The position numbers were made by a program, and so were the translations under genes. Shown here piece after piece: positions 1 through 64,000 of a stretch of 64,000 nucleotides of DNA; within the stretch, counting starts at the first letter, position 1, and the number at the start of each line of letters is the position of its first letter. This DNA is from a virus (lineage: Duplodnaviria > Heunggongvirae > Uroviricota > Caudoviricetes). The stretch lies in IMG/VR virus record IMGVR_UViG_3300010356_003454, positions 72,820 to 136,819 of that record; one strand, given 5' to 3'. Below the pieces are notes generated by a model. It did no database searches. It worked only from the letters and a program-made list of their open reading frames with translations, and was not told the origin of the DNA.

Positions 1-22
1 GAGGGAAAACGTTTCTGAAGCT

Positions 23-445
23 ATGGATGACGAATCAGATGATACTTTTGATCCGGATCAAGATATTTACGATAGAAATCCTGATTATGATGTAGAGGGA
101 GATAGAGAGGAATTTGAAGAGGACGGGGAAACAGAAGATGATGATTCTCTTGAGGGTGATTATGTTTTCGCAGTCAAAGTTATAGACGGGGATGAGGAAG
201 AGGATATTATTGCTAAATTCTATAGGGATGAAGATGATGATTTCTGGAAGGCTAGAGTCGTTCAAGGATCTGAAGAACCTATCGAGAGTATGCAATTTGA
301 TCCGGAGATGGAGAAATTGGATATCATTGAGCACCTAGCGACAATATATGACGAAGTTGAAGAGATAGATACAGAGGATTATGAAGAGATGTTAGACGAT
401 AAAGAAGTTATCGATGATATTTTTTATGATGATATAGTAAAATAA
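23..445 (+). CDS. highly acidic (D/E-rich) hypothetical protein
   Basis: Complete ORF with a strong D/E bias. No recognisable motifs. Confidence 0.4.
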   Translation: MDDESDDTFDPDQDIYDRNPDYDVEGDREEFEEDGETEDDDSLEGDYVFAVKVIDGDEEEDIIAKFYRDEDDDFWKARVVQGSEEPIESMQFDPEMEKLDIIEHLATIYDEVEEIDTEDYEEMLDDKEVIDDIFYDDIVK

Positions 446-454
446 TTTTATAAA

Positions 455-718
455 ATGCCAGAGAAGAAGGAGACTAAGAGTCCATGGGGAGAATTTATGA
501 CAAAGTTTCGAGATATTGTTTTTATAATTCTATTCCTAGTGACATCAGCTGGATGGATAGTTACATCTACAGCTAATAAGACAAAGATGAAAGTAGTCTT
601 AGAGGAAACAACAAAAGCAGTTAATGATTTAAAAGAAGAGGTAAAAGAAATAAATAAAACTCTTCAGAAACAAGCTGAATTAAATGGTCAGATTATTCAA
701 TATATGAGAGAACAATGA
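455..718 (+). CDS. small membrane-anchored coiled-coil protein (possible i-spanin-like)
   Basis: One N-terminal TM helix (IVFIILFLVTSAGWIV) followed by a charged coiled-coil region. Its end overlaps the next gene by 4 nt (ATGA). Confidence 0.3.
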   Translation: MPEKKETKSPWGEFMTKFRDIVFIILFLVTSAGWIVTSTANKTKMKVVLEETTKAVNDLKEEVKEINKTLQKQAELNGQIIQYMREQ

Positions 719-1077
719 AAAAATTAATACTACTATCTTTTATAATATTTTTATGGGGATGCGGAAATTCTGCAAACAGAGAAGAACCCATAATGACAGA
801 TTCAACTTCTGTGTCATTAGAATTATCTGATACTACTCTTTATCCTGAAGAATATGTTGAATCACCTGCAGAAGAGAGCGTTGCTCAATTAGATTCTCAA
901 AGAAAATTATTAAGAGATACTATGAGAAGCGATTCTATTTCTGAAGAATCCGAATCTGAAAGGCCATTTCAGATATCTAAATTAGATACTATATCTTTGC
1001 TTCCGGAGATTAGAAGGAATAAAGAAATTATTAAGCAACAACAAGAAATTCTTGATTCTCTGATTAAGAAGAAATGA
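715..1077 (+). CDS. putative lipoprotein (possible o-spanin-like partner)
   Basis: Signal peptide ending LWGC (lipobox-like Cys). The start is embedded in the stop of the upstream TM/coiled-coil gene. S/E-rich. Confidence 0.3.
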   Translation: MKKLILLSFIIFLWGCGNSANREEPIMTDSTSVSLELSDTTLYPEEYVESPAEESVAQLDSQRKLLRDTMRSDSISEESESERPFQISKLDTISLLPEIRRNKEIIKQQQEILDSLIKKK

Positions 1078-1153
1078 TGTTATAAAAATCCTGCAAAAAT
1101 GTTAGTATTTATAGTGATATATAGACTATAAATCAAAAATTAATGTTATAATT

Positions 1154-2527
1154 ATGAAAAACTATGCTCCCGTAACTTTAGATCAGTATATCAATGAATC
1201 TAAATCAATTACGCTTAAGAGAGGATATGGTGCTAAACAACCGGTTGTAGTTGGTGCAAGTGCTCCAATTAGAAATCAGGTTCTAGCCTATGTTGCTGAG
1301 GGTCAGAGAGTTAAATCTGCTGATCTTAAAAGATTTGTTGCTGGCTTGAATGAGACTAATGCCAATCCAGCTGCTGCCGCTACAATGTGGCTTAGAAGAA
1401 ATGGAAAATTCTTCGTTACTGAAAGTCGTCAAGGAGTAACTTATTATAAGCTCTCTCCTTTAGGTCAAAGACTTGTTAATAGATTTGCTTCTCCTGCTGG
1501 GATATCCGAAGCTAAAAAATATGATTTCAAAGATCCTAAAACTAAGGAGCCTGGAATCGTTGATAAGGATAAAGAAGAACTTGAAGAATGCGGAGTTAAA
1601 GAAGCTCATGATCTAGGGGGAAGGCTAAGTTCAAAACTTCATAATCTCCTATCAAAAGATCAGGATAAGGATGATAAAGAATTTGATGGCTTTGAAGATG
1701 AGATTACTAAGAAAGGAAATCCGCTTGGAGTCCTTACTGAAGAGAGAAGGAAGAGAATCGAGCAGATTATAGAGAATATTAAGTCCCGTCAGGAAAAACC
1801 TCTTAATGAAGAGGAAGAAGAGGAAAAAGAGGAAAAAGAAGAAGGATCTGCTGATGAATTATCATTTGATGATCTAGATCTTGGAAGTGAGGAGAAGGAA
1901 GAAGGTGACGAGAAAGAAGCTGAAGGCGAAGAGGAAGAAGCTGAAGGTGAAGAAGAAAAGGAAGAAGGAGAAGAGGAAGAAGCTGAAGGTGAAGAAGAGA
2001 AGGAAGAAGGAGAAGAGGATAAGGTAGAAATTACCGAATTTATTCTTACCGTTGATGATGTTGATGCTGCTATTGAGGAGTTAGAAGAAAAAGGAGTAAC
2101 TGCTGAAAAAGTTGTTGATCCTGATGCAGAACCAGAAGAAGGTGAAGAAGAAGCATATAAGAAAGACGAGATTTCTGTTAAAGCAGAAGACTGGGACGAA
2201 CTTAAAGGCTGGCTCGAAGAAAAAGGCGTTGACGTTGAAGAAATGTTCGGCGGTGAAATAGAAGTTGAAGAGGTTGAAGATGAAGAAGAAGGTGAAGAAG
2301 GTGAAGAAGGCGATATGGATCTTGATCTCGGAGGCGAAGAAGGCGAAGGTGAAGAAGGCGAAGGCCTTGATCTTGATCTAGCTGGTGAAGATGATGAAGA
2401 ACTTGAACTCGATCTCGAAGGAGAAGGCGAAGAAGTTGAGGAGTCTCTTACCGGAATGGAAAATCACGAAGATGATACTAATAACCTAATAAAAGGTGCA
2501 AAACAGGTAATTATTAATTATAAATAA
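1154..2527 (+). CDS. acidic repeat protein (N-terminal globular region + long E/G/D low-complexity tail)
   Basis: ORF with tandem nucleotide repeats (gaagaggaagaagctgaaggtgaagaaga...) encoding EEEAEGEEEKEEG repeats. The C-terminal two-thirds are extremely acidic. Confidence 0.5.
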   Translation: MKNYAPVTLDQYINESKSITLKRGYGAKQPVVVGASAPIRNQVLAYVAEGQRVKSADLKRFVAGLNETNANPAAAATMWLRRNGKFFVTESRQGVTYYKLSPLGQRLVNRFASPAGISEAKKYDFKDPKTKEPGIVDKDKEELEECGVKEAHDLGGRLSSKLHNLLSKDQDKDDKEFDGFEDEITKKGNPLGVLTEERRKRIEQIIENIKSRQEKPLNEEEEEEKEEKEEGSADELSFDDLDLGSEEKEEGDEKEAEGEEEEAEGEEEKEEGEEEEAEGEEEKEEGEEDKVEITEFILTVDDVDAAIEELEEKGVTAEKVVDPDAEPEEGEEEAYKKDEISVKAEDWDELKGWLEEKGVDVEEMFGGEIEVEEVEDEEEGEEGEEGDMDLDLGGEEGEGEEGEGLDLDLAGEDDEELELDLEGEGEEVEESLTGMENHEDDTNNLIKGAKQVIINYK

Positions 2528-2549
2528 AAACCTATTTCTTAAATCTAGA

Positions 2550-2576
2550 GGGAAGTCATATCGGCTTCCCTTTTTT
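2550..2576 (+). terminator. rho-independent terminator
   Basis: gggaag-N9-cttccc hairpin followed by TTTTTT, directly after the stop at 2527. Confidence 0.5.
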
Positions 2577-2604
2577 ATTGATATATAAAGAAAAAGTATA
2601 CTTC

Positions 2605-3039
2605 ATGAGAGCTAAAACTGTAAATGAAGATCAAAATTTCGAAAGAGGTAGGACTGCTAAAGCAGCTTTAGGTATTGGTGGGATAAATCTCTATGATTTA
2701 TACCAGGAAAGAATGGAGGAATTGGAAAGAGAAATATCAATGTCTAAGATTAATGCAGATACAGAATGGGGAGAATATCTTAGAGAGAATTTTGTTGGAA
2801 AGAAGATTACAGCACATATGACTCGAATGGTTACATTTAATATAAAGACAAAACAAAAATCGATAGATTCAGAAACTAAATATGGGGAATTTACTATTGT
2901 GGTACAAGATATTAAACCAGGAGAATCATTTAGTGATGCTATAGGTAGAAATGTGGAGATATCTCCACAAGCTATTGTGGCTGATATGGAAGGAAAGATA
3001 TACACCATGAGACTACATCAAAAAATCTATGTTGAGTAA
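2605..3039 (+). CDS. MRAK/FERG-leader family protein
   Basis: N-terminus MRAKTVNEDQNFERGRTAKAALGIGG matches the leader shared by more than 20 paralogs. The ATG at 2605 lies inside the tracked ORF, which starts at a TTG. Confidence 0.6.
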   Translation: MRAKTVNEDQNFERGRTAKAALGIGGINLYDLYQERMEELEREISMSKINADTEWGEYLRENFVGKKITAHMTRMVTFNIKTKQKSIDSETKYGEFTIVVQDIKPGESFSDAIGRNVEISPQAIVADMEGKIYTMRLHQKIYVE

Positions 3040-3407
3040 TGAGGGCTAAATTTGTTAATGAAAAAATGGATTTTGAAAGAGGCATCCATCCTAAACAGGC
3101 TTTGGATGTTGGCGGGATTTGTTTGGGAGAGGAGAGATGGAAAATGAAGAAGAAATTGGAGGACGATTGGAAATTCTTATTATTAACTCTTCTAGATGGT
3201 AAGACCATTTCAGCTCAGATGAATAAGAGATCCGCAAATGGCGGGAAGCTAACTGGAAAAGATACTTGGGGTAATTATACAGTTACTATTGAAGACTGGG
3301 AGGTCCCCGATATTGATGATATGGGGATCAATATAATAGGAACGGATAAAGAATACTATATTCTTCCTATTGATGATAAAAAGATATACATACATAATGC
3401 GCGCTAA
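3039..3407 (+). CDS. MRAK/FERG-leader family protein
   Basis: N-terminus MRAKFVNEKMDFERGIHPKQALDVGG. Confidence 0.6.
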   Translation: MRAKFVNEKMDFERGIHPKQALDVGGICLGEERWKMKKKLEDDWKFLLLTLLDGKTISAQMNKRSANGGKLTGKDTWGNYTVTIEDWEVPDIDDMGINIIGTDKEYYILPIDDKKIYIHNAR

Positions 3408-3945
3408 ACGAGTTCCATATAAGGCATACATATTCGATTTTGATGACACGTTGGTAAAAACTGATGCAAAGGTTCATGTTCTTAGAGATGGAAAACGTAT
3501 AAAATCTCTAACTCCTACAGAATTTAATCACTATATCTCTCAACCAGGAGAAACATTGGATCTAGAAGATTTCGTGGATCCAAGAATAATTATGAATGCT
3601 AAAAAATATAAAATGTGGCCTGCTCTTCAGAATATAGATGCTGCTAGAAAAATGGGAAGATCATCTTCAGATATATTCATTCTTACAGCTAGATCTCATA
3701 GAGCTCAACAGGCAATACACAATTACTTAACGAATAATGGAATTGATATTCCCTTAGAAAATGTCATTACTATCGGAACTGATTCAGATGAAGGATATGA
3801 TATTGCAGAGGAGAAGGGTAAGGTTTTACAGGATCTCAAAGACAGATATGCTGATGTATTCTTCTATGATGATAGTCCTGATAATATAGAGCTTGCTTCT
3901 AAAATTGGTGGCATTAAAACCAGATTAATTGATTGGAAAAAATAA
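3397..3945 (+). CDS. HAD-superfamily hydrolase (phosphatase/nucleotidase-like) with MRAK N-terminus
   Basis: Starts MRAKRV. HAD motif I is FDFDDTL. A Thr/Ser motif (ILTARSH) and a DD motif (FYDDSPDN) follow. Confidence 0.5.
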   Translation: MRAKRVPYKAYIFDFDDTLVKTDAKVHVLRDGKRIKSLTPTEFNHYISQPGETLDLEDFVDPRIIMNAKKYKMWPALQNIDAARKMGRSSSDIFILTARSHRAQQAIHNYLTNNGIDIPLENVITIGTDSDEGYDIAEEKGKVLQDLKDRYADVFFYDDSPDNIELASKIGGIKTRLIDWKK

Positions 3946-3953
3946 AGAGATAT

Positions 3954-4739
3954 ATGAGAGCTAAATTTATAAATGAGGAAAGATTTATTAGGGGAAAGAA
4001 CCCTAAACATGCCTTAAATATAGGAATGGCTAATAAAGTCTTTCAGTCAACAGGAAAACCTTATGGTGAAGGAGGTGGATATTCCTTTAATTATTATGGT
4101 CCTGAAAACTGGATGGATATCATTCAGTGGCTTCTAGATCAGGGATATAATGCGGAAGAGACGGAAGAGGTTATGAGAAGCAAACTGATGAGATGGACTT
4201 CTGATGAGTCTGGAAAGGATGATGGTAATTGCACTCTCGAGGATTTTATAAAATTCAATAATAATGCTGGATATAAGAATAGAGGGAAAACTCAGATAGA
4301 CGATTTCCTGGATCAGTATTTTCCAGATCCTAGTAGGGCAGAAAGAGTTAAAAGACAGATTGATGAAGATGCTGTAGGCGGGGTAAGTGCTCCAATGGGA
4401 ACCCTTAACAATACTCCTGGAATGGGAAGTGCTCAACCTGCTCCATCAGCATCAACTGGAGCTCTTGGAACTGCTCCTTCCGGCTCTGGGGATAAATGGG
4501 ATGCTTCTATAGGACCTATTAATACTCAGGCCCCATCTAAAAAGGTCAATGAGATGAATATTAATCCTCATGATAAATTAGGGGTAGCAATGGCTAAGAA
4601 AATGGGGGTTCCTCTAGTTTTCAAGAAGGGCAAGGGGGATAAGGATGTTGAACAAGTAAAAGTGGATGAAGATATCGATTTATCAACAAGCCTAATGACT
4701 TTTGATGAATGGGCAGAAAAATTCAATAAAAAATTATGA
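3954..4739 (+). CDS. MRAK/FERG-leader family protein with G/S/P-rich linker
   Basis: MRAKFINEERFIRGKNPKHALNIG leader. A low-complexity G/S/P/A linker lies mid-protein. Confidence 0.55.
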   Translation: MRAKFINEERFIRGKNPKHALNIGMANKVFQSTGKPYGEGGGYSFNYYGPENWMDIIQWLLDQGYNAEETEEVMRSKLMRWTSDESGKDDGNCTLEDFIKFNNNAGYKNRGKTQIDDFLDQYFPDPSRAERVKRQIDEDAVGGVSAPMGTLNNTPGMGSAQPAPSASTGALGTAPSGSGDKWDASIGPINTQAPSKKVNEMNINPHDKLGVAMAKKMGVPLVFKKGKGDKDVEQVKVDEDIDLSTSLMTFDEWAEKFNKKL

Positions 4740-4945
4740 AAATCGTGAAAGAATCTCTAGATGGAAAATCAGATTTGGAAGAGGTTTCCGAATCAGGAGG
4801 ATTTAGGCTAAAAGGAGTTACTTATGATATATGGAGGACCCCCGCAGGAAAGGTCTATGCAGGGGAGCAAGGAATTCTTAGTCATAAAGATACTCTCATC
4901 CCATGGGCTGAGATAAAAGAGCTCATGAAAAAATATTCAGCATAA
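4736..4945 (+). CDS. hypothetical protein
   Basis: ORF overlapping the upstream stop by 4 nt. Confidence 0.35.
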   Translation: MKIVKESLDGKSDLEEVSESGGFRLKGVTYDIWRTPAGKVYAGEQGILSHKDTLIPWAEIKELMKKYSA

Positions 4946-4993
4946 TAAAAACCTTTTGGTGCCCTTTCTATATAAATTCTAAAAAGAATAGAA

Positions 4994-5647
4994 ATGGCAA
5001 AATCAACTATTAAATTTACAAGAATTAGGGATGTTAAACTACCTTCCCGTGGTCATAAATTAGATGCAGGAATCGATTTCTTCGTTCCTAAATTCGATAA
5101 AGTATTCATTAAAGACCTTTTAATCAAGAATCCTAGTCTCAGGCCGGAAGAAGTGCGTGATGGATGCTCATGTACAACTCTTACAATTTCAGGAGGCCAG
5201 AGAGAAGCTGAGGTCAAGTTCGATCTTCATGATTATAATGATTCTATCGTGAGATTTGATGATATAGAAGGACTTAATTATTTTATCTTACCTCCACTCT
5301 CAAGAGTTAATATTCCATCCGGAATTTATTGTCAAATGCAGGAGGAGGGTAGAGCCCTTATAGCTGCTAATAAATCAGGAGTAGCTTCTAAGCATGGATT
5401 AATCTTTGGAGCTCAGGTGGTTGACTTTGAATATCAGGGAGAAATACACATCAATGTCATAAACACATCCTCGAAAGTAGTTCGTATCTATGAGGATCAG
5501 AAGCTCATTCAATTTGTTGAGACTCCGGTATTTACTTCTGAAATAGAAGAAGTAGAAACCCTCCAGGACTTATATAAAGGAGCGACTTCTCGTGCTGACG
5601 GTGGATTTGGCTCAACCGATAAGAAGCCAGAACAACTCAATTCATAA
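4994..5647 (+). CDS. dUTPase / dCTP deaminase family protein
   Basis: dUTPase-like motifs: LDAGID (motif 1), VDFEYQGEI (resembles GxxDxDYRGE motif 3), KLIQFV (resembles the RIAQ motif). Confidence 0.5.
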   Translation: MAKSTIKFTRIRDVKLPSRGHKLDAGIDFFVPKFDKVFIKDLLIKNPSLRPEEVRDGCSCTTLTISGGQREAEVKFDLHDYNDSIVRFDDIEGLNYFILPPLSRVNIPSGIYCQMQEEGRALIAANKSGVASKHGLIFGAQVVDFEYQGEIHINVINTSSKVVRIYEDQKLIQFVETPVFTSEIEEVETLQDLYKGATSRADGGFGSTDKKPEQLNS

Positions 5648-5892
5648 TGGCAAAACCAATATTAGTTGTTAATTATTGTATTGATGGCCTTACACAAGAA
5701 CAGGTTGTCAGGAACTTTAAGGAGTTAAGAAATGTCGTTGAGAACTCAGGGATAAATGATGATTATTTCACATTCTTCCTTCCTGTAAAAACTGACTCAC
5801 ATATTCAGGTCTTTTATGAAAAAGATTTTGATGAAGAAAAATATGAGGAACTTAAAGAAATGATTAAACAGAAATTTGAGGAATTGAAATGA
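5647..5892 (+). CDS. hypothetical protein
   Basis: ORF whose start overlaps the upstream stop. Confidence 0.35.
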   Translation: MAKPILVVNYCIDGLTQEQVVRNFKELRNVVENSGINDDYFTFFLPVKTDSHIQVFYEKDFDEEKYEELKEMIKQKFEELK

Positions 5893-6266
5893 ATAACGGA
5901 ATAAAAATATACATAGCTTCTCCCTATAATGCTGGAGATAGAGAGAAGAATACAAAACTTCAGATTGATGCTTTTCATATTCTGAGAGATTTTGGATATC
6001 TTCCTATTGCACCTCTTTTAAGCCATTATGTTAATCTTGTTAGAGACAGGTCTCATAAAGACTGGCTGGAATATGATATTGAATTGCTTAAGGTATGCGA
6101 TATTGTAGTTAGGCTTAGGCCTAAAGATGAGAAAGGTGTCGAAATCCCATCGCCTGGAGCAGATATAGAAGAACAGAAAGCTAAAGAATTTGGGATTCCA
6201 TATTTCGAATTTGAAACTCTGGACCAGATGGCATTTTTCTTTCAATCAATGGAATTTAAATTATAA
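5889..6266 (+). CDS. nucleoside 2-deoxyribosyltransferase-like (Rossmann) protein
   Basis: N-terminal IYIASPY resembles the YxAGP(F) motif of the deoxyribosyltransferase/DUF4406 fold. Confidence 0.3.
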   Translation: MNNGIKIYIASPYNAGDREKNTKLQIDAFHILRDFGYLPIAPLLSHYVNLVRDRSHKDWLEYDIELLKVCDIVVRLRPKDEKGVEIPSPGADIEEQKAKEFGIPYFEFETLDQMAFFFQSMEFKL

Positions 6267-6270
6267 TATT

Positions 6271-6477
6271 ATGAGTGACGGGATAACAGAAGCCAGAAGA
6301 GGAACCTATTTTCTTGATAGATCAGAAAGTCAGGAGGAGAGGGAAAAGAGATATAATGAAGAAATGGAGAGATTGAAGCAAAAACGAATAGAAGTCGTTA
6401 AAATGATTCAAGCGGAAACAGATTTGGAAAAAGCTCAGGATATATTATTGAAATTTCTCTATAACCCAAGACCATAA
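6271..6477 (+). CDS. hypothetical protein
   Basis: ATG at 6271 directly after the upstream stop. Charged helical sequence. Confidence 0.3.
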   Translation: MSDGITEARRGTYFLDRSESQEEREKRYNEEMERLKQKRIEVVKMIQAETDLEKAQDILLKFLYNPRP

Positions 6478-6501
6478 TTTAAATATACGTTAATTTTAAG
6501 G

Positions 6502-6536
6502 GGTTTATTCTTTTAGAGTAAACCTCTTTCTTTTTT
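6502..6536 (+). terminator. rho-independent terminator
   Basis: ggtttattct/agagtaaacc 10-bp stem (one G-U pair) followed by a T-rich tract. Confidence 0.4.
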
Positions 6537-6563
6537 GACCATATAAATTAAAAAGAAGAGAAC

Positions 6564-8006
6564 ATGATTATTTCAATTGAGCAAAGACAGTCCAAATTAA
6601 TTGTTTCCCATATTAATAAAGAGGGAAATCTTGCTTATATGCAATTGAATATTCCTGTTTCCCATCAGTATTCCTATGTCTATTCAAAAAGTGCTGCAGG
6701 TGCTTTGCACGGAATTAAATCTTGGGATGGTAAACCTGTTAGAAAGGTTCCTGCTCCGTTTCTTTCCAGGCATCGTATTCAGGAATTTTTTATGGATGCG
6801 GGTGATCAATTAACGGCTCCTCTTTTCGAAAGAAATATGCCTAATCTATATTCTTGCGATATAGAGGTTGATGTAACTGATGATGGATTCGCAGAAGCTT
6901 CTGATGCTCGAAATAGAATTAATTCAATTGCTTGGTCTCATTATCCTGATGTAACAGTCTTTGGCCTGAAAGATTTATCAGGAGAACAATGTAACGAAGT
7001 CGAGACCGAAATAAACAATCACTTAAAACCTATTGGAAAGGAGTATAAGTTTGTTTATAAGAAGTATGAGAGCGAAAGCGATATGCTTTATGATTTTCTA
7101 TATAATTATGCTCGTCATGCTCCCCTAATTACTGGATGGCACTTTTGGAATTACGACTGGAGGTATATCTATAATAGGTGTAAGCGTCTTAATTTGGATA
7201 TTTCTTGGATGTCTCCGACTCGTCAGTGGTATAAGCATAAAATTATGGATCGGAACAACAGGGCTGATATATTTCTCCCCCAGCATAAGCTTATAGTTGA
7301 CTATATGGAGATTTATAAGAAGTGGGATAGGGTAATTGATCCAAAAGAGAATAACTCGTTAGACTTCGCTGCAGAGGCCGCATTAGGCATCACAAAAGTT
7401 AAGTATTCTGGAACATTTCAGGATCTCTATAGGGATTATCCTAAACATGTTTTCTACAACGCTATTGATACAATTCTTGTTGAGGAGATACACAATAAGC
7501 TAAAGACCATGGAGACATTCCTCGGTCTTGCTAATATCAATAGAGTTGAGGCAATGAATGCTTTTTCTCCTATTGCCATGCTCGAAGCAACGGCAACAAG
7601 ATATGCTTATAAAAGAGGCCTAGTTTTTCCAAAGGGCAATTTTGATAAAACTCGTGAGGATTATGAAGGGGCATTTGTATTTAAACCTACCCCCGATTTA
7701 TATGGTTGGGTGGCTGCTTTTGACTATGCTTCTCTTTATCCAAGTATTATGAGGCAGTTTAAGATTTCAATGGAAAATTTTGTGGGAAAGAATAAAGACT
7801 ATCAACCAAAACCTCATGAGATAAAATGTTCAAGCGGAGCTATTTTTGATGCTTCGGTAGAACCACTTCTTCCAGAGATACTTACTGATTACTATGCTCA
7901 GAGAAAGGAGGCTCAAATGATTGCCAAAAAAGCTGAGATTGAGGCTAATGAATTGAAAATGATCCTTAAAAAACGACTTAGTTCTGCACAAAAATCATTA
8001 TCTTAA
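6564..8006 (+). CDS. family B DNA polymerase, N-terminal part (3'-5' exonuclease + motif A only)
   Basis: Exo I is CDIEVDV, Exo II is WNYDWRYI and Exo III is YNAIDT. Pol motif A is FDYASLYPSIM, as in T4/RB69 gp43. The ORF ends about 95 aa after motif A and has no motif B (KxxxNSxYG) or motif C (YGDTDS). Confidence 0.75.
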   Translation: MIISIEQRQSKLIVSHINKEGNLAYMQLNIPVSHQYSYVYSKSAAGALHGIKSWDGKPVRKVPAPFLSRHRIQEFFMDAGDQLTAPLFERNMPNLYSCDIEVDVTDDGFAEASDARNRINSIAWSHYPDVTVFGLKDLSGEQCNEVETEINNHLKPIGKEYKFVYKKYESESDMLYDFLYNYARHAPLITGWHFWNYDWRYIYNRCKRLNLDISWMSPTRQWYKHKIMDRNNRADIFLPQHKLIVDYMEIYKKWDRVIDPKENNSLDFAAEAALGITKVKYSGTFQDLYRDYPKHVFYNAIDTILVEEIHNKLKTMETFLGLANINRVEAMNAFSPIAMLEATATRYAYKRGLVFPKGNFDKTREDYEGAFVFKPTPDLYGWVAAFDYASLYPSIMRQFKISMENFVGKNKDYQPKPHEIKCSSGAIFDASVEPLLPEILTDYYAQRKEAQMIAKKAEIEANELKMILKKRLSSAQKSLS

Positions 8007-8086
8007 ATCTTTGTTAAGAAATAATTAAGGGTCGTTAAAAGGGGATAAATAAGAGAGTAAAAATATAAAAATAATGTAAAATAAGT

Positions 8087-10684
8087 ATGGGTAAGTCATA
8101 TTCGGAGGCCCAATTGAGAGAGCAGGGCCTTCTCTATTTCAAAGGAGATATACTCGCAACGAATGTATGGATTAATAAATACGCACTAAAGACTAAAAGA
8201 GGAGATTACAAGGAATTAACGCCAGATGAAACAATAAAGAGATTAACAGCTGAAATAGAGAGAGCTGAAGCAAAATACCCAAACCCCCTTTCCCACAGAC
8301 AAATTTACGAAATGCTTAAGGGCTTCAAATATTTTATATTTGGAGGCTCTATTCTTTTTGGCCTGGGAAATGATGAGCAGGTTTCATCTTTAGGAAATTG
8401 TTTTTTTATTGATAATGGGTCAGATTCTTATGGAGGAATATTCCAGACAGAGGAGTCGATGGTTCAGCTGATGAAAAGAAGAGGTGGAGTCGGTATTACA
8501 TTAGAGCATTTAAGGCCCGAAACTTCTCTTGTCAATAATGCTGCTAAGACCTCTACAGGTGCAGTTTCATTTATGGATAGATTTTCTAATGGAACAAGAG
8601 AGGTTGCTCAAGACGGACGAAGAGGAGCTCTAATGATAACTATGCATGTGGATCATCCAGATATCATGAAATTTATCATGAAAAAAGATGATCTTACAAA
8701 AGTAACTGGAGCTAATATCTCTGTGAAGGTAACTGATAAATTCATGGAGGCTGTTGAAAGGGATGAAGACTATTATTTGTGCTGGCCTGTTAAGGATAAA
8801 AAACCAGAGATAAAAGAAAACCTTCCGTATAATTCTCTTCATATTCTTGAAGATGGATCCCATGTTAGGCGTGTTAGAGCGAAAGAGATATGGGATGCTA
8901 TAGTTAAGCAAGCTCATAAAAACGCTGAACCAGGTGTTCTATTCTGGGATAATGTCGTTAAGGAATCTCCTGCAGATTCTTATTCTCATTTAGGATTTAC
9001 AACGAAGGGAACTAATCCTTGTGGGGAAGTACCCCTATCCCCTTATGATTCATGTCGTTTGGGGTCTATTAATCTTTATCCTCTTGTTGATGATCCTTTT
9101 ACTCCAGATGCCCGGTTTAATTTTCAGAAATTAGCAAAACATGCCCGAATAGCTCAGAGATTTATGGATGATATTGTAGAGCTGGAAGAGGAAAAGGTGA
9201 TAAATATTATAGCTAAGATAAACAGCGATCCGGAGGATACGGAAATTAAAAGAAATGAATTAAGAACATGGGAAAGAGTCTTAGAAGTGTTGAGGAAGGG
9301 CCGAAGAACGGGGGTTGGCGAGCTAGGCTTAGGGGATGCGCTAGCTGCTCTGGGAATAAGGTTCGGAACGCCGGAAGCAACCAAACTGGCAGAGGAAATA
9401 CAAAAATGCATCGCCATTCACTCCTACAAGGAAAGCATTAATCTTGCTAAGGAGAGAGGAGCATTTCCAATTTGGAATCCTGATCTTGAATCTCCGAATC
9501 CATTTATCAGAAGAGTTATTGTTGATAATTTTGACAATAAAGAATATAAGGAATATGTTGATTCTGGCCGTAGAAATATAGCTAATATCAGTATTGCTCC
9601 GACCGGATCTCTTGCAATTCTTGGACAAACCACCTCTGGCATAGAACCTGTATTTAAAGTCTATTATCATAGAAGGAGAAAGGTTAATCCGGGGGAGAAA
9701 GATGTTAAAATTTCTCTGGTTGACCAAAATGGAGATTCATGGGAAGAATATAATGTTATCCATTATCCCTTTATTGATTGGTATATTCAACATCGTAAGG
9801 AAACATTTAAAGATTTAATTGAAAGGGGCGAGGAACTTCCAGAAGATTTATCATTTGAAGCAGTTTCCAAAGAATTAAAGGCTCTTCCTGTAGAAATATT
9901 GGACGAACTCGTTAAAGGCTCTCCCTGGGGTGGATCAGAATCCCACAATATCGATTATATCGAAAAGATAAAAATGCAAGGAGCTATTCAGAGATGGGTG
10001 GATCATTCTATTTCTGTAACTCATAATCTCCCAGCTGATATCTCTATTGATGAAGTTAATAAGATCTATTTCCAAGCGTGGAAAGCTGGTTGTAAGGGAC
10101 TTACTATTTATAGGGAAGGATCCAGAACGGGTGTTTTAATATCAAACAAGGAAAAAAAGGAGACTGAATTTAAGGAATCAACAGCCCCAAAAAGACCAGC
10201 TATATTAGAATCTGATTACTATGTTGCGAAGGCTAAAGGAAAGGAATTTGCTGTTATTGTAGGAAAATGGCCGGGAACAGAAAAACCATTTGAAGTCTTT
10301 GCCTTTGAAAATCCGCCAGCTAGCAAAAATACGAAAGGAAAGACCGTTAAAATTAAAAAGGGACATTATAAGTTCATTAATGGCGAATTTGAAATAGATA
10401 ATCTTCAGTTATCGGCCGAAAGGGTAGAGGAGAGAATGTTAACTCTGACAGCCTCTATGCTTTTGCGTCATGGTGCTCCAATTAAGCATGTAAATAATGT
10501 TATTCAAAAAATTGATGATAATATTTCATCATTTTCAACGGTAGTTCGAAGATATCTTTCTAGATATATTCCAGATGAAAAACTTGATGGGGAGGCATGT
10601 CCTCATTGCGGAGATAAATTAATAATGCAAGATGGATGTGTCAAATGTGTTAATCCCGAGTGCGGATATAGTAAGTGCGGATAA
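8087..10684 (+). CDS. nrdJ: class II (adenosylcobalamin-dependent) ribonucleotide reductase
   Basis: Active-site NPCGEV...CRLGSINL. Length 865 aa. C-terminal Zn ribbon CPHCG...CVKCVNPEC. Monomeric NrdJ-like architecture. Confidence 0.8.
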   Translation: MGKSYSEAQLREQGLLYFKGDILATNVWINKYALKTKRGDYKELTPDETIKRLTAEIERAEAKYPNPLSHRQIYEMLKGFKYFIFGGSILFGLGNDEQVSSLGNCFFIDNGSDSYGGIFQTEESMVQLMKRRGGVGITLEHLRPETSLVNNAAKTSTGAVSFMDRFSNGTREVAQDGRRGALMITMHVDHPDIMKFIMKKDDLTKVTGANISVKVTDKFMEAVERDEDYYLCWPVKDKKPEIKENLPYNSLHILEDGSHVRRVRAKEIWDAIVKQAHKNAEPGVLFWDNVVKESPADSYSHLGFTTKGTNPCGEVPLSPYDSCRLGSINLYPLVDDPFTPDARFNFQKLAKHARIAQRFMDDIVELEEEKVINIIAKINSDPEDTEIKRNELRTWERVLEVLRKGRRTGVGELGLGDALAALGIRFGTPEATKLAEEIQKCIAIHSYKESINLAKERGAFPIWNPDLESPNPFIRRVIVDNFDNKEYKEYVDSGRRNIANISIAPTGSLAILGQTTSGIEPVFKVYYHRRRKVNPGEKDVKISLVDQNGDSWEEYNVIHYPFIDWYIQHRKETFKDLIERGEELPEDLSFEAVSKELKALPVEILDELVKGSPWGGSESHNIDYIEKIKMQGAIQRWVDHSISVTHNLPADISIDEVNKIYFQAWKAGCKGLTIYREGSRTGVLISNKEKKETEFKESTAPKRPAILESDYYVAKAKGKEFAVIVGKWPGTEKPFEVFAFENPPASKNTKGKTVKIKKGHYKFINGEFEIDNLQLSAERVEERMLTLTASMLLRHGAPIKHVNNVIQKIDDNISSFSTVVRRYLSRYIPDEKLDGEACPHCGDKLIMQDGCVKCVNPECGYSKCG

Positions 10685-10692
10685 AAATAAAA

Positions 10693-10718
10693 GGCCTCGA
10701 AAAATCCGGGGCTTTTTT
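10693..10718 (+). terminator. rho-independent terminator
   Basis: ggcctcg-aaaaat-ccggggc hairpin followed by TTTTTT. Near-identical to the terminator at 63456. Confidence 0.55.
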
Positions 10719-10735
10719 GTGGGGATATATAATAT

Positions 10736-11164
10736 ATGAAAGCTAGATTTGTCTTTGAAAATATAGAATTTAATCGCGGAAGGGATCCAAAGGATTCTCT
10801 TTTTGGATTAAGGCCTGGACAAGTGGTTATCCCTAATAGGAAAAAAAATCCTGATAAGAAAGGATATCTTAGAAATGGAATTTATTATATTCAAAGAGTT
10901 TTTCATGATAAATTTGGGGAGATCGACGGATATAGTATTTCCGGACTTGGCGATGTAGTATATTATGGAAATATAGAAGGATATCCAAGATTTGAAAAGT
11001 TTGGTGGACAACATCATACTTCTGTAAGACCCGATGAAGTAATAGGAATATCCGGAACCGATAAAGAAGTTTTTGAAAAATGGTGGAATAGTGAAGAGGG
11101 CAAAAAGAAAAGAGAATATATCCAGAAATGGGATAAAGTTGTCCCTTTTATTTCTAAATTTTAA
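10736..11164 (+). CDS. FERG-leader family protein (variant leader MKARFVFENIEFNRGRDPKDSLFG)
   Basis: Leader variant of the family consensus. Confidence 0.5.
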   Translation: MKARFVFENIEFNRGRDPKDSLFGLRPGQVVIPNRKKNPDKKGYLRNGIYYIQRVFHDKFGEIDGYSISGLGDVVYYGNIEGYPRFEKFGGQHHTSVRPDEVIGISGTDKEVFEKWWNSEEGKKKREYIQKWDKVVPFISKF

Positions 11165-11192
11165 ATAGATATAAAGAATAAGAAGCTATATA

Positions 11193-12068
11193 ATGAAAGA
11201 AGGAACCATTAGAAATATATTAGCTGAAGAGCTTTTTGGAACTAGAATTTGTGAATCTGTCGAAGATCAAGAAATTCTAGAAACATTTTATAGCGGTCTA
11301 AAACCTGTATTTGAGAAGTTCTTATGGGGAGAGCCAATATCGGTCGAAGAGCTACGTAAACTTCTCCGAAAGAGTATTGTAAATTTTGAATTTATTAAAC
11401 TTGATGGCGAAGTGAGACCTGCAAGAGGAACAACCATGCTTAAATATATTCCTAAAGAGGATCAGCCTAAAGGAATTCGTCCGTCATCTGATGCGGTAGC
11501 TACTTTCTTTGATATGGATAAGGAGGCTTGGAGAAGCGTATCTAAAAAATCCAAAGAGATAGTTCTTAAGAAAGATCAAGAAAAAGATCGTCCGATAGTA
11601 GTTGTAAAAGATAAGGAAGAGGGCCTTAAGAAAAAAGGTAAAGAGATCGAAAAAATTGGTCCTGAACCGGAAGATGAACTTAACGTGGGAGATATCAGAT
11701 ATTATCTAAACAGAAATAATAGAGATATTGTTATTCGTATAACTAGAATGGATGACGATGGATCAGTTTATGCAGAGACATTTAGAGAGAAAACTCCATT
11801 TAAAATACCGGCTAATAGGATCAGAAATATAGGTGAAAAATTAACTCCTGAGGAACTTCAGAAATTGCAAAAGCCAAGACCTATTATTCCTCCAACCCCG
11901 ATTGCTAAACCCAAACCAGTAGCTCCCGAAATGAAGCCTGTAACTCCTACAACCCCTGAAGGAGAAGAGGGAGAGGTTATAGAGCTTAAACCTATTGAGG
12001 ATGTAGAGACTAAGGAGCCTCCTGAAGAAGTTGAGGATAGAGAAGACGCTGAAGAACTTCTTAAATAA
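11193..12068 (+). CDS. hypothetical protein with Pro-rich / acidic C-terminus
   Basis: ORF. C-terminal PxxP-rich region followed by an acidic tail. Confidence 0.4.
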   Translation: MKEGTIRNILAEELFGTRICESVEDQEILETFYSGLKPVFEKFLWGEPISVEELRKLLRKSIVNFEFIKLDGEVRPARGTTMLKYIPKEDQPKGIRPSSDAVATFFDMDKEAWRSVSKKSKEIVLKKDQEKDRPIVVVKDKEEGLKKKGKEIEKIGPEPEDELNVGDIRYYLNRNNRDIVIRITRMDDDGSVYAETFREKTPFKIPANRIRNIGEKLTPEELQKLQKPRPIIPPTPIAKPKPVAPEMKPVTPTTPEGEEGEVIELKPIEDVETKEPPEEVEDREDAEELLK

Positions 12069-12108
12069 TCTTAAAAACTTATTCCTCTTATCTTTTTATA
12101 AAGATTAT

Positions 12109-13170
12109 ATGAAAGCTATGGATAGAAAATTTGACTTGGATGATATAGCTATCATCCCGACAATTGTTAGTGAAATTAGGAGTAGATCAGAATGTAAGAT
12201 TTCTAGATCTTTTGAGAATGAAATTATGGTACTACCTCTTATGGCTTCTCCTATGGATACCGTGGTTTGTGAGAAGAACTATGAGAGGTATATTCTTGAG
12301 GGAATAATTCCCTGTATACCGCGGGGTCAAAAAGTACCGAAATCTAAATCTGAATTTTATTTTAAATCATATGGATTAAGTGAAATAGAATATCAGCTAG
12401 AATATGAAGGAAAGGGCCCAGAAGATTTTTATAATTTTCCTAATATTCTTATAGATATTGCCAATGGCCATATGAAGAGATTGGTAGAGGTAGTTAAGGA
12501 GATAAAGGAATTTTATCCGCACATAAAGATTATGGTTGGAAATGTGGCTCATCCTCTTACCTATAAAAATTTGGCTATGGCAGGAGCAGACTATGTTAGG
12601 TGCTCGATAGGAACGGGGGCTGGCTGTACCACAGCGGCAAATGTGGCTATTAATTATCCTATTGGCAGTTTGATACATGAATGCGCAAAAATCAAAAAAG
12701 AGTGTAATTTGACAGCAAAAATAGTTGCTGATGGAGGAGCAAAAGATTATTCTGATATTATAAAGGCTTTGGCACTTGGAGCAGACTATGTTATGATGGG
12801 ATCTATTTTTAACAGAAGCATGGAGAGTGCAGGATTTAATTATCTTAAGACCCCATTTGGAAAGATTCGGATTAAAAATTATGATCTTGCAAGAGCTCTA
12901 TGGAAATGGGATTTCCCCATATATAAAAAGTATAGGGGGATGAGCACTAAGGCCGTTCAGCGAAGCTGGGGAAAGGCTCAGCTAGTTACAGCTGAGGGAA
13001 TTACAAAATATCAGAAAGTTGCTTATACTCTTAAACAGTGGACTGAAAATTTTAGGGATTATCTTCGTTCCAATATGAGTTATTCTGGAAGTAGAACACT
13101 AGAAGAATTTATCGGAGATGCTGAATGGGTATTTATAACAGAGAGGGCCCGGAAGCGCTTTGAGAAGTAG
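12109..13170 (+). CDS. GMP reductase / IMP dehydrogenase family protein
   Basis: N-terminal FDLDDIAIIP. Catalytic Cys loop CSIGTGAGCTT. VADGGAK...LALGADYVMMGS matches the IMPDH/GuaC TIM barrel. The ATG at 12109 is inside a longer tracked ORF. Confidence 0.55.
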   Translation: MKAMDRKFDLDDIAIIPTIVSEIRSRSECKISRSFENEIMVLPLMASPMDTVVCEKNYERYILEGIIPCIPRGQKVPKSKSEFYFKSYGLSEIEYQLEYEGKGPEDFYNFPNILIDIANGHMKRLVEVVKEIKEFYPHIKIMVGNVAHPLTYKNLAMAGADYVRCSIGTGAGCTTAANVAINYPIGSLIHECAKIKKECNLTAKIVADGGAKDYSDIIKALALGADYVMMGSIFNRSMESAGFNYLKTPFGKIRIKNYDLARALWKWDFPIYKKYRGMSTKAVQRSWGKAQLVTAEGITKYQKVAYTLKQWTENFRDYLRSNMSYSGSRTLEEFIGDAEWVFITERARKRFEK

Positions 13171-13819
13171 ATTTTTTATAAGGACCTCTTTTTATTCCTT
13201 TTCTACTTTTTGACATTTTTTCTCTTGTTTCGATAGACATTTTTTTACCTAACCAAGGTTTATTTTTAGCATTATTTTGGCTTATTTTCTTTTTATGCTC
13301 TTCCGATAATTTTTTGCCTTTAAAGTTTTTACTAATTTGTTTTTTATGTTCTTCTGATAGATGACTTCCTTTCATTGCATTCTCTATTTCGCCATTTAAG
13401 TATTTTTTCTTTAATGTTTCGGAAATCTTCTTCTTTGTTTCCTCTGATTTAGCAATGGATTTATTTCTAGATATGCCCCTTCCATTTTTACTAATAGCTT
13501 CCTTACTTTTTTCGGAATGGGAAAACGATCCTTTAACCCCTAATCCCCCGGTAGGGCTTATATTATATCCATTTGGCTGTAAGGTATTGAATTTTTTTAT
13601 ATATTTTTTTTGAGCATTAAAAGCCTCTTCTTTAGTTTCAAAGAGTTCTAATATAGTTTTTTTAAAATTTTTCTTACCGTATTTTTTCAATGCTCTCTTG
13701 AATAATGGCCTTCCACTTCCGAGATATGGATCTTCTTCTGGATTACAATCACAAGATCGATCCCCAACATATTGAAGACCATTTATTTTGTTAGTTGTAA
13801 TGTAGGTATAGTGGAACAT
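13133..13819 (-). CDS. GIY-YIG homing endonuclease
   Basis: N-terminal HYTYITTNKINGLQYVG (GIY-YIG). C-terminal NUMOD3-like repeats (SEEHKKKIS, SEETKKKISE). It is the only convincing minus-strand gene and converges on the preceding + gene with a 38-nt overlap. Confidence 0.7.
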   Translation of the reverse strand: MFHYTYITTNKINGLQYVGDRSCDCNPEEDPYLGSGRPLFKRALKKYGKKNFKKTILELFETKEEAFNAQKKYIKKFNTLQPNGYNISPTGGLGVKGSFSHSEKSKEAISKNGRGISRNKSIAKSEETKKKISETLKKKYLNGEIENAMKGSHLSEEHKKQISKNFKGKKLSEEHKKKISQNNAKNKPWLGKKMSIETREKMSKSRKGIKRGPYKKSTSQSASGPSLL

Positions 13820-13892
13820 AAATCTTATTGGGCCTTATTTTATATAAAGATATATAGTATATATTAATGAAATTAATTACAGAAAGAGAAGG

Positions 13893-14690
13893 ATGGCTAT
13901 ATTATTATATGCGAATGGAATTACAGAAGAACTAAAATCTGCAGATCATACTTTTACTGATCAGGAGATTTATAATATATTTGAGGGCTTTGATAGGATA
14001 AGATCGTTTAGGCTTTATGAGGTCCCTAATACTTGGTGTGTCTGGGGTCAGAGAGAGCCTGTAAATAAGTCCCCGGATGAATTCAATCAGGTAGGAACTG
14101 ATATTCTGGATCAACCATGCTATTCTCCAGTTCTCTTTATTCATGATACAGAGATTAATCCTGGTTGGATGTTAACGGATGATGTTATTCTTTCTGGATA
14201 TGGTGATTTTCATAATGAGCTAACTAATTTTTTTAATGAAGTAGCTAAAGGAATATTAGAGGAGAGAGAAAGAATTAGGCAAGAAACGGGAGAACCTCCA
14301 AATCTACTTGTTATGGAACAGAAGGGGATATCAGAGGATAAGCGAATTATTTTTCAATTTGATATGGATAAGCAAGTTGAAGAATTCTTTTCAGAGCCAA
14401 ATCTTAGTGAATTTGCTAAAAAGGTTCACAATTTTCTTAAGTTCTCATATAAGGATGGAGATATATTCGCAATTTATGCAGATAAGAATATTATAATGGT
14501 TATGTCTGATAATCAGGTAAAACCATTTATTGAAAAAATCATAGCATATTTTCAGCATCATGAGAATTATGAGGCTTGTTCCATAATTAGGAATACTTAT
14601 GATAGATGGATAAAATATAAGGAATCTAAAAAAGAGAAATCCGCTCCAAAGAGAGGAAGACCTCGAAAAAATTCGGATTCACAAAAATAG
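13893..14690 (+). CDS. hypothetical protein with C-terminal AT-hook
   Basis: C-terminal PKRGRPRK motif (AT-hook). Confidence 0.4.
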   Translation: MAILLYANGITEELKSADHTFTDQEIYNIFEGFDRIRSFRLYEVPNTWCVWGQREPVNKSPDEFNQVGTDILDQPCYSPVLFIHDTEINPGWMLTDDVILSGYGDFHNELTNFFNEVAKGILEERERIRQETGEPPNLLVMEQKGISEDKRIIFQFDMDKQVEEFFSEPNLSEFAKKVHNFLKFSYKDGDIFAIYADKNIIMVMSDNQVKPFIEKIIAYFQHHENYEACSIIRNTYDRWIKYKESKKEKSAPKRGRPRKNSDSQK

Positions 14691-14696
14691 AAGAGG

Positions 14697-15485
14697 ATGT
14701 ATGATAAGGAAAATAAAAATATCCTTCTTCACCAGATTAATATAGAAGGCGGGAATCTTTCTTTTAGGGAGGTAATACCCGTTTTTGATTCTTCTACTAT
14801 TCCAGAACAAATTTTATCAATTGATTCAAGCGGAAATATATTCTGGCTTAGGTTTCCTGAGATACCAGAAATCCCTCAAATACCAGAAATCCCTAAAATA
14901 CCAGAATTTCACGTCGTTGAGAATAATAGAATAATCGAGACAGAGATCTTTTATAAAGATGGCCGTGTCGGGATATCTAGAATACCCCTTCTTAATTATA
15001 AATTTGATATAGGAGTTCCCAGAGATACCCTCATGACAGCTATCCATGTTGGTGATGGAAAATATGGGTTTTCTATGGGAAACGGGACCTCCCAGGGATT
15101 TATTCCAGAGATAATAGGAATGGGATCTGATGAGAATGATGCAGGCCTTTATTTTTTGGGAAAATCCGGTAATAATCTTCCTTCGAATATACCACTCATT
15201 ATTATAGATGGGCGTAATGCTGCTCATGAGAGCTTGACAAATAGACCAATTTTAGGGGTAACAAGCGGAGATTATTCTAAGTATAAACTTCTCTTGGATC
15301 ATGAGGGAAAGCTAGGATTAGGTAAATCACCAGAAATATATAAGATGGAGATCGCTGGGTCTGTTATGGCTGAAGATTTTATAGTAGGGGATCTGAGTAT
15401 GAAAGCTTTAATAGATGTAGTTAAGGAACTCAAAGAAGAGATAGATACATTAAGAAACAAGATAAATCTACTAGAACAAAAATAA
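14697..15485 (+). CDS. hypothetical protein with PEIP tandem repeats and C-terminal coiled coil
   Basis: 18-nt tandem repeats encode PEIPEIPQIPEIPKIPE. The last about 40 aa are a heptad-like coiled coil. Confidence 0.4.
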   Translation: MYDKENKNILLHQINIEGGNLSFREVIPVFDSSTIPEQILSIDSSGNIFWLRFPEIPEIPQIPEIPKIPEFHVVENNRIIETEIFYKDGRVGISRIPLLNYKFDIGVPRDTLMTAIHVGDGKYGFSMGNGTSQGFIPEIIGMGSDENDAGLYFLGKSGNNLPSNIPLIIIDGRNAAHESLTNRPILGVTSGDYSKYKLLLDHEGKLGLGKSPEIYKMEIAGSVMAEDFIVGDLSMKALIDVVKELKEEIDTLRNKINLLEQK

Positions 15486-15513
15486 TAAAATAAACAAAAA
15501 TTAAAGAGCATGG

Positions 15514-16008
15514 ATGATACAAAATTTATTGTTAGGGTCAATTCTCCTCTTATGCGTATTACTCATTATTTCCCTATTTCGAAAGCCTTTAGACCAAAGG
15601 ACTAAAAATCCTTGTGGGTTCAAAATATTTCCACCTAAATTTGATATTAGGGGTGATAAGAAAATCGCCTCTTTTAGCATTGGAGTTGAGAAGAAGCACA
15701 AGTATTTTATTAATTTTCCTCTAATGTTCAGATTCTACTCCAAAGATAAATTTAAAACGGATGTTAAAATTTACTATTCCACCCCAGGAGAGAATAGACA
15801 AATGATCTTAGACAAACAAATTGAATATACTTCTAAAACTAGAGAATTCATTACTTATATTACTGACGTTATTCTAGGCAAACTATCCATAGATATCGAA
15901 TTAGAAGTAATGGAAGGAAATCCGACAATACTCTTTGAGATTATGGAGAATAGCACTTGTAATCTTATGAAAGAACACAAGTTAGAGATAAAATTCCCAG
16001 AATCTTAA
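15514..16008 (+). CDS. membrane-anchored hypothetical protein
   Basis: N-terminal TM helix. Confidence 0.35.
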   Translation: MIQNLLLGSILLLCVLLIISLFRKPLDQRTKNPCGFKIFPPKFDIRGDKKIASFSIGVEKKHKYFINFPLMFRFYSKDKFKTDVKIYYSTPGENRQMILDKQIEYTSKTREFITYITDVILGKLSIDIELEVMEGNPTILFEIMENSTCNLMKEHKLEIKFPES

Positions 16009-16083
16009 CGATTTTTTAGCGATAATATTTTTTTATTAAGGATCTTTTTATTATATTTGTCCTATTAAAGGCAAAAAAGTAAT

Positions 16084-17970
16084 ATGATGGATCCAGACTT
16101 TAGACTTTTAGAAGACAGATATTTAAAAGCGAAAATCGCTTATTATGAGGGCAACCCAATTATGTCTGATGCAGAATTTGATGCATTAGAGGCTCATCTT
16201 AAATCATTGGGTTCTAAAGCTCCTGAACAAGTTGGAGCAAAGAGAAAGGACTTCGATTTCTCCCATCCCACGAAAATGCTCTCTCTGGCTAAACTTCAGA
16301 CTGAAGCAACTGAGGATGGAACAGATTATAAAGAAGAAGATTTTCGTAAGTGGGTGAATAAGAATAAAGCTATTCTTGGGGTTCTTCCCGAATTGGAGGC
16401 TTCTCCAAAATTTGACGGAAATGCTATTAATATAATATATCAGGGAACAAAACTTCATAACATCCTTACAAGAGGCGACGGTCTTACAGGTAAGGATATC
16501 ACAAAGAGAATGGCTCAGCACGTTCCCGATGAGCTTCTCCTCCTCGGACTGGATGTTCGGGATACTGATACGATCGAGATACGCGCGGAAGTAGTAATAG
16601 ATGTCCCTCTCTTTAATGAAAAATATGCTTCTGAATTTGCTAATGCTCGTAATTATGTTGCGGGAGTTATTGGAAAGGATGATGCAGATGAGATTAAGGC
16701 TTCAGAATTAACCGTAATTCCTCTTCATTTTCTTGTTAATGGAAAACACGTCGCATGGTCTCATTTCAAAAGAAATCTTTTTTCTTGTCAGAATTGGAAT
16801 TCATCTTTTATTCCTGACAATTATGTCTACACTATTCAGTCATTTGAGAAATTGAGAAAAACTCTCAACTACCAGCTTGACGGTGTCGTTATATCATTTC
16901 CAGCTCACGTCCGTGAAACTCTTGGTGAAAATGACCATGACCCTGAATGGGCTATAGCAATTAAATTCGTTCCGGTTGAGACGATTACAGAAGTTGATGG
17001 AATCGAATGGAATGTCTCAAAAAAAGGAGAAATAATGCCTACCGTTCTATTATCACCGGTATTTCTGGATGGATCTACAGTTCGCAGGGCCTCCGGATAT
17101 AATGCAGGCTATATTACTAATAAAGCTATAGGTGTTGGCGCTAAAGTATCTCTGGCTAAGGCGGGGGATATAATTCCTGAGATTCAGAAGGTTATAGCAG
17201 AAACCACAGAAACTTTCGTTCTTCCTTGCCAATGTCCTGCATGCGGATCCAAACTCACTTTTGATGGTATTCACCTTATGTGCACTAATAATATGTGCGA
17301 AGGCAAGATTGCTAAGCAATTGGCATCGGCTATTTCAATTTTGGATGTTAAGGGCGTAGGTGAAAAAACTATCGAACCATTCGCTAAGAAATTTGGAGAT
17401 ATTTATCAGGTGATGAAATGGGTCCTTTCCCAGCCAAATGCTCTTGGTGAATTTGGATTTGAAATAGGATCTAAGTCTCATCAGAATTTTGTAAATGCTT
17501 TTAAAAATATCAGATCCCTTACTTATGAGCAGGTTATTCAAATGCTCGGATATGAAAATGTTGGAAAGAAGCTCTCCGTTCAGCTCGCACGCGAGCACGC
17601 GGGATTAGAATATAATTATATGCACCTCGAAAAGGCCCTCGTTGCTAAACTTCGCTCTCCTGAAGTAAGCGGATATATCAAAGAGGTGGTTAAGGGATTA
17701 GAAGATCTTGGGATTTCAATTGATCGTCCCAAAGGGGAAACAGGGAATGGAACCAGCGTAGGCGTTTGCCTAACTGGTTCCCCCAAGGATTTTGGCTATG
17801 CTACAAAAGCTGAATTCCTTGCTAAATTCCCTAATGTTAAAGAGGTATCACTTACAGATTCCTCATGTAAATATCTTGTTACTGATTCTTATCAGTCTAC
17901 AAGCAGCAAGATGAAAACTGCAGAGAAGAAGGGAATAAAAATATTAACTTATGGAGATTTTAAAATATGA
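16084..17970 (+). CDS. ligA: NAD-dependent DNA ligase
   Basis: Ia domain (YYEGNPIMSDAEFDALE). Adenylation Lys in KFDG. Zn finger CPACGSKLTFDGIHLMC. C-terminal HhH and BRCT-like region. Length 628 aa. Confidence 0.8.
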   Translation: MMDPDFRLLEDRYLKAKIAYYEGNPIMSDAEFDALEAHLKSLGSKAPEQVGAKRKDFDFSHPTKMLSLAKLQTEATEDGTDYKEEDFRKWVNKNKAILGVLPELEASPKFDGNAINIIYQGTKLHNILTRGDGLTGKDITKRMAQHVPDELLLLGLDVRDTDTIEIRAEVVIDVPLFNEKYASEFANARNYVAGVIGKDDADEIKASELTVIPLHFLVNGKHVAWSHFKRNLFSCQNWNSSFIPDNYVYTIQSFEKLRKTLNYQLDGVVISFPAHVRETLGENDHDPEWAIAIKFVPVETITEVDGIEWNVSKKGEIMPTVLLSPVFLDGSTVRRASGYNAGYITNKAIGVGAKVSLAKAGDIIPEIQKVIAETTETFVLPCQCPACGSKLTFDGIHLMCTNNMCEGKIAKQLASAISILDVKGVGEKTIEPFAKKFGDIYQVMKWVLSQPNALGEFGFEIGSKSHQNFVNAFKNIRSLTYEQVIQMLGYENVGKKLSVQLAREHAGLEYNYMHLEKALVAKLRSPEVSGYIKEVVKGLEDLGISIDRPKGETGNGTSVGVCLTGSPKDFGYATKAEFLAKFPNVKEVSLTDSSCKYLVTDSYQSTSSKMKTAEKKGIKILTYGDFKI

Positions 17971-18030
17971 AAAATATTTTCAAAAGACTATTTTGTAGTC
18001 ATATTTTCAAAGAGGAAAAAAAAGGAATTC

Positions 18031-18168
18031 ATGGAAACAAAAAGAGAAATCCTTGGGAGCGAGGGTTTCATGCCAGTATTCTCGAACTATAGCTATTATG
18101 CAATATACAAAAAATGCATTAAGTGCGGGAAAGAAAAAATAGTTACTAAACGAGTTTTAAATCTCTAA
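18031..18168 (+). CDS. small CxxC ORF (45 aa)
   Basis: ATG-initiated 45-codon ORF in the 200-nt gap between the ligase and the next gene. Contains CIKCGKE. Not in the provided ORF track. Confidence 0.15.
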   Translation: METKREILGSEGFMPVFSNYSYYAIYKKCIKCGKEKIVTKRVLNL

Positions 18169-18170
18169 AA

Positions 18171-18680
18171 ATGCCTAAGTTGATAGAACTAGAAAAAATA
18201 AAAGGAAAAAGCGTTACCTTAACAGATGAGGAATACGCAATGTGTCAGAAATTTCTAAATGAGAGTAAAAATTCTCATAGATCCATGGGAAGAACTGATA
18301 CCAAGAAGGAAGCAGATATACTTAATGGAAAAATAGGGGAGATTGGCTTTCATAATCTTGCCAAAGCAATTTTCAGGGGCATGTCTGATGTTAATCTTCG
18401 AAATATGCCTTATGGCGATGGTAATTATGATTTCATCCTTAAAGATAATCTCAATACTGACGTTAAGTGTAATTATAATCCCGCTTATGATAAGGTATTT
18501 TTTAAGCCTGTTCTTGGATATGATATACTCTCTCTTGTTGATGTAAGGGGAAGGACCGTTACCTATATCGGGTCTATTTCCAGAGGAGATGCTATAGAGA
18601 ATATGTCAAGACTTTCAGGAGCGGTTGGAGATATGGGATATTATGTATACAGAAGCCTTTTTGAAAACTCAACATTTTAA
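18171..18680 (+). CDS. hypothetical protein
   Basis: ORF. No recognisable motifs. Confidence 0.35.
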   Translation: MPKLIELEKIKGKSVTLTDEEYAMCQKFLNESKNSHRSMGRTDTKKEADILNGKIGEIGFHNLAKAIFRGMSDVNLRNMPYGDGNYDFILKDNLNTDVKCNYNPAYDKVFFKPVLGYDILSLVDVRGRTVTYIGSISRGDAIENMSRLSGAVGDMGYYVYRSLFENSTF

Positions 18681-18684
18681 AATA

Positions 18685-18951
18685 ATGAAAAAACATCCTG
18701 ACCTTTACCAGAATGATCGTTCGGTTACCAGCAGATTCCTAAATCTCTTGAAACCTGAATATCATAAGAAGACTCTTCCGGAGTTAAAAGAAATAGCTCT
18801 AAATATTCTTAATGATCCTACAACTCATGTTTCGGATCACAAAAGAAAGGAATATCTTCTTAATATTGAAAGAATGAGATCATTGACCCAGTTTCAATTC
18901 TATCTGGCTAATATCTCAATGAAGGGAAGTAACTTATCATTAAATGATTAA
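18685..18951 (+). CDS. hypothetical protein
   Basis: ATG at 18685 directly after the upstream stop. Confidence 0.3.
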   Translation: MKKHPDLYQNDRSVTSRFLNLLKPEYHKKTLPELKEIALNILNDPTTHVSDHKRKEYLLNIERMRSLTQFQFYLANISMKGSNLSLND

Positions 18952-19029
18952 GTGGCAGTATATGGCAGAAATTAACAAATCTTAACGTTGATTATCAATA
19001 TATTAATAAAATAAGTGGCAGTATATGGC
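18949..19029 (+). repeat. 19-bp perfect direct repeat (TAAGTGGCAGTATATGGCA) x2 flanking a 43-bp spacer
   Basis: Copies at 18949-18967 and 19011-19029. The second copy contains the ATG of the downstream gene. The spacer contains TCTTAACG and the near-palindrome ttgattatcaa. Confidence 0.6.
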
Positions 19030-19357
19030 AAGTTTAAGAAGAATTAGAGATGGCGAAGGAGAGGTTGGAGCCCGATCCGAAGCCATCGCCTGGACAGAAG
19101 AGGGAAAATTTAAGGAAGTAGTCGGCTCCCGCCCGACAGTGGGGTGCTCCATGCTTGTTGGATCTGTTACCGCAAGATCTTATGCCAATAGGGACTATTG
19201 GCTTACAACCCCAGTTCTTGAGATCCTTGAAGAAGAGGAAACAGATGAGTATTACTACTGTAAATTCAGGACGGAAAATAGCGATTATGAATTCTGGGCT
19301 GGCAATGTTCCGAAGGAAAAATTTGACTGGTGGAAAGATGATCCTGATGAAAAATAA
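19025..19357 (+). CDS. hypothetical protein
   Basis: The start codon lies inside the second direct-repeat copy. Confidence 0.35.
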   Translation: MASLRRIRDGEGEVGARSEAIAWTEEGKFKEVVGSRPTVGCSMLVGSVTARSYANRDYWLTTPVLEILEEEETDEYYYCKFRTENSDYEFWAGNVPKEKFDWWKDDPDEK

Positions 19358-19362
19358 CCGTT

Positions 19363-19401
19363 AAAATATTTTTTTATCTCGGAAAGATTTCTTAAATTAG
19401 C
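19363..19401 (+). promoter_or_regulatory. conserved intergenic module copy (AAAATATTTTTTTATCTCGGAAAGATTTCTTAAATTAGC)
   Basis: One of four near-identical 40-nt copies (the others are at 26154, 35754 and 50442). A CCGTTAAAA element lies just upstream. Confidence 0.35.
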
Positions 19402-19426
19402 TGTGTAAACTAAAAAAACACAGAGA

Positions 19427-19780
19427 ATGAAAAGATCATCTAGCACAAGAAACTCCTATTTTTGGGTATTTGCAGTCCTGATATTGGTTGCCCTAATATC
19501 TGGAGCAGCTTATCAGTATGGGACCGCAAGAGAGGTAGAGATCACCGTCCAGGATAAGGAGAGAATCGTAAAGGGCTCAGGCGATGGACTTGAGAGCTAT
19601 TATCTGATCTTTACCAAAGATGCTACTTACAAGAATGAGGATACTTTTCTGTATTTGAAATTCCGCTCTTCTGATCTCCAGGGAAAATTCCAGATTGGTC
19701 AGACCTATAAGGTTAAGGTATATGGATGGAGAATAGGCTTTTTCTCAACTTATCCGAATATCGTAAAAATCGTGAAATAA
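19427..19780 (+). CDS. membrane-anchored hypothetical protein
   Basis: N-terminal TM helix or signal anchor. Confidence 0.35.
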   Translation: MKRSSSTRNSYFWVFAVLILVALISGAAYQYGTAREVEITVQDKERIVKGSGDGLESYYLIFTKDATYKNEDTFLYLKFRSSDLQGKFQIGQTYKVKVYGWRIGFFSTYPNIVKIVK

Positions 19781-20490
19781 TGGAAGGATTTATCTATAAT
19801 ATCGCGCTGAAGATTGTTGAAAGCCGTAAGGCTAAACAGGAATCTCTGAAAGCTTCTGATGAGGAAGCAGAGAAAAAGAGAAGGGAGAATTGGAAAAGAC
19901 ATTCTGAACTTATTGCTAAATTCAGGAATCAATTTATAGCTGATCTGGAAGCAGATTACGCTAAAAAGAATAAACCCAAATTTGAGGTTGGGCAAAAGGT
20001 CCTAATGAATCCTTATTCACCTGGGGATCATTGGGAAGGCAGCGTCAGATCTCTTCTATCTCATACCCCATTTAGAGGCCCCGTAGAAGTAATTATTGAT
20101 TCTGCGGGTCTGGATTCAGGATGCCTTTATGAGGCAATTGATAATTTGAGAGAACGAGGTCATCTGGAAAAAATCCAATTCGGAATGGATTATGAAAAGT
20201 TTATAGATATCGTTCTGAATAAGATTTTTAGCGATAGCACCTATCAATGGGTTATGTATACTTACAGGTTCCATAAAAAAGGAGAGGAAGGAAAATATTG
20301 GTGCTATCCACTTCGAGAGGATAAGTTTGTAAGTCTCCATTCTAAAGAGGGAAAGGCCATTTTGAAGCTTGGAAAACTCGAAGCTCAGGTCGAAGAGAAA
20401 AAAGAGGCTGCAAAAAGAGCAAGAGAGGAATACGAATCTCTTCAAAAAGACTTTCACAAGAAAATAGGTATTACTTATACTATAGCATAA
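19780..20490 (+). CDS. hypothetical protein
   Basis: ATG at 19780 overlaps the upstream stop (TAATG). Confidence 0.4.
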   Translation: MEGFIYNIALKIVESRKAKQESLKASDEEAEKKRRENWKRHSELIAKFRNQFIADLEADYAKKNKPKFEVGQKVLMNPYSPGDHWEGSVRSLLSHTPFRGPVEVIIDSAGLDSGCLYEAIDNLRERGHLEKIQFGMDYEKFIDIVLNKIFSDSTYQWVMYTYRFHKKGEEGKYWCYPLREDKFVSLHSKEGKAILKLGKLEAQVEEKKEAAKRAREEYESLQKDFHKKIGITYTIA

Positions 20491-20687
20491 TGAAAATATT
20501 AGGTTCAACTTGGTTTACTCAAATGGGAGGCACTCTCATTGGGATTGTTAAGACCCAGAACGAGGTCGGAGAAATTAAGTATTATATTGGTAGCTGTTTT
20601 GGCGATTGTCAGGAAGAAGACGAAAAGAGTATTGCTGAAAGAGGAGCAAAATTTCCTGAAACTGCTGGTAAAATACTGATACCGTAA
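20490..20687 (+). CDS. hypothetical protein
   Basis: Small ORF. Confidence 0.3.
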   Translation: MKILGSTWFTQMGGTLIGIVKTQNEVGEIKYYIGSCFGDCQEEDEKSIAERGAKFPETAGKILIP

Positions 20688-20729
20688 TCTACGAAACTTA
20701 CCGGGATATATAAATAAATTCCAATAAGT

Positions 20730-21332
20730 ATGATTATTTATAAAACTATCAATTTAATAAACGGAAAAATTTATGTGGGTCAGGATTCGAATAATAATCC
20801 TGATTATTTGGGCTCGGGATTATTATTAGAGAAGGCTTTTGAAAAATACGGAAAGGAAAATTTTAAAAAAGAAATTTTGGAAGAATGTTTTTCTAAGGAA
20901 GAATTAAATATAAGGGAAATATTTTGGATTAAAGAGCTAAATTCTAATAATAAAGATATCGGATACAATATAGCCAAAGGCGGATTGGGGGGAGATACAA
21001 TATCTAATAATCTTAAGAATAGGGAATTTAGAAAATTTTTATCAGACAGAAATAAAAAATTATATCAAGATAAATCAAATCATCCTATGTTTGGCAAATC
21101 ACAATCAAAAGAATCTAATGATAAAAGAAGAAATTCTTTATTGGGGATAAAAAGAAGCCAGATAACTAAGGATAAGCAATCAAAATCCGCGACCGGGAAA
21201 AATAATTCGGCTTTTGGAAAAAAATGGATTCATAATAAAGAATTAAAAATTCAGAAGCTGGTCCCAAAAGATGAATATAAAAGAATCATAAAAAATGCCG
21301 GCTGGATTTCAGGAATGCTTAAAAAGGGATAA
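20730..21332 (+). CDS. GIY-YIG homing endonuclease
   Basis: MIIYKTINLINGKIYVGQ (GIY-YIG). Basic C-terminal DNA-binding region with NUMOD-like repeats. Confidence 0.65.
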   Translation: MIIYKTINLINGKIYVGQDSNNNPDYLGSGLLLEKAFEKYGKENFKKEILEECFSKEELNIREIFWIKELNSNNKDIGYNIAKGGLGGDTISNNLKNREFRKFLSDRNKKLYQDKSNHPMFGKSQSKESNDKRRNSLLGIKRSQITKDKQSKSATGKNNSAFGKKWIHNKELKIQKLVPKDEYKRIIKNAGWISGMLKKG

Positions 21333-21334
21333 CC

Positions 21335-21799
21335 ATGATCAGAGATTACATAATTAAGATGTTTAAAAAGTCTTTTGAAAAAGAATATTACGAGACTTAT
21401 TGGGCTTTTGATCTTCATGGGACGATAATAAAACCAACCTATGACGAAACCATTAGAGTAGAATATTATCCATTTGCAAAGGAGTGTCTTCAGATCTTAA
21501 CGGAGAGAAAGGACATTATCATGATTCTCTGGACCTCATCATATCCGCAAGAGATAATTGATTATATCTATCTCATGGAAAAGGATGGGATAAAATTTGA
21601 TGATGTAAATAAGAATCCCGATATAAGTTCTAAAAATGGGAATTTTGGATATTATCAGGATAAGTTTTATTTTAATGTTCTTTTTGAGGATAAGGCGGGG
21701 TTTAACCCTGAGACCGAATGGGAAATGATTTATGAGTATTTGATTGATTGTGAAAATGCAGGATATCTCCCAAATTCCGAATGGACAACTAAATATTAA
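21335..21799 (+). CDS. hypothetical protein (weak HAD-like DxxGT motif)
   Basis: AFDLHGTII resembles HAD motif I. No other support. Confidence 0.3.
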   Translation: MIRDYIIKMFKKSFEKEYYETYWAFDLHGTIIKPTYDETIRVEYYPFAKECLQILTERKDIIMILWTSSYPQEIIDYIYLMEKDGIKFDDVNKNPDISSKNGNFGYYQDKFYFNVLFEDKAGFNPETEWEMIYEYLIDCENAGYLPNSEWTTKY

Positions 21800-21803
21800 A
21801 GAT

Positions 21804-22004
21804 ATGGAAGAGCAGATTAAAAAAATTGATCATTATGTCAGACTTCTTAATGATGCTATGGGCATAAGGATTTCAGTTCAGATCAAAGGCTCTCTTGGAG
21901 TAATTATGGAAGATGAGAGGGTTATCTTTACCACGTCGGCGATACAGCCTACCGGTATAATTGAGGCGTATTTAATGGGATTTGTTACAGCTTTAACACG
22001 ATAA
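21804..22004 (+). CDS. hypothetical protein
   Basis: ATG at 21804 just after the upstream stop. Confidence 0.25.
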   Translation: MEEQIKKIDHYVRLLNDAMGIRISVQIKGSLGVIMEDERVIFTTSAIQPTGIIEAYLMGFVTALTR

Positions 22005-22006
22005 AA

Positions 22007-22330
22007 ATGAAAAGTTACATTCATGAATTTCGCAAATGGGGACCAGTTTCTCGCTGCATCGTTCATATTAAAGAAGTAGGCGATTCTACTTGGATCGGAT
22101 TCGAAAACAGGAGGGATGGAACCTCGGTTACAAATGCTTCAGAAGATCTGGCTACGGGGATTGTTGCCAAAGAAGGCCTGGATCCAGCGAAATGCAGATT
22201 CTTCGAATTTTATCCAGAGTACGAAGGAGATGTAGATGAAATCACATATACCTGGGATTCAGAAGGAAAGGCAAGAAATCCCCAATGGAGACCATTTGTA
22301 AAAGCAGAAAATAATCCCTTTCTTGGATAA
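22007..22330 (+). CDS. hypothetical protein
   Basis: ORF. Confidence 0.35.
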   Translation: MKSYIHEFRKWGPVSRCIVHIKEVGDSTWIGFENRRDGTSVTNASEDLATGIVAKEGLDPAKCRFFEFYPEYEGDVDEITYTWDSEGKARNPQWRPFVKAENNPFLG

Positions 22331-22866
22331 TGGATTTTACGAGGGGCATAGAAGTTAAGCAGGCTATTGGAATAGGAAATCCAGATCGATTAGCTTTTAT
22401 AAAGGCATTTAATTCAGATCAATATACCGATCTTGCAGCTCTCCCGATAAACCATATTATTGATGGCGTAGGGATAGGTCTTATAACTATTGATGAGATA
22501 AAGATTTTTTTGGATAAGTTTGTTGAAAAATTTGATACTAATTCTAATTATCATAAGACCAGATGGGTTTTGGATGAATTTTTCAATACTTTTAATGTTA
22601 GTATAAGTGTTGAAAAACGTATCCCAAAAATTAAGATAAAATTTCAATTAGCTGAAAATAAATTTATTAGCTATAGGATGTGGAAAGAAGGCGATGAATA
22701 TTATGTAAGGGGTATTGGAACCTATTATTCTCCTAACTTTGATTCTAACCGGCCATTATTCAGATGTCCTGTGAACCAATCTTTTTTTGCAGGGATTCCC
22801 CCAATAACAATAATGTTTAGGGATATGGATAGAATAGTTAAAGATCTTATGTCATATAATAGGTGA
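22330..22866 (+). CDS. FERG-leader family protein (leader MDFTRGIEVKQAIGIGN, no MRAK)
   Basis: Truncated form of the leader. Confidence 0.45.
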   Translation: MDFTRGIEVKQAIGIGNPDRLAFIKAFNSDQYTDLAALPINHIIDGVGIGLITIDEIKIFLDKFVEKFDTNSNYHKTRWVLDEFFNTFNVSISVEKRIPKIKIKFQLAENKFISYRMWKEGDEYYVRGIGTYYSPNFDSNRPLFRCPVNQSFFAGIPPITIMFRDMDRIVKDLMSYNR

Positions 22867-22896
22867 AATTTTGAATAAATAGAATAAAAAGTAATC

Positions 22897-23448
22897 ATGA
22901 AGAAAAAGTGGGTGTGGATCATTATTGCAGCTATTATAGTCCTTGTAGGATTTATAATTTTTATAAATGTTCGTCAGAAAAAACTTGATGCTAGGCCTTT
23001 CAATGTCTATGAATATCCCGAGACAATAAAGATTATTAATGGAACAGAATTTTCTAAAGCAGATACTATAATATTATCTCTAGCTCACCAAGTTTTTAAA
23101 TTCGATTCTGTTCAAATTCTTTTATACTATATTCCAGATCATTTGAATTCAGGAGAAATGGAATTTTATGGTATAGTTCAGCAGACTCCTTTTGATAAGA
23201 ATAAATTTCTGATATTGGTCAATAGAAAATTAGATCTTACAGATCTTTTTACGACTCTTTCTCATGAATTTGTTCATATCGATCAGTATAAGAGAGGAGA
23301 CCTAGAAATTATAGGAAAATATGCTGTTTGGCAAGGAGACACTTTAGATATGACACAGGTTAAATATGAGACTAGACCATTTGAAAAAGAGGCGTTTGGA
23401 AACCAGAGAGTTATTGCTAAAGAAGTAAAAGAATTCCTATATGAATGA
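22897..23448 (+). CDS. membrane-anchored HExxH metallopeptidase-like protein
   Basis: N-terminal TM helix. HEFVH motif. Confidence 0.4.
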   Translation: MKKKWVWIIIAAIIVLVGFIIFINVRQKKLDARPFNVYEYPETIKIINGTEFSKADTIILSLAHQVFKFDSVQILLYYIPDHLNSGEMEFYGIVQQTPFDKNKFLILVNRKLDLTDLFTTLSHEFVHIDQYKRGDLEIIGKYAVWQGDTLDMTQVKYETRPFEKEAFGNQRVIAKEVKEFLYE

Positions 23449-23966
23449 GAGCTAAAACTGTAAATTTCCAGAGGGGATTAGATCCGAAGGAGGCCTTGGA
23501 AATAGGTAATGAAAATCTAAGGCAATTCCATAAAGATATGGATAATGGAAATTTTTTGGCTCCTCTTCATATTTTGATGGATGGGCTGGAAAGAGGATAT
23601 ATCTCGGATAAAGAAGCTGATGAGTTTATAATTGGAGCAGTCAGAACTAGTGCTCCCAGATATTGGGAATGGACTAAATGGTTTGAGGATACAAGAAATA
23701 TCTATTGGTCTGAATTTAATGAGTCTCTAAATATTAATTTTACGCTTCCCGATTTTAAGAGGATTAAAACATGGATAGGTAAAATAACAGAACATGATGG
23801 AGGTTATTGGTTTAAGATGAGAACTTCTTCCACTGATAAAAATGGAAATGGATATGGCATAGAGACGGAAAATGTTTTTTCGGATGATGATTATGCTTTT
23901 ACATCTAAATTTATCTTGAATCAAATTAATAGAGTATTTACAGAAACAGTTAGAAATATAGATTAA
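23445..23966 (+). CDS. MRAK/FERG-leader family protein
   Basis: Leader MRAKTVNFQRGLDPKEALEIGN. Confidence 0.55.
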   Translation: MRAKTVNFQRGLDPKEALEIGNENLRQFHKDMDNGNFLAPLHILMDGLERGYISDKEADEFIIGAVRTSAPRYWEWTKWFEDTRNIYWSEFNESLNINFTLPDFKRIKTWIGKITEHDGGYWFKMRTSSTDKNGNGYGIETENVFSDDDYAFTSKFILNQINRVFTETVRNID

Positions 23967-25183
23967 TGACTTTACCTAAACAATTAAATGATATTCTTGA
24001 TTTTCTTAGAGGACAAGACTGGATTCAGTCTCTGAATTCTATAGGGGATACTTATATGGTCGGAGGCTGTGTGAGGGATGCTTTCCGTGGCCAGAAGATT
24101 AAGGATATAGACCTTATTGTTGAAGGAACTACAATGGATCAGATCTTAGACGAATTGAGGCCTTATGGTAGAGTCGATCAGGTGGGCGAATCTTTTGCTG
24201 TAATTAAGTTTAGGCCTAAAGGTCATATTGGAGAAGATTATGATATTGCAGTTCCTAGAGTTGATAGAAAAATAGGATCTGGCCATAAGGGATTTGTTGT
24301 AGAGACTAAAGGAGTTAATCTTGTGGATGATTTGGAGAGAAGGGACTTTACCATAAATGCTATTGCCGTTAAAGTGGATAATGGAAGATTGGTAGATCCT
24401 TATTCTGGATTGGCGGATCTGAAAGCTGGAGTTCTTCGTGCGGTAGATGATATAGCATTTATTGAGGATCCTCTTAGAATTCTTAGAGGTATACAATTTG
24501 CGGCTCGCTTCGGATATAGGATCACGAATGGAACTATGAAATTAATGAGGGAAAATGCTCATTTAATTAAAGAGATTTCAGGAGAGAGAATATTTGAGGA
24601 ACTTATGAAGGTTCTGGATAAAGGAGGAGATACTCAGCTTGCTCTAGATCTTCTTCATCAGACTGATGTGGATGTAGCTCTATTTGATAAGAAGATGCTT
24701 AAATATGATCAGGGCTTTGAACATCTAGATCCCGCCTCTTTCTTCTATGTCTTGGGGCTCTTGGGAGATGTTAATCCTGCCGATTTCCTTAAAAAGAGGC
24801 TTAGGGGCGATAATAGACTTGAGAAGAATGTAAGAGTTCTCGATCGTATTTTTGAGATGCTTCCTCGAATGGTAGAGGACGAGGATCTAAAATACATGCT
24901 CTCTAAGGCCTTTACCGCTGCTCCTGAAGTTATGGATGCTGTAATTCTTCCTGATGAAGTCGATGAAATCGTTCTCCAGATGAGGACAATGAAAATTCCG
25001 ATGAACGAAGGAGATATAAAAATCGGAGGGGAGGATATTAAGAGAATAGGCCAGCTAAAAGAAGGACCTGAAATAGGATTCATCAAGGAGAAAATATTGA
25101 GGGATGCTCTAATGAATAGGTTTAATTGGAAAGACCGGGATAAGAGTTTAGAATATTTGCAGAATCTACTATATTCGAAATGA
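23966..25183 (+). CDS. cca: tRNA nucleotidyltransferase (CCA-adding enzyme) / poly(A) polymerase head-domain protein
   Basis: GGCVRDAFRGQKIKDIDLIVEG is the Pol-beta-like NTase head motif of CCA enzymes. Length 405 aa. Confidence 0.7.
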   Translation: MTLPKQLNDILDFLRGQDWIQSLNSIGDTYMVGGCVRDAFRGQKIKDIDLIVEGTTMDQILDELRPYGRVDQVGESFAVIKFRPKGHIGEDYDIAVPRVDRKIGSGHKGFVVETKGVNLVDDLERRDFTINAIAVKVDNGRLVDPYSGLADLKAGVLRAVDDIAFIEDPLRILRGIQFAARFGYRITNGTMKLMRENAHLIKEISGERIFEELMKVLDKGGDTQLALDLLHQTDVDVALFDKKMLKYDQGFEHLDPASFFYVLGLLGDVNPADFLKKRLRGDNRLEKNVRVLDRIFEMLPRMVEDEDLKYMLSKAFTAAPEVMDAVILPDEVDEIVLQMRTMKIPMNEGDIKIGGEDIKRIGQLKEGPEIGFIKEKILRDALMNRFNWKDRDKSLEYLQNLLYSK

Positions 25184-25614
25184 AATCTCTAATTCATAAT
25201 CTGGATAGGAAAAAGGTATTATTGATCCTTGAATGGTGTAAGAAGAACTTTGGGAGATCAAGATATCATCGAAAGTATCCAACATTGAGGGTCTATAAAT
25301 CTAAGGGAAATTCAGCCTTTGCTTATAGAGATGGAGGACTATTTGGAACTTATGATCACGGAGTAATTACAATTTATCTAGGCTCTCATGATAGTATGCG
25401 GGAACTATGTAAAACAGTAATACATGAATACAGGCATTATCTGATGAGCATTCGGGAATATAATTCTCTCTATAAAAAAATGGAAAGAGAAGGTTCTGAT
25501 CCTGAAGAGATATCTTATGAGCACCCTCATGAAAAAGATTGCGAGGATTTCGAGGATAAGTGGGGTGAATTATGTTTTAGTCAATTGAGAAAGAAACTCT
25601 ATAAAAAAGACTGA
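25180..25614 (+). CDS. HExxH metallohydrolase-like protein
   Basis: VIHEYRHYL motif. Resembles the C-terminal half of the 22897 protein. Confidence 0.35.
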   Translation: MKSLIHNLDRKKVLLILEWCKKNFGRSRYHRKYPTLRVYKSKGNSAFAYRDGGLFGTYDHGVITIYLGSHDSMRELCKTVIHEYRHYLMSIREYNSLYKKMEREGSDPEEISYEHPHEKDCEDFEDKWGELCFSQLRKKLYKKD

Positions 25615-25615
25615 T

Positions 25616-26134
25616 ATGAAAAGAATCCTTTTCTTTTTATTACTTATATTTATACCCTTAATAGCTCCAACTGGGTATTTAGAAATGACAGAGGAGAGGC
25701 TATTTGAAGCTGAAAAGATGGCATATTATATCTCTATTAGAGACCTTCCGTTTTCTCCGGATCTACTTGTTAAAGTTATAGAATATGAGAAGATTCTATA
25801 TCCAGATGTTGTTATTCTTCAGTCTCAACTTGAAACCGGATTTTATACTTCCGATATATTTAACAACGGAAAGAATCTCTTTGGCATGAAATTTCCTAAA
25901 TATAGGCCTACAGTTGCAATAGGAACTTATTCCGGGCATGCTCAATATGATCATTGGATAGAATCAGTCAGAGATTATAAGATATGGCAGGACTGGTATA
26001 TTACTAAAGGTTGGAGAATTTCAGTTAAAGAGGATAATTCTTTTTACATGGTCTTTCTTGATTGCATAAAATATGCGGAAGATCCCCACTATATCCCTAA
26101 ATTGATAAATCTCGCTTCTAGAGATAGGACGTAA
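25616..26134 (+). CDS. glucosaminidase-domain peptidoglycan hydrolase (endolysin candidate) with N-terminal signal anchor
   Basis: LQSQLETGFYTS...NNGKNLFGMK matches the ESGWG...NNLFGIK signature of mannosyl-glycoprotein endo-beta-N-acetylglucosaminidase. Hydrophobic N-terminus. Confidence 0.5.
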   Translation: MKRILFFLLLIFIPLIAPTGYLEMTEERLFEAEKMAYYISIRDLPFSPDLLVKVIEYEKILYPDVVILQSQLETGFYTSDIFNNGKNLFGMKFPKYRPTVAIGTYSGHAQYDHWIESVRDYKIWQDWYITKGWRISVKEDNSFYMVFLDCIKYAEDPHYIPKLINLASRDRT

Positions 26135-26153
26135 ATCTTAACGATTTTTTAAC

Positions 26154-26193
26154 AAAATTATTTTTTTATCTCGGAAATTATTCTTACATTAGC
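26154..26193 (+). promoter_or_regulatory. conserved intergenic module copy
   Basis: AAAATTATTTTTTTATCTCGGAAATTATTCTTACATTAGCC, preceded by CTTAACGATTTTTTAAC. Confidence 0.35.
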
Positions 26194-26212
26194 CTCTATA
26201 AAAGAATAGAGT

Positions 26213-26491
26213 ATGCTTGACATAGAAGCTTTTGATAAAATTCCAGCCGGATCCACTTTTGCAACAGGAGTTCTTCCTAATTCTCCAACAGGCATTTTTA
26301 TGACTAGGGACGGAGGAGATCTTCGTTGGGTAGCTGTAAAGGGATATGCTCATGATTGGGCAGTCTATTGTCATTGGGCTTATCACTCAGAAGACTTTGT
26401 AGCTTCTAGCGGAGATAAGGTACTTACTCCTGAATATGTTAAGAGGTGTGTTCCTTGCACAGAAGAAGTAATGGAAAGATATAGAATATGA
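26213..26491 (+). CDS. hypothetical protein
   Basis: ORF downstream of a module copy. Confidence 0.3.
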   Translation: MLDIEAFDKIPAGSTFATGVLPNSPTGIFMTRDGGDLRWVAVKGYAHDWAVYCHWAYHSEDFVASSGDKVLTPEYVKRCVPCTEEVMERYRI

Positions 26492-26778
26492 AAGTATATA
26501 GGATCCTTCATAAACCAACAGGTCTTTTTTTCACGCCTTCAAGGGGGTATGGGAATCTTTCTCGAACAGGAAAGCTCTATCCTAAAAAGCCCAGATTAGA
26601 ATGGGCTGGTGATTGTGTTCGAATCGAATTACGGATCTGGAGCAATAAAAAGCCTAACAAGCATCAACAGAAGATCATTGATTATTTTGGTCTTCAACCT
26701 GATAAGGATGGAGGATATTGGTTGGATAGGTATTTTCATAATCAGAAAGATAATTGGGAAATAATTGAAATAGAATAA
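26488..26778 (+). CDS. hypothetical protein
   Basis: ORF. 4-nt overlap with the upstream gene. Confidence 0.3.
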   Translation: MKVYRILHKPTGLFFTPSRGYGNLSRTGKLYPKKPRLEWAGDCVRIELRIWSNKKPNKHQQKIIDYFGLQPDKDGGYWLDRYFHNQKDNWEIIEIE

Positions 26779-26965
26779 ATTTATGAAAATATTTTTAAAT
26801 AGGTTAGCAGCTTTTTTTGTTTTACTTATTTTTGGCTATTTACTATTATCTTTATTTAACTGGAATATTGATTATTTTAACTGGAATGGGATATCTCAGT
26901 TTATATTTTGTTGCACGCTAGCTTTTTTATTATTATTTAGACCAGAATTTTCAAAAAAATAAATT

Positions 26966-27307
26966 ATGTCAGACATTACAAGAAGATTAGCAACAATTGA
27001 GAGGATATCAGCTATTAATCCTATACCGGATGCTGATGCAATTGAAAGGGCAACCATTCGAGGATGGAACGTAGTGGTTAAGAAGGGCGATCATAAAGTA
27101 GGAGATTTGGTTGTCTACTGCGAGATAGATTCTCTTATGCCCGAAAGGCCGGAATTCGAATTCCTTCGCCCGCGTGGGTTTAGAATAAAGACAATCAAAC
27201 TCAGAGGAACTTATAGTCAAGGTATAATTTTTTCATTAAATATTCTAAATTCGTCGGGAAATTTAATTGAAAAGGATGGAAAATTTTATCTGGAAATAGA
27301 TATATAA
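26966..27307 (+). CDS. hypothetical protein
   Basis: ORF. Confidence 0.3.
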   Translation: MSDITRRLATIERISAINPIPDADAIERATIRGWNVVVKKGDHKVGDLVVYCEIDSLMPERPEFEFLRPRGFRIKTIKLRGTYSQGIIFSLNILNSSGNLIEKDGKFYLEIDI

Positions 27308-27324
27308 ATTAAAACTATATATTT

Positions 27325-28164
27325 ATGGAGATAGGTTATATTTATGCGATAATTAATAAAAGGAATGGTAAATTTTATTTTGGCAAAACCTTTGATATTC
27401 AAAAAAGGTGGAAAAAACATGTTTTTAATGCTACTAAAAAAATAAATCGAAAACTTTATGATTCTATGAATTCATATGGTTATGATTATTTTTCTATTCA
27501 TCAAATTGGAATATACAAAGCAGAAAATAAAAATGAATTAACTAAGATACTAAATGAAAGGGAAAGATACTTTATAAATTTTTCTGATTCTGTTTTACTT
27601 GGCTATAATATGGCTCCTGGCGGGGATGGCGGATATTTAGGGGAGGAAGCTATACAAAAGATATCAAATAAAAAGAAGGGAATAAATTTAACAGAGGAAC
27701 ATAAAAAACATATTTCAGAAGGGAATAAAGGGATTTCAAAAATAGTATCGGAAAAAACAAAGAACAGGATTAGAAAAACTTGTAAAGAAAAAGGAATAAA
27801 ACCGCCGGCACAATATTGGGGAAGACCCGGATATAATGAACATCCGATGCTAAATAAGCATCATACAGAAGAAGCCAGAAATCTGATGAGTCAATATAGA
27901 TCCGGGAAATCCTATGAAGAAATTTACGGAAAAGAAAAAGCAAAGAAATTGAGGTTGGAAAAATCAAAAAGATGGATGGGAAATAAAATAAACTTTAAGG
28001 AAGTAGATTTAGAATTAGCAGAAAATCTTCTTCAGAAAGGAAAAAATTATAAAGAAGTCGCAAAATTTTTAGGAATTAGTTTAACAACATTTAATTATAA
28101 ATTTCGAGAAAAACATAACATAACACCGTATCAATATAGTTTAAATTTAAAAATAATGTCATGA
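27325..28164 (+). CDS. GIY-YIG homing endonuclease
   Basis: MEIGYIYAIINKRNGKFYFGKT (canonical GIY-YIG). NUMOD3-like LTEEHKKHIS. C-terminal HTH-like region. Confidence 0.75.
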   Translation: MEIGYIYAIINKRNGKFYFGKTFDIQKRWKKHVFNATKKINRKLYDSMNSYGYDYFSIHQIGIYKAENKNELTKILNERERYFINFSDSVLLGYNMAPGGDGGYLGEEAIQKISNKKKGINLTEEHKKHISEGNKGISKIVSEKTKNRIRKTCKEKGIKPPAQYWGRPGYNEHPMLNKHHTEEARNLMSQYRSGKSYEEIYGKEKAKKLRLEKSKRWMGNKINFKEVDLELAENLLQKGKNYKEVAKFLGISLTTFNYKFREKHNITPYQYSLNLKIMS

Positions 28165-28706
28165 AAAAATTATCCGCTATTTTTGTTTTTTTATTGTTTG
28201 CTTTTCTGAGCTTTGGCCAAATTCCATTATCTATTAACAATATAGATGAATTCAATGGATCTGTTAATAAAGTCACCAGAAGCTCATACTCTGTATTTAA
28301 AAGTGAAAATTCCATCGGAAATATAAGTTTATCTATGGGAAGGGTAGATAGCACATATTTTCTAATATTAAGAGTATCTACAGATCTTGGATGCCTATCT
28401 CAATATGACGGAAAATGTATGATAAAATTTTCGGATGGAACTATACTTAATTTTGCCCAGGGATCGGAAACAGATTGTTCGGAGTCCCCTGCAGCTCAAT
28501 ACTATTTAGTTGCTCGAGAAGAAATGAATCTGGAAAATGTTTTTCAAATAATGAAAATAAACCGAGAAAAAATAGAGTCTTCTTCTATTGATAAAATTCG
28601 GGTTTATGGATCAAAATATTATGCAGATTATATTCCAAATCCAAAATTTAGAGAGGATTTTAATGCAAAAGATGTTCTTATTTTTCACATTAAATCTTTA
28701 AAATAA
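28161..28706 (+). CDS. secreted hypothetical protein
   Basis: N-terminal signal peptide. Confidence 0.35.
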   Translation: MKKLSAIFVFLLFAFLSFGQIPLSINNIDEFNGSVNKVTRSSYSVFKSENSIGNISLSMGRVDSTYFLILRVSTDLGCLSQYDGKCMIKFSDGTILNFAQGSETDCSESPAAQYYLVAREEMNLENVFQIMKINREKIESSSIDKIRVYGSKYYADYIPNPKFREDFNAKDVLIFHIKSLK

Positions 28707-29464
28707 TGAAACAATTGATAGAGCTTTCTGAAGGAACGGACGTAACCGGACTTCTTGGGATTACTAAATGGGAGCCTCAGATTCCTGCTTGCCTTGCCGG
28801 TCTTGCTAAGGGAGCCTTTCCTTCTCATTCCATCAAGACGGATGAGGAAAGGGTTCAGAACCTTGTGGACATATATGAGGAATACCGTACCAGATACACC
28901 TGGATTGCTACGGAAAAACTTGATGGATCGTCCACGACTTATTCTATTGTCAATGACGAATTTGGAGTTTCTTCTCGCAATCTGGAACTTAAAGAGACCG
29001 AGGATAATACCTTCTGGAAGGTTGCAAGAGCTCTTGATGTTGAGGAAAAAATGAGGAAGTATATGACTGATCACGGTCTTAATGCTTTGACTCTTCAGGG
29101 TGAACTTCTTGGAGAAGGGATTCAGAAGAATAAGTATCATCTTAAAGGCCATACAGTGAGATTCTTCAGGGTCTTCGATCCTACCGCTTATTCTTTCTTC
29201 CCATATCATCAGGCTATAAAGGCTATTGCAGAAATGGGACTTGATTTTGTTCCTGTTATTGAGACTGATATGACTCTTCCCGACACAGTTGAAGAGATTA
29301 TTCGCTATGCAGATGGAAGATCAGCTCTTTATGAAACTGCAAGGGAAGGAGTGGTATTCGTTGCTGATCAGCTTATTGATAAGTCTGCGGATCTTAGCAG
29401 ATACCAAGGAAGGCTTTCATTTAAGGTTATTTCAAACAAATTCATACTAAAACACGAAGAATAA
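28706..29464 (+). CDS. ATP-dependent RNA ligase (Rnl/PF09414-like nucleotidyltransferase)
   Basis: KxDG adenylation motif in ATEKLDGSST. Length and motif spacing fit small RNA ligases. Confidence 0.6.
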   Translation: MKQLIELSEGTDVTGLLGITKWEPQIPACLAGLAKGAFPSHSIKTDEERVQNLVDIYEEYRTRYTWIATEKLDGSSTTYSIVNDEFGVSSRNLELKETEDNTFWKVARALDVEEKMRKYMTDHGLNALTLQGELLGEGIQKNKYHLKGHTVRFFRVFDPTAYSFFPYHQAIKAIAEMGLDFVPVIETDMTLPDTVEEIIRYADGRSALYETAREGVVFVADQLIDKSADLSRYQGRLSFKVISNKFILKHEE

Positions 29465-29916
29465 TGGACAAAAAAGTAGAAGAAGCAATTAATGAGTATC
29501 AGTGTCCTGGATGCTCTGTAGGCCCTTATCTAAAAAACGGGTGTACAGCATTCAAAAAGAGATCCTGGTCAGAATCATGCGATGCTCATAGTGCAGGAAC
29601 TTCTCTCGGCCTCTCTATTAAGATCTTTCTGGGAATGCCGAAGGGATTTAACCGAACTGGCGGAGGATTGGGTGATAAGCCCCGTCTGTCTTTGGATATC
29701 TTTAAATCTTTTGATGAGGTTTGGGATAAGGACGGAAAACCTTATGACGAATGGAATATCCCAGTCTGGAAGTATCTGAATGAGAATGGGCATACTCTTG
29801 TCAGAGGAATGTCCCCCAGAAACAATGCTCCCTTCCTTCATGTGATTCTCGAGAACTGCATGGATAGGATTGATTGCTTCGAAGTAACAAAGCAGATGGT
29901 TGAAGAAATGGACTAA
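29464..29916 (+). CDS. Cys-rich hypothetical protein
   Basis: ORF with CPGC...C...C N-terminus. Confidence 0.35.
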   Translation: MDKKVEEAINEYQCPGCSVGPYLKNGCTAFKKRSWSESCDAHSAGTSLGLSIKIFLGMPKGFNRTGGGLGDKPRLSLDIFKSFDEVWDKDGKPYDEWNIPVWKYLNENGHTLVRGMSPRNNAPFLHVILENCMDRIDCFEVTKQMVEEMD

Positions 29917-29931
29917 TTAATAAAACAAATT

Positions 29932-31059
29932 TTGATAATTCTAAATACTAAAACAATGAGTGAAAAAGCGAGTGTAAAACTCAGTACAAAGTCTTGGCAT
30001 TATAAACTGATAAAGTTTATTCTGGGATCGGCAGCACCTACGCCCTATAATATGAACAACCTCTGTCCGTATTTTTGGCTCTTGGTATTCAGCCTTTTGG
30101 TAGTTCCCTTTGTGGCTCCTATTAAAGGAATTGCGAAATTCTTAACCTGGTTTTTTAATGGATTTATTAATCTGTTAGAGAGCTCGATGATTTCTCCTAT
30201 CGCAGATAACTGGGAAAAGAGCTTAACTGATTTTGATGTCTATCAGATATGGACTTGGAATCAGGAAGTAAATAAATTTTTTAAATCTGTTCATAAGAAA
30301 GATGATCGTCCTATAGATCATTCAGATTTTGCCCGGGAATGGTGGACTAAGAAATATGGAGAGGATCCATTTAAGAACCAATACGAAGGAGGGTATACAG
30401 AAAAATTCCAAAAATGGCTTAATGAAATGAGGGAGAAGGATGCAGCGTTGAAAACTGCTGAGTATACAAAGGAGAAGGAAGAGCATGTTAAGAAACTTCA
30501 GAGGAAGGAGAAATTGGAGAAATTCGGTAAGGGCGTTGATAACATCTTCCAAAAAGTTGGTGATGAGTTTCGCTCATGGAAGAATCTTATCAAATGGACC
30601 AAGAGGGTGGTAGGCCTTATCATTACTCTTCTGGGACTGGTAGTTACTTTCTTTGTTGTTAACTTTATTGGTAAGGGAATTCTCCTTCTCATCATCAATT
30701 GGAGCTGGCCGGTATTCTTTGGTGTTTTAATAGTATTGGCAGTTATAGGATTAGGCGCTCTTTTTGTTCATTTCATTGGAATTCTTATAAAGTATATTGA
30801 GGCTAAAGGTCGAAAGGTATGGTGGATTAATATTCTTTATTATCTTTCCCTAGTGGTATTCTATCCCTTTAAATGGATCTTTTATAATTTCTTCTGGAAA
30901 ATCCTCTGTGTTGGCGGATGGTATCTTATAAAGAAAGGTGCTATTGGTCTCTGGGACGGCATCCTTGGATTCCTTGGAATCTTTGGTGAATATTTCGGAG
31001 CTTCCTATACAGATTATTGTCCTGGAATAGAATGGGATCAAGATGAACAAAAAAGATAG
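29932..31059 (+). CDS. multi-pass membrane protein
   Basis: Several predicted TM helices flank a charged central region. Confidence 0.4.
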   Translation: MIILNTKTMSEKASVKLSTKSWHYKLIKFILGSAAPTPYNMNNLCPYFWLLVFSLLVVPFVAPIKGIAKFLTWFFNGFINLLESSMISPIADNWEKSLTDFDVYQIWTWNQEVNKFFKSVHKKDDRPIDHSDFAREWWTKKYGEDPFKNQYEGGYTEKFQKWLNEMREKDAALKTAEYTKEKEEHVKKLQRKEKLEKFGKGVDNIFQKVGDEFRSWKNLIKWTKRVVGLIITLLGLVVTFFVVNFIGKGILLLIINWSWPVFFGVLIVLAVIGLGALFVHFIGILIKYIEAKGRKVWWINILYYLSLVVFYPFKWIFYNFFWKILCVGGWYLIKKGAIGLWDGILGFLGIFGEYFGASYTDYCPGIEWDQDEQKR

Positions 31060-31189
31060 AGAAGAACTAAACAAGGCCTTAGAGCTGGCTGAGAAGCACA
31101 AAGACTGCAAACACGAATTTGTGGTTAAGGAGTATCCCAGCCAGCCCTATGGCACCTGTCTCGTCTGCGGAAGAACAATTTTTAAATAA
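31043..31189 (+). CDS. small Zn-ribbon-like ORF (48 aa)
   Basis: ATG ORF with CKHEF...CLVCG. Overlaps the upstream gene end. Not in the ORF track. Confidence 0.2.
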   Translation: MNKKDREELNKALELAEKHKDCKHEFVVKEYPSQPYGTCLVCGRTIFK

Positions 31190-31200
31190 AAACAAAAAAC

Positions 31201-31788
31201 ATGTATACATTCATAATTTTAGCTATCGTATCCTTTCTTATTTCCGGAATAGTCTTCGGAAAGAGACTTAAAGAGAATCAGTTCTTTGTTGCCTTGATTG
31301 TTATATGTGGAACTCTCCTAGGATCCGTTATTATAAACGGAGTCGTCGGGCTAAAAATTCCGCTGAAAGAGGTTAAGGTTAAAGAATTTCCGCTGGATAG
31401 GGAATTATCCCAGATAATAACTCTAACGGATACAATAGAATTTATATCTTATCTGGAATATACCTATAAAATGAAATCCGATAGCTCTATTAAATATAAT
31501 TCTTTGGATTTCGATAATATTGAATATCTCCAGTCGAGCGAAACAGGAAGGATCTCTCGTTTTTCTATCAATTGGCTTCCGGAAGGAGATACAATTCCTA
31601 GATATGAAAGGTGGAAAGAGAAGAGAATTATAGGAGATAATAGATGGATATCTTCAATAGGCATTCCTAATGGGAGAAGACTCCATAAAGTCTTTATCCC
31701 TCAGGATTCAATTCATATAGTACTCGTAAATCATCTTAATGATAAATTCTTTAGAAATGAAGAAACAAAAATCGCTTTCGCTAATTAG
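31201..31788 (+). CDS. membrane protein
   Basis: Two N-terminal TM helices. Confidence 0.35.
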   Translation: MYTFIILAIVSFLISGIVFGKRLKENQFFVALIVICGTLLGSVIINGVVGLKIPLKEVKVKEFPLDRELSQIITLTDTIEFISYLEYTYKMKSDSSIKYNSLDFDNIEYLQSSETGRISRFSINWLPEGDTIPRYERWKEKRIIGDNRWISSIGIPNGRRLHKVFIPQDSIHIVLVNHLNDKFFRNEETKIAFAN

Positions 31789-32008
31789 GATCTTCCTTCT
31801 TAAAGAAGGAGTCTTCTGGAAGAGGACATGGAGCATGAGAAAGAAATCTGGATGGTTTGGATTTATAATTGCTCTTCCTTTTCTGACTTTGGCTCATTAT
31901 GCTTTTGCTCTGATGCACTTCTTATTTGAGTGTTTTCTCTGGATTGTAATGAGACCTCAGTTCAGAGCGAATCTTCGGAAACTTCAGCTACAAGTTCAAG
32001 TAGCTTAA
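31739..32008 (+). CDS. small membrane protein
   Basis: Hydrophobic segments. Overlaps the upstream gene. Confidence 0.25.
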   Translation: MINSLEMKKQKSLSLIRIFLLKEGVFWKRTWSMRKKSGWFGFIIALPFLTLAHYAFALMHFLFECFLWIVMRPQFRANLRKLQLQVQVA

Positions 32009-32064
32009 AATGAAAACTTAACTCCGAGAAGATTCTATAAATCTATAGACTAAAATAATATATC

Positions 32065-32271
32065 ATGGAAACTTTTTTAACACTTCTTATCGCTTACATT
32101 CTCGGAGTATCTTTTTATACAATGGCTGTTCGGTGGAACGGAACAAATAAGTATGTAAAGGATATTAAGATCTGGCCTATTGTTTGGGAAGGAGCAAAGG
32201 GCATGGCCATAGGATTTGCTGTTGTAGCAGCCCTTATATTTGTTATTTCAAAGATCTCTATGCTGCTATAA
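32065..32271 (+). CDS. small two-TM membrane protein
   Basis: Two TM helices in 68 aa. Confidence 0.25.
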   Translation: METFLTLLIAYILGVSFYTMAVRWNGTNKYVKDIKIWPIVWEGAKGMAIGFAVVAALIFVISKISMLL

Positions 32272-32281
32272 TTTTCAAATC

Positions 32282-32710
32282 ATGAAAAAGCTGATATTCC
32301 TACTATCGATAGCTCTTCTTTTTGCTTCATGCGAAAAAGAGCCGGAGCCTGAACCAGAACCGCAGACTCTAATAGAGTTTCTGGAAGGAGAGTGGACCTG
32401 CAATCGACAAACTGTTCAGGGCCATCAGGCAGATTTAACCCTGACATTTACAGAGGATAACTACACGTTATTTGTGGATTTTGCCGAGCATATTATTCCC
32501 AACTTTACAGCCACAAATAAGGGTTATCAAATTCTAAATGAAGACCGGAGAGTTCGATTAGATTATCCATATTCCCCAGAATCTTTCTTAGTAGAGTATG
32601 ATGTGGCTTGGACAGAGCTTAATCAGGAGAATATGACCTGGACTCCAAGACCAACTAATGAGAAGAATATAACGAGCAATCCTGTCATGCTAACCTGGAC
32701 AAGAAAATAA
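32282..32710 (+). CDS. putative lipoprotein
   Basis: MKKLIFLLSIALLFASCEKEPEP. Signal peptide plus lipobox Cys. Confidence 0.4.
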   Translation: MKKLIFLLSIALLFASCEKEPEPEPEPQTLIEFLEGEWTCNRQTVQGHQADLTLTFTEDNYTLFVDFAEHIIPNFTATNKGYQILNEDRRVRLDYPYSPESFLVEYDVAWTELNQENMTWTPRPTNEKNITSNPVMLTWTRK

Positions 32711-32731
32711 GTTAAACTTTTGTTAAAAAAG

Positions 32732-32765
32732 TTCCCGAGGTATCGTTGATATCTCGGGAATTTTT
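32732..32765 (+). terminator. rho-independent terminator fused to a -10-like TATATTAG
   Basis: ttcccgag/ctcgggaa 8-bp perfect stem followed by TTTTT, then TATTATATTAGCC. Confidence 0.5.
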
Positions 32766-32794
32766 ATTATATTAGCCCTATAAAACAAAAGATT

Positions 32795-33457
32795 ATGAAT
32801 TTCGAAAGAGGCAAAGATCCGCTTAGGTCAATGGGAATAGGTCATTCTCAGAAGAGAGAATTCGCCAGCATTAGAGAGGCCGCAGAATGGGCTCTTCTCT
32901 TCCCTGCTGAATACACCGATGGCCAGATTACTAAATGGTCCAGGGATATGATAAGCTCTGGCAGGCTGGAACTTCCTAATGGAGTTCATACCGGTTGGCT
33001 TCAGATGGTTAAATGGATGAAGGATAATATCCGTATTCCCTCTCTTTTCGGGAATGAAAAAATTGGTCTTAAGGAGGCTAAAAATGTGATAGACCTTATG
33101 AGAGAAATGATCCCAGTCTATCTGATGAAGGGGGATAACCTGATGGCTAATTATAATACAGCTCTTAAGGAACTATACGATCATGTAGGATTCAAAGAGG
33201 ATTGGGTGGTATATCCCGTTGATGATAGAACAGATATGTTCTGGTCTCTTGATGGCGATTCTGCTGTAAGATATTCTGAGACCGAAGAAAAGCTTAAGGA
33301 CGAAGCTGCTGGTGAATACTACGAAGATGAAATTTACAAGCAGAGGTTCTATTCCAAATGGATCTATGAAGGCCAGGATCTCACCATGATTTTTGTCGAT
33401 ACTCATGTTGATGGCATGAGATACTTTGCAATATTTAGTAATTCAAAAAAGATATGA
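32795..33457 (+). CDS. FERG-leader family protein
   Basis: MNFERGKDPLRSMGIGH. Confidence 0.55.
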   Translation: MNFERGKDPLRSMGIGHSQKREFASIREAAEWALLFPAEYTDGQITKWSRDMISSGRLELPNGVHTGWLQMVKWMKDNIRIPSLFGNEKIGLKEAKNVIDLMREMIPVYLMKGDNLMANYNTALKELYDHVGFKEDWVVYPVDDRTDMFWSLDGDSAVRYSETEEKLKDEAAGEYYEDEIYKQRFYSKWIYEGQDLTMIFVDTHVDGMRYFAIFSNSKKI

Positions 33458-33756
33458 AGCTAAATCCTGCAGGATACGGAAATCATAATAACCTCTGGTG
33501 CACAGCACGCAAATGGGGCATCACCTTTAAAATCATGGTCTTCTTCAATTCCGGAAATGCTTATATCATGAAGAGCACTAAGAAGAATTTTGATTCGACT
33601 CGGGATTACAATAAACTCTACAAAGAATTAAAGGAGTCATTAGCAGATATGGATTTTGTTCTCCAAACACCAAGAAAAAGGTATTTACACTGTAATATTA
33701 GAACTACCGCTAATCTCATGCATCATCTCAAACAAATGGGAATAAATGAACTTTGA
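33454..33756 (+). CDS. hypothetical protein
   Basis: ORF inside the tandem FERG array with no leader. Confidence 0.3.
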   Translation: MKLNPAGYGNHNNLWCTARKWGITFKIMVFFNSGNAYIMKSTKKNFDSTRDYNKLYKELKESLADMDFVLQTPRKRYLHCNIRTTANLMHHLKQMGINEL

Positions 33757-34081
33757 CAGGGATTCAGATATTAAAACTCGTCTTGGTATAGGAAGATATA
33801 CAGAAGAGAATCTGATTAGAATTATATCAGAAGCTCTTCGAAAATCTCATTCTTTTAGTGAATATGTTCTATCAAATATGCCGGTCTTGATATCTAGTCA
33901 TGTTGCTGAATGGATTCACCCTAAGACTGGCGGATATTTCAATCTTATAAAACCAGAAAAATTATCTATGGAATCTCATAATAAATTCCCTGGATATTTT
34001 ATTACTTATGACGATGGGGGATTTTCCTATGGTAATTTATCCCTATCAGCTTTTTTTAAAGATTTTAATATAGAGCTATGA
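33746..34081 (+). CDS. FERG-leader family protein
   Basis: MNFDRDSDIKTRLGIGR. Confidence 0.5.
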   Translation: MNFDRDSDIKTRLGIGRYTEENLIRIISEALRKSHSFSEYVLSNMPVLISSHVAEWIHPKTGGYFNLIKPEKLSMESHNKFPGYFITYDDGGFSYGNLSLSAFFKDFNIEL

Positions 34082-34410
34082 ATTTCGAAAGAGGTATAAG
34101 TCCTAAAAAATCAATGCGAATAGGCATTGGAAGTCAGGCTCTTCATTTAAGAGGCATTTATAATAGAAATATAATTTTCAGTACTTTACCTGATACCGAT
34201 GATACTGCGGTTGAATTTAGAGTAATCAATGGACCTGATGGACATAGGATTTTCAAAGAAATACAGGAAAATGGGATTCAATCGAAACATGAAAAGTATT
34301 GGGTTCATACAGGAGGGAGTCAAGGACATCTTCCTATTGATTGGATAGCTGGACGATGGATTGAGTATCTAAAGAGCTATTATAAAATACCAGAAAGAGA
34401 TGAATTTTGA
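34078..34410 (+). CDS. FERG-leader family protein
   Basis: MNFERGISPKKSMRIGIG. Confidence 0.55.
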   Translation: MNFERGISPKKSMRIGIGSQALHLRGIYNRNIIFSTLPDTDDTAVEFRVINGPDGHRIFKEIQENGIQSKHEKYWVHTGGSQGHLPIDWIAGRWIEYLKSYYKIPERDEF

Positions 34411-34678
34411 AAGAGGAAAAGACCCGAAAGAGGCTTTAGGAATAGGAATAGAACGAGCTGTTCTAAACATTATTCGGAGAAATATTTCGGATGCTGTTAT
34501 TTCTGTTGACGGGGAAATGAGAAAACATATAATAAGAGAAATAGAAAAATTTACTGGATGGAGAGAGGCAAAACATTGGACTTCTATGGATCAAAATAAG
34601 GTTTTTAGATTTATTAATCCGAAAGATGAAGCTAAAATAATTGTCATTAATTTAGATTATAGAAAAGACTATGCCTAA
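34400..34678 (+). CDS. FERG-leader family protein
   Basis: MNFERGKDPKEALGIGI. Confidence 0.55.
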   Translation: MNFERGKDPKEALGIGIERAVLNIIRRNISDAVISVDGEMRKHIIREIEKFTGWREAKHWTSMDQNKVFRFINPKDEAKIIVINLDYRKDYA

Positions 34679-34997
34679 TTTTGAAAGAGGAAAAAATCCA
34701 AAAGAAGCCTTAGGAATAGGCTTATTCTCAAAGAGATGTTTTGATTCAGTACTAGCTGCTAGAAAATGGCTAGTTCAAAATCATGTGGATATTTTAGGAT
34801 TGAATGGCCTTTGCGATCCATATCCTACTGAAGAGCAATTTGCAAATCTTCGAGCTTATGTTGAAAAATATATTTCCTATAGCGATGATGAATCTTGGAC
34901 ATCAGATAGCCTTGTTAATGGGGTAGCTCAGCTCTATAGGGAACTACATGAAGTAAGAAATTCTATTGGAAATATAATGAACGGTAATAATAGATAA
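34671..34997 (+). CDS. FERG-leader family protein
   Basis: MPNFERGKNPKEALGIGL. Confidence 0.55.
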   Translation: MPNFERGKNPKEALGIGLFSKRCFDSVLAARKWLVQNHVDILGLNGLCDPYPTEEQFANLRAYVEKYISYSDDESWTSDSLVNGVAQLYRELHEVRNSIGNIMNGNNR

Positions 34998-34999
34998 TT

Positions 35000-35755
35000 A
35001 TGAAAGAAGAATTTTCACCACTGACAATTGAGAAATTAGAGCATTATGTCTATACACTTTCTGATTCTCGGACCGGCCAGGTTTTCTATGTAGGTAAGGG
35101 AGTTGGAAACAGAGTATTTTCTCATGTGAATGATGCTCTGGAAACAGAATCAGAATCAGATAAACTGGATCATATTAGATATCTGATAGCTAAAGGATTC
35201 CCGCCAAAACATACTATAGTCCGCCATGGAATGGACAAGGATACGGCATTTGAGGTTGAAGGAGCTCTTATTGATGCATTTCAATTAGAAGGCCTTAAGA
35301 ATGAGGTAAATGGCCATCATAACAATCAGAGAGGACGTCGGGATTGGCAGGATATAGAAATCGAGTATGGAGCCGTTTCAGCGACCATAGACGATCCTGT
35401 TATCATACTTAAGACATCAGATTGGAGTTGGGATAAAGTGTCTAATACGGTCATATATGATAATATACGCAAAGGCTGGTGGGTCTCAGGTGATAAGAGG
35501 AAGAAGATCAAGTATGCATTGGCTATAAAGTCAGGTATTGTTAGAGAGGTCTATGCTATAGACCATTGGGACGATAACTGGGGAATTACTAACAAGAAGG
35601 GAACTGCATGTAAGAAGGATTTTGTTGGAACTGTGGCTCCTGTAGAGATCAGGGATAAGTATATCTATAAGGATGTTTCGGCATATTTTGCTATTCCGAG
35701 ATTACAGAAAGCATATGTTAATGTAGATGACAAAAAGAAGGAAAAAAATCCATAA
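35000..35755 (+). CDS. GIY-YIG nuclease-like protein
   Basis: HYVYTLSDSRTGQVFYVGKGVGNRVFSH has the GIY-YIG core plus a conserved Arg. Confidence 0.5.
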   Translation: MKEEFSPLTIEKLEHYVYTLSDSRTGQVFYVGKGVGNRVFSHVNDALETESESDKLDHIRYLIAKGFPPKHTIVRHGMDKDTAFEVEGALIDAFQLEGLKNEVNGHHNNQRGRRDWQDIEIEYGAVSATIDDPVIILKTSDWSWDKVSNTVIYDNIRKGWWVSGDKRKKIKYALAIKSGIVREVYAIDHWDDNWGITNKKGTACKKDFVGTVAPVEIRDKYIYKDVSAYFAIPRLQKAYVNVDDKKKEKNP

Positions 35756-35794
35756 AATATTTTTTTATCTCGGAAAGTTTGTTTATATTTAGAG
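35754..35794 (+). promoter_or_regulatory. conserved intergenic module copy
   Basis: AAAATATTTTTTTATCTCGGAAAGTTTGTTTATATTTAGAGG followed by GTAATTAAAAA and the ATG at 35813. Confidence 0.35.
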
Positions 35795-35812
35795 GTAATT
35801 AAAAACAAAAAA

Positions 35813-36070
35813 ATGGAAACACTTAAAGTAAGAATGGGAGACGAAGTTGAAAATTTCTCAAAAGAAGAATTCAACAATGTAATAAATGCTCTTTTCGGAA
35901 CAGAGGACAAGCATATTCATATCGACGATTCCGAGCATCCTTTTATGCAGCATGTTCACCTGTATCAGAGCTCTCTTTTTGATGATCTTCAGAAAATGAT
36001 TTATGGGGATCATCAGATAGAGATCCTGGACGCTGACGAGAATACGGTTTTAGTAGTTAGCAAAGTTTGA
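35813..36070 (+). CDS. hypothetical protein
   Basis: ORF. Confidence 0.3.
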   Translation: METLKVRMGDEVENFSKEEFNNVINALFGTEDKHIHIDDSEHPFMQHVHLYQSSLFDDLQKMIYGDHQIEILDADENTVLVVSKV

Positions 36071-36139
36071 GTGCGGATAAATAAAGAAAATGACCTTTAA
36101 TTAGCTGGATAAAGAATAAAAAACTTAAAAATTAAAATT

Positions 36140-36613
36140 ATGAAAAGATTAGGTATTTTTATTATTGGATTATTAATTTCAATAGGTGTTTGGGGCCAGG
36201 AAAATATTTCTTATATAAAAATCATTGAAGTTCCTAATACTTCTTCTAATGAATTATATGTAAAATGTAATGAATGGTTTGTAAGAACATTTAATTCTGC
36301 AGAATCTGTTATTGAGTTTAGTGATAAAGATAATGGAAAAATAATAGGAAAATATGTATTTCAGGCTACTATGATTTCTCGAATTAAATCAACAATAACT
36401 GTGGATATAAAAAATAATAAAATTAGGGTTAAATGTGATACACCAACAGTCATTTCTTTATCCCCGGATTTGCAAGAAGATCTTGTATTAACAGAAGAAT
36501 ATATTCAATATAAGTCATGGAGAAAGACTCTTTCTAAAATAAATTTAGAATGGGAAAATCTTGTAAAGAATTTGGAATCAAGCTTAATCGAAGATGAAGA
36601 AGATGAATGGTAA
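36140..36613 (+). CDS. secreted hypothetical protein
   Basis: Signal peptide. Confidence 0.35.
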   Translation: MKRLGIFIIGLLISIGVWGQENISYIKIIEVPNTSSNELYVKCNEWFVRTFNSAESVIEFSDKDNGKIIGKYVFQATMISRIKSTITVDIKNNKIRVKCDTPTVISLSPDLQEDLVLTEEYIQYKSWRKTLSKINLEWENLVKNLESSLIEDEEDEW

Positions 36614-36694
36614 TGAATTAAATTTTATAATTAATAAATAATTTAAATTTAATTTCTTAAAGTTTCCTTTTTCGCGAATAAATAAAATACTGTT

Positions 36695-37093
36695 ATGAGA
36701 GCTAAAAAAGTAAATCAGTTATCTATGGATTTTGATTACAGGGATGAGGATCAATTTCCAGATGCTCAAGGGGAGGATCTTGATTTCTTAGAAAAATTAG
36801 CCTGGCAATTTGAAGAAAGATTTCCGATGGGAACTTATGCTTTTAGTTTTTGGCGTCCTGAAGAAGATGGTCCAGCTGTTTTTGAAGTTATAACAAGTGA
36901 AAATCCAGATAAGAAGTTTTTTGATGCTATGTATTTTAAGGCTGAAGGAGGATTTGGATTTAGTATTGGCGAAGGCCCAGTTAGAAAACCCATGTATCCT
37001 GAATTGCTGAAGCTAAAAAATAAAGGGATAGAGGTTAAAAAATATTTAATATCTAATGATCGCTGGTCTGAATTTGAAAAAATGAATTCTTAA
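36695..37093 (+). CDS. MRAK-start family protein (diverged leader)
   Basis: MRAKKVNQLSMDFDYRDED. Confidence 0.4.
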   Translation: MRAKKVNQLSMDFDYRDEDQFPDAQGEDLDFLEKLAWQFEERFPMGTYAFSFWRPEEDGPAVFEVITSENPDKKFFDAMYFKAEGGFGFSIGEGPVRKPMYPELLKLKNKGIEVKKYLISNDRWSEFEKMNS

Positions 37094-37095
37094 TT

Positions 37096-37611
37096 ATGAG
37101 AGCAAAAACTGTTAATGAGAATAATCAATTTGAAAGAGGACAGGATCCTAAAGATGCTATGGATATAGGAAGATACAAAGATCTTAAGGATAAAGATTTT
37201 GATATATGGAATTTTTTTCGATTTCTTCAGTTTAAAGAACATTCTGAAAGTAATGGAGTAACTTTTTATTCAAGAGGTGGGGGACAAGATGAATGCTATG
37301 ATTTTAAAAGAATTTATTATTTCGATGAATATAACTGGATTTCTGATGAAGAAATAATGGATATATTTAGTAGTATTAATAAAAAAGAGCTTCTTAAAAT
37401 TTCGGATAATATAGAGTTATTAGCTTTTAAAGGATCTACTCAACAGAGCACATATTCTTTCCAAGTAGTATTTAAGGGCGATTATCAAGATTATATGGAT
37501 AGGGGGGAGGAAGAGACTATTGAAAAAATAGAAGAATATATTTCAGAATACTTCACTGAAAATTCCGAAGAATTTATTAATTTTGAGGATGAAGAATATG
37601 AAGATGAATAA
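37096..37611 (+). CDS. MRAK/FERG-leader family protein
   Basis: MRAKTVNENNQFERGQDPKDAMDIGR. Confidence 0.55.
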   Translation: MRAKTVNENNQFERGQDPKDAMDIGRYKDLKDKDFDIWNFFRFLQFKEHSESNGVTFYSRGGGQDECYDFKRIYYFDEYNWISDEEIMDIFSSINKKELLKISDNIELLAFKGSTQQSTYSFQVVFKGDYQDYMDRGEEETIEKIEEYISEYFTENSEEFINFEDEEYEDE

Positions 37612-37627
37612 AAATAAAAAAGAGGAA

Positions 37628-38128
37628 ATGAAACTAGTTGCTGAATCCCTAAATGAAATAAAAAATAGGGAAAAATTGATTAAAAGAAGGGAAAAATTAT
37701 TATCCGACTTAGAAAAAGCAAGATCTAATCATAAAAAAGCAGTGGATAGAAAGTCAGAATTTATTGAAAAATATGGAGAGGACGCTTGGTGGAATAATCT
37801 AAGCTATTACAAAGATGGGTATAATGCTTGGAAATATGAGAGAATGAGATATCCCGGAAAGGCTGCTTGGAATGGGGAAGGGCCCATACAGAGAGCGATA
37901 AATAATACATTTATTAAGAAATCCAATATTGAGGAGGAACTTAAAGAAATAGAGGCTAAATTATCTGGGGAGCAGGGGGAGACTGAATTAATGAATGATA
38001 AAGATGTATATATACCTGGGGTTTCGGAATATGACCCAGATCTGGATTATAAATATGCAATGACACATCCGGGCTATAAAGGACCCCCTGGAGGACCATA
38101 TACAAATTATTATAACGATCTGGATTAA
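37628..38128 (+). CDS. MKLVAESLNE-leader family protein
   Basis: Starts MKLVAESLNE, a second leader type shared with the genes at 47297 and 47948. AGAGGA lies upstream of the ATG. Confidence 0.45.
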   Translation: MKLVAESLNEIKNREKLIKRREKLLSDLEKARSNHKKAVDRKSEFIEKYGEDAWWNNLSYYKDGYNAWKYERMRYPGKAAWNGEGPIQRAINNTFIKKSNIEEELKEIEAKLSGEQGETELMNDKDVYIPGVSEYDPDLDYKYAMTHPGYKGPPGGPYTNYYNDLD

Positions 38129-38157
38129 TTTTTTCTTAAATTTTAACGTTTTTTCTT

Positions 38158-38187
38158 CCCAAACATCGTTGGTGTTTGGGAATTTTT
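38158..38187 (+). terminator. rho-independent terminator in a conserved module
   Basis: cccaaaca/tgtttggg stem followed by T-run. Preceded by AATTTTTTCTTAAATTTTAACG, which is identical to the sequence at 49742. Confidence 0.5.
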
Positions 38188-38220
38188 GTTTATATTTATA
38201 GTGTAATTAAACTTAGTGAG

Positions 38221-40626
38221 ATGAAAAAATTATATTTAGTGATCTACATTTACACAGATTACAGGAATTACAAAATTGGAAAAGCTGCTAGATATGCATC
38301 TTCACCCGAAGAAGCAGCAAAAATTCGTATTTCGGAACAAACTACAGCAGCTACTTATGGTAATTGGAAATTAGTAGATGTATTGGTGATTTCCAGAGAA
38401 GGCCTAGATCCTTTATTTGTAGAAGCATATATTCATAATCGGATACAGGAATTGGGATATGAAAGACTTCATCGTAATGTCCAGTTTTCAGAAAAAGATA
38501 TTAAAGAAGGCCTTTCAGAATGGTTTAATTTTAGAAAACTTAATGAATTTAAGGTAAAGCGTCTTATACGCGAAATTTTTTCTGAGATTAATCATGCATC
38601 AGGCCAGAAATTTTATATCCCAAGATTTTATCAAGCTCTGGTAAAGGCTATTACTTTAGATAAAATAGAATCTGGATTAATGGAATCGGATTCGATAACA
38701 ATAGCATTGGAGCTTGCTCCGAGATTTGGAAAAACCCTATGGGCATTAGATCTATTTAATGAGTTAAGATATTTAGGAATTAATGTTTTGATCCTCCCAA
38801 CTTTTGTATTATCCTCGACTTCTTCTTTTACTAAAGAGATTACAAGTTTTGGTGATTTCGAACATTTTTATCTTTTGGATTCATCGGATTCAGAATTTGA
38901 TAAAAAACTTAAAGAATCGAAGGAATCAGGAAAGATAATGGTTATTGGGGTTTCTATGCATATGTCAGAGGATTCTTTGAAAAAATATAAAAAATCAATG
39001 AGCATCATTAGCAAAGATAGGATTATGTCTATTGTCGATGAGGCTGATTTTGGGGCTCATACAGAATCAAGCCGGGAAGTTTTGAATGCGGTAGATTCAA
39101 AAATAACGCTTTTGATGACGGGTACTGCTATTGAAAGAGCTATCAAAGGGCTTGTATTTATCCAAAATAATATAATTATTTGGACTCAGACAGATATGCA
39201 AATGGTTAAAAAGGGAACTCATCCTATTCTTCAATATATTGGGGATGGGGACAAACAATTTTCCAACAGGGTTAATTCAGTTTTGAAAAAATATACAATA
39301 GAAGAAGCAAAAAAAAGCTGTGCTAATCTTCCAGAAATAGAAATGCTTAAATTAAATCTTTCAAATATTTCTATTTTGCAAGAAATGCAGGATATTGAAT
39401 TAAGAGGTAAATGGACAAAAATTCTTACTGATGTTAATCAGAGCAAATCTATTATAAAAACAGTCTATAAGGGCCTTTTCGATTTCCCGAATATGGAATT
39501 TGATAATCCCGATCTAAAGAATATGAGCAAAATTTATCTTCGGAAAAAATGCAGGTTAGGAGTTACTATGATTTTTGGAGGATTTCCAAACAAAAAAGAG
39601 CAAAAAGCTTTTGTAAAATTCCTTCAAACCATACTAGGTGATAATTTTGAGGTTTATGAAATAAATGGAGATGTAACTACAAATAAAAAAGCGGAAGAAA
39701 AAGCAAAAAGAATTATCGCCAAAAATAAATTAAATAGGGAAGAAGGAGTGGATAGACAGATAATCTTTGTTTCCAAGGATATGGCTTCTCGAAGTTTTTC
39801 AATTTCCGAAATTGATACTGTAATACTTATGTATGACAGGGGAATGATCAATTCAACCGCCCAGAAAATCTCAAGGGCATTTACTCCTGGTAATAACTTA
39901 TATGACGAAGAGAAATTGGTTTCACACGTCGTTAGTTTAAGCCTGGATGCATCAAGAGAACACTGTCCTATTGATCTTTACATAATTCAGGAGGCAGCTA
40001 GAATTGGGGAATATGATCCAAATGGATCTATAGAGGGTCCAATTAAGAACGTAGCTTCCTGCTATAATATCTTCCAGAATACAGATAATGGATTTCTCCC
40101 AATAGAAATGGATGACTATTCCCAATTCTTGATTGAAGGAGCAGGATCTGATTTATTAAGAATTGCTAGCTCAACAGTAGATGTATCAGATCTCGGATCC
40201 ATAATTCTTTCGATGGATCAGGAAATGATAGATTTTTTGGATCTTGCATCTCCTAATGGGTCTAATAAACAAAAATCTAAAGGCAGAACGGAGATATCTG
40301 TTAATGAGGTGAAGACCTATTATAATAATCATAGAGGTCCAAATGATGAAAAAATAAAAACATTGGAAGAAAAATTATCAGAAGTTCTCAGAGATATTAA
40401 CTATTGTGTGCCAGATTTAGTTATGCTTGATGATTATAGACATGATAATATTTCGGATATAATTGGAAATCTCTATAATATGCCTGAAATATACAAAGAT
40501 ATTGAAGAGGATTTAGGTTTTTCTATAGTCCTTGCAAAATATTTACTTCCATATCTTAATCATAGACTTCTTAATACAGCAATAGAAATTTTTATTAAGG
40601 AAGAGGATAAATTTTTCATTATATAA
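38221..40626 (+). CDS. T5orf172/GIY-YIG-like N-terminal domain fused to SF2 DEAD-type helicase
   Basis: N-terminal YLVIYIYTDYRNYKIGKA...EWF is T5orf172-like. Walker A is APRFGKT. Motif II is VDEADF. Motif III is LLMTGTA. Motif VI is QKISRAF. Confidence 0.55.
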   Translation: MKKLYLVIYIYTDYRNYKIGKAARYASSPEEAAKIRISEQTTAATYGNWKLVDVLVISREGLDPLFVEAYIHNRIQELGYERLHRNVQFSEKDIKEGLSEWFNFRKLNEFKVKRLIREIFSEINHASGQKFYIPRFYQALVKAITLDKIESGLMESDSITIALELAPRFGKTLWALDLFNELRYLGINVLILPTFVLSSTSSFTKEITSFGDFEHFYLLDSSDSEFDKKLKESKESGKIMVIGVSMHMSEDSLKKYKKSMSIISKDRIMSIVDEADFGAHTESSREVLNAVDSKITLLMTGTAIERAIKGLVFIQNNIIIWTQTDMQMVKKGTHPILQYIGDGDKQFSNRVNSVLKKYTIEEAKKSCANLPEIEMLKLNLSNISILQEMQDIELRGKWTKILTDVNQSKSIIKTVYKGLFDFPNMEFDNPDLKNMSKIYLRKKCRLGVTMIFGGFPNKKEQKAFVKFLQTILGDNFEVYEINGDVTTNKKAEEKAKRIIAKNKLNREEGVDRQIIFVSKDMASRSFSISEIDTVILMYDRGMINSTAQKISRAFTPGNNLYDEEKLVSHVVSLSLDASREHCPIDLYIIQEAARIGEYDPNGSIEGPIKNVASCYNIFQNTDNGFLPIEMDDYSQFLIEGAGSDLLRIASSTVDVSDLGSIILSMDQEMIDFLDLASPNGSNKQKSKGRTEISVNEVKTYYNNHRGPNDEKIKTLEEKLSEVLRDINYCVPDLVMLDDYRHDNISDIIGNLYNMPEIYKDIEEDLGFSIVLAKYLLPYLNHRLLNTAIEIFIKEEDKFFII

Positions 40627-40676
40627 TCGTTAACTTTACGAAATATTTATTATATTTAAGTATAAATTATAACTAA

Positions 40677-41942
40677 GTGAGTAACTTTAATAAATATTGG
40701 ACTGCTAGGGGGAACTCAAAAAAAGCCGAGGTTTTTACCCCGTCTTTTTTAGTCAGAGAAATGCTTGATAAAATTCCTGCAGAAATTTGGAGGAGTTCAG
40801 AAACTATATTTTTAGATCCTTGCTTTGGATCCGGAACATTCATAAAATGCATCATTGAAAAGCTAAGGGAATATGGACATAGTGATGAGAATATTTCTAA
40901 AAGGATCTGGGGAGTAGAAATTAATAGAAAATGGTATAATAGGGTAAAACATTTCAGGATTGGCGAGTATAATATAAGAAACATCTATTGTGTAGATGCT
41001 CTAAATACAAATATTTTAGATGGTATGAAGTTTGATGTAGTATGTGGGAATCCGCCTTATCAGGGGAAAAAATTAGGGGGTGGAGCTGGATCTGGAAATG
41101 CTATATGGCATAAATTTGTAGTAAATGCTTTTAATGCTCTAAAGGAGAACGGATACCTTTGCTTAATTCATCCTATAGATTGGAGAACTAATCTTTCGCA
41201 GAAAAAGATTGAATCTGCTAGGAAAATTTTGATGACGAATCAAATAGAATATTTAAAATTAGCATCAGCCCCATTCCCTGGTATAGGAGCTTATGTTGAT
41301 TGGTATATTCTGAAAAAACGTGAGAAAAAAGAAAATACTTTAATAGATTTTCTGGATTGCCAAAAAAATGTTTTTTTAGATAATAAATTATTTCCTCTAT
41401 ATTCTTATAACAGCGATACTGTAAATTCAATAAAATCGAAAGTTTTAATGGATGCTACAAATAATCTAAATATGAGGAAACCATTTCACGGGTTAACTAT
41501 ATTAGATAGGTCTAAGCCAAAAGGAAAATATAAATTTGCTCATGGAACCGGATATACAAAAAATGAATGGAAATATTATGATTATCCGCATATTCATCAA
41601 TATCATAAAAAGGTTATAATGTCTTCCGTTAGGATACCTAGAGCTATTTATGATGATGGGAATATAGGGATCGGGGATCATGTTCATTATATTTTGGTTA
41701 ATAATAAGGAAGAGGGGGAATTTCTAACCTCTGTGATAAATAGCAAGCTTGGTATATTTCTGCAAAAGATTTTCGTTACTACCTTTTGGGATGGCGAATC
41801 CTCTCATTGGAATAATCCATATCCAATCTCTAAATTAAAAATAGACAATAGGAAATTCGAATCGGATATAGAGATCTATGATTATTTTGGATTAAGTAAG
41901 GAGGAGAGAGAATACATTGATAAAGAACTAAGAACCAAATAA
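40677..41942 (+). CDS. N6-adenine DNA methyltransferase (Eco57I/gamma-class-like)
   Basis: Motif I is LDPCFGSGTF. Motif IV is CGNPPYQG. GTG start. An in-frame TAA lies immediately upstream. Confidence 0.65.
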   Translation: MSNFNKYWTARGNSKKAEVFTPSFLVREMLDKIPAEIWRSSETIFLDPCFGSGTFIKCIIEKLREYGHSDENISKRIWGVEINRKWYNRVKHFRIGEYNIRNIYCVDALNTNILDGMKFDVVCGNPPYQGKKLGGGAGSGNAIWHKFVVNAFNALKENGYLCLIHPIDWRTNLSQKKIESARKILMTNQIEYLKLASAPFPGIGAYVDWYILKKREKKENTLIDFLDCQKNVFLDNKLFPLYSYNSDTVNSIKSKVLMDATNNLNMRKPFHGLTILDRSKPKGKYKFAHGTGYTKNEWKYYDYPHIHQYHKKVIMSSVRIPRAIYDDGNIGIGDHVHYILVNNKEEGEFLTSVINSKLGIFLQKIFVTTFWDGESSHWNNPYPISKLKIDNRKFESDIEIYDYFGLSKEEREYIDKELRTK

Positions 41943-41950
41943 TTAAATTT

Positions 41951-42817
41951 ATGAATATTTTCGAATTTTTACTAACATCTATTTTAAACTTCATGGTTGG
42001 AGTGTTAATTGCCTATTATTGCACACGATTTTGGGCTATTAAAACAAGTCCTGGCAAATCTTTATTGGATCAGCTAGCAAAAGATACATATTCTTTTTTT
42101 CAGGAAAATGGGGGAATGGAAGTTAGCGAAAATTATGTATTTTTTCATGTTCATAATAATTTTTTATTAGATTCGATTTATGATTATTATAGTAAGGATT
42201 TTTTTAAGAAGAGAGATGAGATTCAAAGAAATACCGGATATTTGAATAAAAAATATAAGGATTTTTTTTATTGCGTAGATAATTTATATAAAGGAATAAA
42301 CCAATTTTATATGAGCTATAAAGCTCAGTCAAAATTAGCAGATCATTACAGAGAAGAACTTATAAATTATTTTTCGGGACCTAGTAAATGGGATATAAAA
42401 GTTCCATATATTCTTTATTTTTTAGACAAAATGACTGGAGAAAATGAGATTTTTAAAAATTTTAGAGAGAATTTTTTAGATTATTATTTAAAATTAGGAA
42501 AATATAAAGATGTAAATACCGTTTCATTCCAATATGATCCTCATGAAATGAAACAGATTTTAAATTTATTTATTTTAAATAAGGATTTTTTTAAAAAGAC
42601 TATAAAAGAATTGGAATTAGGAGTTTCTACTATAACTAGCGAAAAATCCTGCAGAAAATATTATAGATCTGGTGAAATAATAAAATTATTGGAGGATTAT
42701 GAGGATTGCAAAAATAAACTAACTAATATTGAATTAGATAATAAGAAAGAAATAAAATATCTTATAGGGAAGATTCGAAACCATAAGTTATATCAATCAA
42801 TAAATAGTAAAAAATAG
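41951..42817 (+). CDS. membrane-anchored hypothetical protein
   Basis: N-terminal TM helix. K/Y/F-rich. Confidence 0.35.
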   Translation: MNIFEFLLTSILNFMVGVLIAYYCTRFWAIKTSPGKSLLDQLAKDTYSFFQENGGMEVSENYVFFHVHNNFLLDSIYDYYSKDFFKKRDEIQRNTGYLNKKYKDFFYCVDNLYKGINQFYMSYKAQSKLADHYREELINYFSGPSKWDIKVPYILYFLDKMTGENEIFKNFRENFLDYYLKLGKYKDVNTVSFQYDPHEMKQILNLFILNKDFFKKTIKELELGVSTITSEKSCRKYYRSGEIIKLLEDYEDCKNKLTNIELDNKKEIKYLIGKIRNHKLYQSINSKK

Positions 42818-42840
42818 TATAAATTTCTTGAATATATAAT

Positions 42841-43056
42841 ATGGAAGATCGATGGTACACATATAAAGAAATCCTCCAATTATTTGGGATCTGTAAGCAG
42901 ACTCTTTATAACTGGAGGAATAATGGTACTATCGAATACAAAGAAATTACTAAAAAGACTTTCTTGTATAAGCTTCCAAAAGAGAAAAATATTCAAAAAA
43001 ATGGATTACAAGAAGATTTACGAATCGATAATAGCGAAAGCAAAGAGCGAGAATAG
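42841..43056 (+). CDS. Xis/MerR-like HTH DNA-binding ORF
   Basis: YTYKEILQLFGICKQTLYNWRNNGTI is HTH_17-like. The last 56 nt overlap the HNH gene in the +1 frame across an A7 run. Confidence 0.4.
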   Translation: MEDRWYTYKEILQLFGICKQTLYNWRNNGTIEYKEITKKTFLYKLPKEKNIQKNGLQEDLRIDNSESKERE

Positions 43057-43696
43057 GAATAAGGGAAATGGAATTTATTATGAATCTCATCATATAGTTC
43101 CAAAATGTCTATGTGGATCAGATACTAAAGATAATAGAGTTCTTTTAACGGCTAAAGAGCATTTTGTTTGTCATAAGCTACTGGCAAGGATTTATCCAGA
43201 TAGTAATGGTATACGATTTTCGTTCTTTTTAATGTGTCAATCCAGCGATAATCAAGAAAGATATCAAATTTCCTCCAGAGATTATGAATATGCTTGTGAA
43301 TTAAATCGCCAAGCTTGTTTGGGAAATAGATGGAGAAGAGGAAAGAAAGCTCCTCATTCGGAGGAAACTAAAAAAATACTAAGCAAACATTTTTCGGAAC
43401 ATCTACCAAAATATGCTTTTAAAAAGGGAATGATTCCTTGGAATAAAAATACATTAACAGAGGATCAGAAGAAATATATTAAAGAGCATACATTATCGAT
43501 GGAATATATTTCTAAAAAATTTGGGATATCCAAAAGACAAGCAGGAGATTTAAAACATGGACATATAGATGGAAAAAGATTGGGAGTTACTGAAAAAGAT
43601 ATCCAATATATCAGAGAGCATACTCAAAATTGTGTTCAAATAGCTAATAAATTTAAAACAACTCAGAGAATTGTGAGTATAATTAAAAATAGTTAA
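43001..43696 (+). CDS. HNH homing endonuclease
   Basis: YESHHIVPKCLCGSDTKDNRVLLTAKEHFVCH is an HNH motif. Confidence 0.6.
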   Translation: MDYKKIYESIIAKAKSENRNKGNGIYYESHHIVPKCLCGSDTKDNRVLLTAKEHFVCHKLLARIYPDSNGIRFSFFLMCQSSDNQERYQISSRDYEYACELNRQACLGNRWRRGKKAPHSEETKKILSKHFSEHLPKYAFKKGMIPWNKNTLTEDQKKYIKEHTLSMEYISKKFGISKRQAGDLKHGHIDGKRLGVTEKDIQYIREHTQNCVQIANKFKTTQRIVSIIKNS

Positions 43697-44143
43697 ATGG
43701 ACGAGATAAAAAAGAAGGAATTAGAGGAGAGAAGAAAGGCCCGAAGAAAAATCAGCGCGGAAGATTTTACTCCGATTGAATTAGTTAATGAAATGCTCGA
43801 TAAGTTACCTGCTGAAGTATGGGCCGATCCTAATAAGACCTTTTTGGATAACAGTGGAGGAAATGGAAATTTTGTTGTTGAAGTATTAAGAAGAAAATTA
43901 GAAAGGGGCCACGATCCTCTTCAGGCTCTGTCCACAATATATTCTGTAGAACTAATGTATGATAACGTTGAAGAGATGCATCATCGCATGTACTCAATTG
44001 TTAAAGATTTTCTCCATACTCAAGAAGATAAAGACAAGGCATTCAAAATAATCAAGGAGAATCTGGTCTGCCACGACGCATTGACCTGGGATTACGAAAA
44101 CTGGTGCTCACCAAATACTCATCACGCAGTTCCTCTTTTTTAA
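43697..44143 (+). CDS. methyltransferase N-terminal-domain paralog (lacks catalytic NPPY half)
   Basis: FTPIELVNEMLDKLPAEVW...FLDNSGGNGNF aligns with residues of the 40677 MTase (FTPSFLVREMLDKIPAEIW...FLDPCFGSGTF). The ORF ends before motif IV. Confidence 0.45.
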   Translation: MDEIKKKELEERRKARRKISAEDFTPIELVNEMLDKLPAEVWADPNKTFLDNSGGNGNFVVEVLRRKLERGHDPLQALSTIYSVELMYDNVEEMHHRMYSIVKDFLHTQEDKDKAFKIIKENLVCHDALTWDYENWCSPNTHHAVPLF

Positions 44144-44225
44144 CTACTCCTTAACGATATATTCTATCTATTTTTAAAACTATTATTTTATATCTTATAA
44201 TAGGGATATAATTTAAACTAATAAA

Positions 44226-44741
44226 ATGGAAAAAGTAAAAGTATCGATTAATGTAATGGTTCATCCTAATCTTGTTCCTATGATTGAAAAATTCAATAAG
44301 ATCGGGGGAATCTATGATAACTTAAATTCAGGTCTTTTAAGCGAACCCTTAATGCCTCTATTTCTATCCGAACATTTTGGAGAGCCTGTGGAGTTTATTA
44401 ATGGTAATGGAATAGATTACAGAACATCAATAACTGGAAAAACTATTGAAAATAAGGCACTAACTATGTCTAAAGGATCTTCGGATTTAAAAAATTTCGG
44501 GGAGGTAAAAGAGAATTCTGATTATCTTTCTATTTTTCATCCGGACGAAAATAGGTTTTTTTTAATGCCTATGAAGGAAGCTCAAAAATTTCTTATAAAT
44601 GAGGATATTACAAATAACAAAGAGCATGTCCCTTTCTGCAAAAATCTGATTCCTTCAAGCCGAATATCTAAGGCCTCAATTAATACTATGCATCTTTTAA
44701 ATCATTCCGAAGAAATAAGTCTTTCTTTATTGGATAAATAA
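44226..44741 (+). CDS. hypothetical protein
   Basis: ORF. Confidence 0.35.
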   Translation: MEKVKVSINVMVHPNLVPMIEKFNKIGGIYDNLNSGLLSEPLMPLFLSEHFGEPVEFINGNGIDYRTSITGKTIENKALTMSKGSSDLKNFGEVKENSDYLSIFHPDENRFFLMPMKEAQKFLINEDITNNKEHVPFCKNLIPSSRISKASINTMHLLNHSEEISLSLLDK

Positions 44742-44758
44742 AGAAAAAGTATCCCTTA

Positions 44759-45988
44759 ATGAGAGCTCGATTTGTACTTTACGAATTCGCTAAAAACAAA
44801 GATTCTAAATATTATGCTCCTGATTATCTTATACAGGAGCTTATGGATGCTGTTAACAAGTATGTTCCTCTCCATGAGATAGATCATATAGTTGAACCAG
44901 CTTCTGGCGACGGAGCGCTAATACCTTTTATTGATAAGATAGCTAATGCCTATAATATTGATACCAGCTATTATGATCTAAAACCAGATCCAGGCAATCC
45001 TCGTATTGAACAGCAAAACTTCTTAGACTATTCTCCAGAACCATATTTCAGTCCATCTAGGCTTGTACTCACAGGACCACCTTATGGGGAACCTGGAGCT
45101 ACAGCCAAACTATGGAAGCAGTTCGCTCAGAAGGCTTCAGAGGTGGCAGGATATGTCGCTTTTATCTCTCCGGTTACTTGGCTTGATGTGAAACATCCTG
45201 TTCCTCATCTAGAACTTATCTATCAGAAGGACATGGGGTGGGTTAAATTCAGGGGCAGCGAAGCTTTCGGCGGTGAAGACCATCCTGTTAAGACTGCTAT
45301 ACTTATCTATAAAACTATCAAAGAGCCACAAACTGAAGACTTTTCATTTATAGATAACGATTTCATTATTCAGGAGATCTATGGTCGTGATAACTTCAGG
45401 AATAGAAAATACGATTATTATATTCTCTCCTGGGGCCGTGATTCAGGCAGAGTTAATACCTCAGGAAGGTATCCTGATGGCCGACTATTTTCTAAGGCAA
45501 TTGGAATAAAGGTCTTGGATGAGGCTCGTAGGGATGATTTAGAAGCGTTTTTAGAGACTTTCGAACAGGACTATAAGGATAAGATCGCCAGATACTCAAT
45601 TACAACAGCTAATGTCTTAAGTGTGCCTCGTTTTAAGAGATTTCTCGGAAACGCTCTATATTCGGGGATGAATGAATCTATAGACTTCGAAAGAGAAGGG
45701 AATCCATACGAGAAATTACGTATCGGTCGTAAGGTAACAAGGCCTTATCCTCAAATGAAGCCGAAAGAATTTTTTCAATGGTATCAGTCTGAGGCCTTTC
45801 CATATTATGATTCCGATGAGTTCTCTTTTTCTAGCGTGCTTTCAGATCTTGTTAATGACGAGGAGTCTACAGATGAAGAACTTCGAGAGGTATGGACTGA
45901 AGAACTTGATGTTCCAGAAGAAGTTATAGATAAACTATTACCTATGCGGGGTTATTTCTTAGATTTCCGCTATATTCAGAACATATGA
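44759..45988 (+). CDS. MRAR-leader protein with methyltransferase-like fold (non-canonical GPPY) and C-terminal FERG module
   Basis: Leader MRARFVLYEF. Motif-I-like EPASGDGAL. TGPPYGE sits where NPPY would be. A C-terminal FEREGNPYEKLRIGR...RPYPQM...MRGYF module is paralogous to the 46607 C-terminus. Confidence 0.5.
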   Translation: MRARFVLYEFAKNKDSKYYAPDYLIQELMDAVNKYVPLHEIDHIVEPASGDGALIPFIDKIANAYNIDTSYYDLKPDPGNPRIEQQNFLDYSPEPYFSPSRLVLTGPPYGEPGATAKLWKQFAQKASEVAGYVAFISPVTWLDVKHPVPHLELIYQKDMGWVKFRGSEAFGGEDHPVKTAILIYKTIKEPQTEDFSFIDNDFIIQEIYGRDNFRNRKYDYYILSWGRDSGRVNTSGRYPDGRLFSKAIGIKVLDEARRDDLEAFLETFEQDYKDKIARYSITTANVLSVPRFKRFLGNALYSGMNESIDFEREGNPYEKLRIGRKVTRPYPQMKPKEFFQWYQSEAFPYYDSDEFSFSSVLSDLVNDEESTDEELREVWTEELDVPEEVIDKLLPMRGYFLDFRYIQNI

Positions 45989-46617
45989 AACTAGTACCAG
46001 AACATATAGATGAGGTAATGGGCTTCCAAAGAGGAATAGATCCTAAGGAGGCTATTGGTATAGGAAGGCTAGCGAATATACCTAGCGAAAAGATCCGTAA
46101 TGCTTTTGCATGTGTCCGCAATTATTCTCTTGAAGATCTTGAGGATATGTATAGAAGGATTAGAGCTAAATCTAATATCTCTCTTGATGGAGTTCCTATA
46201 GAGAAATTATCTAATCATGAATGGATAGAATTTAATAATAAAGTTGTTAATGGTATTAAATCTCTTAGGAGAAGAAAGGTAAAAGCGGTCTCTCCATTTG
46301 GAGAAGGCGATATCCTAAAAGTAGTTCATCACGGAAGGACTTATTTTGGAGTTTATGATGGAATAGACAAACATGGGAGGATTAAGGCAAAGGGGAATAG
46401 GGCTAGATTAGCATTTGGCTTAGACAGATATACTCTCGCAACTCCGGAAGAGGCAGAAGCTTTTAGAAAAGAAGCAATTGAAAGAGAGAAACAGAGATGG
46501 GATTTGCAAATTCGCCGAGTTAAAATGCTGCTTTCAATGGGATCTGCTAAACCGGAAGATCTAGAAAGACTTATAAGAGACTATAAAAATACATTCCGAG
46601 AAGATTATGAGGGCTAG
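45985..46617 (+). CDS. FERG-leader family protein
   Basis: MGFQRGIDPKEAIGIGR. Confidence 0.5.
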   Translation: MKLVPEHIDEVMGFQRGIDPKEAIGIGRLANIPSEKIRNAFACVRNYSLEDLEDMYRRIRAKSNISLDGVPIEKLSNHEWIEFNNKVVNGIKSLRRRKVKAVSPFGEGDILKVVHHGRTYFGVYDGIDKHGRIKAKGNRARLAFGLDRYTLATPEEAEAFRKEAIEREKQRWDLQIRRVKMLLSMGSAKPEDLERLIRDYKNTFREDYEG

Positions 46618-47293
46618 AAGAGTCATAGAATCTATCAATTTCGAAAGGGGAAAGGATCCTAAAACAGTTATGGATATAGGAAGGACTAAATATGCGTTTC
46701 CTGTCGAAGATATTATTTTCAGAGGGGGAAATGTAATATCTCCTGAAGAGGGCGATAAGTATTTAAGGACAGTTTTACCTAGGAGATTGAAGAGCGTTAT
46801 ATCCAGGCCAGGTGCAGTTTGGAATTACCCAAGATTCAAAGATGGCCTTCATTATGCAGATGCTAAATGGATCATGAGACAAGGCTATAGCGGAATTAAA
46901 TATAAGGGAACTTTTTATCCATTTCCTAAAATAGAGGGATTTGATTTCCAAAGGAGCGGTGAAGAAGAAATCGATGAATCTGTAAATTTCGAAAGAGGAA
47001 AAGATCCTAAAAAGGTTTTACGTCTTGGAAGAGTTCGTCCGTATCCTGATATGACTGTGGAACAATTCCAGAGATGGTTTAGAGAAGAAATAGTTCCTTA
47101 TTTAGATGATGATGGTGAACAGGCTATTGTAGATAATCTATTGATGAATGATTGGGAGGCTGATTGGGAAGTAGCTGAATATTTAAGGGGAAGGCATCTG
47201 TCGCCGGAGATTGTTGACGATTTAATGTATATGAGGGGCTACTTTAATGACAGAGAATATATAAAGAGACTATTTGACGAAAAATTATTTTAA
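46607..47293 (+). CDS. MRAR/FERG-leader protein with two FERG modules
   Basis: N-terminal MRARRVIESINFERGKDPKTVMDIGR. Internal VNFERGKDPKKVLRLGRVRPYPDM...MRGYF. Confidence 0.5.
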   Translation: MRARRVIESINFERGKDPKTVMDIGRTKYAFPVEDIIFRGGNVISPEEGDKYLRTVLPRRLKSVISRPGAVWNYPRFKDGLHYADAKWIMRQGYSGIKYKGTFYPFPKIEGFDFQRSGEEEIDESVNFERGKDPKKVLRLGRVRPYPDMTVEQFQRWFREEIVPYLDDDGEQAIVDNLLMNDWEADWEVAEYLRGRHLSPEIVDDLMYMRGYFNDREYIKRLFDEKLF

Positions 47294-47296
47294 GAT

Positions 47297-47941
47297 ATGA
47301 AGCTAGTAGCAGAATCACTTAATGAGGCCTTAAATGAGGGAGCTCTTATAAAATTTGGAAGAAGCACGCAGAGTTTGAAAGAGGAGTATCCTATTTTCAA
47401 GAACTTATCTGTTGCAATGATACTTGAAGCTCTTCAGAGAGTGAATTCTACTCATTTTACAGGAGGAAAATTAGATTTATTCAAGTTCTATGACTTTATA
47501 AAGAAATTTAGGGGATATACTAAATCCTTTAATGATATGAAGGAGGTTATGACTGAAATCGCTCCGGTTTTAGGTATTGTGGATCAGATTCGCTTTTCTA
47601 GAGAGGAAAGGAGCGAGATTAAATTTAAAGAGAAAGCTCTAAATGGAGAGGTTCCTATAGAGTATTTTGATGAGGCTGAGATTCCAGAGGATACTATAGA
47701 AGATGAGGATTATGTTGTTAGAAGCATGGGCGGGGATACTGAACCCGCTTTCTATAGATTTGATAGAGAACTTAATCAGAGAGAGCGAAATCTATTAAGA
47801 GTATCTTATGCCCTTAATCATGGTAATCCTGAAGTTAGCACATGGAGAACTTATCTTGGTGCAGTTCCGGCTAAAGTAGGATTTGTTCGAAGAAATAATA
47901 GAAGTTTTGATTATACAGCAGGACTTGCAAAAAAGAGATGA
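47297..47941 (+). CDS. MKLVAESLNE-leader family protein
   Basis: MKLVAESLNEALNEG. Confidence 0.45.
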   Translation: MKLVAESLNEALNEGALIKFGRSTQSLKEEYPIFKNLSVAMILEALQRVNSTHFTGGKLDLFKFYDFIKKFRGYTKSFNDMKEVMTEIAPVLGIVDQIRFSREERSEIKFKEKALNGEVPIEYFDEAEIPEDTIEDEDYVVRSMGGDTEPAFYRFDRELNQRERNLLRVSYALNHGNPEVSTWRTYLGAVPAKVGFVRRNNRSFDYTAGLAKKR

Positions 47942-47947
47942 TAAAAT

Positions 47948-48571
47948 ATGAAATTAGTAGCAGAATCACTTAAGGAATTCTTAGGAATTAATAGGCTGGA
48001 CGAATTTGAGAGATCCGGAGATCCTCATAAGACTATGGGTATAGGACTCGAACCAGTTATTAAAGACTGGATGAGAAAGAATACTCATTATAATGTTGAT
48101 GAGAAGCCAGCCGAATACTCATGGAGAAAACCTCCTACAGTCTACAGTCTCTTATGGCTTTCTGTGAAGCATAATCATCCGCAGTGGGTTAAAGCTCTTT
48201 TGCAAAAGGGATATGATCCTAATGAGAACGGTGGTGCTGCTCTAAGATGGGCTTGCGGTCTTGGTTATAAAGATATAGTAGGTCTCCTTCTTGATGCTGG
48301 AGCTGATCCAGATGCTAAAGGACCAAGCGGTCCTCAGGAGGCTTATGAATGGGCAAGGCGAGAAGGTCATAGAGATATTATTAAAATGCTGGATATGAGT
48401 AAGGCGGGATATACTTTTACAGATAAAGGTCCGGATTTTGAACTACCAGAAGAGCCAGAAGAAGAGTCTAAAAAGACCCCCGAAGCTCCTCCCGTTCCGG
48501 CTAAGCCCGTAGAGCGACCCGAAGAGGAAGAGGAAGAGGAAGAGGAAGAAGAAAAAGGAGGCTGGTTTTAA
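47948..48571 (+). CDS. MKLVAESL/FERSGDP-leader ankyrin-repeat protein
   Basis: Leader MKLVAESLKEF...FERSGDPHKTMGIGL. Ankyrin repeats (NGGAALRWACGLGYKDIVGLLLDAGADPDAKG). C-terminal poly-E tail. Confidence 0.55.
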   Translation: MKLVAESLKEFLGINRLDEFERSGDPHKTMGIGLEPVIKDWMRKNTHYNVDEKPAEYSWRKPPTVYSLLWLSVKHNHPQWVKALLQKGYDPNENGGAALRWACGLGYKDIVGLLLDAGADPDAKGPSGPQEAYEWARREGHRDIIKMLDMSKAGYTFTDKGPDFELPEEPEEESKKTPEAPPVPAKPVERPEEEEEEEEEEEKGGWF

Positions 48572-49455
48572 TGAAGGCTATGAGAGTCATAGAATCGGTA
48601 GAATTTCAGAGAGGAGCAGATCCATATACTTCTTTAGGTATAGGAAAGTCTACTCAAAGGGATTTTTCTGGTGGTAAAGAACTCATAGAATGGGCTTATA
48701 ATTTTCCTGCAGTATGGTCTAAGGGGGAGATCCCGGAATGGAATGATTCTGATTACATAATTAGAAAACCATTCGGCGGATACCTCGAAGAAGTCTATAT
48801 ACAGAGAATGAGGAATATAAAGCTTATAGTAATAAAATGGATTAAAGATAATATTACTATTAATGGAGAGCCTTTAAGCCTTAAAGAAGCTATGAATATG
48901 TTTGAAGAAATTCAGAAGTTCGTTATTAAGAATCTAGAAAGGGAACGGGGAATTAGAGAGAGCATAGATTTTCATAAAGGAGGTAATCCGCTGGATACGC
49001 TAGAGGTTGGCAGAATAGAGGAAAGAAAGGATGCAGCATATAGATCTTTTATGGATTGGCTTTCTACATACTCATTTAAGGAGGCAGATGTTATTGAAGA
49101 GACTTATGATCAACCTTATGGATTCTTTGGTGATGATGAAAAGGAGGCTTTGATATTTAATGGATTAACTGTTGATGAAGTTTCTAAGAAAACTCCAGAA
49201 GAAATGGAGAGATATTTCAAAATTGTAGAAGAGGTTTTCGGCCTCACTTTTTGGGCCGCTGAAATAGCTAAATTGGAATATGAAGAATATAAAACTATGC
49301 CAGAGGAGGATAAAGAGGAGCTGGAGCAAAAGATAGAAGATGATTTTGGAACATATAATTTTTTGGAATATCTTGTAAAGTATTTCATTAATAAATGGCC
49401 AGGAAAGGTAAAAATAAAAGATCCATATGAGAGCAAAAAGCGTAAACGAAGCTAA
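48571..49455 (+). CDS. FERG-leader protein with two modules
   Basis: N-terminal MKAMRVIESVEFQRGADPYTSLGIGK. Internal IDFHKGGNPLDTLEVGR. Confidence 0.5.
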   Translation: MKAMRVIESVEFQRGADPYTSLGIGKSTQRDFSGGKELIEWAYNFPAVWSKGEIPEWNDSDYIIRKPFGGYLEEVYIQRMRNIKLIVIKWIKDNITINGEPLSLKEAMNMFEEIQKFVIKNLERERGIRESIDFHKGGNPLDTLEVGRIEERKDAAYRSFMDWLSTYSFKEADVIEETYDQPYGFFGDDEKEALIFNGLTVDEVSKKTPEEMERYFKIVEEVFGLTFWAAEIAKLEYEEYKTMPEEDKEELEQKIEDDFGTYNFLEYLVKYFINKWPGKVKIKDPYESKKRKRS

Positions 49456-49744
49456 TTTCGAGAAGGGACAAGATCCTAAGGATGCTCTGGGTATTGGAGT
49501 TGGCGAAAAACTCCGAATGGAGGGTATAGATGCTCTTACTCATTTCCTATATTATGCTAATGCAAAGGATATGATAAAAAAAGTCTGGAATGACTGGGAT
49601 CATATGTGGGATAAGCTAAAGAACAAAGTCGGGGATGGATATATGGATCCGAATGCTCTTATGAGTTTTATAAGAGATTTAGATGTGGAGAATCAGAAAA
49701 AGCTATATGATTATATTATAAAGAACCATTCGAATAAATGGTAA
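49427..49744 (+). CDS. MRAK/FERG-leader family protein
   Basis: MRAKSVNEANFEKGQDPKDALGIGV. Confidence 0.55.
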   Translation: MRAKSVNEANFEKGQDPKDALGIGVGEKLRMEGIDALTHFLYYANAKDMIKKVWNDWDHMWDKLKNKVGDGYMDPNALMSFIRDLDVENQKKLYDYIIKNHSNKW

Positions 49745-49773
49745 TTTTTTCTTAAATTTTAACGAAATTCCAG

Positions 49774-49802
49774 CCGTAATATTTTTTTATTACGGTTTTT
49801 TT
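49774..49802 (+). terminator. rho-independent terminator in a conserved module
   Basis: ccgtaata/tattacgg perfect 8-bp stem followed by a 7-T run, then TTGTTTATATTAGC and GTAATTAAAA. Preceded by AATTTTTTCTTAAATTTTAACG. Confidence 0.55.
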
Positions 49803-49835
49803 GTTTATATTAGCTCTGTAATTAAAATTAATTTT

Positions 49836-50432
49836 ATGCCACAAGGAGATCTGGTCAGTGTTTATAATATTAAGGATACCGAAATTTACGAAGATAATAA
49901 CTGGGACCTTAATGAGGGGTTTAATGATAGGGACTGCAATTTCTACGAGAAGAAAGAGGAGAAGGGTATAAGACCTAATCGCGATAAGGACGGGAAAATT
50001 CCGTTGAATCTTGGATGCGGAGTTCGAATGAGAGATAAGTATGGACAATTCCTCTATACTGATAAAGAGAAAGCTGAAGGATATGATCGGGAGGTAACTC
50101 TCAACGTCACTTCATGGATTGGTACATCTCCTGGAGCTATTCACTATTATGGAAATATGCATTTCAGAACTTGCACTGTTCATCCAGAGGGCCAGCCAAC
50201 TTGCTCTACCTCTTGCTGGGATATTCCTCTATTTGGATCTGGAAATATTCAGCTTACCAGAGAACTCGAAGCTTGGGAGTTTAAGAGGTATCCCAAGACT
50301 TATGACGGCTGGTATCCTGGAGATAGCTATTCCGGATTCTATACCCCGGAGGATGTTATAGCCAGAGGTAAACAGGTCTTTAAAGATCTCTTCGGAAAGG
50401 GATGGAAACTTAAAATTGATCGAAGGTATTAA
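49836..50432 (+). CDS. Cys-containing hypothetical protein
   Basis: ORF downstream of a module. Confidence 0.4.
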   Translation: MPQGDLVSVYNIKDTEIYEDNNWDLNEGFNDRDCNFYEKKEEKGIRPNRDKDGKIPLNLGCGVRMRDKYGQFLYTDKEKAEGYDREVTLNVTSWIGTSPGAIHYYGNMHFRTCTVHPEGQPTCSTSCWDIPLFGSGNIQLTRELEAWEFKRYPKTYDGWYPGDSYSGFYTPEDVIARGKQVFKDLFGKGWKLKIDRRY

Positions 50433-50441
50433 ATTTATCCC

Positions 50442-50480
50442 AAAATATTTTTTTATCTCGGAAAGATTCATTATATTAGC
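50442..50480 (+). promoter_or_regulatory. conserved intergenic module copy
   Basis: AAAATATTTTTTTATCTCGGAAAGATTCATTATATTAGC, 17 nt before the ATG at 50497. Confidence 0.35.
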
Positions 50481-50496
50481 ATATAAATTATCACCA

Positions 50497-50733
50497 ATGG
50501 CAGCTAAGATAGACTTAACCACAAAAAAGAGATTTCTGGAAATTCCAGAAAGAAAGAGATTTGGCTGGTCTCCCTATATGCAGGAAATTCTTAAAATCCA
50601 GTTTCCCCGTAATGCTGTTAAAGTAATGGCGCAGAAATCTGTTATTAGGGGAAAAAAATTATGCCTCTTTGGGAAGTTCATTTGGGATTATCAGATCGAA
50701 GTTGTTGATTACAAAGAATTTGTAAGGGAATAA
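50497..50733 (+). CDS. hypothetical protein
   Basis: ATG at 50497 downstream of the module. The tracked ORF begins earlier inside the module. Confidence 0.3.
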   Translation: MAAKIDLTTKKRFLEIPERKRFGWSPYMQEILKIQFPRNAVKVMAQKSVIRGKKLCLFGKFIWDYQIEVVDYKEFVRE

Positions 50734-50798
50734 TGGAAAAAAATCTTATCATAGTAAGGGGTTTGCCGGGCTCAGGATTTGGATATATAAAATAAAAA

Positions 50799-51617
50799 AT
50801 GCTTAAAAGAAATTGTCCATATTGTGATGCTGAAATTAAATATAGGAATGAAAAATCCTATAAATTTGCTATTAAGAATGAATCTGTTTGCAGGAGCTGC
50901 TCCGGGAAAATCAATACGTGGAATATTAGATTAAAGAACGGGGAAGCTAAAAATCCTTTTTTAGATAAAAACCACTCTAAAGAAGCTATTCAAAAAATGA
51001 GAGATTCACGGGCATCCAGGTCTGAAAAATATAAAACAGATGAATTTAGAAAAAATGTTTCTAAAGTAACTTCCGGAGAAAGAAATCCAATGTATGGAAA
51101 GAATTTAATGGATACTTGGATAGAAAAATATGGATTAGAAGAAGCATTAAAAAAGGAGAAAAGACGGAAACAAAAATTATCAAAAGCTTTTTCGGGGGAT
51201 AAAAATCCAATGTACGGTAGGGAAACCCCTAAAAAATCAGGTAAAGGAATTTCTGGCTGGTATGGAAGTTTTTATTTTAGAAGTTTGCATGAATTGAAAT
51301 TCATAATTTCCTGCGAACGATTCGGGTTAGAAATTTTATCTGCGGAGGACTTAAAAATACCATATAAAAATTATGATGGAACGGATAGAACATATTCTCC
51401 AGACTTTATTGTAGATAATAATTTTTTAGTTGAGGTCAAACCAAAAAAACTTTTCAAAACACCCTCTAATTTATTGAAATTTGATTCCGCAAAAAAATAC
51501 GCTTTAGAAAATAATTTAATCTTTAAAGTATTGGATTTTGGAATAATACTCAAAGATGAACTTAATAGATTGATAGAGTCGCAAGCAGTAAAATTAAATG
51601 TTGAATATGACTTATAA
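50799..51617 (+). CDS. putative homing-endonuclease-like nuclease (Zn finger + NUMOD3 repeats + C-terminal PD-(D/E)xK-like)
   Basis: CPYCD...CRSCSG Zn finger. Repeated NPMYGK/NPMYGR (NUMOD3). C-terminal SPDFIVDNNFLVEVK is PD...ExK-like. Confidence 0.4.
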   Translation: MLKRNCPYCDAEIKYRNEKSYKFAIKNESVCRSCSGKINTWNIRLKNGEAKNPFLDKNHSKEAIQKMRDSRASRSEKYKTDEFRKNVSKVTSGERNPMYGKNLMDTWIEKYGLEEALKKEKRRKQKLSKAFSGDKNPMYGRETPKKSGKGISGWYGSFYFRSLHELKFIISCERFGLEILSAEDLKIPYKNYDGTDRTYSPDFIVDNNFLVEVKPKKLFKTPSNLLKFDSAKKYALENNLIFKVLDFGIILKDELNRLIESQAVKLNVEYDL

Positions 51618-52032
51618 AAATGAAAATGGATCCCGCGAAAGATCTTTGATCATCGTTCGCGGGATCCCGTAACTGGGTTCGGGAAAAAGTACCTTTGCTA
51701 AGCTATTAGGTCGTGCAGTCTGTACCGCAGATGATTTTCATACTGATCGAGACGGAAATTATAACTGGAAGCCTGAAAATGTTGGCAGAGCTCATGAGTG
51801 GTGTAAGCGTAAGTGCAAGAGATTTATGAAGGCCGGAATTGAGACCATAATTATAGCTAACACTTCAACGACTGAGGATGAAATACGTCCATATATAATG
51901 ATAGCTAAAAATCATGGATATAGAGTGTTTTCGATTGTTGTTGAGAATAGACACGGGGGAGTAAATGAACACAATGTTCCTGAGGCCACTCTGGAAAAAA
52001 TGAAGAATAGATTTTCAATAAAACTGATATAA
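51607..52032 (+). pseudogene. polynucleotide-kinase-like P-loop kinase (AAA_33/Pnk-type) interrupted by in-frame TAA within the Walker A motif
   Basis: The reading frame gives ...SLIIVRGIP-TAA-LGSGKSTFAKLLGRAV...DDFHTDRDG...; the canonical form is hhhhRGxPGSGKST. The interruption behaves as a 6-nt insertion (TAACTG). The only ATG-initiated piece in the track (51826-52032) is the C-terminal third. Confidence 0.45.
51628..51667 (+). repeat. perfect 12-bp GC-rich inverted repeat (GGATCCCGCGAA / TTCGCGGGATCC) with 16-nt loop
   Basis: Arms at 51628-51639 and 51656-51667. The loop contains a TTG that could serve as a start codon (51646). An in-frame TAA follows 3 nt after the right arm. Confidence 0.7.
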
Positions 52033-52045
52033 AAATAATCTAAAA

Positions 52046-52261
52046 TTGATGGAAATGAAAAATAACACTTTTGTTCAGGAGAATGGAATGGTAATTGAAG
52101 AAGGGAAAAGATACAGATCTCTTGTTAGAGACCTTGTTTGGGTGAAGGAGATAAATCTTGAAAAGAACGAAATGCATTGTTACAATATTTCAGAATCCTG
52201 CAATTCCTGGCATAGGATATCTTCAGCTATTAAAGATAATAAATTCCGCAGTCAGGTATAA
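52046..52261 (+). CDS. hypothetical protein
   Basis: ORF. Confidence 0.3.
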   Translation: MMEMKNNTFVQENGMVIEEGKRYRSLVRDLVWVKEINLEKNEMHCYNISESCNSWHRISSAIKDNKFRSQV

Positions 52262-52263
52262 AA

Positions 52264-52803
52264 ATGAGTACAAAGATTTATAATGCATATTTATGGGATG
52301 GCACAGTTGAAGAACTGATGTCATTCCTTAAAGAGCTTCGAAAAAAGTATGCAGAAGAGGCAACTCTTCATCTTGTTCAATTTTCTGGATGGCTTAAGCA
52401 TAAGGAGGAGGAATATAAATCTGAAGGAAAATACTTCAGCCTTTCGATATATCTCAGGAGTTGCATAAATGCAGGACTTAATGAACCGGATAATCTTGAT
52501 GCTTCGGCTGCAGTGTATTTTCATCGCGGAAAAATTGCTCTTCAATTTTTTGGTTTTGAACTATTCTCTAGAGATGGTAAAAGACCTATGATGGAGCTGC
52601 TTCGTAGCGAGCCCAAACTCATCGAGTATGATTTCTGGAATAATGTTGATCAGCCGGAAGAACTAACAGAGGAACAATGGGACGATAGAAAAGACTTCTG
52701 GGATTTTCTTCAAGTTCCCTGCGAGGACGGTCTCATTTACGAATTCTCCTCACGAAATACACTATGGGAAATTATAAGCAACTATAGAGAAAAAACTCGG
52801 TAA
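52264..52803 (+). CDS. hypothetical protein
   Basis: ORF. Confidence 0.35.
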   Translation: MSTKIYNAYLWDGTVEELMSFLKELRKKYAEEATLHLVQFSGWLKHKEEEYKSEGKYFSLSIYLRSCINAGLNEPDNLDASAAVYFHRGKIALQFFGFELFSRDGKRPMMELLRSEPKLIEYDFWNNVDQPEELTEEQWDDRKDFWDFLQVPCEDGLIYEFSSRNTLWEIISNYREKTR

Positions 52804-52857
52804 GCATCATTGTAATTGCGAAAGATTTATTATATTTGAACATTAATATATGAAGCT

Positions 52858-53049
52858 ATGGTAAAGTTCTTAGTAAATATTCTCTCCTGGGTGCTTCTGC
52901 TTGCCGCCCTTGTATTTTTCATAGGTATCTTCTACTTCGTGATCGAGAAAGATTCCGATAATGCTTTTATTTGCGTCCTTTTAGGATGGACCAGCTACTT
53001 TTTAGGCTGGGGAGCTAGAAATTATTATCTCTTACTTAAAAACAAGTAA
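52858..53049 (+). CDS. small two-TM membrane protein (holin-like topology)
   Basis: 63 aa. Two TM helices. Charged C-terminus. Confidence 0.3.
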   Translation: MVKFLVNILSWVLLLAALVFFIGIFYFVIEKDSDNAFICVLLGWTSYFLGWGARNYYLLLKNK

Positions 53050-53050
53050 T

Positions 53051-53308
53051 ATGAATAACGATCTTAAAAAACTTTCTGACCACGAGATCAAGATACGAAA
53101 AGATGATCTCATCAGGGCTGAATCCGGTATCAAAATTCTTCTTGCCGAAAAAAGGGCTGTTTATAACAAGAAGATACAGAAGAGGTGGACGAATCCTGTT
53201 AAAATACTGGATCTCAAGAGGGAAATGGATGATCTGGAAAAGGCACTCTACTTGCTTAATGAATATTCCCGGACATTGACCGATGAAAGTAATTCCAGGA
53301 TGAAATAA
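53051..53308 (+). CDS. hypothetical coiled-coil protein
   Basis: ORF. Confidence 0.3.
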   Translation: MNNDLKKLSDHEIKIRKDDLIRAESGIKILLAEKRAVYNKKIQKRWTNPVKILDLKREMDDLEKALYLLNEYSRTLTDESNSRMK

Positions 53309-53357
53309 TCACAAAACTCTTAACAATATTTTAACTATAAATTCTAAATAGAAAGAA

Positions 53358-53987
53358 ATGTCAGACGAACAAACTCCCATCCAGAAGCTCTACTCAGATC
53401 CCAAAGCTAAAGGATTCGTTAATCACTTAATTGGAGCTTATCTCCCTATCCATAAAATCGAAAAGGTCTGGAACTTTAAATCCACTCAAAAACATCGCTG
53501 TAATGTCTGCGGCCAGAAGCTCTTCGATATTCAGACCGTTTGGGATAACATGCACAAAAATGATGAGAAGCTCCGGGCAGAATTCATGCCTCATCTTCAA
53601 AAACAGCTGGCAGGGGAAGAGACCAAACTCGAAGAGCATCCCATGTATAAGTATGTTACCCAGGGAGCGGTCCAGGCCTGGACTGGTAAGAAAACTGATA
53701 CCTGTCTCTGCAACAAATGTATTTCAGATCTTCTTGATATGGTCCAGACTGGCCTTTTAATGGATGATAAAAATATTGTTTGGCTTATCAACAAAATGAG
53801 AAGATCGGAAGTATTTGATGTATTCAAGGCCAGCGAAAAACTAACACCCACCGATAAAGAAGAGGTGGAACGAATAGAGAAAAAAGTCGAGAGATCGCCA
53901 GATAAGAAAGTTGCTACGTTTGGCGACCTTGAAGTCTTACAGCAACTTAAAGCAAAAATGGAGGCTGAAGAAAATGGCAAAGAATAA
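53358..53987 (+). CDS. Cys-rich (Zn-binding-like) hypothetical protein
   Basis: CNVCGQK and CLCNKC pairs. Confidence 0.4.
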   Translation: MSDEQTPIQKLYSDPKAKGFVNHLIGAYLPIHKIEKVWNFKSTQKHRCNVCGQKLFDIQTVWDNMHKNDEKLRAEFMPHLQKQLAGEETKLEEHPMYKYVTQGAVQAWTGKKTDTCLCNKCISDLLDMVQTGLLMDDKNIVWLINKMRRSEVFDVFKASEKLTPTDKEEVERIEKKVERSPDKKVATFGDLEVLQQLKAKMEAEENGKE

Positions 53988-54204
53988 AGAAGAAATTAGG
54001 GTTGTCAGAAAGATCCGAAGGATTGAATTCTGGTATAAGGACGAATTCTATGTCTATGAATTCCGAAGTGAGAACAACACCGGGTACTCTTTCATCTGGA
54101 AGAATGGGGCAAGGATATATGGACCTATGATAAATCACTCTACAGAGGAGGGGATTGAGGTCTATAATGCGATCCAGCCTAAAATCGTAAATAAGGAAAT
54201 TTGA
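53974..54204 (+). CDS. hypothetical protein
   Basis: ATG at 53974 overlaps the upstream gene end. Confidence 0.3.
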   Translation: MAKNKEEIRVVRKIRRIEFWYKDEFYVYEFRSENNTGYSFIWKNGARIYGPMINHSTEEGIEVYNAIQPKIVNKEI

Positions 54205-54293
54205 TTTTTAACAAACTTTTAACGCTTAAAATTTTTTTAAAATTTAACTTTTTCTTATATTAAGGTGTAATAAATATAGAGAAATTACCTAAC

Positions 54294-55004
54294 ATGAAAA
54301 TAATACTTAATACTCAGAGCTCAGAATTACTTAATTATTTTATAAGGGCTTCGAAGAATTCTGCATCAGGACCAGAGAGTAAAAGAGCAGAAATCCAAGG
54401 ATCTAGAGTCGAATCCGGCCTTTTTGATCATATAGGAGTTCCTTCCGTTGATGCATATCTTATAGAAGTTCCGACATCTTATTCTAAAAGGGCCGTTGAC
54501 TTTATCAAAAAGAAAACTCCTTATGTTCCCGTAATTCTGTTTGGCTCGCCTGAATCCCTGATTGAGGTTTCCGGTGCAGATATTTACATTCCACTTTGCA
54601 ATTATTCAGAAGAATTCTTTGCAAGTTTCTACCAGTTAGCTATTTGGAATGCTTCGAATTATATTCGTAATTTCGAAAAGCTTCGTAAATTAACCACGAA
54701 GATGAGTGATGTTATCGAATTCAATAATTGTAAGTATGATCCTACCCGCAGGACTCTATTCTATAAAGGGAGCGAGTTAAAGAGGCTATCGGCTAAAGAG
54801 GGCGGAATTATAGAAGTTCTTGCTTCTAATTTTGGGGAGGTGGTTAAGAAAGAAATCATCTTGGAGAAGGTATGGCATAAATCAGACTATTTCTCCGGTC
54901 GCTCAATGGATGTCTATGTCACGCATCTAAGGACCTTATTTAAGGAGAACGATGTTGATGTTAATATAAAGAATATCTCCGGTGTTGGACTAATACTTGA
55001 ATAA
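54294..55004 (+). CDS. OmpR/PhoB-type winged-helix transcriptional regulator-like protein
   Basis: The C-terminal LKRLSAKEGGIIEVLASNFGEVVKKEIILEKVWHKSDYFSGRSMDVYVTHLRTLFKE matches the trans_reg_C winged-helix pattern. The N-terminal region is not clearly a receiver domain. Confidence 0.5.
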   Translation: MKIILNTQSSELLNYFIRASKNSASGPESKRAEIQGSRVESGLFDHIGVPSVDAYLIEVPTSYSKRAVDFIKKKTPYVPVILFGSPESLIEVSGADIYIPLCNYSEEFFASFYQLAIWNASNYIRNFEKLRKLTTKMSDVIEFNNCKYDPTRRTLFYKGSELKRLSAKEGGIIEVLASNFGEVVKKEIILEKVWHKSDYFSGRSMDVYVTHLRTLFKENDVDVNIKNISGVGLILE

Positions 55005-55257
55005 TATGAGTGTTTTTCGAAAATTTCAGAATACCCGAATCGATCTGGAAAAAGTTATGGTCTATAGGCCATATACAAATTCCGTCAGAAGAGAAGATGC
55101 ATGGGATAAAATAATTTTCTATACTTCTCGATATCCCGAATGTTTTGAGGTCTATTATAATAGTGTTGAGGAAAGGGAGATTCTTTTGAAGGACCTTAAA
55201 TTTTTAGATGATTACTTTGCGATAAAATCTCCGGAGGAAGAGCGAATATTGCCATAA
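54997..55257 (+). CDS. hypothetical protein
   Basis: ORF. Confidence 0.3.
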   Translation: MNNMSVFRKFQNTRIDLEKVMVYRPYTNSVRREDAWDKIIFYTSRYPECFEVYYNSVEEREILLKDLKFLDDYFAIKSPEEERILP

Positions 55258-55359
55258 ATCTAACGTTTTTTAACGTTTCATAAGTCATTTAGATCCTCAA
55301 ATATTTTTTTATTTGGGGATTTTTTCTTACATTTACTTAGTAATTAAAACTATAAGACA

Positions 55360-55962
55360 ATGAAACGCTTAATTATCCTCTGGACACTCTTACTTCTCCC
55401 GCTTTTTGCAGGTGCCCAGTTTTCGATAGATTCCGTAGGCTTTCAGGTTTATCGGGCTGATATCTATCAGGGGCAGGATACAGAAGAAGGCTTTTTCGCT
55501 AACAAGAGGAATTCTTACAATGTAGACGTTTTAGTCTATATTGAAGATGGCAAGATGACAAATAAGAATATGAGGGGTCAGCTTAAGTCTATGAGATTTC
55601 AAAAAGAGCCCAAGTATTTTTCTAACCTGGCTGAAGGAGTCCCTGGATATGAAATAGAGAGTAAAGACTTTGGAGGGTTCAATTGCGTTATCAGCATATT
55701 TTATCTTCAGGAGTCAAACTCATATAGGATTAGAATGGATTATTCAAATCTTCGAATCTTTTTATATGCTAATCCTACAAATGAAAGACCTTGGGATGAT
55801 CAAACAGATTTAATGCTGGTAAAAGATGCTCAGTCCTGGCCTAATGATCCTGATTATACGGATGAAGAAGTTATAGAGTATTTTAAAAAGCTGATGAACG
55901 GAGACGAGGTTTCAAAGGCTATTGCTAAAGCTCTTATTTTTGATGCAGTAAACGAATTTTAA
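55360..55962 (+). CDS. secreted hypothetical protein
   Basis: Signal peptide MKRLIILWTLLLLPLFAGAQ. Confidence 0.35.
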   Translation: MKRLIILWTLLLLPLFAGAQFSIDSVGFQVYRADIYQGQDTEEGFFANKRNSYNVDVLVYIEDGKMTNKNMRGQLKSMRFQKEPKYFSNLAEGVPGYEIESKDFGGFNCVISIFYLQESNSYRIRMDYSNLRIFLYANPTNERPWDDQTDLMLVKDAQSWPNDPDYTDEEVIEYFKKLMNGDEVSKAIAKALIFDAVNEF

Positions 55963-55970
55963 AAAAGAAT

Positions 55971-57074
55971 ATGAATTACACACTTGATTTTATCAGAAAG
56001 AATAATCTCATTATTTTTGAAGCAATAATGGGATCGCATGCATACGGAACCAATATTGAGACTTCGGATAAGGATATCCGAGGGGTCTTCATTCAGCCTC
56101 TTGAAGACATTCTTAAGTATGGATATAAGGATCAGGTTGCTGATAAGACCAACGATATTGTCTTTTATGAACTGAAGAGATTTCTCGGACTGGTTAAGAC
56201 TAATAATCCTAACATCCTTGAGCTCCTTAATGCTCCTGCAGATTGTATTATCTATAAGAATTCTCTTTATGATCTTATCGCTCAGAATGCTCGTCATTTT
56301 GTTACGAAGAAGTGCCGCTGGACTTTCGCTGGTTATGCTATCGAGCAGATTAGGAAGGCAAGGGGATACAACAAGATGATGAACTGGGAAGAATCTAAGA
56401 TGACCCGAAAGGGTGTTCTGGATTTCTGCTACATTATTGAAGGGGGAGAGACCATACTCCTTGAGGAATGGATCAGAAGAACCGGTAGAAATACAGAAGG
56501 ATCCCTCTTCAGCGATCAGAGAATGCTTGCTCTTGCAAAGATCGATCACGCTCATGACATTTATGCAGTTTATGATCTTAGTAATTTCAAGGGTCTTTAT
56601 GGAGTTGTTGGAAAGGAGAATGCAAATGATGTTCAGCTTACCTCTATCCCTAAGGGACAAAAGGTCGTTGCTATCCTTACTTTCAATAAGGACGCATACT
56701 CAACTCATTGCAAGAATTATCTGGCTTACCAGACTTGGCTGAAGGAGAGGAATGAGGATCGTTTCAAGATGAACAAGGCTCATGGTAAGAACTATGACTC
56801 GAAGAATATGATGCATACCTTCCGTCTTCTTAACATGGCTCTTGAGATTGCAGCTACCGGAGAGATAAGAGTTCGTAGATCAGATGAAGAAAGAGAAAAG
56901 CTTCTTAAGATCCGTCATGGCGAATACGATTATGATCTTCTTATCGAAGAAGCAGAAGATATGATCAAGGATCTTGATCGTGCATTCGATCAGTCTTCTC
57001 TTCCTGATAAAATTCACGATAGCTTTATCGCTAATCTTGAATATGAAATCAGAGAAAAAAGATATGGTCTTTAA
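55971..57074 (+). CDS. Pol-beta-superfamily nucleotidyltransferase (PF10127-like 'predicted NTase')
   Basis: MGSHAYGTNIETSDKDIRGVF matches the G[SG]...D.D NTase-fold signature. Confidence 0.5.
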   Translation: MNYTLDFIRKNNLIIFEAIMGSHAYGTNIETSDKDIRGVFIQPLEDILKYGYKDQVADKTNDIVFYELKRFLGLVKTNNPNILELLNAPADCIIYKNSLYDLIAQNARHFVTKKCRWTFAGYAIEQIRKARGYNKMMNWEESKMTRKGVLDFCYIIEGGETILLEEWIRRTGRNTEGSLFSDQRMLALAKIDHAHDIYAVYDLSNFKGLYGVVGKENANDVQLTSIPKGQKVVAILTFNKDAYSTHCKNYLAYQTWLKERNEDRFKMNKAHGKNYDSKNMMHTFRLLNMALEIAATGEIRVRRSDEEREKLLKIRHGEYDYDLLIEEAEDMIKDLDRAFDQSSLPDKIHDSFIANLEYEIREKRYGL

Positions 57075-57088
57075 CACACTTTTAACAC

Positions 57089-57116
57089 CCGGGATTTTTT
57101 AATCTCGGGTTTTTTC
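57089..57116 (+). terminator. rho-independent terminator in a conserved module
   Basis: cccgggat/atctcggg stem followed by TTTTTT, then CTTTATATTAGC. Confidence 0.5.
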
Positions 57117-57145
57117 TTTATATTAGCAAAATAAAATACAATCTT

Positions 57146-57733
57146 ATGAAATTCAATAACAGACCTAACATAGCTCATAAAGTTGGAGATCGAATTGTCT
57201 GGGAATCTCGCTCAGTAGCCGTCAATGGAGTAGTAATACTCTATGTCCCCGGTGAAAAGGTTCCTTATGTTCTTGTTTCAAAGAGGGGTCCAAAATCAGC
57301 CGATTATCAGGGATATATGAATCTTATTGCAGGCTATATGGACTGGGACGAATCAGGTCCTGAAGCCCTTTACAGGGAAGCATGGGAAGAAGTAGGTCTG
57401 GATCTTAGAGAATTCGCTTATCCGGAAAAGGATGGTCAGGACTCTCCATTCTGGAAGGATGTTATAAGCAATGATCTTGAACAACCTTGGCATGTTAAAA
57501 CAGAGCCAGACGAAAATCGTCAAAATATTTCCTTAAGGTATGGATTAGCAGTTAGGATGAAAGCTAATATTCTGCCTGCTCTATCTCTGGAAAATAATGA
57601 GGTCGAGGGAGAAGTCGAACATGCTGGATGGCTTCCAGTTAATGAATTAGATCATTATCAGTGGGCCTTTGATCATGATAAAGTTATTAAAGAATATCTC
57701 GTCAGAATAGGCGATCATATTTGTAATTATTAA
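57146..57733 (+). CDS. Nudix hydrolase
   Basis: Nudix box GYMDWDESGPEALYREAWEEVGL (Gx5Ex7REuxEExGu). Confidence 0.65.
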   Translation: MKFNNRPNIAHKVGDRIVWESRSVAVNGVVILYVPGEKVPYVLVSKRGPKSADYQGYMNLIAGYMDWDESGPEALYREAWEEVGLDLREFAYPEKDGQDSPFWKDVISNDLEQPWHVKTEPDENRQNISLRYGLAVRMKANILPALSLENNEVEGEVEHAGWLPVNELDHYQWAFDHDKVIKEYLVRIGDHICNY

Positions 57734-57775
57734 AACTTCTTCGTGGGTTCCTTCTAAAATATACAAAAATACTTT

Positions 57776-58729
57776 ATGAGTGCTATAAATGAACTCTTTA
57801 CCGAGAAGTTTCGTCCTAAAAATCTGAGCCAATTAATTGTTCCGGAGAGGATCAAAGCCCAATTGAATAAAGGTCTGATTCAGAATTTACTTCTTCATGG
57901 ATCTGCTGGAACCGGGAAAACTTCAACTCTTTTTATACTTGCTGAAGGTCATCCGACTCTCTATATTAATGCCTCTTCAGAAAGGGGCATCGATACTATT
58001 CGAGAGAAGATATCCAGCTTTTGCTCGACTATCTCATTAGAGGGCGGTAGAGAAAATCTTAAATGTGTTATACTTGATGAGCTTGATGGAGCTACAGAGG
58101 AATTCTTTAAAGCTCTTCGTGCTGTTATGGAGAGATATTCCGCAACGGCTAGATTCATAGCTTCCTGCAATTATCTTCAGAAGATTCCAGAGCCTATAAG
58201 AGAATCGCGATTCCATTCAATATCTTATGATCCTGTTAATAAGGAGGAAGAGGATTATTTGGTAAAGGAATATGCTAAACGAATTGCTGCTATACTTCAG
58301 GCTGCGAAAATTGAATATAAGCCAGAAGTTCTTCTTAAATTCATTAAGAATGATTTCCCCGATTTAAGAGCTCTCATGAATAAGATTCAGGCTCTTTATC
58401 TAAGAGGAGTCAAGACACTTGACGAGACTAATTTCAATACTAATTTCGATTTTAAAGATCTTTTCGATCTATGCCTGAATACATCTTCAAAACCATATGA
58501 TAATTATAAATTTATAGTTAATCAGTATGGATCTAGAATTGATGATTCCCTTGCAGCACTAGGAACTGATTTTCCCGAATATCTCAAGAGTGTTGCTCCA
58601 GCTAAAGAGGATAAGCTTCCACTTGTTCTAATAGCAGTGGCTGAATATCAATATCAGAAACCCTTTGTTATTGATCCTTTGATAACGTTGCTAGCAGCAG
58701 TTATGAAGATTCAAATGATACTAAAATAA
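57776..58729 (+). CDS. clamp-loader AAA+ ATPase (RFC small subunit / T4 gp44-like)
   Basis: Walker A is HGSAGTGKTS. DExD box is ILDELDG. SRC-like ESRFH. Confidence 0.65.
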   Translation: MSAINELFTEKFRPKNLSQLIVPERIKAQLNKGLIQNLLLHGSAGTGKTSTLFILAEGHPTLYINASSERGIDTIREKISSFCSTISLEGGRENLKCVILDELDGATEEFFKALRAVMERYSATARFIASCNYLQKIPEPIRESRFHSISYDPVNKEEEDYLVKEYAKRIAAILQAAKIEYKPEVLLKFIKNDFPDLRALMNKIQALYLRGVKTLDETNFNTNFDFKDLFDLCLNTSSKPYDNYKFIVNQYGSRIDDSLAALGTDFPEYLKSVAPAKEDKLPLVLIAVAEYQYQKPFVIDPLITLLAAVMKIQMILK

Positions 58730-58780
58730 AACCCATAGGTGCTAACTTTAAACATATCTTTTTGGATATATAGAATAAAA

Positions 58781-59539
58781 ATGTATTACGTATATCAGTT
58801 AAGCTCTAAAAAATATGGAATTTTTTATATCGGAAAAGGAAAAGGTTCTAGAATGTATCAGCATGTCTCATTAGCTAAGGGAAAATCGAATCGAAAAAAT
58901 AATAATCCCCATCTTTATAATAGGATTATTAAAATACTAAATGATGGTGAAAAAATACAATATAAAAAACTTTTTGAGTCTGATATTGAAAAAAAATGTT
59001 TAGATAAGGAAAAAGAATATATCTCAGATATTGGAACATTTCATAAAATCGAAGGAATAAAACGGGGTCCGCTATTAAATCTAACAGCCGGTGGGGAAGG
59101 GTCCTCTGGATATATTCACTCTTCATTATCAAAGAAAAAAATTAGTGATTCTTTGAAAGGAAAATTAAAGGGTAGAATATTTCATAAGGATTCTTTAAAA
59201 AGAATGAGTTTAGCTAAGAAGGGAAAACCCTCAGGGAACAAAGGAATTTCTCATCTCGAAAGATTAATTAATGTTTATGGGGAGAAAGAAGGACACAAAA
59301 AATATTTCTTATTTTTGGAGAAACAACGAAAATCCCATCTAGGAAAAAAAATGAAAGGAAAAGTCTGGAATAAGGGCTCTAGCATTTCGGAAGAAACAAG
59401 GAAAAAGATACAAAATTCTTTATTAGGTAAAAAACATAAAATGAATATAGTTAAATGTCCTCATTGTGGATTAGAAGGATCCGGCGGAAATATGACTAGA
59501 TATCATTTTAATAACTGCAAATCTTTAACAAAAATTTAA
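58781..59539 (+). CDS. GIY-YIG homing endonuclease
   Basis: MYYVYQLSSKKYGIFYIGKGKGSR. NUMOD3-like repeats. C-terminal CPHCG...NNC Zn finger. Confidence 0.7.
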   Translation: MYYVYQLSSKKYGIFYIGKGKGSRMYQHVSLAKGKSNRKNNNPHLYNRIIKILNDGEKIQYKKLFESDIEKKCLDKEKEYISDIGTFHKIEGIKRGPLLNLTAGGEGSSGYIHSSLSKKKISDSLKGKLKGRIFHKDSLKRMSLAKKGKPSGNKGISHLERLINVYGEKEGHKKYFLFLEKQRKSHLGKKMKGKVWNKGSSISEETRKKIQNSLLGKKHKMNIVKCPHCGLEGSGGNMTRYHFNNCKSLTKI

Positions 59540-59602
59540 CAATATTCTTATGAATTTGATTTCTCTTTTAATTATATTTGGGAACTTATAAAAATAATTT
59601 CT

Positions 59603-60757
59603 ATGACTAATGCGATATTTGATTTAAGTAACATGTTTTTCCGCTCGCTTTTTATCGTGGGCGGATACGGAAAGAAGCAATATACTTTTGATTCACAAAG
59701 AGAGCAAGACCAGCTCATGCGTAAAGTCGCTACTGATATAACATCCGTTATCAGATCCATAAATCCCTCTCGTGTTATCTTTGCTCTTGATTCCAAATCT
59801 TGGAGAAAGAGTATTTCGATTGATGAGAATGAGGGATATAAAGGTCATCGTAAAAAATCAGAGGTTATTAATTGGGACAATATCTATAAGATAATGGCCG
59901 AATTTGCTGAAATAGTTAAGACCAATGGTTTTATCGTCTCTCAGATTGATAATGCGGAGGCGGATGATCTAATGGCTCTATGGAGGGATGAATTACTCTA
60001 TAATCAGAATCAGCATGTTGTTTTGGTATCTGCGGATGAAGACGTTCGCCAATTAGCTGATTCTATTTCTTCCCCCAAAAAAGCTTTCTCTATAATATAC
60101 AATCCTTTTACCCAGGGTAAGAATTCGTCTAAAAAACTCTTTGTACCAGATGGATTTAGGGATTGGCTTAATGATGAAGATGATATTGGGGACATTTTCA
60201 ACAGATCCATTGATGTTGATAAGGAAGATTTTAAGAGGATATTGAATGATAAGGTGAATCTGGAAGAAGTTGATGGAAAGGAAATTGCTTTGCGTAAGAT
60301 CTTCTGCGGAGACGATGGTGATAATGTCCCCTCTATTTACACCTGGCTCAATGATAAGGGTAAAGAGGTTCGTATCACTAACAAGCCATATCAAAAAATC
60401 ATTGATTATATTGGGGCTAAGGATTGGAAGGATCTCATGGAGAAATCAGAGATCATATTTGACCAACTTATCGAGGTATCCGGTCAGAAGCCATCTTTTA
60501 AAATGGATAAGAGACTCGAAAGACAGGCAAAATTGGTTGTCTTGGATAAATCACTATTTCCATCTGAAATCGTAAATGCTTTTGCTGAGCATATTAGAGA
60601 GGATTATGCAGGGAATCATATTAGTCCTCAGACTTGGAATATGATCTCAATGCTCGAAGGAACTCGTTATGTTGATCCCAAAGGTAGGGTATCCTCAGGT
60701 AATGAGGCATCTATATTTGGCCAAATCGATCGTATATCCAATAAAGAACTCTTCTAA
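59603..60757 (+). CDS. rnh: 5'-3' exonuclease / flap endonuclease (T4 RNase H-like)
   Basis: NAEADDLMA acidic cluster and overall FEN/53EXO organisation. Length 384 aa. Confidence 0.7.
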   Translation: MTNAIFDLSNMFFRSLFIVGGYGKKQYTFDSQREQDQLMRKVATDITSVIRSINPSRVIFALDSKSWRKSISIDENEGYKGHRKKSEVINWDNIYKIMAEFAEIVKTNGFIVSQIDNAEADDLMALWRDELLYNQNQHVVLVSADEDVRQLADSISSPKKAFSIIYNPFTQGKNSSKKLFVPDGFRDWLNDEDDIGDIFNRSIDVDKEDFKRILNDKVNLEEVDGKEIALRKIFCGDDGDNVPSIYTWLNDKGKEVRITNKPYQKIIDYIGAKDWKDLMEKSEIIFDQLIEVSGQKPSFKMDKRLERQAKLVVLDKSLFPSEIVNAFAEHIREDYAGNHISPQTWNMISMLEGTRYVDPKGRVSSGNEASIFGQIDRISNKELF

Positions 60758-61245
60758 TGGCAAGTATGGATCTATATTTAGATAGATTAGAGGTCTTTGC
60801 GAATACTGCAAAAGAACTTCATGAGAAACATAAAAACAATCAGAGAATGAAAAACGAATACAAAGTTCTTAAACTGAATGAGCTCGGCCCTCAATTAGGT
60901 CTTCCCTCTAGTAAGGGATATAAGACTTCTGATTATCTGGAGCTAGTCATTCAGAAAATTGAGGCAAGTGGATATGCCTTTGTTCAATTTCTTCAGCTTA
61001 TTGATGTCTTATATGTCATAATTAATACAGCGGGAAAACTCAATTATGTTAATCTTCCCCCCGAAGAATTTAATCCGGAGAAGGAGATCAGAGACCATTA
61101 TAATCCAAAGCCTTCATCTGGTAAGAAGAAAAAAGAAGAGCCTGTTGAGGTTCATGAAGAATTCCAAAAGGCAATGGAGGTTGTTAAGGATCGCGAAACT
61201 CTTCAAAAGAATATGCATGGAGTGAAGCTCCCCTGGAAAAAATAA
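60757..61245 (+). CDS. hypothetical protein
   Basis: The start overlaps the upstream stop. Confidence 0.35.
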   Translation: MASMDLYLDRLEVFANTAKELHEKHKNNQRMKNEYKVLKLNELGPQLGLPSSKGYKTSDYLELVIQKIEASGYAFVQFLQLIDVLYVIINTAGKLNYVNLPPEEFNPEKEIRDHYNPKPSSGKKKKEEPVEVHEEFQKAMEVVKDRETLQKNMHGVKLPWKK

Positions 61246-61271
61246 TTATCAACATCTAAATACAAATAACA

Positions 61272-61796
61272 ATGATTAAAATCTATTTTGTTTTCTTAAT
61301 TATCGGTTTTCTTGGCCTGCTCTCCTCGATGATATTCGGAGGAGATCATGATGCTGATTTAGCCGATGGATCTCTGGACTCTGGAGACACCTTCGACGAT
61401 AGTCCGAAGGTATTCTCTCTTAGAGTCATCTTCTCGTTCCTCATGGCTTTTGGCATTGGAGGAAGCGCAGTCTATTTGGGAGAGGGAAATATCTTTACTC
61501 AAATACTTGTGGGACTTGCAGCCGGTTTGGCAACAGGGGCTTTTACCTGGTGGCTTACTAAGATCCTTTATAAGCTTCAAGGAGCTAGCAATGTTGACTC
61601 TGATTCCTTTATAGGAATGAAGGGAGATATTGTTGTAGGAACTACGGAAAGCGGGAAATCAAAAGTTAGGTTAAATACCTCTTCCGGTCCTATGGAGTTT
61701 CTTTGCAAAGAGTCTAAGGGTAAAAAGCTGAAAATCGGAGATATTGTAGAGATTTCAGAAAAAGCAGGAACTCTTCTTGTCGTATCCAAGAAATAA
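61272..61796 (+). CDS. NfeD-like membrane protein (YuaF-like)
   Basis: Three TM helices plus a C-terminal OB-like beta domain (GMKGDIVVG...KVRL...GDIVEI...VV). 174 aa. Confidence 0.5.
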   Translation: MIKIYFVFLIIGFLGLLSSMIFGGDHDADLADGSLDSGDTFDDSPKVFSLRVIFSFLMAFGIGGSAVYLGEGNIFTQILVGLAAGLATGAFTWWLTKILYKLQGASNVDSDSFIGMKGDIVVGTTESGKSKVRLNTSSGPMEFLCKESKGKKLKIGDIVEISEKAGTLLVVSKK

Positions 61797-61834
61797 AATT
61801 AATGAACATTTATAAACATTTAAACACTTAAATT

Positions 61835-63433
61835 ATGGAATTTTTTCTTTTAGGAGTAATCGTTTTCGGCGGTATCGTACTAATTGGTTCTTTGCTAGCA
61901 TTCGTGTCTAAGAACTATATCAAGATCCCGCCCAACACAGCAGCCGTTATTTTCGGTCGCAAGAAAAATGTCGAGGTTAAGAATCCCGACGGAACTGTAA
62001 CTAAGGTAGCAAAGGGCTATCGTGTCATCGCTGGAGGTGGGGTATTTAAGATCCCTGTTATAGAGAGTGTAGAATTTATGAACCTCTCAAACAGATCTCT
62101 GGTGGTTAATGTTAAAAATGCACCTAATAAAGATGGGGTTATGACAACTATCGAAGGAGTTGCCAACGTGAAATTCTCATCGGAATCTAATCTACTTCGC
62201 GTAGGTGTTGAGAGATTCCTCGGTCGTCCGGACGATGAAGTTAATAAGATTATCCTCCAGAACCTCGAGGGTCACTTACGTGCCGTTGTTGGTCGTATGA
62301 CTATGGAACAACTTATCGGTGATAAAACCGCTCTAAACTCTGCTGTACTTGACGAGGCAAATGAGGACTTCAGCAAGATGGGTATAGAGATCGACTTTAT
62401 CAATATCCAGGATATTTCCGATAACGATAGCTATATTATTAACCTCGGTCGTAAAAGAGCAGCTGAAATCGCAAGAGATGCTGATATTGGAGAGGCAGAA
62501 GCGAAGAGGGATGCTCTGAAGAAGACTTCAGAAGCTGAAAAAGCGGGTATTGAGGTTGCTAACACGAACCAGGAAAGGATTTATGAATCCAATAAGGCAA
62601 GGGACGTAAAAGAGGCAGAAATGAAAGCTCTGACCGATACTCAGCGAGAAATTGCTAATCAGGCTGGACCTCTTTCTCAAGCTCAGGCTCTGAAAAACGT
62701 TGTTGAGGCTCAGGCTGCAACAGAAGCTGCTCAGGAAAAGGCCTTGGTACAGGTTGAAATAAACCGTGCTGAAAAAGAAGAGAAGAGATATATTGCTGAG
62801 GTTGTTGTACCTGCTGAAGCTCGCAAGAGGGAAAAAGTTATTCAGGCAGAAGCGCAGAAAGACGCTCTTGTTATCGAAGCTGATGGTATTCAGGCTGCTA
62901 CTGTTAAAAAGGCAGCCGGCGAAGCTGATGCAGTTCTTTTGGCTAAGAAAGCAGAAGCAGAAGGCCAGGCTGCTATCGTAAGAGAAGCTGGTCTTGCAGA
63001 AGCTGATGCTATTAAGGCTAAGCTACTTGCTGAAGCAGAAGGTATCAAGGAAAAAGCTAAGGCTTATGCTGCTCTTGACCAGACTGGTAAATTCCTTGAA
63101 GTACTTAACGCTCTTCAGACACTTGGTCCTAATGTTATCAAAGAATTCGCAGGAGTTATGTCAGCTGCTACTGCTCACCTTGGAAACATCAAGGATGTCA
63201 AGGTCATCGACTTTGGCGGAAATGGTGCTGGCGGAGGATCAAGCGTTGGTAAGTTCGGAACCATCCCGGTGGAAGTTCTTACTAAAATGTTCGAAGGACT
63301 TGGCGGCGCAGGATTTGATGCATCAAAGCTCTTCAGCTTCCTCGGAATCAAGCCGGAAGATCTTCTTAAGAAAGATTCTCCTGCTACAGATTCAAAGGAG
63401 ACCCCATCTCCAAAGGAAACTCCTAAGAAGTAG
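61835..63433 (+). CDS. SPFH/Band-7 flotillin-like protein
   Basis: N-terminal TM plus SPFH domain. Long A/E-rich coiled coil (EA repeats). Flotillin/YqiK-like architecture. 532 aa. Confidence 0.75.
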   Translation: MEFFLLGVIVFGGIVLIGSLLAFVSKNYIKIPPNTAAVIFGRKKNVEVKNPDGTVTKVAKGYRVIAGGGVFKIPVIESVEFMNLSNRSLVVNVKNAPNKDGVMTTIEGVANVKFSSESNLLRVGVERFLGRPDDEVNKIILQNLEGHLRAVVGRMTMEQLIGDKTALNSAVLDEANEDFSKMGIEIDFINIQDISDNDSYIINLGRKRAAEIARDADIGEAEAKRDALKKTSEAEKAGIEVANTNQERIYESNKARDVKEAEMKALTDTQREIANQAGPLSQAQALKNVVEAQAATEAAQEKALVQVEINRAEKEEKRYIAEVVVPAEARKREKVIQAEAQKDALVIEADGIQAATVKKAAGEADAVLLAKKAEAEGQAAIVREAGLAEADAIKAKLLAEAEGIKEKAKAYAALDQTGKFLEVLNALQTLGPNVIKEFAGVMSAATAHLGNIKDVKVIDFGGNGAGGGSSVGKFGTIPVEVLTKMFEGLGGAGFDASKLFSFLGIKPEDLLKKDSPATDSKETPSPKETPKK

Positions 63434-63455
63434 TTTTATAATCCGTTTATCTAAA

Positions 63456-63482
63456 GCCTCGGAGAAATCCGGGGCTTTTTTT
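63456..63482 (+). terminator. rho-independent terminator
   Basis: gcctcgg-agaaat-ccggggc hairpin followed by TTTTTTT. Near-identical to the terminator at 10693. Confidence 0.55.
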
Positions 63483-63568
63483 AACGGTTTTTTAACAAAT
63501 AATTTAACCAAGATAAAGGTTTTTTTATTAAATTAGAACTCTAAAGTTATATCTGTGTATAAGATAAT

Positions 63569-63979
63569 ATGGAATTATTCGACCTTATAAAAACGATATT
63601 CGAGGATCCAGATGGATATAAAGAAGCTTCTAAGATCGATAAGAGGAAGAATTTCTTTATGATCAATCGTAGATTCGCTATTGGTCATCCTATGCAAGCT
63701 AATGCCCTTAATAGTCTTAAGATCAATCAGGAACAGGCTATTGATGTATGGCAGAAGTTTATGAGAAAGACCTACAATAAAACCCCGTTTTGGCTCTACA
63801 TTAAAGGGGTGAAGAAGGCAAAAGAAGAAAAAGAAAAAAAGATAAATATATCCACTGCGACTATAGAGGAATATGCTCGTAGACATAATTATGACAGAAA
63901 AACTGTTTTAGAAGCTCTGAATCTATTTCCAAAAGAGATGATTCATGAGCTTCAAACATTTGAAAAGATTGAGAAATGA
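63569..63979 (+). CDS. hypothetical protein
   Basis: ORF. Confidence 0.35.
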   Translation: MELFDLIKTIFEDPDGYKEASKIDKRKNFFMINRRFAIGHPMQANALNSLKINQEQAIDVWQKFMRKTYNKTPFWLYIKGVKKAKEEKEKKINISTATIEEYARRHNYDRKTVLEALNLFPKEMIHELQTFEKIEK

Positions 63980-64000
63980 AAGAGGCTAGAGTTAATGATC

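Follow-up and report, generated by a model that had tools for sequence, protein, structure and literature searches.

Large phages are known to carry RNA-repair gene sets (Burroughs and Aravind 2016; Iyer 2021), and for jumbo phages an RNA ligase, a PNK, a HAD phosphatase, RlaP and a CCA-adding enzyme have been listed jointly (Iyer et al. 2021, PMC7824862). The accepted view predicts an RNA heal-and-seal role for these families. RlaP extends RNA 3'-OH ends by 1-2 nucleotides (PMC12776372), and Rnl5 ligases act on nicked duplexes with an RNA 3'-OH strand (PMC4408790, PMC7261155), sealing duplex nicks and not anticodon loops. We analysed a window of 64,000 nucleotides (positions 72,820 to 136,819 of IMG/VR record IMGVR_UViG_3300010356_003454) from a large, low-GC, virulent phage. 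An earlier note on this DNA had described its RNA-repair toolkit as assembled from different parts; the combination is the one already described in PMC7824862 and is not new. What sets the locus apart is the state of two of its genes, the ligase and, above all, the kinase.

Two loose modules of predicted RNA-repair genes

Four domain assignments hold, to a CCA-type enzyme at 23966, a ligase at 28706, a kinase at 51607 and RlaP at 55971; the genes, hairpin and hop site described below all lie on the plus strand. The first putative module pairs a CCA-adding-type nucleotidyltransferase with a nick-sealing RNA ligase of the Rnl5 (DraRnl/NgrRnl) type that lies 1.8 kb downstream. The second has a 130-aa Pnk-fold 5'-kinase and, 4 kb downstream of it, RlaP (which adds nucleotides to 3' ends) together with a NUDIX hydrolase. 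Both appear to have been invaded by homing endonucleases. A HAD phosphatase stands outside both, elsewhere in the window. We consider it probable that two loose modules, a split ligase and a hop-kinase together describe this region correctly.

The CCA-type and RlaP genes are intact, and profile searches agree with the earlier calls of a CCA-adding enzyme, an RNA ligase and a RlaP nucleotidyltransferase (PolyA_pol, PF09414 and PF10127, respectively). The class II tRNA nucleotidyltransferase of the CCA-adding type (23966..25183, 405 aa) contains a Pfam PolyA_pol head (E 3.7e-23) with PolyA_pol_RNAbd, matches phrog_2244 tRNA nucleotidyltransferase (E 5e-65) and bears the motifs GGCVRD, DID, RRD and EDPLR; it also matches NCBIfam CCA families, yet under their equivalog cutoffs. 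The RlaP-family Pol-beta nucleotidyltransferase (55971..57074, 367 aa) scores 82.9 bits against PF10127 (cutoff 23), matches phrog_388 over its full length, has catalytic residues GS...DKD and belongs with 58 related loci. Directly 3' of it lies a NUDIX hydrolase (57146..57733; Pfam NUDIX, E 2e-11), a possible accessory, which stays near RlaP in L004-L014, mostly downstream, and is upstream in L014 and also in L029.

A split Rnl5 ligase

The ORF at 28706 had been read as an Rnl-type RNA ligase. The ligase assignment stands (KLDG, PF09414), but the ORF is not the whole enzyme. It encodes only the nucleotidyltransferase half (28706..29464, 252 aa, Lys71 in KLDG; PF09414 RNA_ligase, E 8.9e-21), which aligns with residues 109-338 of Naegleria NgrRnl (5cot; E 5.7e-36) and covers positions 107-341 of TIGR02306 (94.6 bits). 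The OB-like N-terminal domain is a separate 113-aa ORF (26966..27307) that lies 1.4 kb upstream, covers positions 2-99 of TIGR02306 RNA_lig_DRB0094 (81.8 bits) and is colinear with the N-terminal portions of the unsplit phiM12 and S-CREM1 ligases. The pair jointly covers TIGR02306 (81.8 + 94.6 bits; cutoff 151). The enzyme is a split-gene Rnl5 ligase of the DraRnl/NgrRnl nick-sealing type, made as two polypeptides, and not an Rnl1-type anticodon-loop ligase.

Two ORFs separate the halves: a GIY-YIG homing endonuclease (27325..28164; Pfam GIY-YIG; TIGR01453, 67 bits, cutoff 56) and a 181-aa cargo ORF with a signal-peptide-like N-terminus (28161..28706), for which profile searches of Pfam, PHROG and NCBIfam gave no family match. 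L068, L069 and L089 share the split, with the endonuclease in the same position; L068 also has the cargo ORF (78% identity, dN/dS 0.08), and L069 lacks it. Both ligase halves are under strong purifying selection in the relatives that share the split (dN/dS against L068 of 0.10 for the N-domain ORF and 0.06 for the nucleotidyltransferase ORF, at dS about 1). Each half keeps a short conserved tail, C-terminal on the first (..EKDGKFYLEIDI) and N-terminal on the second (MKQLIELS), and the two polypeptides presumably reassemble.

A kinase gene interrupted twice

The most unusual feature of the region is the kinase. The earlier note had recorded an interrupted Pnk-like kinase at 51607; the P-loop frame with an in-frame TAA is there, but the interruption is double and the gene is no simple pseudogene. 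Its resident 5' end is a stub of 15 codons (MEKNLIIVRGLPGSG, followed by out-of-family residues and a stop; 50735..50797) that ends in a left 9-bp GSG-coding repeat (GGCTCAGGA, 50769-50777). Uninterrupted alleles of 92-95% identity (L062-L067) align as far as 50776-50777 and resume at 51676, which sets an 899-bp insertion bounded by 9-bp GSG-coding repeats. The insertion holds a 272-aa homing endonuclease with NUMOD3 and TnsA-like (PD-(D/E)xK) nuclease domains assigned by Pfam (50799..51617), and then ORF1 of the hop-kinase (MTYKNENGSRERSLIIVRGIP, then the in-frame TAA; 51607..51672), a replacement beta-1 strand plus the first half of Walker A. As a protein, ORF1 keeps the conserved beta-1 residues, but it spells them in other codons; because its codon usage departs from that of the stub (AGG versus CGC for Arg), ORF1 is of foreign origin.

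Within ORF1 a perfect 12-bp hairpin (GGAUCCCGCGAA / UUCGCGGGAUCC; 51628..51667; MFE -25 kcal/mol, z -4.8) ends its 3' arm at base 1 of a proline codon. The proposed stop-hop site follows (51667..51675), with CCG as take-off, TAA, and CTG as landing, 9 nt for one proline. These six bases, TAA CTG, are the second interruption, carried by the copy that otherwise looks functional; deleting them gives a canonical GIPGSGKS. The rest of the Pnk-fold kinase (GSGKSTFAK...FSIKLI; 51676..52032) opens with the right 9-bp repeat (GGTTCGGGA) and has a dN/dS of 0.03. The joined 130-aa product shares 95% identity with the uninterrupted proteins P0001 and P0002. A modelled structure of P0001 gave matches to T4 Pnk, CthPnkp and the Mucorales RNA 5'-OH kinase. 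A cassette of endonuclease, replacement 5' coding end, hairpin and TAA-CTG would have inserted at the Walker A GSG codons, leaving the dead stub upstream.

Recurrence of the proposed stop-hop layout

Pattern scans recovered this arrangement (a hairpin, a Pro codon, one of the three stops, a YYN codon and GSGK) in 32 distinct phage sequences from two unrelated gene families, 13 kinases and 19 UvrD-like helicases, with the stop at an identical codon boundary in all of them. Patterns with a 3-nt or 9-nt gap yielded no genuine case, nor did a scan of cellular genomes. The hairpin is local in 31 of the 32, its 3' end within -2 to +1 nt of the Pro codon, and L151 is the sole case with no adjacent hairpin. 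Arm sequences differ between lineages and complementarity is kept; mean folding energies are -24/-25 kcal/mol (z -5.6 and -3.6), versus -8.3 (z -0.2) for uninterrupted alleles, and RNAalifold on an ungapped alignment recovered the stem only in part. An endonuclease lies 47-131 nt upstream in 8 of 13 kinase and 7 of 19 helicase alleles, and a search around 7 uninterrupted kinase loci found none. The NUMOD3/TnsA-like architecture also adjoins hop-kinases in L107, L124 and L128, and tblastn with the window endonuclease found relatives beside those of L168, L176, L197 and L208. One endonuclease-less lineage has the same stop and Leu codon with a different hairpin.

One alternative would be a mere pseudogene, wrecked by the endonuclease insertion, in which stop and hairpin are debris and the phage has no working 5'-kinase. 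The TAA within Walker A and the dead stub fit this, as does the habit of gene callers of truncating such genes (P0102 is called as 109 aa without the P-loop). We find it quite unlikely, given a layout repeated 32 times in two families at one constant boundary, a hairpin kept while its arms vary, a landing codon confined to YYN, one lineage present in 15 contigs, and both the protein-level conservation of beta-1 and the low dN/dS beyond the stop.

A proposed programmed hop over the stop codon

The sequence is best read as specifying a programmed +6 "stop-hop" of peptidyl-tRNA-Pro. ORF1 would be translated up to Pro-CCG, where the ribosome would stall with the stop codon in its A site. The 12-bp hairpin would re-form behind it at the mRNA exit and push the mRNA forward, and peptidyl-tRNA-Pro could then re-pair on the YYN codon 6 nt downstream, by G-C or G.U pairs with the xGG anticodon. 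Decoding would restart at GGN to give the canonical G-x-P-G-S-G-K-S/T; no protein sequence displays the junction peptide. Take-off and landing codons are not identical in many cases, the window included (CCG to CUG); re-pairing in these would take a G.U pair at the first or second codon position. The 6-nt insert would probably also disrupt the endonuclease's P-loop DNA target and make the carrier immune. The cassette parallels that of T4 mobA/gene 60, of which the window hop would be a short analogue; one review describes no natural skipping of a stop plus one codon after a hairpin. The efficiency described for synthetic stop-hops in E. coli is low, and for that reason the kinase yield could be small.

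Stop readthrough, by a suppressor tRNA of phage or host or by near-cognate decoding, is indistinguishable from the hop at the sequence level; it would place two extra residues, X-Leu/Pro/Ser, in the P-loop or make expression depend on whether a suppressor is available. Suppressor tRNAs and stop recoding are frequent in large phages (preprint 10.1101/2021.08.26.457843). Several features nevertheless make readthrough unlikely. The cases use UAA 13 times, UGA 13 times and UAG 6 times, so that one suppressor would not suffice; the other genes of the window terminate normally at TAA, TGA and TAG, and tRNA genes, which the earlier note had suggested looking for, were found neither in the window nor in its flanks. 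The resulting GxPxxGSGK loop violates the GxxxxGK[ST] spacing that the examined uninterrupted homologs retain. Pro, Leu or Ser can follow the stop, the common trait being the ability to pair with a Pro anticodon: with the landing codon unrestricted, a scan gave 12 genuine combinations of take-off, stop and landing codons, every one of them landing on CCN, CUN, UCA or UUA (Pro, Leu, Ser), and chance matches carried unrelated codons. Selection for a weak stop context (stop then C or U) could account for the first Y of the landing codon.

The hairpin could serve other ends instead of the hop. It could control initiation, since the start codon falls inside its 5' arm in some helicase alleles. Its position immediately 5' of the insert would equally suit removal or neutralisation of the six nucleotides at the RNA or DNA level, through a processed intervening sequence, editing or a hairpin-guided intron-like event, in a phage with genes for RNA end processing and ligation; the endonuclease is placed like intron-encoded ones, and the neighbouring GIY-YIG matches a 'group I intron endonuclease' family. 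Such removal is nonetheless highly improbable. Rfam scans at gathering thresholds and at permissive E-values showed no sign of a group I intron in the two interrupted genes, the non-ORF flanks of the endonuclease (about 20 and 60 nt) are too short for a ribozyme core, and the order Pro, stop, Pro-like codon is the exact prediction of tRNA re-pairing. No mechanism for excising 6 nt is known to us.

Linkage of the repair genes

The stand-alone HAD phosphatase (3397..3945) is a weakly linked candidate for the 3'-phosphatase partner that the earlier note had suggested seeking. The gene that note reported is present, with all four motifs intact (DFDDT, T105, K148, DD166/167), but it lies 20 kb away in nucleotide-metabolism surroundings and under Pfam's cutoff. 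Its link to RNA ends comes from phrog_415 'polynucleotide kinase' (E 4e-13) and a moderate fold match, in which the model's top PDB hit, the T4 Pnkp 3'-phosphatase 5uj0 (E 4e-5), is mixed with AphA acid phosphatases. The other suggested partner, a 2',3'-cyclic phosphodiesterase, was not found in the window, nor was RtcB.

The four or five repair genes form no operon, being scattered over 54 kb amid replication and nucleotide-metabolism genes. They may be real without constituting a single RNA-repair system. On this view the job of the Rnl5 ligase may be to seal RNA-containing nicks in replication or recombination, the kinase and HAD enzyme may serve nucleotide or DNA-end metabolism, and the CCA enzyme may act only in tRNA maturation or maintenance. 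The nicked-duplex substrate of Rnl5, the HAD neighbours (a dUTPase among them; polymerase B and ribonucleotide reductase follow some kilobases downstream) and the lack of tRNA genes or a cyclic phosphodiesterase in the window all point that way. We regard separate roles as rather doubtful, because each gene pair lies close in some unrelated phage lineage, the kinase fold match is specific to RNA/DNA 5'-OH kinases, and RlaP prefers cleaved-tRNA mimics (PMC12776372).

Gene neighbourhoods support linkage, and the repair genes may well function jointly. A counter-defence role against anticodon nucleases, proposed earlier, would be a further step; no anticodon-nuclease evidence was found with the window's repair genes. 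The CCA-Rnl synteny recurs in 5 related loci (L068-L072) and the kinase-RlaP(-NUDIX)-AAA synteny in 7 (L004, L006, L007, L010, L011, L025 and L029; NUDIX is absent in L025 and upstream of RlaP in L029). The CCA gene adjoins RlaP in 4 loci (L015, L017, L020 and L030), kinase and Rnl lie 3.4 kb apart in L074/L075, and Rnl and RlaP occur together in L090; phiM12 shows the same pair. In L107 a metallophosphatase lies on one side of the hop-kinase, which is of the same family, and an Rnl1-type ligase on the other.

RNA-repair genes of the window

The four domain calls of the earlier note (a CCA-adding enzyme, an RNA ligase, a kinase and a nucleotidyltransferase, NTase) were borne out by profile searches and motifs. 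The class II tRNA nucleotidyltransferase (23966-25183) has a PolyA_pol head (E 3.7e-23) and an RNA-binding neck, matches phrog_2244 (E 5e-65) and carries the GGCVRD, DID(L), RRD(F) and EDPLR motifs that complete the class II signature. It scored under every NCBIfam equivalog cutoff, the best full-length match being PRK13299 (138.9 bits vs 290), and 'CCA-adding' is therefore a family-level call for this protein. The gene at 28706, noted earlier as an RNA ligase, was placed by profile searches among PF09414/Rnl5 RNA ligases; it encodes the nucleotidyltransferase domain (28706-29464) with KLDG at Lys71. The NTase at 55971 had been described as PF10127-like, and the profile match identified it as RlaP (55971-57074; PF10127 82.9 bits vs a gathering score of 23) with an intact GS...DxD catalytic signature (Pol-beta residues G21-S22 and D33-x-D35). 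The association of this family with RNA ligases, which the note had mentioned, is the neighbourhood for which RlaP was named (PMC12776372). In a 2025 preprint, two bacterial RlaPs were shown to extend RNA 3'-OH ends by one or two nucleotides, with a preference for cleaved-tRNA mimics (PMC12776372). A HAD phosphatase (3397-3945) retains all four HAD motifs. The P-loop kinase, whose frame opens at 51607, is indeed interrupted, by an in-frame TAA stop. Two further components proposed as checks did not turn up: tRNA genes were absent from the window, from 10-kb extensions and from the relatives' loci, and a Pfam search of ~70 window ORFs gave no 2',3'-cyclic phosphodiesterase of the 2H/LigT type and no macro, RtcB or other end-healing partner.

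Joining the 5' stub of the kinase gene to its downstream part yields a 130-aa kinase with 95% full-length identity to uninterrupted metagenomic proteins, in a family of ~7000 members. Sequence matches to solved structures were weak, with polynucleotide kinases prominent and a Mucorales RNA 5'-OH kinase (9drz, E 2e-4) the best. In a Foldseek search of the PDB with the AlphaFold model of a 95%-identical homolog (pLDDT 84), the first 23 matches were the C. thermocellum Pnkp kinase, T4 Pnk, Mucorales kinases and mammalian PNKP, at TM ~0.7 (top entries 4jt2, 2ia5, 1ly1 and 9drz). The model thus indicates a P-loop kinase fold closest to T4 Pnk/CthPnkp. The conserved Asp expected after beta-2 is present too: D31 and D32 show no variation among 35 homologs. 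Phosphorylation of 5'-OH RNA/DNA ends is a role predicted from context: at one related metagenomic locus (L107) a kinase of this family is flanked by a metallophosphatase and an Rnl1-type ligase; at another (L128) a metallophosphatase comes after the kinase. The model of the HAD protein (pLDDT 89) best matched the T4 Pnkp 3'-phosphatase domain (5uj0, E 4e-5) and then Pnkp1, with AphA-type acid phosphatases interleaved and modest TM scores; its database names are generic, and nucleotide-metabolism genes, a dUTPase among them, are found in its neighbourhood. It is a candidate 3'-phosphatase only.

The repair genes form two loose modules 22 kb apart, one running from the CCA gene to the ligase (23966-29464) and the other from the kinase to RlaP and a NUDIX hydrolase (50735-57733); RlaP and the ligase are separated by 26 kb. 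By guilt by association, related metagenomic loci support both modules and tie them together. In L068-L072 the CCA gene precedes the ligase by 1.4-2 kb, and the order kinase, winged-helix protein, RlaP, NUDIX, AAA is kept in most of L004, L006, L007, L010, L011, L025 and L029. Across the modules, the CCA gene is 0.5-4 kb from RlaP in L015, L017, L020 and L030, the kinase 3.4 kb from the ligase in L074/L075, and the ligase 4 kb from RlaP in L090 and 3.3 kb in phage phiM12, which has an Rnl5 ligase. The NUDIX hydrolase (57146-57733) directly follows RlaP, stays near it in ~10 related loci and could be an RNA 5'-end or nucleotide-cleaning partner.

The combination itself is already described. Jumbo phages carry an ATP-dependent RNA ligase, polynucleotide kinase, HAD phosphatase, RlaP and CCA-adding enzyme together, a set interpreted as acting against host RNases (Iyer et al., 2021, PMC7824862). 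The window shares the component list of these sets, which are often dispersed (Burroughs and Aravind, 2016; PMC7824862); it differs in that its ligase is a two-piece Rnl5, its kinase appears to need recoding, and no 2H or cRec phosphoesterase was found in it. The source phage sequence is at least 137 kb and so may not be that of a jumbo phage. With the T4 Pnkp and Rnl1 response to PrrC the window shares the repair logic, in which a 5'-kinase and a 3'-phosphatase heal the ends before they are sealed, the fold of the kinase (TM ~0.72 to T4 Pnk), the best match of the HAD model, and an RlaP, NrdC.11 in T4 (PMC12776372). Unlike in T4, kinase and phosphatase are two small proteins in their own right, encoded 48 kb apart, the ligase is of the Rnl5 type, with predicted nick sealing, rather than Rnl1, and the CCA-adding and RlaP enzymes are added. 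The toolkit as such adds little beyond one more phage with a known RNA-repair set.

An Rnl5 ligase divided by a GIY-YIG endonuclease gene

The 252-aa ligase ORF aligned to only residues 109-338 of Naegleria NgrRnl (5cot, E 5.7e-36) and covered phrog_968 from position 119 of 398 onward; intact phage homologs have 354-360 aa. The N-terminal domain was found as a separate 113-aa ORF (26966-27307) matching positions 2-99 of TIGR02306, the D. radiodurans ligase family, and the C-terminal ORF matched positions 107-341. Each half alone missed the TIGR02306 cutoff of 151 bits, which their sum (176 bits) passed, and the two ORFs placed end to end aligned colinearly with intact phage ligases. The domain plan is that of DraRnl/NgrRnl, a KxDG nucleotidyltransferase domain preceded by the signature N-terminal domain and lacking any OB or Rnl2-type domain at the C-terminus. 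Unlike in DraRnl/NgrRnl, the domains are not on one polypeptide: the ORFs are 1.4 kb apart, bear added tails and are separated by a GIY-YIG endonuclease (27325-28164), which exceeds the TIGR01453 cutoff, and a 181-aa ORF. Rnl5 enzymes seal duplex nicks whose 3'-OH strand is RNA (PMC4408790, PMC7261155), and from its sequence the window ligase is a predicted nick sealer of the Rnl5 (DraRnl/NgrRnl) family.

The same four ORFs occur at the ligase of L068, L069 has the N half, endonuclease and C half without the 181-aa ORF, and in the distant L089 a GIY-YIG gene also separates the ligase halves. Relative to L068, the N half has a dN/dS of 0.10 and the C half one of 0.06 (dS ~0.8-1.2), and the added tails (..YLEIDI stop; MK(Q/K)LI(E/N)LS) are conserved. 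The split is old and has been maintained. The 181-aa ORF (28161-28706), which accompanies the endonuclease, has a signal-peptide or lipoprotein-like N-terminus and no family match; it is under purifying selection (dN/dS 0.08 vs L068). In L082 (4029-6576) an Rnl5 ligase is broken elsewhere, around residue 50/49 of the C-domain and shortly 5' of KxDG, by ~1.5 kb.

This is a new example of a known genes-in-pieces phenomenon. As in MobE-split NrdA of phage Aeh1 and MobA-split Topo2L (Manning and Atkins, 2022 preprint), an endonuclease within an ORF has given two ORFs with retained new C- and N-terminal tails; unlike those cases, the split enzyme is an RNA ligase cut at its interdomain linker, the endonuclease is GIY-YIG, and a cargo ORF is present in the window and L068. 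An RNA ligase would thereby join the short list of enzymes that tolerate a split of their gene by homing endonucleases.

Interruption of the kinase Walker A motif

In the close relatives L062-L067 the kinase gene is uninterrupted; its alignment to the window breaks off at 50776 and resumes at 51676, which marks out an 899-bp insertion with a 9-bp GSG-coding repeat at either end, GGCTCAGGA and GGTTCGGGA. At the left end of the interrupted region lies the dead 15-codon stub of the resident gene (from 50735), which encodes MEKNLIIVRGLPGSG and then stops. It is followed by a 272-aa NUMOD3 plus TnsA-like endonuclease (50799-51617), and a new start at 51607, overlapping the last endonuclease codons, encodes MTYKNENGSRERSLIIVRGIP, followed by TAA CTG. 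From 51676 the remainder reads GSGKSTFAK... to the normal kinase end. The replacement beta-1 strand and the stub differ in codons (Arg CGC vs AGG), so that the replacement came from elsewhere. The endonuclease insertion is polymorphic, present or absent, between the window and relatives of 92-95% identity.

A perfect 12-bp hairpin (51628-51639/51656-51667) precedes the stop, its 3' end resting on the first base of the CCG codon, and as a 12-mer its arms have no other exact match in the window. The hairpin region (51628-51667) also holds four GATC-core palindromes in 40 nt (GGATCC, AGATCT, TGATCA, GGATCC), which may be coincidence or tied to methylation/restriction. Minus TAACTG, the window sequence reads canonical GIPGSGKS, and the kinase Walker A is complete only when these 6 nt are skipped; the proposed take-off codon is CCG and the proposed landing codon CUG. 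A +6 hop by the ribosome would be the simplest account that gives a functional Walker A. Removal of the six bases at the RNA level and read-through of the stop, which would add two residues to the P-loop, are less probable alternatives.

Other classes of intervening element were considered for both interruptions. A group I intron is not indicated: no Rfam match reached gathering thresholds anywhere in the window, none was found at E<=1 in 50500-52100 or 27200-28800, and the non-ORF flanks leave too little room for a ribozyme core. An intein is ruled out by the stop codons and separate ORFs.

The proposed hop element recurs in kinases and UvrD-type helicases

The arrangement of hairpin, Pro codon, stop, YYN codon and then GSGK, hereafter the hop element, was met in a first independent case in a related protein, P0102, which had been called as a 109-aa protein without a P-loop. 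The DNA upstream reads MNFKNQKGALFNKSLILVRGLP-TAG-CTA-GSGKT, and a different perfect hairpin, GGAGCCCUCU/AGAGGGCUCC, stands before the site. This lineage, at 70% identity, comprises 15 contigs and has no endonuclease nearby. Gene callers truncate hop genes, as they did P0102, so that functional kinases and helicases would be missed or labelled pseudogenes.

Pattern scans of IMG/VR and JGI metagenomes, in which a stop-like codon was demanded after the Pro codon and matches were kept if the frames were open on both sides, gave 32 distinct genuine hop sequences. Thirteen belong to this kinase family and 19 to a UvrD-type helicase (Pfam UvrD-helicase, E 7e-23), unrelated to the kinase, whose hop alleles read KVFGPP-stop-x-GSGKT. 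The stop was UAA in 13, UAG in 6 and UGA in 13; TAA, TGA and TAG also end ordinary window ORFs, which led us to reject an alternative genetic code. That the kinase gene is a pseudogene is possible but improbable, given the recurrence of the element in two unrelated gene families. The codon after the stop, on which landing is proposed, was YYN in all cases. When it was left free in the scan, 12 of 12 genuine types were CCN, CUN, UCA or UUA (Pro, Leu, Ser), and chance matches had AAT, GTT, AGT, ACA and similar codons; landing on CCN would be cognate for tRNA-Pro, and landing on CUN, UCA or UUA would require G.U pairs. Patterns with a 3-nt or 9-nt gap returned no genuine case. One genome per species from 185,579 bacterial/archaeal species gave five matches, all by chance. 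No cultured phage with a hop helicase was found, the closest, DSL-LC04, having the uninterrupted form MNVRKVFGPPGSGKT.

In 31 of the 32 hop sequences a hairpin of 8-12 bp ended at the Pro codon, with an offset of -2..+1 nt for its 3' end. The evidence for it comes from per-sequence folds with shuffles, with uninterrupted alleles as controls: hop leaders had mean folding energies of -24/-25 kcal/mol (z -5.6 and -3.6), and the same region of uninterrupted kinase alleles -8.3 kcal/mol (z -0.2). The hairpin is specific to hop alleles. The stems vary by lineage yet stay complementary, with some G.U pairs, which points to RNA-level pairing. RNAalifold on an ungapped alignment of 11 kinase leaders recovered a partial stem only, because loop lengths differ. 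It is possible that the hairpin is purely regulatory. The remaining sequence, a UvrD/Rep-like helicase reading NAGP-TAG-TTA-GSGKT (L151:2096-2118), has no adjacent hairpin; it could be a hop variant that lacks the structure, or else a true pseudogene.

The part before the stop (ORF1) is 20-23 codons long in 12 of the 13 kinases and merely 10-12 codons in some helicases, where the start codon lies within the 5' arm of the hairpin. Seventeen of the 19 helicase hop alleles (e.g. L111, L149, L157 and L108) have a conserved AAGGAG-like (Shine-Dalgarno-like) motif directly before the hairpin, 38-51 nt upstream of the Pro codon; in L135/L141-type alleles it is the ribosome-binding site for the start codon inside the 5' arm. 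The motif may serve hop stimulation or coupling to initiation.

Association with homing endonucleases

An endonuclease gene lies 47-131 nt upstream of the hop in 15 of the 32 distinct alleles. Among the kinases it is NUMOD3/TnsA-like, found 53-131 nt upstream in 8 of 13; in six of these it is divergent, and in the window and L197 it shares the strand of the kinase. Seven of the 19 helicase alleles have an HNH_3 endonuclease, co-oriented with the helicase and 47-62 nt before the hop. None of the seven uninterrupted kinase loci searched had an endonuclease nearby. Homologs of the window's kinase-associated endonuclease were recovered beside hop-kinases by tblastn, the related-locus search having given none. 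Some lineages keep the hop element without an endonuclease, just as MobA elements are reported to have lost the endonuclease in places and kept the bypass (Manning and Atkins, 2022 preprint).

A model for the proposed +6 hop

In the mechanism we propose, peptidyl-tRNA-Pro would stall with the stop codon in the A site. Termination is slow after a Pro codon, and a C behind the stop weakens the stop signal. The peptidyl-tRNA-Pro would then quit CCN and re-pair on YYN, its xGG anticodon pairing by G-C or G.U at the first two codon positions, and decoding would restart at GGN. At take-off the 3' arm of the hairpin would be in the mRNA channel with the 5' arm already outside the ribosome, so that re-pairing of the arms would favour forward movement; 5' pairing has been proposed as a forward driver in gene 60 (10.1101/2024.12.09.627546). 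The 6-nt insert would also break the endonuclease target, much as the 50-nt insert of MobA interrupts its endonuclease target (Manning and Atkins, 2022 preprint). We regard it as fairly probable that the element is a natural programmed +6 stop-hop, with endonuclease-associated mobile cassettes invading the Walker A of a Pnk-like kinase and a UvrD-like helicase and the insert conferring immunity.

The closest known system is T4 mobA/gene 60 (Bonocora, 2011; Manning and Atkins, 2022 preprint), where likewise an endonuclease gene stands beside a non-coding insert in an essential conserved motif. Gene 60 and the hop share a stop directly after the take-off codon, possible 5' mRNA pairing as the forward driver, and an insert that plausibly guards against self-cleavage; the proposed take-off and landing codons of the hop would, as in gene 60, pair with one and the same tRNA. 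They differ in the gap (6 nt in the hop, 50 nt in gene 60) and the tRNA (tRNA-Pro vs tRNA-Gly). The hop gap, unlike that of gene 60, has no stem-loop or Shine-Dalgarno sequence, and the hairpin precedes the hop site, a placement that the take-off stem-loop of gene 60 does not share. An ORF1 as short as 10-12 codons makes a long nascent-peptide signal unlikely for the hop. Its targets are the Walker A motifs of kinases and helicases, and its endonucleases NUMOD3/TnsA-like or HNH_3, unlike those of mobA/gene 60. Synthetic 'stop-hops' also decode nine nucleotides as one amino acid with matched codons around a stop, and were low-efficiency construct artefacts (Weiss et al., 1987). The 10-nt bypass of the phiHau3 terminase (PMC10732093) resembles the hop in its short gap and proposed 5' stem-loop stimulator; unlike the hop, it uses a hungry UUA codon and shifts the frame.

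According to a 2016 recoding review, in-frame stop-hopping works in synthetic constructs and in nature "no occurrences are known", and a 2022 survey called the gene 60 cassette "unique" (Manning and Atkins preprint). Our searches, including a full-text literature search on Walker A stop bypass in phage, whose coverage was incomplete, found no prior account of a natural in-frame stop-hop. If true, the hop would be the first such case and, next to T4 mobA/gene 60, a second class of bypass cassette linked to endonucleases. It would also define a minimal bypass signal of ~50 nt (hairpin, Pro codon, stop and near-cognate landing codon), with 32 natural variants for mutational and structural work, and would offer a test case both for mRNA re-pairing at the ribosome exit as a driver of forward sliding and for bypass elements as immunity devices against homing endonucleases.

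Source phage and other genes of the window

The + strand carries nearly all long ORFs of the window, which has a G+C content of ~35%. Profile searches identified a family-B DNA polymerase (N-terminal half only), a ribonucleotide reductase, a GMP-reductase-like enzyme, a dUTPase, an NAD-dependent DNA ligase, a flap endonuclease, an AAA ATPase, a DNA methyltransferase and five homing-endonuclease genes. The source is a large virulent phage. Its nearest proteins come from uncultured huge phages and Tenacibaculum phage PTm1, and megablast of window positions 23000-30000 matched no close phage relative in GenBank. The homing endonucleases comprise four of the GIY-YIG type (20730-21332, 27325-28164, 35000-35755 and 58739-59539) and the NUMOD3/TnsA-like one (50799-51617); two of the five sit within repair genes.

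The polymerase ORF (6564-8006, 480 aa) contains the exonuclease domain and only the start of the polymerase domain. The gene after it is the ribonucleotide reductase, so that the C-terminal half must lie elsewhere, and the polymerase may be another split gene; the same 480-aa ORF is present in the relative L186. An OmpR/PhoB-type winged-helix protein (Trans_reg_C, 54294-55004) lies between the kinase and RlaP and is kept in relatives. An ankyrin-repeat protein (47948-48571) and an SPFH/flotillin protein (61835-63433) are also encoded. Three stretches of 39-76 nt (19363-19401, 35748-35789 and 37095-37170) have 80-92% identity to DNA upstream of the kinase in L065-L067 and, by their sequence, look like a dispersed regulatory or promoter-like repeat.

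Follow-up and report, generated by a model that had tools for sequence, protein, structure and literature searches.

The internal proteins of phage T4 are diverse anti-defence proteins that have only a capsid-targeting sequence in common (PMC3012670). T4-type prohead proteases cut after Glu, with Alt processed at ITE-6 and LTE-619, and the gp53/gp54-type head proteins of SPN3US carry an identical N-terminal propeptide on an otherwise diverged sequence and are likewise cut after Glu at a short motif (PMC5694885). Here we describe a locus in 64,000 nucleotides of phage DNA, the whole stretch analysed and called the window below, in which small genes share a short N-terminal leader, termed FERG after its most recognizable residues. 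To judge from sequence comparison, the array looks like a set of different modules that carry one tag and that recombination within the DNA for this tag has put together and edited.

The array consists of five genes on the + strand that overlap stop-to-start, each headed by a leader of the form M(P)NF[ED]R[GD]..(L/M)xIG. The first, which also forms the upstream anchor of the locus, encodes 220 residues (32795-33457; MNFERGKDPLRSMGIG, leader at 32795-32842) and is followed by an interleaved ORF of 100 aa without a leader (33454-33756, + strand), then by members of 111 aa (33746-34081; degenerate leader MNFDRDSDIKTRLGIG at 33746-33793), 110 aa (34078-34410; MNFERGISPKKSMRIG, leader at 34078-34125), 92 aa (34400-34678; MNFERGKDPKEALGIG, leader at 34400-34447), and 108 aa (34671-34997; MPNFERGKNPKEALGIG, leader at 34671-34721). 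Successive overlaps, with the leaderless ORF counted, are 4, 11, 4, 11, and 8 nt, and 2 nt separate the end of the array from the gene for a GIY-YIG (LEM-3-like) endonuclease (35000-35755, + strand), the downstream anchor. The ORF coordinates thus bear out the arrangement described by a sequence-only reading, including the interleaved leaderless ORF and the lack of an MRAK prefix in all five genes; an in-frame upstream [IVL]xE is missing from them as well. A terminator-like hairpin of 18 pairs with a T run (32727-32765, + strand) closes the upstream lipoprotein gene, is also kept upstream of the array in the related contigs L008 and L022, and marks where the array transcription unit starts. 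Promoter-like elements of two classes follow at 32768-32786 (+ strand): class A, TATATTAG, at -27 and class B, TATAAAA, at -16 from the ATG. Class A is found upstream of 21/34 gap-preceded genes against a background of 14%, and class B upstream of 14/34 against 6%. A further FERG member in the array's transcription unit (37096-37611, + strand; MRAKTVNENNQFERGQDPKDAMDIG) is preceded by a gene with a degenerate prefix (36695-37093, + strand).

The leader is a portion of a motif of about 22 residues, [IVL]xES[IVL][ND]FERGxDPKx[AS][ML]GIG, present in about 19 copies in the window. A leader HMM gives 18 matches of at least 11.6 bits on the + strand, where a further plausible copy, MDFTRG, scores lower (5.4 bits, at nt 22336), and nothing above 4.2 bits on the - strand of the window; a degenerate DNA pattern matches 14 times, always on the + strand, where 0.29 matches are expected, so that the occurrence of the motif is far above chance. 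Outside the array, all on the + strand, the leader HMM retrieves three genes that combine the MRAK prefix with FERG (2605-3039, 3039-3407, and 3954-4739), the last of which adjoins a HAD-like gene with the MRAK prefix only (3397-3945), the weakly matching short-class member MDFTRG (22330-22866), and a member beginning MRAKTVNFQRG (23445-23966). A second FERG cluster (44759-49744, + strand) includes a methyltransferase with a C-terminal FERG module (motif at 45686), the genes at 45985-46617 and, with two motifs, 46607-47293, an ankyrin protein recognized by Pfam (47948-48571), and lastly the genes at 48571-49455 and 49427-49744. Isoelectric points of the modules are no different from those of other ORFs.

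The tag is predicted to be intrinsically disordered. In the AlphaFold2 model of the 220-aa protein, residues 1-19 have a pLDDT of about 41-43 versus about 86-90 in the body, and the motif is not packed against the body; in the two-module protein 46607-47293, for which the model is of low confidence (mean pLDDT 53), both motif regions are the lowest-confidence segments, and the two modules belong to different secondary-structure classes. N-terminal forms fall into discrete classes, with the Phe at index 2, 8, 9, 11, or 13 and almost never at 3-6, which indicates that a protein either has [IVL]xE in its entirety or begins at -2. We dropped several other identities for the peptide. A helix-hairpin-helix (h-x-G-h-G) reading of GIG finds no Pfam match at E≤0.1, no helix after GIG in AlphaFold2, and no conservation of the residues past GIG. 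The likeness to 2A-like or TEV-like sites (E-x-h-x-F-[EQ]) is countered by an invariant Arg as the next residue and by array members that lack the upstream half; Sec, Tat, and T9SS signals were rejected for a peptide that is hydrophilic and N-terminal; and an artefact of stop-codon reassignment was set aside with the long ORFs open in table 11.

Beyond the window, the motif is found in 1,423 representative metagenomic proteins (E≤1e-3), and by these matches the same peptide heads over a thousand protein families of uncultivated large phages. Single proteins contain as many as 12 copies. In the best 150 matches, 608 motifs follow one another at a median spacing of 117 aa (5-95%: 93-162); E(-4) is present in 576/608 and F(0) in 604/608, position -6 is hydrophobic in 479/608, and position -3 is Ser, Asn, or Ala. 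The tag precedes each module of about 117 aa, whether the module is encoded as a lone gene, in a tandem MNFERG array, or as one of up to 12 “beads on a string.” The array design recurs elsewhere, with seven genes following a 980-aa six-motif protein in contig L017 and five genes in L068. A genome collection was scanned with the DNA pattern. A word-indexed search with the leader profile returned short fragments only, its matches appearing limited to the query length; in cellular genomes the motif matched a single short MAG contig. When all array members and the remaining leader proteins were run against Pfam, PHROGs, and NCBIfam, only the ankyrin (47948), phrog_24232, and GIY-YIG matches came back. 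No PHROGs family contains the motif, comparisons of the leader profile with PDB sequences and of a triple consensus with 50,697 phage records (tblastn, E of at least 3) gave chance matches only, and megablast of 10 kb found no match among deposited phages. A full-text literature search for the motif strings found nothing relevant, and the databases and literature searched hold no record of the bead-on-a-string architecture or of leader-mediated cassette exchange.

Comparison with close relatives, which the sequence-only reading had proposed as a check, reveals variation in copy number and content at the locus, as one would expect if the genes were an arms-race or accessory set. Between its two conserved anchors the cassette array is hypervariable: four different cassette sets lie between the same 220-aa gene and the same GIY-YIG endonuclease gene, the latter kept in the window, L008, and L022. 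The interleaved leaderless ORF is kept in L008 and L009 and missing in L022, with 85-95% amino acid identity in the relatives that carry it. The 110-aa member is a 322-bp cassette present in the window only, missing from L008-L013 and with no homologue in L022, and the junction alignment places the crossover of its gain or loss within a shared stretch of 17 nt, ATGAATTTYGAAAGAGG, with which the leader opens; breakpoints lie at w34094/w34400 and w34711/w34677. In addition, L009-L012 have an extra 153-aa cassette inserted at the leader of the 108-aa gene, and the genes 48571-49455 and 49427-49744, separate in the window, are fused in frame in L008. These alignments show close relatives gaining and losing cassettes through recombination inside the tag-coding DNA.

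The explanation that we favour overall, with a rough probability of 0.4, is that the locus is a cassette array of tagged modules in which the tag serves as an address or processing signal, with loading into the virion as its preferred use. The descriptive part, that these are tagged and exchangeable modules, is very probable: a cassette encodes a variable body, most bodies being unrelated to each other, behind a conserved disordered N-terminal tag, h-[ND]-F-E-R-G-x-D-P-K-x-[AS]-[ML]-G-I-G, and the resulting small protein has about 90-110 aa, or 220 aa in the case of the first. We consider it probable, if by a modest degree, that one common partner reads the tag as an address or processing signal. 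The specific mechanism of virion loading with a protease, drawn by analogy with T4, is tentative and open to serious doubt. In this scheme the full motif would contain, immediately before FERG, a site for a T4-type prohead protease, [IVL]-x-E|S; cutting there would separate modules or strip a propeptide MRAKxVNE of 5-8 residues, and FERG, left on the modules, would act as their docking peptide, so that they would be loaded into the virion and delivered along with the DNA. Because their Met falls at motif position -2, the five array genes would be “pre-trimmed” versions that need no cleavage. Against the protease, [IVL]-x-E is a low-information site, the conserved residues lie mostly downstream of it, and the five array members lack the putative cleavage element altogether; against virion cargo, a 64-kb stretch with about 19 different cargo proteins would be unusually rich in them. 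The 64-kb window contains no protease, capsid, or scaffold gene, and a search outward from one of its edges towards head genes led to short contigs only.

A possible reading, though one on the doubtful side, is that the FERG peptide is a cytoplasmic docking tag: as a short linear motif it would bring many different early host-takeover or anti-defence modules to a single hub, either a host machine or, on the phage side, a chaperone, a modifying enzyme, or a protease (as a timed degron); nothing would be packaged, and the multi-module proteins would be multivalent scaffolds or substrates of a non-capsid protease. The array and most FERG members of the window are located in a region of replication and nucleotide-metabolism genes, and the promoter-like TAnnTT[TA]G before the array is shared with the operons of the ligase and helicase; its class A form resembles the Bacteroidetes -7 box TAnnTTTG. 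This setting with its host-type element fits early cytoplasmic proteins at least as well as it fits virion cargo. The predicted disorder of the tag agrees with docking, and the ankyrin and GNAT bodies are typical intracellular effector domains. As these are the only recognizable bodies in the FERG family (among 73 multi-module proteins, Pfam finds ankyrin in 9, GNAT in 3, and a peptidase in none), an anti-defence or host-takeover role of the array proteins, as the sequence-only reading suggested, is plausible. However, the genomic context is mixed, with FERG genes in the replication region here and within baseplate operons elsewhere: gp6-, gp25-, and gp5-like baseplate genes adjoin FERG genes in 10-15/57 contigs, and in L068 a FERG gene (9995-10456) stands between gp25-like and gp6-like genes, the baseplate operons lying behind TATAAATA-type elements. 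A cytoplasmic hub also leaves the narrow module size and the invariant Glu at -4 unexplained.

We find it considerably less probable that the modules are one ancient domain family, spread by tandem duplication, whose bodies have diverged beyond recognition and whose motif is the best-conserved N-terminal structural element of a common fold of about 117 aa. Such descent would account for the narrow length distribution (median 117 aa), for local paralogy such as that of the 106- and 104-aa genes of L022 (33% identical, E 1e-8), for the Y-x-G-x-x-Y-x-[IV]-P-like tail that closes several modules, and for about 14 post-leader residues shared by the 108- and 220-aa bodies. That last match has an hhalign probability of 16.5% over 14 columns, however, and all other comparisons between the five body families reach at most 2.2%; with the leaders removed, BLASTP likewise finds no match among the five bodies (all E>0.05). 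Furthermore, clustering by sequence divides 690 modules into 245 groups, of which 168 have a single member, the bodies range from ankyrin repeats and GNAT to all-alpha and alpha/beta modules, and the motif is unpacked against the body in AlphaFold2. A more recent origin, the tandem duplication with rapid divergence of the bodies put forward from the sequence, fails on the same evidence, since the bodies lack BLASTP or profile similarity and the leader DNA is only 49-80% identical within the array, with third positions the most variable. Nor do the bodies form a single conserved domain of housekeeping function.

Several array bodies are instead internal modules of unrelated multi-module proteins elsewhere, which points to the array being a collection of different modules under one shared tag. 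The body of the 111-aa member matches internal module 2 of protein P0124, and that of the 108-aa member matches module 7 of P0070 as well as P0052. Copies of the 92-aa member at 98% identity occur in metagenomes (P0001), and a word-indexed protein search with this member found near-identical copies only. The 220-aa protein combines an N-terminal body paralogous to 48571-49455 with a C-terminal beta domain that stands alone in other phages (phrog_24232; DUF7415-like in BFVD); a fold search of the PDB with its model gave nothing significant, and in BFVD it retrieved only uncharacterized small proteins of T4-like and jumbo phages, matching the C-terminal domain.

Very little weight goes to an element at the DNA or RNA level, in which the 5' segment would be kept as a cassette-exchange site, translational operator, or homing-endonuclease target and the peptide would have no function. 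The cassette breakpoints do fall exactly within leader DNA, and a GIY-YIG endonuclease adjoins the array, but identity by codon position in the leader is 0.64/0.75/0.46, lowest at third positions, and the invariant Phe and Gly are encoded by synonymous codons; this pattern shows protein-level selection acting on the tag. Moreover, long ORFs contain the motif, no less well conserved, at hundreds of internal positions that have neither a start site nor a cassette border. Equally remote is a self-processing linker in which G-x-D-P would be an autocatalytic Asp-Pro cleavage site of GDPH/FrpC type by which multi-module proteins would come apart with no protease involved: D(+5) and P(+6) are almost invariant and one window copy reads GDPH (48005), but known Asp-Pro self-processing requires a surrounding folded domain where this motif is predicted to be disordered, the invariant Phe, Arg, GIG element, and E(-4) would go unexplained, and Pfam finds no similarity to such modules.

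Among known systems, the FERG cassette arrays most resemble the T4 internal proteins (IPI, IPII, IPIII, and Alt), in which a short conserved N-terminal peptide likewise heads unrelated small proteins. The FERG locus is hypervariable among related phages, as T-even internal-protein loci are; in T4 a gp21-type protease takes off propeptides by cutting after [L/I]-x-E, and the FERG motif has [IVL]-x-E at -6 to -4. The host phage, moreover, belongs to a T4/Lak-related group by its baseplate genes and its DNA polymerase, which is nearest to those of Lak megaphages and T4-likes. The FERG motif itself has no sequence similarity to the T4 capsid-targeting sequence, MKTYQEFIAE, and the protein would keep most of its conserved residues, which follow the putative cut, whereas the T4 sequence is removed. 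T4 has 3-4 members; FERG genomes have tens, and their modules can be concatenated, up to 12 in one protein. The array members also lack a cleavage element, and the packaging of FERG proteins is putative. The processed ejection and inner-body proteins of phiKZ/SPN3US-like giant phages similarly carry a common N-terminal peptide on diverged proteins, with a cleavage motif A/S/G-x-E and without a retained FERG-like peptide, multi-module proteins, or tandem arrays of tagged mini-genes.

More distant parallels exist in oomycete RxLR-dEER, Plasmodium PEXEL, and T6SS MIX/FIX, where a short conserved N-terminal trafficking motif, sometimes proteolytically processed, heads a large, fast-evolving, clustered repertoire of unrelated bodies; these belong to other organisms and machineries and have no sequence relationship to FERG, so the parallel is one of analogy only. 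The polyvalent proteins of phages and conjugative elements, reportedly described by Iyer et al. in 2017, resemble FERG multi-module proteins in being very long, with many independent modules, and are thought to act in the incoming phase of infection. They have recognizable enzymatic anti-defence domains and embedded peptidases where FERG proteins have only ankyrin and GNAT, and lack a repeated motif such as the 22-aa element before every FERG module; with no peptidase found by Pfam in the 73 multi-module proteins, we rejected this identity. The cargo-loading peptide of encapsulins has a GSLxIGSLK-like consensus, with which the FERG leader has only four residues, [LM]-x-I-G, in common, and the window contains no shell gene.

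If the tag is an address or processing signal, it would offer a listing, from sequence only, of an exchangeable effector repertoire in uncultivated large phages, comprising >1,400 protein clusters, nearly all without known fold or function, and a portable peptide with which foreign proteins could be loaded into such phages, a use already made of the T4 capsid-targeting sequence. Leader-mediated cassette exchange is a concrete mechanism of rapid accessory-gene turnover. The most far-reaching version, which we consider unlikely as a whole, makes FERG a universal sorting and processing signal of uncultivated T4/Lak-related phages that form a large clade and probably infect Bacteroidota: each genome would encode dozens of different small effectors, singly, in swappable arrays, or as precursors with up to 12 modules; the FERG peptide, kept on the effectors, would direct them to the virion, cleavage at [IVL]-x-E|S by a Glu-specific prohead protease would divide the precursors, and the modules would be injected with the DNA. 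Were it true, these phages would possess a recombination-editable cassette arsenal far larger than the internal-protein system of T4.

The locus exemplifies a system of tagged, exchangeable protein modules that is widespread among large uncultivated phages and apparently undescribed. The five tandem leader genes of the sequence-only reading are confirmed from their ORFs and their shared N-terminal leader: they span 32795-34997 on the + strand, start at 32795, 33746, 34078, 34400, and 34671, and encode 220, 111, 110, 92, and 108 aa, respectively. Each leader starts as MNFERG, MNFDRD, or MPNFERG and continues through (L/M)xIG. A leaderless ORF of 100 aa (33454-33756) lies within the interval, and stop and start codons overlap along the array by 4, 11, 4, 11, and 8 nt. 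Upstream are a small lipoprotein gene (32282-32710) and, 5' of the first array gene, a strong terminator-like hairpin (32727-32765) and promoter-like elements; a comparable hairpin does not recur until 38156. On the 3' side, the variable region is bordered by the gene for a LEM-3-like GIY-YIG endonuclease (35000-35755).

Close metagenomic relatives retain two anchors, the genes for the 220-aa protein and the GIY-YIG endonuclease, and the gene content between these differs. The window set encodes 220, 100 (no leader), 111, 110, 92, and 108 aa; that of contig L008, 224, 100 (no leader), 111, 92, and 109 aa; that of contigs L009-L012, 220, 100 (no leader), 111, 92, 153, and 107 aa; and that of contigs L022 and L023, 221, 106, 108, 147, 104, and 261 (no leader) aa. 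The breakpoints are precise: the relatives' alignment stops at window position 34094 and picks up again at 34400, the additional 153-aa cassette of L009-L012 is placed between 34711 and 34677, and a four-way junction alignment puts the crossover for the 110-aa cassette within the shared ATGAATTTYGAAAGAGG. Breakpoints and crossover lie inside leader DNA, and cassettes are therefore gained and lost through recombination between leader-coding repeats; the adjacent GIY-YIG endonuclease may increase recombination locally. The 261-aa leaderless protein of L022 (4378-5163), encoded inside the array directly before the GIY-YIG gene, combines a hydrophobic stretch at its N terminus with a zincin-like HExxH motif (HELTH).

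A 15-aa core HMM finds 18 leader copies in the window at 11.6 bits or more, all on the + strand, and one weaker plausible + strand copy (MDFTRG, nt 22336, 5.4 bits); the - strand has no match above 4.2 bits. A degenerate DNA pattern matches 14 times, vs. 0.29 expected by chance. Most copies outside the array carry a prefix, MRAKxVNExxx. An MRAK/MRAR prefix without the FERG core also begins recognizable enzymes, a HAD-like hydrolase (3397-3945; MRAKRVPYKAYIFDFDDT) and a DNA methyltransferase (44759-45988; MRARFVLYEF), and the prefix may therefore have a separate role.

Searched against 1.84 billion representative proteins, a profile built from the window leaders alone matches 1,423 at E≤1e-3 and 420 at E≤1e-10, the top matches reaching 1,511 aa and 12 motif copies. 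The best 150 of the 1,423 contain 608 motifs at a median spacing of 117 aa (5-95%: 93-162), with the full logo [IVL](-6) x E(-4, 576/608) S(-3) [IVL](-2) [ND](-1) F(0, 604/608) E R G x D P K x [AS] [ML] G I G. Long multimotif ORFs are open under the standard code, as in L008. The diversity of bodies, the parts that follow the motif, is very high (690 modules form 245 clusters, 168 of them singletons), and Pfam matches among 73 multimodule proteins are limited to ankyrin (in 9) and GNAT (in 3). The motif was not found in Pfam, PHROGs, or NCBIfam, among PDB sequences, in 50,697 deposited phage genomes, or in the searchable literature, and the sole match of a 26-base degenerate pattern among 185,579 species-representative genomes is one 2.9-kb MAG contig, which argues that the motif is specific to uncultivated viruses. 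Only two carriers bear cellular labels, protein P0001 (NCBI: Candidatus Paceibacterota MAG) and contig L093 (Candidatus Diapherotrites archaeon ADurb.Bin253, 2.9 kb); both are short contigs in digester metagenome-assembled genomes and most likely mis-binned phage fragments.

Array bodies reappear as internal modules of other metagenomic proteins: that of 33746 as module 2 of P0124, that of 34671 as module 7 of P0070, and that of 32795 as modules 1-3 of P0143. A direct case of module fusion or fission is given by the overlapping window genes 48571 and 49427 (294 and 105 aa; 48571-49744), which in L008 are one in-frame fused ORF of 231 aa (10285-10980); the second gene starts with its own MRAKSVNEAN, and in the fusion the FERG motif is internal (ERGIKENMEFEKG). 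Two unrelated contigs carry tandem MNFERG genes, five in L068 and seven in L017, the latter after a 980-aa six-motif protein. The methyltransferase-like protein at 44759-45988 has an internal FERG motif (nt 45686) followed by a module of ~100 aa, "RVRPYPQM," which also forms the second half of 46607-47293 and is present in many metagenomic multimodule proteins.

AlphaFold2 models the 220-aa protein (22 aligned sequences) with a mean pLDDT of 78; leader residues 1-19 score 41-43 and are unpacked from the body (about 86-90). Its C-terminal beta domain (about 90) resembles uncharacterized small proteins from T4-like and jumbo phages and had no match in a PDB search. The two-module protein 46607-47293 is modeled poorly (mean pLDDT 53), with the lowest confidence in its two motif regions; its modules differ in class, one being alpha/beta and the second all-alpha. 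In these models, the motif behaves like an appended linear peptide, not part of a common fold.

The window has a G+C content of 35% and its genes lie on one strand, the only sizeable - strand ORF (13133-13819, 228 aa) sitting between two + strand genes that are 722 nt apart. A megablast of 10 kb found no nucleotide match among deposited phages. The family-B DNA polymerase is nearest to Lak megaphages (39% identity), with T4-like phages next; its ORF (6564-8006) has only 480 aa and aligns to the C-terminal ~400 residues of polymerase profiles, and the exonuclease part may have a gene of its own or be split by an insertion. Other genes encode ribonucleotide reductase, NAD-dependent ligase, dUTPase, methyltransferases, and four homing-endonuclease-like proteins (27325-28164, 35000-35755, 50799-51617, and 58739-59539), three of the GIY-YIG type, of which one also has NUMOD3, and a fourth that combines NUMOD3 with a TnsA-like part. 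A CCA-adding enzyme, an RNA ligase, and an RlaP-type nucleotidyltransferase (23966-25183, 28706-29464, and 55971-57074) suggest a tRNA/RNA repair set; ARAGORN finds zero tRNA genes in the window.

Many operons share a regulatory cassette, in which a terminator-like hairpin and T run are followed by TAnnTT[TA][GA] at positions -25 to -34 relative to the start codon; it occupies intergenic sites such as 16040-16083, 26150-26212, 32727-32794, 35760-35812, 38150-38220, 49760-49835, and 57090-57145. This class A element, which resembles the Bacteroidetes -7 box, precedes 21/34 gap-preceded genes (14% background), and a T4-late-promoter-like class B element, TATAAAT(A), stands at -10 to -29 of 14/34 (6% background) and also 5' of a gp25-like baseplate gene in L068. 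Where the window has its small lipoprotein gene, 5' of the array, L022 (45-2235) and L023 (1773-3963) have genes for an Lcl_C-like protein and for one that ends in a T9SS sorting domain (Por_Secre_tail). The sorting domain and the -7-box-like elements point to a probable Bacteroidota host.

N-terminal motif copies fall into discrete classes, with the Phe at index 2 (MNFERG), 8 (MIVRENINFERG), 9, 11 (MRAKxVxExxxFERG), or 13 and almost never 3-6; a protein therefore has either the entire upstream [IVL]-x-E-[SN] or a Met at the hydrophobic -2 position, as in all five array genes. T4-type prohead proteases cleave after Glu in [L/I]-x-E (in Alt, ITE-6 and LTE-619), and those of giant phages at A/S/G-x-E (PMC5694885). 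The FERG phages have T4 and Lak phages as relatives and carry T4-like baseplates, and for this reason we favor a reading in which the upstream element is a candidate protease site whose cleavage would release the modules, while the FERG peptide would stay on each as an address for a common partner, possibly in a virion-loading pathway; the array genes would be modules encoded already trimmed. The small, narrow module size is consistent with this. However, little information is contained in the putative cleavage site, the conserved residues would be kept rather than removed, and in the window the array is surrounded by replication genes and preceded by a promoter-like element of host type. FERG genes also occur within baseplate operons, behind TATAAATA-type elements, and the genomic context is thus mixed. 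Under the main rival, a possible though tentative one, FERG would dock early effectors in the cytoplasm as a tag.

That the array is a diverged single-fold paralogue family seems unlikely. Profile-profile comparison gives a probability of 16.5% between the 108- and 220-aa families, over 14 residues immediately after the leader; all other comparisons of array body families give ≤2.2%, and the five leader-stripped bodies show no BLASTP similarity among themselves. Leader DNA identity between array members is 25-41/51 nt. Recombination within leader DNA might suggest a DNA-level element, but across 17 window copies identity at codon positions 1, 2, and 3 is 0.64, 0.75, and 0.46, and several synonymous codons encode the invariant Phe and Gly; conservation therefore acts on the peptide, and such an element is very improbable. 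The Asp-Pro within the logo is just as improbable as a self-cleavage site. By the body and leader comparisons, the repeats are old and the array genes are not recent duplicates: of the sequence-only reading, the variable, arms-race-like arsenal holds, since cassette sets differ among relatives, and recent tandem duplication with rapid divergence gives way to unrelated bodies behind diverged leader DNA.

Nearest in concept to the FERG system are the T4 internal proteins, which are diverse, act in antidefense, and have only a capsid-targeting sequence in common (PMC3012670). The FERG locus does not belong to that system by sequence; the likeness is one of concept.

Follow-up and report, generated by a model that had tools for sequence, protein, structure and literature searches.

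When the same 22 nt follow two stop codons of a phage genome, each time ahead of a different hairpin, the question arises of what the repeated sequence represents. In the window (the whole 64,000-nt stretch of DNA analyzed here), the 22-mer AATTTTTTCTTAAATTTTAACG is present in exactly two perfect copies, both on the + strand, at 38127-38148 and 49743-49764; no further match was found in the window with up to 3 mismatches allowed, where 0 are expected. An earlier note on this DNA, which placed the first copy correctly and the second 1 nt too early, at 49742, postulated that the 22-mer and its hexamer TTAACG are a binding site, perhaps of a dimeric regulator or a termination/antitermination factor, or else a processing signal. 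Each copy starts within the TAA stop codon of the preceding ORF (37583-38128 and 49427-49744, respectively), carries one TTAAC box (38143-38147 and 49759-49763), and, as had been observed, is followed by its own distinct hairpin and T run on the + strand. The first hairpin (38156-38182), between the box and a -10-like hexamer, has 12 pairs (-15.9 kcal/mol, z -4.3), and the second (49772-49797) has 10 pairs and the loop TTTTTT (-13.8 kcal/mol, z -4.5). With a G+C stem, a short loop, an immediate T run, and a conserved structure, both have the characteristics of Rho-independent terminators. Compensatory substitutions are present in 5/10 pairs of the orthologous hairpin set, and the W49745 and L003 orthologs have other stems at the same place; Rfam and tRNA scans of the window gave no match. 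The hexamer, TATATT on the + strand in both cases (38191-38196 and 49806-49811), lies 48 and 47 nt downstream of the respective box, and an ATG (38221 and 49836) comes 24 nt later. The gene that begins at 38221 encodes an 801-aa protein with a sub-threshold match to ResIII (22.1 vs 22.5 bits); exact and related searches with this protein gave no match. The two 22-mer loci are one cassette variant, composed of a single distal box (-48/-47), a terminator, and the hexamer.

TTAACG itself is found well beyond these two loci. TTAACG or CGTTAA has 28 matches in the whole window, with 16.3 +/- 4.6 expected, and 13 are intergenic or overlap a stop codon, in agreement with the "at least a dozen" previously counted at coordinates that are correct to within 0-9 nt. 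These 13 are located at 6488, 8033, 19359, and 40628 on the - strand and at 16005, 18982, 26138, 38143, 44151, 49759, 54219, 55270, and 63481 on the + strand. The intergenic enrichment is real, amounting after correction for composition to 8 observed vs 1.13 expected, or ~7-fold; the density is 2.93 per kb in intergenic DNA vs 0.13 per kb in coding DNA, and 0/1000 dinucleotide shuffles of the intergenic DNA attain 8 TTAACG. The earlier note had named equal density in coding sequence, after composition correction, as the outcome that would speak against its proposal. Under a first-order Markov model, coding TTAACG is at expectation (8 vs 7.8) and intergenic TTAACG is over it (8 vs 1.1); therefore, the corrected densities are not equal.

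Neither the hexamer nor the 22-mer is the functional unit. That unit is the direct repeat TTAAC-N6-TTAAC, of which TTAACG is the best-conserved half-site rather than an element of its own. Eight exact repeats are present in the window vs 0.14 expected; all 8 are at gene ends, and 7/8 are co-oriented with transcription. The period is 11 bp, at times 10. In a scan of spacer lengths across 158 kb (the window plus 6 relatives), N6 was found 26 times, N5 5 times, and every other spacer 0-2 times, with only 1 site on the minus strand; in 260 kb of IMG/VR relatives, N6 was found 32 times, N5 17 times, and the others at most twice. The lineage of L047 is confined to N5. Direct half-sites spaced 10-11 bp from center to center are the arrangement of an OmpR/PhoB-type operator. 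Tandem sites lie at gene ends in 31/31 cases, and in 30/31 an ORF (ATG, at least 45 codons) begins 25-89 nt downstream. The first or second box often holds or overlaps the stop codon of the upstream gene, the boxes starting at or inside this codon because the genome is compact. The order TTAACG-N-TTTTTTAAC directly after a stop, which had been described as frequent, is indeed present, exactly at 26138 and 63481 and as close variants at 16005 and 55261, but its position after the stop is not fixed. Offsets vary from overlap with the stop codon to 48 nt past it, and stop-codon positioning or tandem in-frame stops were rejected on this ground. Nor are the boxes tied to terminators, as there is no hairpin at 26138, 44140, 54208, or 59525. 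Iterons or a replication origin, as well as a methylation or restriction site, were also rejected, because the sites are scattered, with one for each promoter and at a constant geometry relative to it.

The individual sites illustrate how compactly the boxes are arranged. At 16005-16020 (+), TTAACGATTTTTTAGC, with one mismatch, precedes the hexamer at 16052 and an NAD-dependent ligase gene, and the TAA within its first box doubles as the stop of the gene before it. TTAACGATTTTTTAAC at 26138-26153 (+) is followed by the hexamer TACATT at 26185 without a hairpin, and TTAACTACTCCTTAAC at 44140-44155 (+) has the stop codon in its first box and the hexamer TATATC at 44189. The sole reverse-oriented tandem box in the window, 32711-32726 (-), reads GTTAAACTTTTGTTAA on the + strand and precedes a terminator and the hexamer at 32768. 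At 53320-53335 (+), TTAACAATATTTTAAC directly adjoins TATAAAT, a second promoter type, and this tandem box is present at the orthologous site in 6/6 lineages compared, plus L012. The tandem box at 54208-54223 (+), upstream of the gene for the regulator considered below, is joined by another TTAAC, the third, at 54239, with the hexamer at 54256; it is kept in every close relative. The boxes at 55260-55274 (+), CTAACGTTTTTTAAC, have a 10-bp period and are positioned at -68/-58; a terminator and then the hexamer TACATT (55328) come after them. At 57071-57086 (+), the stop is in the first box, and a terminator, the hexamer at 57119, and a NUDIX gene lie downstream; at 59525-59540 (+), the stop is in the second box, ahead of the hexamer at 59573 and a 5'-3' exonuclease gene. 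Finally, TTAACGGTTTTTTAAC at 63481-63496 (+) is found directly past a terminator, with an extra TTAAC at 63504 and the hexamer TAAATT at 63529. An intrinsic terminator often sits between the boxes and the hexamer, and the series of hairpin, T run, and hexamer is seen at 38156-38196, 49772-49811, 55291-55333, 57087-57124, and 32727-32773. That the 22-mer loci carry one box, not two, speaks against the paired-box regulation proposed below.

The position of the boxes relative to the hexamer is fixed and helically phased. In tandem sites, the -10-like TAnATT hexamer lies 48 nt downstream of the start of the distal box and 37 nt downstream of that of the proximal one; among 37 non-redundant sites from 11 lineages, the distance from the proximal box to the hexamer is exactly 37 nt in 20 and 35-38 nt in 25, with variants displaced by +10/11 and +21/22 nt. 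Distances from TTAACG to the hexamer in the window are 47, 47, 48, 47, and 48 nt, with 37 and 58 as one-/two-turn variants, and the spacing is alike with and without a hairpin. From its position and conservation, we infer that the TAnATT hexamer is a promoter element. If transcription starts ~7 nt past it, the box centers would lie at about -57 and -46. However, 6/16 type-A promoter-like sites in the window (19393, 32768, 35784, 40651, 50472, and 52831) have no box in register, and therefore the boxes are not obligatory. TTAACA/TTAACG (5/6 match to TTGACA) was rejected as a sigma-70 -35 element because the spacer to the hexamer would be 31 nt. Neither a -10-like sequence 17 nt downstream of either box nor a TTGACA-like element 16-18 nt upstream of the hexamer was found, and a sigma-70 scan of the window gave no enrichment (52 found vs 56.7 expected). 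The Bacteroidetes-type -7 element TAnnTTTG was not adopted, as it fits only some hexamers (TATATTTG at 16052, 52831, and 59573) and relatives carry GTATATT(A/T/G).

In orthologous intergenic regions, the boxes are kept while their flanks diverge. This retention holds in relatives with a neighboring RlaP protein of 65-75% identity and in three with a regulator homolog of 49-56% identity. Within the sites, information content peaks on TTAAC, its C included, and often also on the G/A that follows. Tandem boxes precede the regulator gene in 9/9 metagenomic relatives and 17/22 IMG/VR relatives (26/31 lineages). The Lak-A1 and LR756500 genomes (41 kb sampled from each) contain 62-65 single TTAAC, zero tandem boxes, and no regulator homolog.

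The candidate binder is encoded by the ORF at 54294-55004 (+). Its product is an atypical OmpR/PhoB-type protein of 236 aa, whose N-terminal domain is receiver-like and whose DNA-binding domain (aa 138-235) is a winged helix. The ORF matches Trans_reg_C of Pfam (E 1.7e-13) and, in the PDB, the DNA-binding domains of ArlR, SaeR, and PhoB; in its AlphaFold2 model (pLDDT 87.6), a receiver-like domain is joined to a winged helix, and full-length OmpR/PhoB regulators, among them the atypical RitR, CosR, and HP1043, are structural matches. A canonical response regulator has an acidic pocket, a phospho-acceptor Asp where beta-3 ends, and a Lys where beta-5 ends. In the phage protein, NT follows beta-1, E58, variable in the family alignment, is at the Asp position, and I99-P100 replaces K-P at the end of beta-5; the protein therefore has an atypical or pseudo-receiver. 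As the usual acidic pocket and lysine are missing, its activity is probably phosphorylation-independent. The regulator is found only on phage-like metagenomic contigs and co-occurs with the boxes across the clade, where its recognition helix (R203-R213) is nearly invariant and the box is likewise conserved.

With direct repeats, an 11-bp period, and an OmpR/PhoB-type protein in the window, the dimeric regulator is the part of the original proposal that serves best. We somewhat favor the prediction that the boxes are activator (or regulator) sites of the phage-encoded transcription factor 54294-55004. In this model, TTAAC-N6-TTAAC would be the upstream regulatory module of one promoter class in a huge phage, within cassettes that would run from the boxes through the Rho-independent terminator of the upstream gene to the promoter. 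A head-to-tail dimer of the 54294-55004 protein would bind both boxes on one face of the helix and, from there, would activate RNA polymerase at promoters without a recognizable -35. Where the boxes adjoin the hexamer, as at 53320, the regulator may repress instead, and it would also control its own gene. In this scheme, we infer both the role of the protein as binder and the sign of regulation.

It is also conceivable, albeit rather unlikely, that the boxes are promoter-upstream protein sites whose binder is a host response regulator, a phage factor encoded outside the window, or the C-terminal domain of the RNA polymerase alpha subunit, acting as it does on an UP element. The geometry and conservation of the boxes do not single out one binder, and only 64 kb is visible of a genome that is probably much larger, so the binder could be encoded elsewhere. 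UP elements and class I activators act at about -40 to -60, which is approximately where the boxes are positioned. However, although their position fits an UP element, an A/T-rich tract at -40 to -60 without conserved G/C, conservation within the box is highest at the C, and often at the G. Furthermore, the boxes precede the gene for a regulator with a nearly invariant recognition helix in most lineages, and the Lak and LR756500 samples have neither the boxes nor the protein. In addition, OmpR/PhoB-type binding is marked by direct repeats of this 11-bp period (PMC5083920).

A very improbable explanation is that the identity of the two 22-mers is a mere by-product of recombining mobile promoter-terminator cassettes, with TTAACG having no specific function. 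In T4-type phages, such cassettes are known as PeSLs, or promoter-early stem-loop cassettes (PMC2839356, PMC4122927). In L024, a divergent relative, the same 22-mer with a related hairpin is found in a third, non-homologous gene context, between genes without a homolog in the window, and the stretch of cassette from the 22-mer to the ATG is 100% conserved in strain L022, whose overall identity is 84%. However, recombination alone leaves unexplained the TTAAC boxes at many unrelated cassettes, the 11-bp period, the fixed distance to the hexamer, and the survival of boxes amid diverged intergenic flanks. Mobility of the cassette is compatible with regulation by the 54294-55004 protein and is part of that explanation. 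The identity of both 22-mers would then reflect common descent of the cassette or gene conversion, plus constraint on the core TTAAATTTTAACG, the 3' 13 nt of the 22-mer and the only part of it that is invariant among relatives. Elsewhere, neither a search of IMG/VR with the 22-mer nor a megablast of 36-52 kb against a phage collection gave a match. The 22-mer is also present on four contigs from two unrelated metagenome contexts (L017/L018 and L021/L023); these are probably chance matches, as we estimate that a collection this large would contain ~5 by chance, given how AT-rich the 22-mer is. A CRISPR-spacer origin of these matches was rejected because repeat arrays are absent.

Slightly less probable still is an element that acts in RNA, either a boxA-/nut-like antitermination signal or a processing signal, paired with the hairpin that follows. 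Such a reading has some basis: TTTAACAA is similar to the 3' portion of the rrn boxA, GCTCTTTAACAA; CTCTTAACAA is the sequence at 53320; the boxes point in the direction of transcription; and hairpins follow some of them. Nevertheless, TTAACAA is all that is shared with boxA or nut. The boxes are at the 3' ends of genes and upstream of promoter hexamers, not in leaders; one tandem site (32711) is inverted. Several boxed sites are hairpin-free with an unaltered spacing to the hexamer, the hairpins that are present bear terminator-like T runs, unlike boxB, and a tandem 11-bp period is a trait of DNA on a helix, not of boxA. As the element also has no match in Rfam, nothing supports the role in antitermination or RNA processing that the earlier note had allowed for. 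Last, a chance effect of composition might be imagined, given that the intergenic DNA of the window is only 21% GC and the 22-mer is present in two unrelated metagenome contexts, but this is already refuted by the shuffles, the Markov comparison of coding and intergenic DNA, the excess of tandem boxes, the spacer scans, and the lack of tandem boxes in the Lak-A1 and LR756500 samples, which are lower in GC.

The closest known kind of site for the phage boxes is provided by the SaeR operator, the pho boxes, and the half-site repeats of OmpR/KdpE. SaeR, an OmpR-family protein of Staphylococcus aureus, binds GTTAAN6GTTAA, the reverse complement of which is the phage box TTAAC-N6-TTAAC, and some of its target sites, as in the phage, have 1.5 repeats or the opposite orientation (PMC5083920). 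The two systems share 5-bp TTAA half-sites in direct repeat, a 6-bp A/T-rich spacer, a position upstream of promoters, and a cognate OmpR/PhoB-type winged-helix protein encoded nearby, which in the phage is a candidate. In contrast to SaeR, the putative regulator here is encoded by a phage and its receiver lacks the usual acidic pocket and lysine; on the coding strand, the phage sites appear as TTAAC, an orientation opposite to that in which most SaeR sites are written, and they recur at many promoters genome-wide rather than in a bacterial virulence regulon. The recognition-helix residues of the candidate are not those of SaeR. The residues reported to contact bases in SaeR (H198 and R199) appear to differ in the phage protein, and therefore specificity is not transferable by homology. 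A degenerate receiver in a two-domain protein is shared with ChxR, HP1043, RitR, and CosR, of which RitR, CosR, and HP1043 are among the best structural matches; these are cellular proteins, unlike the phage one. ChxR is reported to control its own gene by way of direct repeats (PMC3960148).

Like PeSLs, the phage cassettes are short, conserved composites of a stem-loop terminator and a promoter that recur at many intergenic sites in a large phage, and the same cassette can stand beside unrelated genes in related phages. Unlike PeSLs, they carry tandem putative regulator boxes ahead of the stem-loop and lack the -35 of a sigma-70 early promoter; furthermore, their role in recombination is suggested by a single case (L024), and this clade is unrelated to T4-like phages. 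T4 middle promoters, a temporal class, depend on MotA, a box plus a -10 without a normal -35, and sigma appropriation (reviewed in PMC2988021). They would share with the phage promoters a DNA-binding activator of phage origin (here a candidate), a short box upstream of a -10, and the lack of a normal -35. However, MotA has another fold and uses a single box near -30, in contrast to two boxes at about -57/-46 and an OmpR/PhoB-type protein.

More broadly, we propose, as a tentative extension held at somewhat less than even confidence, that a clade of uncultivated huge phages (contigs to ~405 kb) runs much of its expression through its own phosphorylation-independent OmpR/PhoB regulator, which would act from SaeR-like boxes at about -57/-46 in dozens of box-terminator-promoter cassettes, including that of its own gene, and that these cassettes may double as portable recombination modules. 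If so, this would be a phage transcription program analogous to that of T4 MotA but made from a captured bacterial signaling protein, with a degenerate two-component response regulator serving a phage as a general transcription factor. Knowledge of how transcription is organized in uncultivated huge phages is very scant, and the analysis supplies a conserved promoter architecture, a candidate regulator with its predicted operator, and an apparent autoregulatory loop. A literature search for phage-encoded Trans_reg_C/OmpR-like regulators or promoter motifs of huge phages found none, which, at incomplete coverage, is weak evidence of novelty. The signature TTAAC-N6-TTAAC, 32 nt, TAnATT makes it possible to annotate the transcription units of this clade from metagenomes alone, and with the protein and the boxed DNA both accessible by synthesis, an in vitro test is possible without culturing the phage or its host. 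As to the stop codons next to which the cassettes lie, TAG recoding, as in Lak phages, was suspected at 31057 and rejected, as an in-frame TGA follows 10 codons on; in relatives, TAG serves as the stop directly ahead of cassettes.

The intergenic excess of TTAACG proposed in the earlier note is borne out: eight copies are observed where 1.13 are expected, a number reached in 0 of 1000 dinucleotide shuffles. Composition-corrected density is not equal in coding sequence, where the motif is at expectation; a Markov model gives 8 versus 1.1 expected in intergenic DNA and 8 versus 7.8 in coding DNA (for CGTTAA, 4 versus 0.9 and 7 versus 6.5, respectively). Thus, a genuine enrichment exists, confined to intergenic DNA and stronger on one strand. 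When k-mers from all intergenic regions are ranked against shuffles, TTAACG and TTTTAAC are conspicuous, together with TTATATT/ATTAGC and ATCTCGG. These are parts of one recurring layout. A stop codon is followed by TTAAC boxes and, in some cases, by a hairpin plus T run or by ATTTTTTTATCTCGGAAA; next come a T-rich stretch and the -10-like hexamer TAnATT, with the ATG 21-40 nt further on.

The unit underlying TTAACG is a tandem repeat, TTAAC-N6-TTAAC. The window contains eight exact copies (0.14 expected), seven of them on the + strand and all at gene ends; in four cases (16005, 44140, 57071, 59525) the upstream gene's stop codon is the TAA within a box. A scan of spacers 0-25 in the window and six relatives yielded 26 sites with N6, 5 with N5, and 0-2 with each other spacer, and the minus strand gave 1 at N6. 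Every one of these 31 tandem sites is at a gene end, and for 30 of them an ATG-led ORF (45 codons or more) begins 25-89 nt downstream. In a distant relative (L047, the 316-kb contig IMGVR_UViG_3300037067_008064), whose regulator is 41% identical to that of the window, seven TTAAC-N5-TTAAC and zero N6 sites are present within 12.7 kb; the preferred period there has moved from 11 to 10 bp. A TAAC-N6-TAAC pair at 18973-18986 lies between two exact copies of the 18-mer AAGTGGCAGTATATGGCA, 63 nt apart (18950-18967 and 19013-19030; 0 expected); the first copy overlaps the stop codon that ends ORF 18625-18951, and the second overlaps the 5' end of ORF 19025-19357.

The boxes keep a fixed distance to the promoter-like hexamer. 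TTAACG starts 47, 47, 48, 47, and 48 nt from it at 16005, 26138, 38143, 49759, and 63481, respectively, 37 nt at 54219, and 58 nt at 55270; the tandem boxes of the window fall at -48/-37 or -47/-36. Among 37 non-redundant tandem sites (234 kb, 11 lineages), the proximal box is exactly 37 nt from the hexamer in 20 and 35-38 nt in 25, and 8 further sites are orthologs of 53320, in which the boxes directly abut TATAA(A/T/C)T. Departures from 37 nt come in multiples of 10-11 nt (47/48, 58/59, 68), which is consistent with boxes that have to sit on one side of the helix. Furthermore, the spacing is the same with a stable hairpin (38156, 49772, 55291, 57087, 32727) or without one (26135, 19355, 35750, 54208, 59525); consequently, the position of the boxes follows the hexamer and not the terminator or stop codon. 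Since 6 of the 16 promoter-like TAnATT sites in the window have no box in register, the boxes probably define a regulated subset (one temporal class, for instance) and not the basal promoter. A sigma-70 consensus scan of the window showed no enrichment, and the TAnATT promoters have no sigma-70-type -35; TTAACA was considered as a -35 element and rejected as too distant from the hexamer.

The 22-mer, which had been described as an identical post-stop element ahead of two different hairpins, is indeed present in exact copies at 38127-38148 and 49743-49764. Both begin within a TAA stop and precede distinct hairpins with T runs; no third site occurs in the window at up to 3 mismatches. Both loci retain the distal box only, the 5' arm of the hairpin filling the proximal position, where the related contig L003 still has TTAAG. 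In an alignment of both window cassettes with those of L003 and L024, TTAAATTTTAACG is invariant, the hairpin variable, and TTTTTnTnTATATT conserved. A metagenome scan recovered strain variants of both loci, including a strain, 84% identical overall, in which the cassette from 22-mer to ATG is 100% conserved. It also recovered a divergent relative (L024/L025) with the same 22-mer and a related hairpin between genes without window homologs, a recurrence beside non-homologous genes like that of the PeSL cassettes of T4-type phages (PMC2839356, PMC4122927). Exact 22-mers in four more contigs, representing two unrelated contexts (L017/L018 from Hainich groundwater; L021/L023, 44% GC), show window similarity over 24-31 nt, no cassette features, and no CRISPR repeats nearby; in a collection this large, an AT-rich 22-mer has probably been matched by chance.

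Relatives were gathered through the neighboring RlaP-like gene, its contigs, and the regulator gene. In orthologous intergenic regions, boxes and spacing are kept while the surrounding sequence has diverged. In 6/6 lineages, the regulator gene is preceded by TTTAAC-N6-TTTAAC(G/A)nTTAAAATTT and then the hexamer TATATT, and a 209-aa gene by CTCTTAACAAnnTTTTAAC and then directly TATAAnT. The intervening hairpins show compensatory changes at 5 of 10 pairs across five lineages (for example, CCGTAATA/TATTACGG at the window's 49743 cassette versus GCTGAGATG/TATCTCGGC in L003) and behave like true terminators.

A candidate binder is encoded by ORF 54294-55004 (236 aa), which has a Trans_reg_C match; its residues 138-235 match the OmpR/PhoB DNA-binding domains of ArlR, SaeR, PhoB, and KdpE. 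AlphaFold2, run with 39 homologs, predicts a receiver-like (beta-alpha)5 domain at the N terminus and a winged helix at the C terminus (pLDDT 87.6), and with this model Foldseek retrieves full-length OmpR/PhoB regulators, the atypical RitR first and CosR and HP1043 also. In the receiver, no acidic pair follows beta-1, E58 (variable within the family) occupies the phospho-acceptor position, and I-P replaces the expected K-P; thus, the protein is likely to act without phosphorylation. All 188 members of its family (47-95% identity) are full-length and of metagenomic origin, and contigs of 155-376 kb carry some of them. Across the clade, both the box and the recognition helix, RSMDVY(V/I)(T/S)(H/Y/N)(L/I)R, are almost invariant. 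Tandem boxes lie 5' of the regulator gene in 9/9 metagenomic lineages examined and 5' of a homolog (41-55% identical) in 17 of 22 IMG/VR contigs. In the control phages Lak-A1 and LR756500 (41 kb each), no regulator homolog was found and no tandem box is present, despite 62-65 single TTAAC. The OmpR-family protein SaeR binds GTTAAN6GTTAA, in which TTAA is essential and G dispensable (PMC5083920); this site is the reverse complement of the phage repeat.

In the most economical model, a head-to-tail dimer of this putative binder would occupy both boxes and act on RNA polymerase at TAnATT promoters that lack a sigma-70-type -35. With box centers near -57 and -46, activation is most likely; at 53320, where the boxes abut TATAAAT, the protein may repress or act differently. 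Where transcription starts, which protein binds, and whether it activates or represses are inferences in this model. A different binder, namely a host regulator, another phage factor, or alpha-CTD, is a lesser possibility, which we would still take seriously. An RNA-level role of the boxA/nut kind is far less probable, given box spacing that is independent of hairpins, hairpins of terminator type, an 11-bp period that is a feature of the DNA helix, one inverted tandem site, and no Rfam match. Pure recombination debris would leave the box statistics unexplained, and a chance origin of the motif is excluded. OmpR/PhoB direct-repeat operators, atypical response regulators, and phage promoter-terminator cassettes are each known separately; the literature, incompletely covered, yielded no description of a huge-phage-encoded OmpR/PhoB-type regulator with boxes across its promoters. 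The pairing of phage regulator and boxes can be tested directly in vitro.

Other promoter-like elements were also seen. ATTTTTTTATCTCGGAAA occurs in four exact copies (19368-19385, 26160-26177, 35759-35776, 50447-50464; 0.03 expected), each ending 9 nt ahead of TAnATT, with an internal TTTTAT 15 nt from the hexamer; TTAAC boxes are absent at three of the four promoters. It resembles a terminator hairpin that has its loop and 3' arm and lacks the 5' arm (the intact form in L003 is GCTGAGATGTTTTTTTATCTCGGC), and none of the four copies folds. Decay of former terminators could explain them, or they could constitute an upstream element of their own. A second class, TATAAAT / (G)ATATATAA, lies ~10-25 nt 5' of ATG in the intergenic regions ending at 2577, 4993, 6563, 10735, 11192, 20729, 32064, 50798, and 53357, and is similar to T4 late promoters. 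The DNA polymerase fragment is among the genes it precedes, and TTAAC boxes accompany it only at 53336, directly abutting.

The window is ~35% GC, with nearly every gene on the + strand and ~2.7 kb of intergenic DNA (21% GC). Its genes serve replication and nucleotide metabolism, among others, and include those for a family B DNA polymerase fragment, ribonucleotide reductase large subunit, NAD-dependent ligase, IMPDH/GMP-reductase-like, CCA-adding/poly(A) polymerase-like, NUDIX, 5'-3' exonuclease, and clamp-loader-like AAA proteins. For the polymerase, the closest relatives are in Prevotella Lak megaphages (39% identity) and other phages >400 kb, and GenBank phages gave no nucleotide-level match, which together point to an uncultivated large phage as the source. 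The polymerase ORF (6564-8006) has only 480 aa, covering the exonuclease domain and the start of the polymerase domain, and suggests a split or interrupted gene. The sole convincing minus-strand gene (13133-13819) adjoins the IMPDH/GMP-reductase-like gene as an insertion and carries a NUMOD3 motif, typical of homing endonucleases; in the same module, relatives have further mobile genes, namely HNH (L007), SegE-type GIY-YIG (L012), and two TnpB/OrfB_IS605 (L009) genes. Seemingly long intergenic gaps at 31060-31188, 17971-18170, and 51618-51825 look coding. Read-through of the TAG at 31057 was rejected because of an in-frame TGA 10 codons further on; in another frame, the stretch 3' of the TAG codes for a short peptide rich in Cys (...DCKHEF...CLVCGR...). 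A gene resembling Eco57I/N6-adenine DNA methyltransferases (40677-41942) lies 3' of an 801-aa ORF whose ResIII match is slightly under the Pfam cut-off (22.1 versus 22.5 bits); promoter-like TAnATT sites stand in front of both, and GC dips to 29-31% over 36-44 kb of the window.
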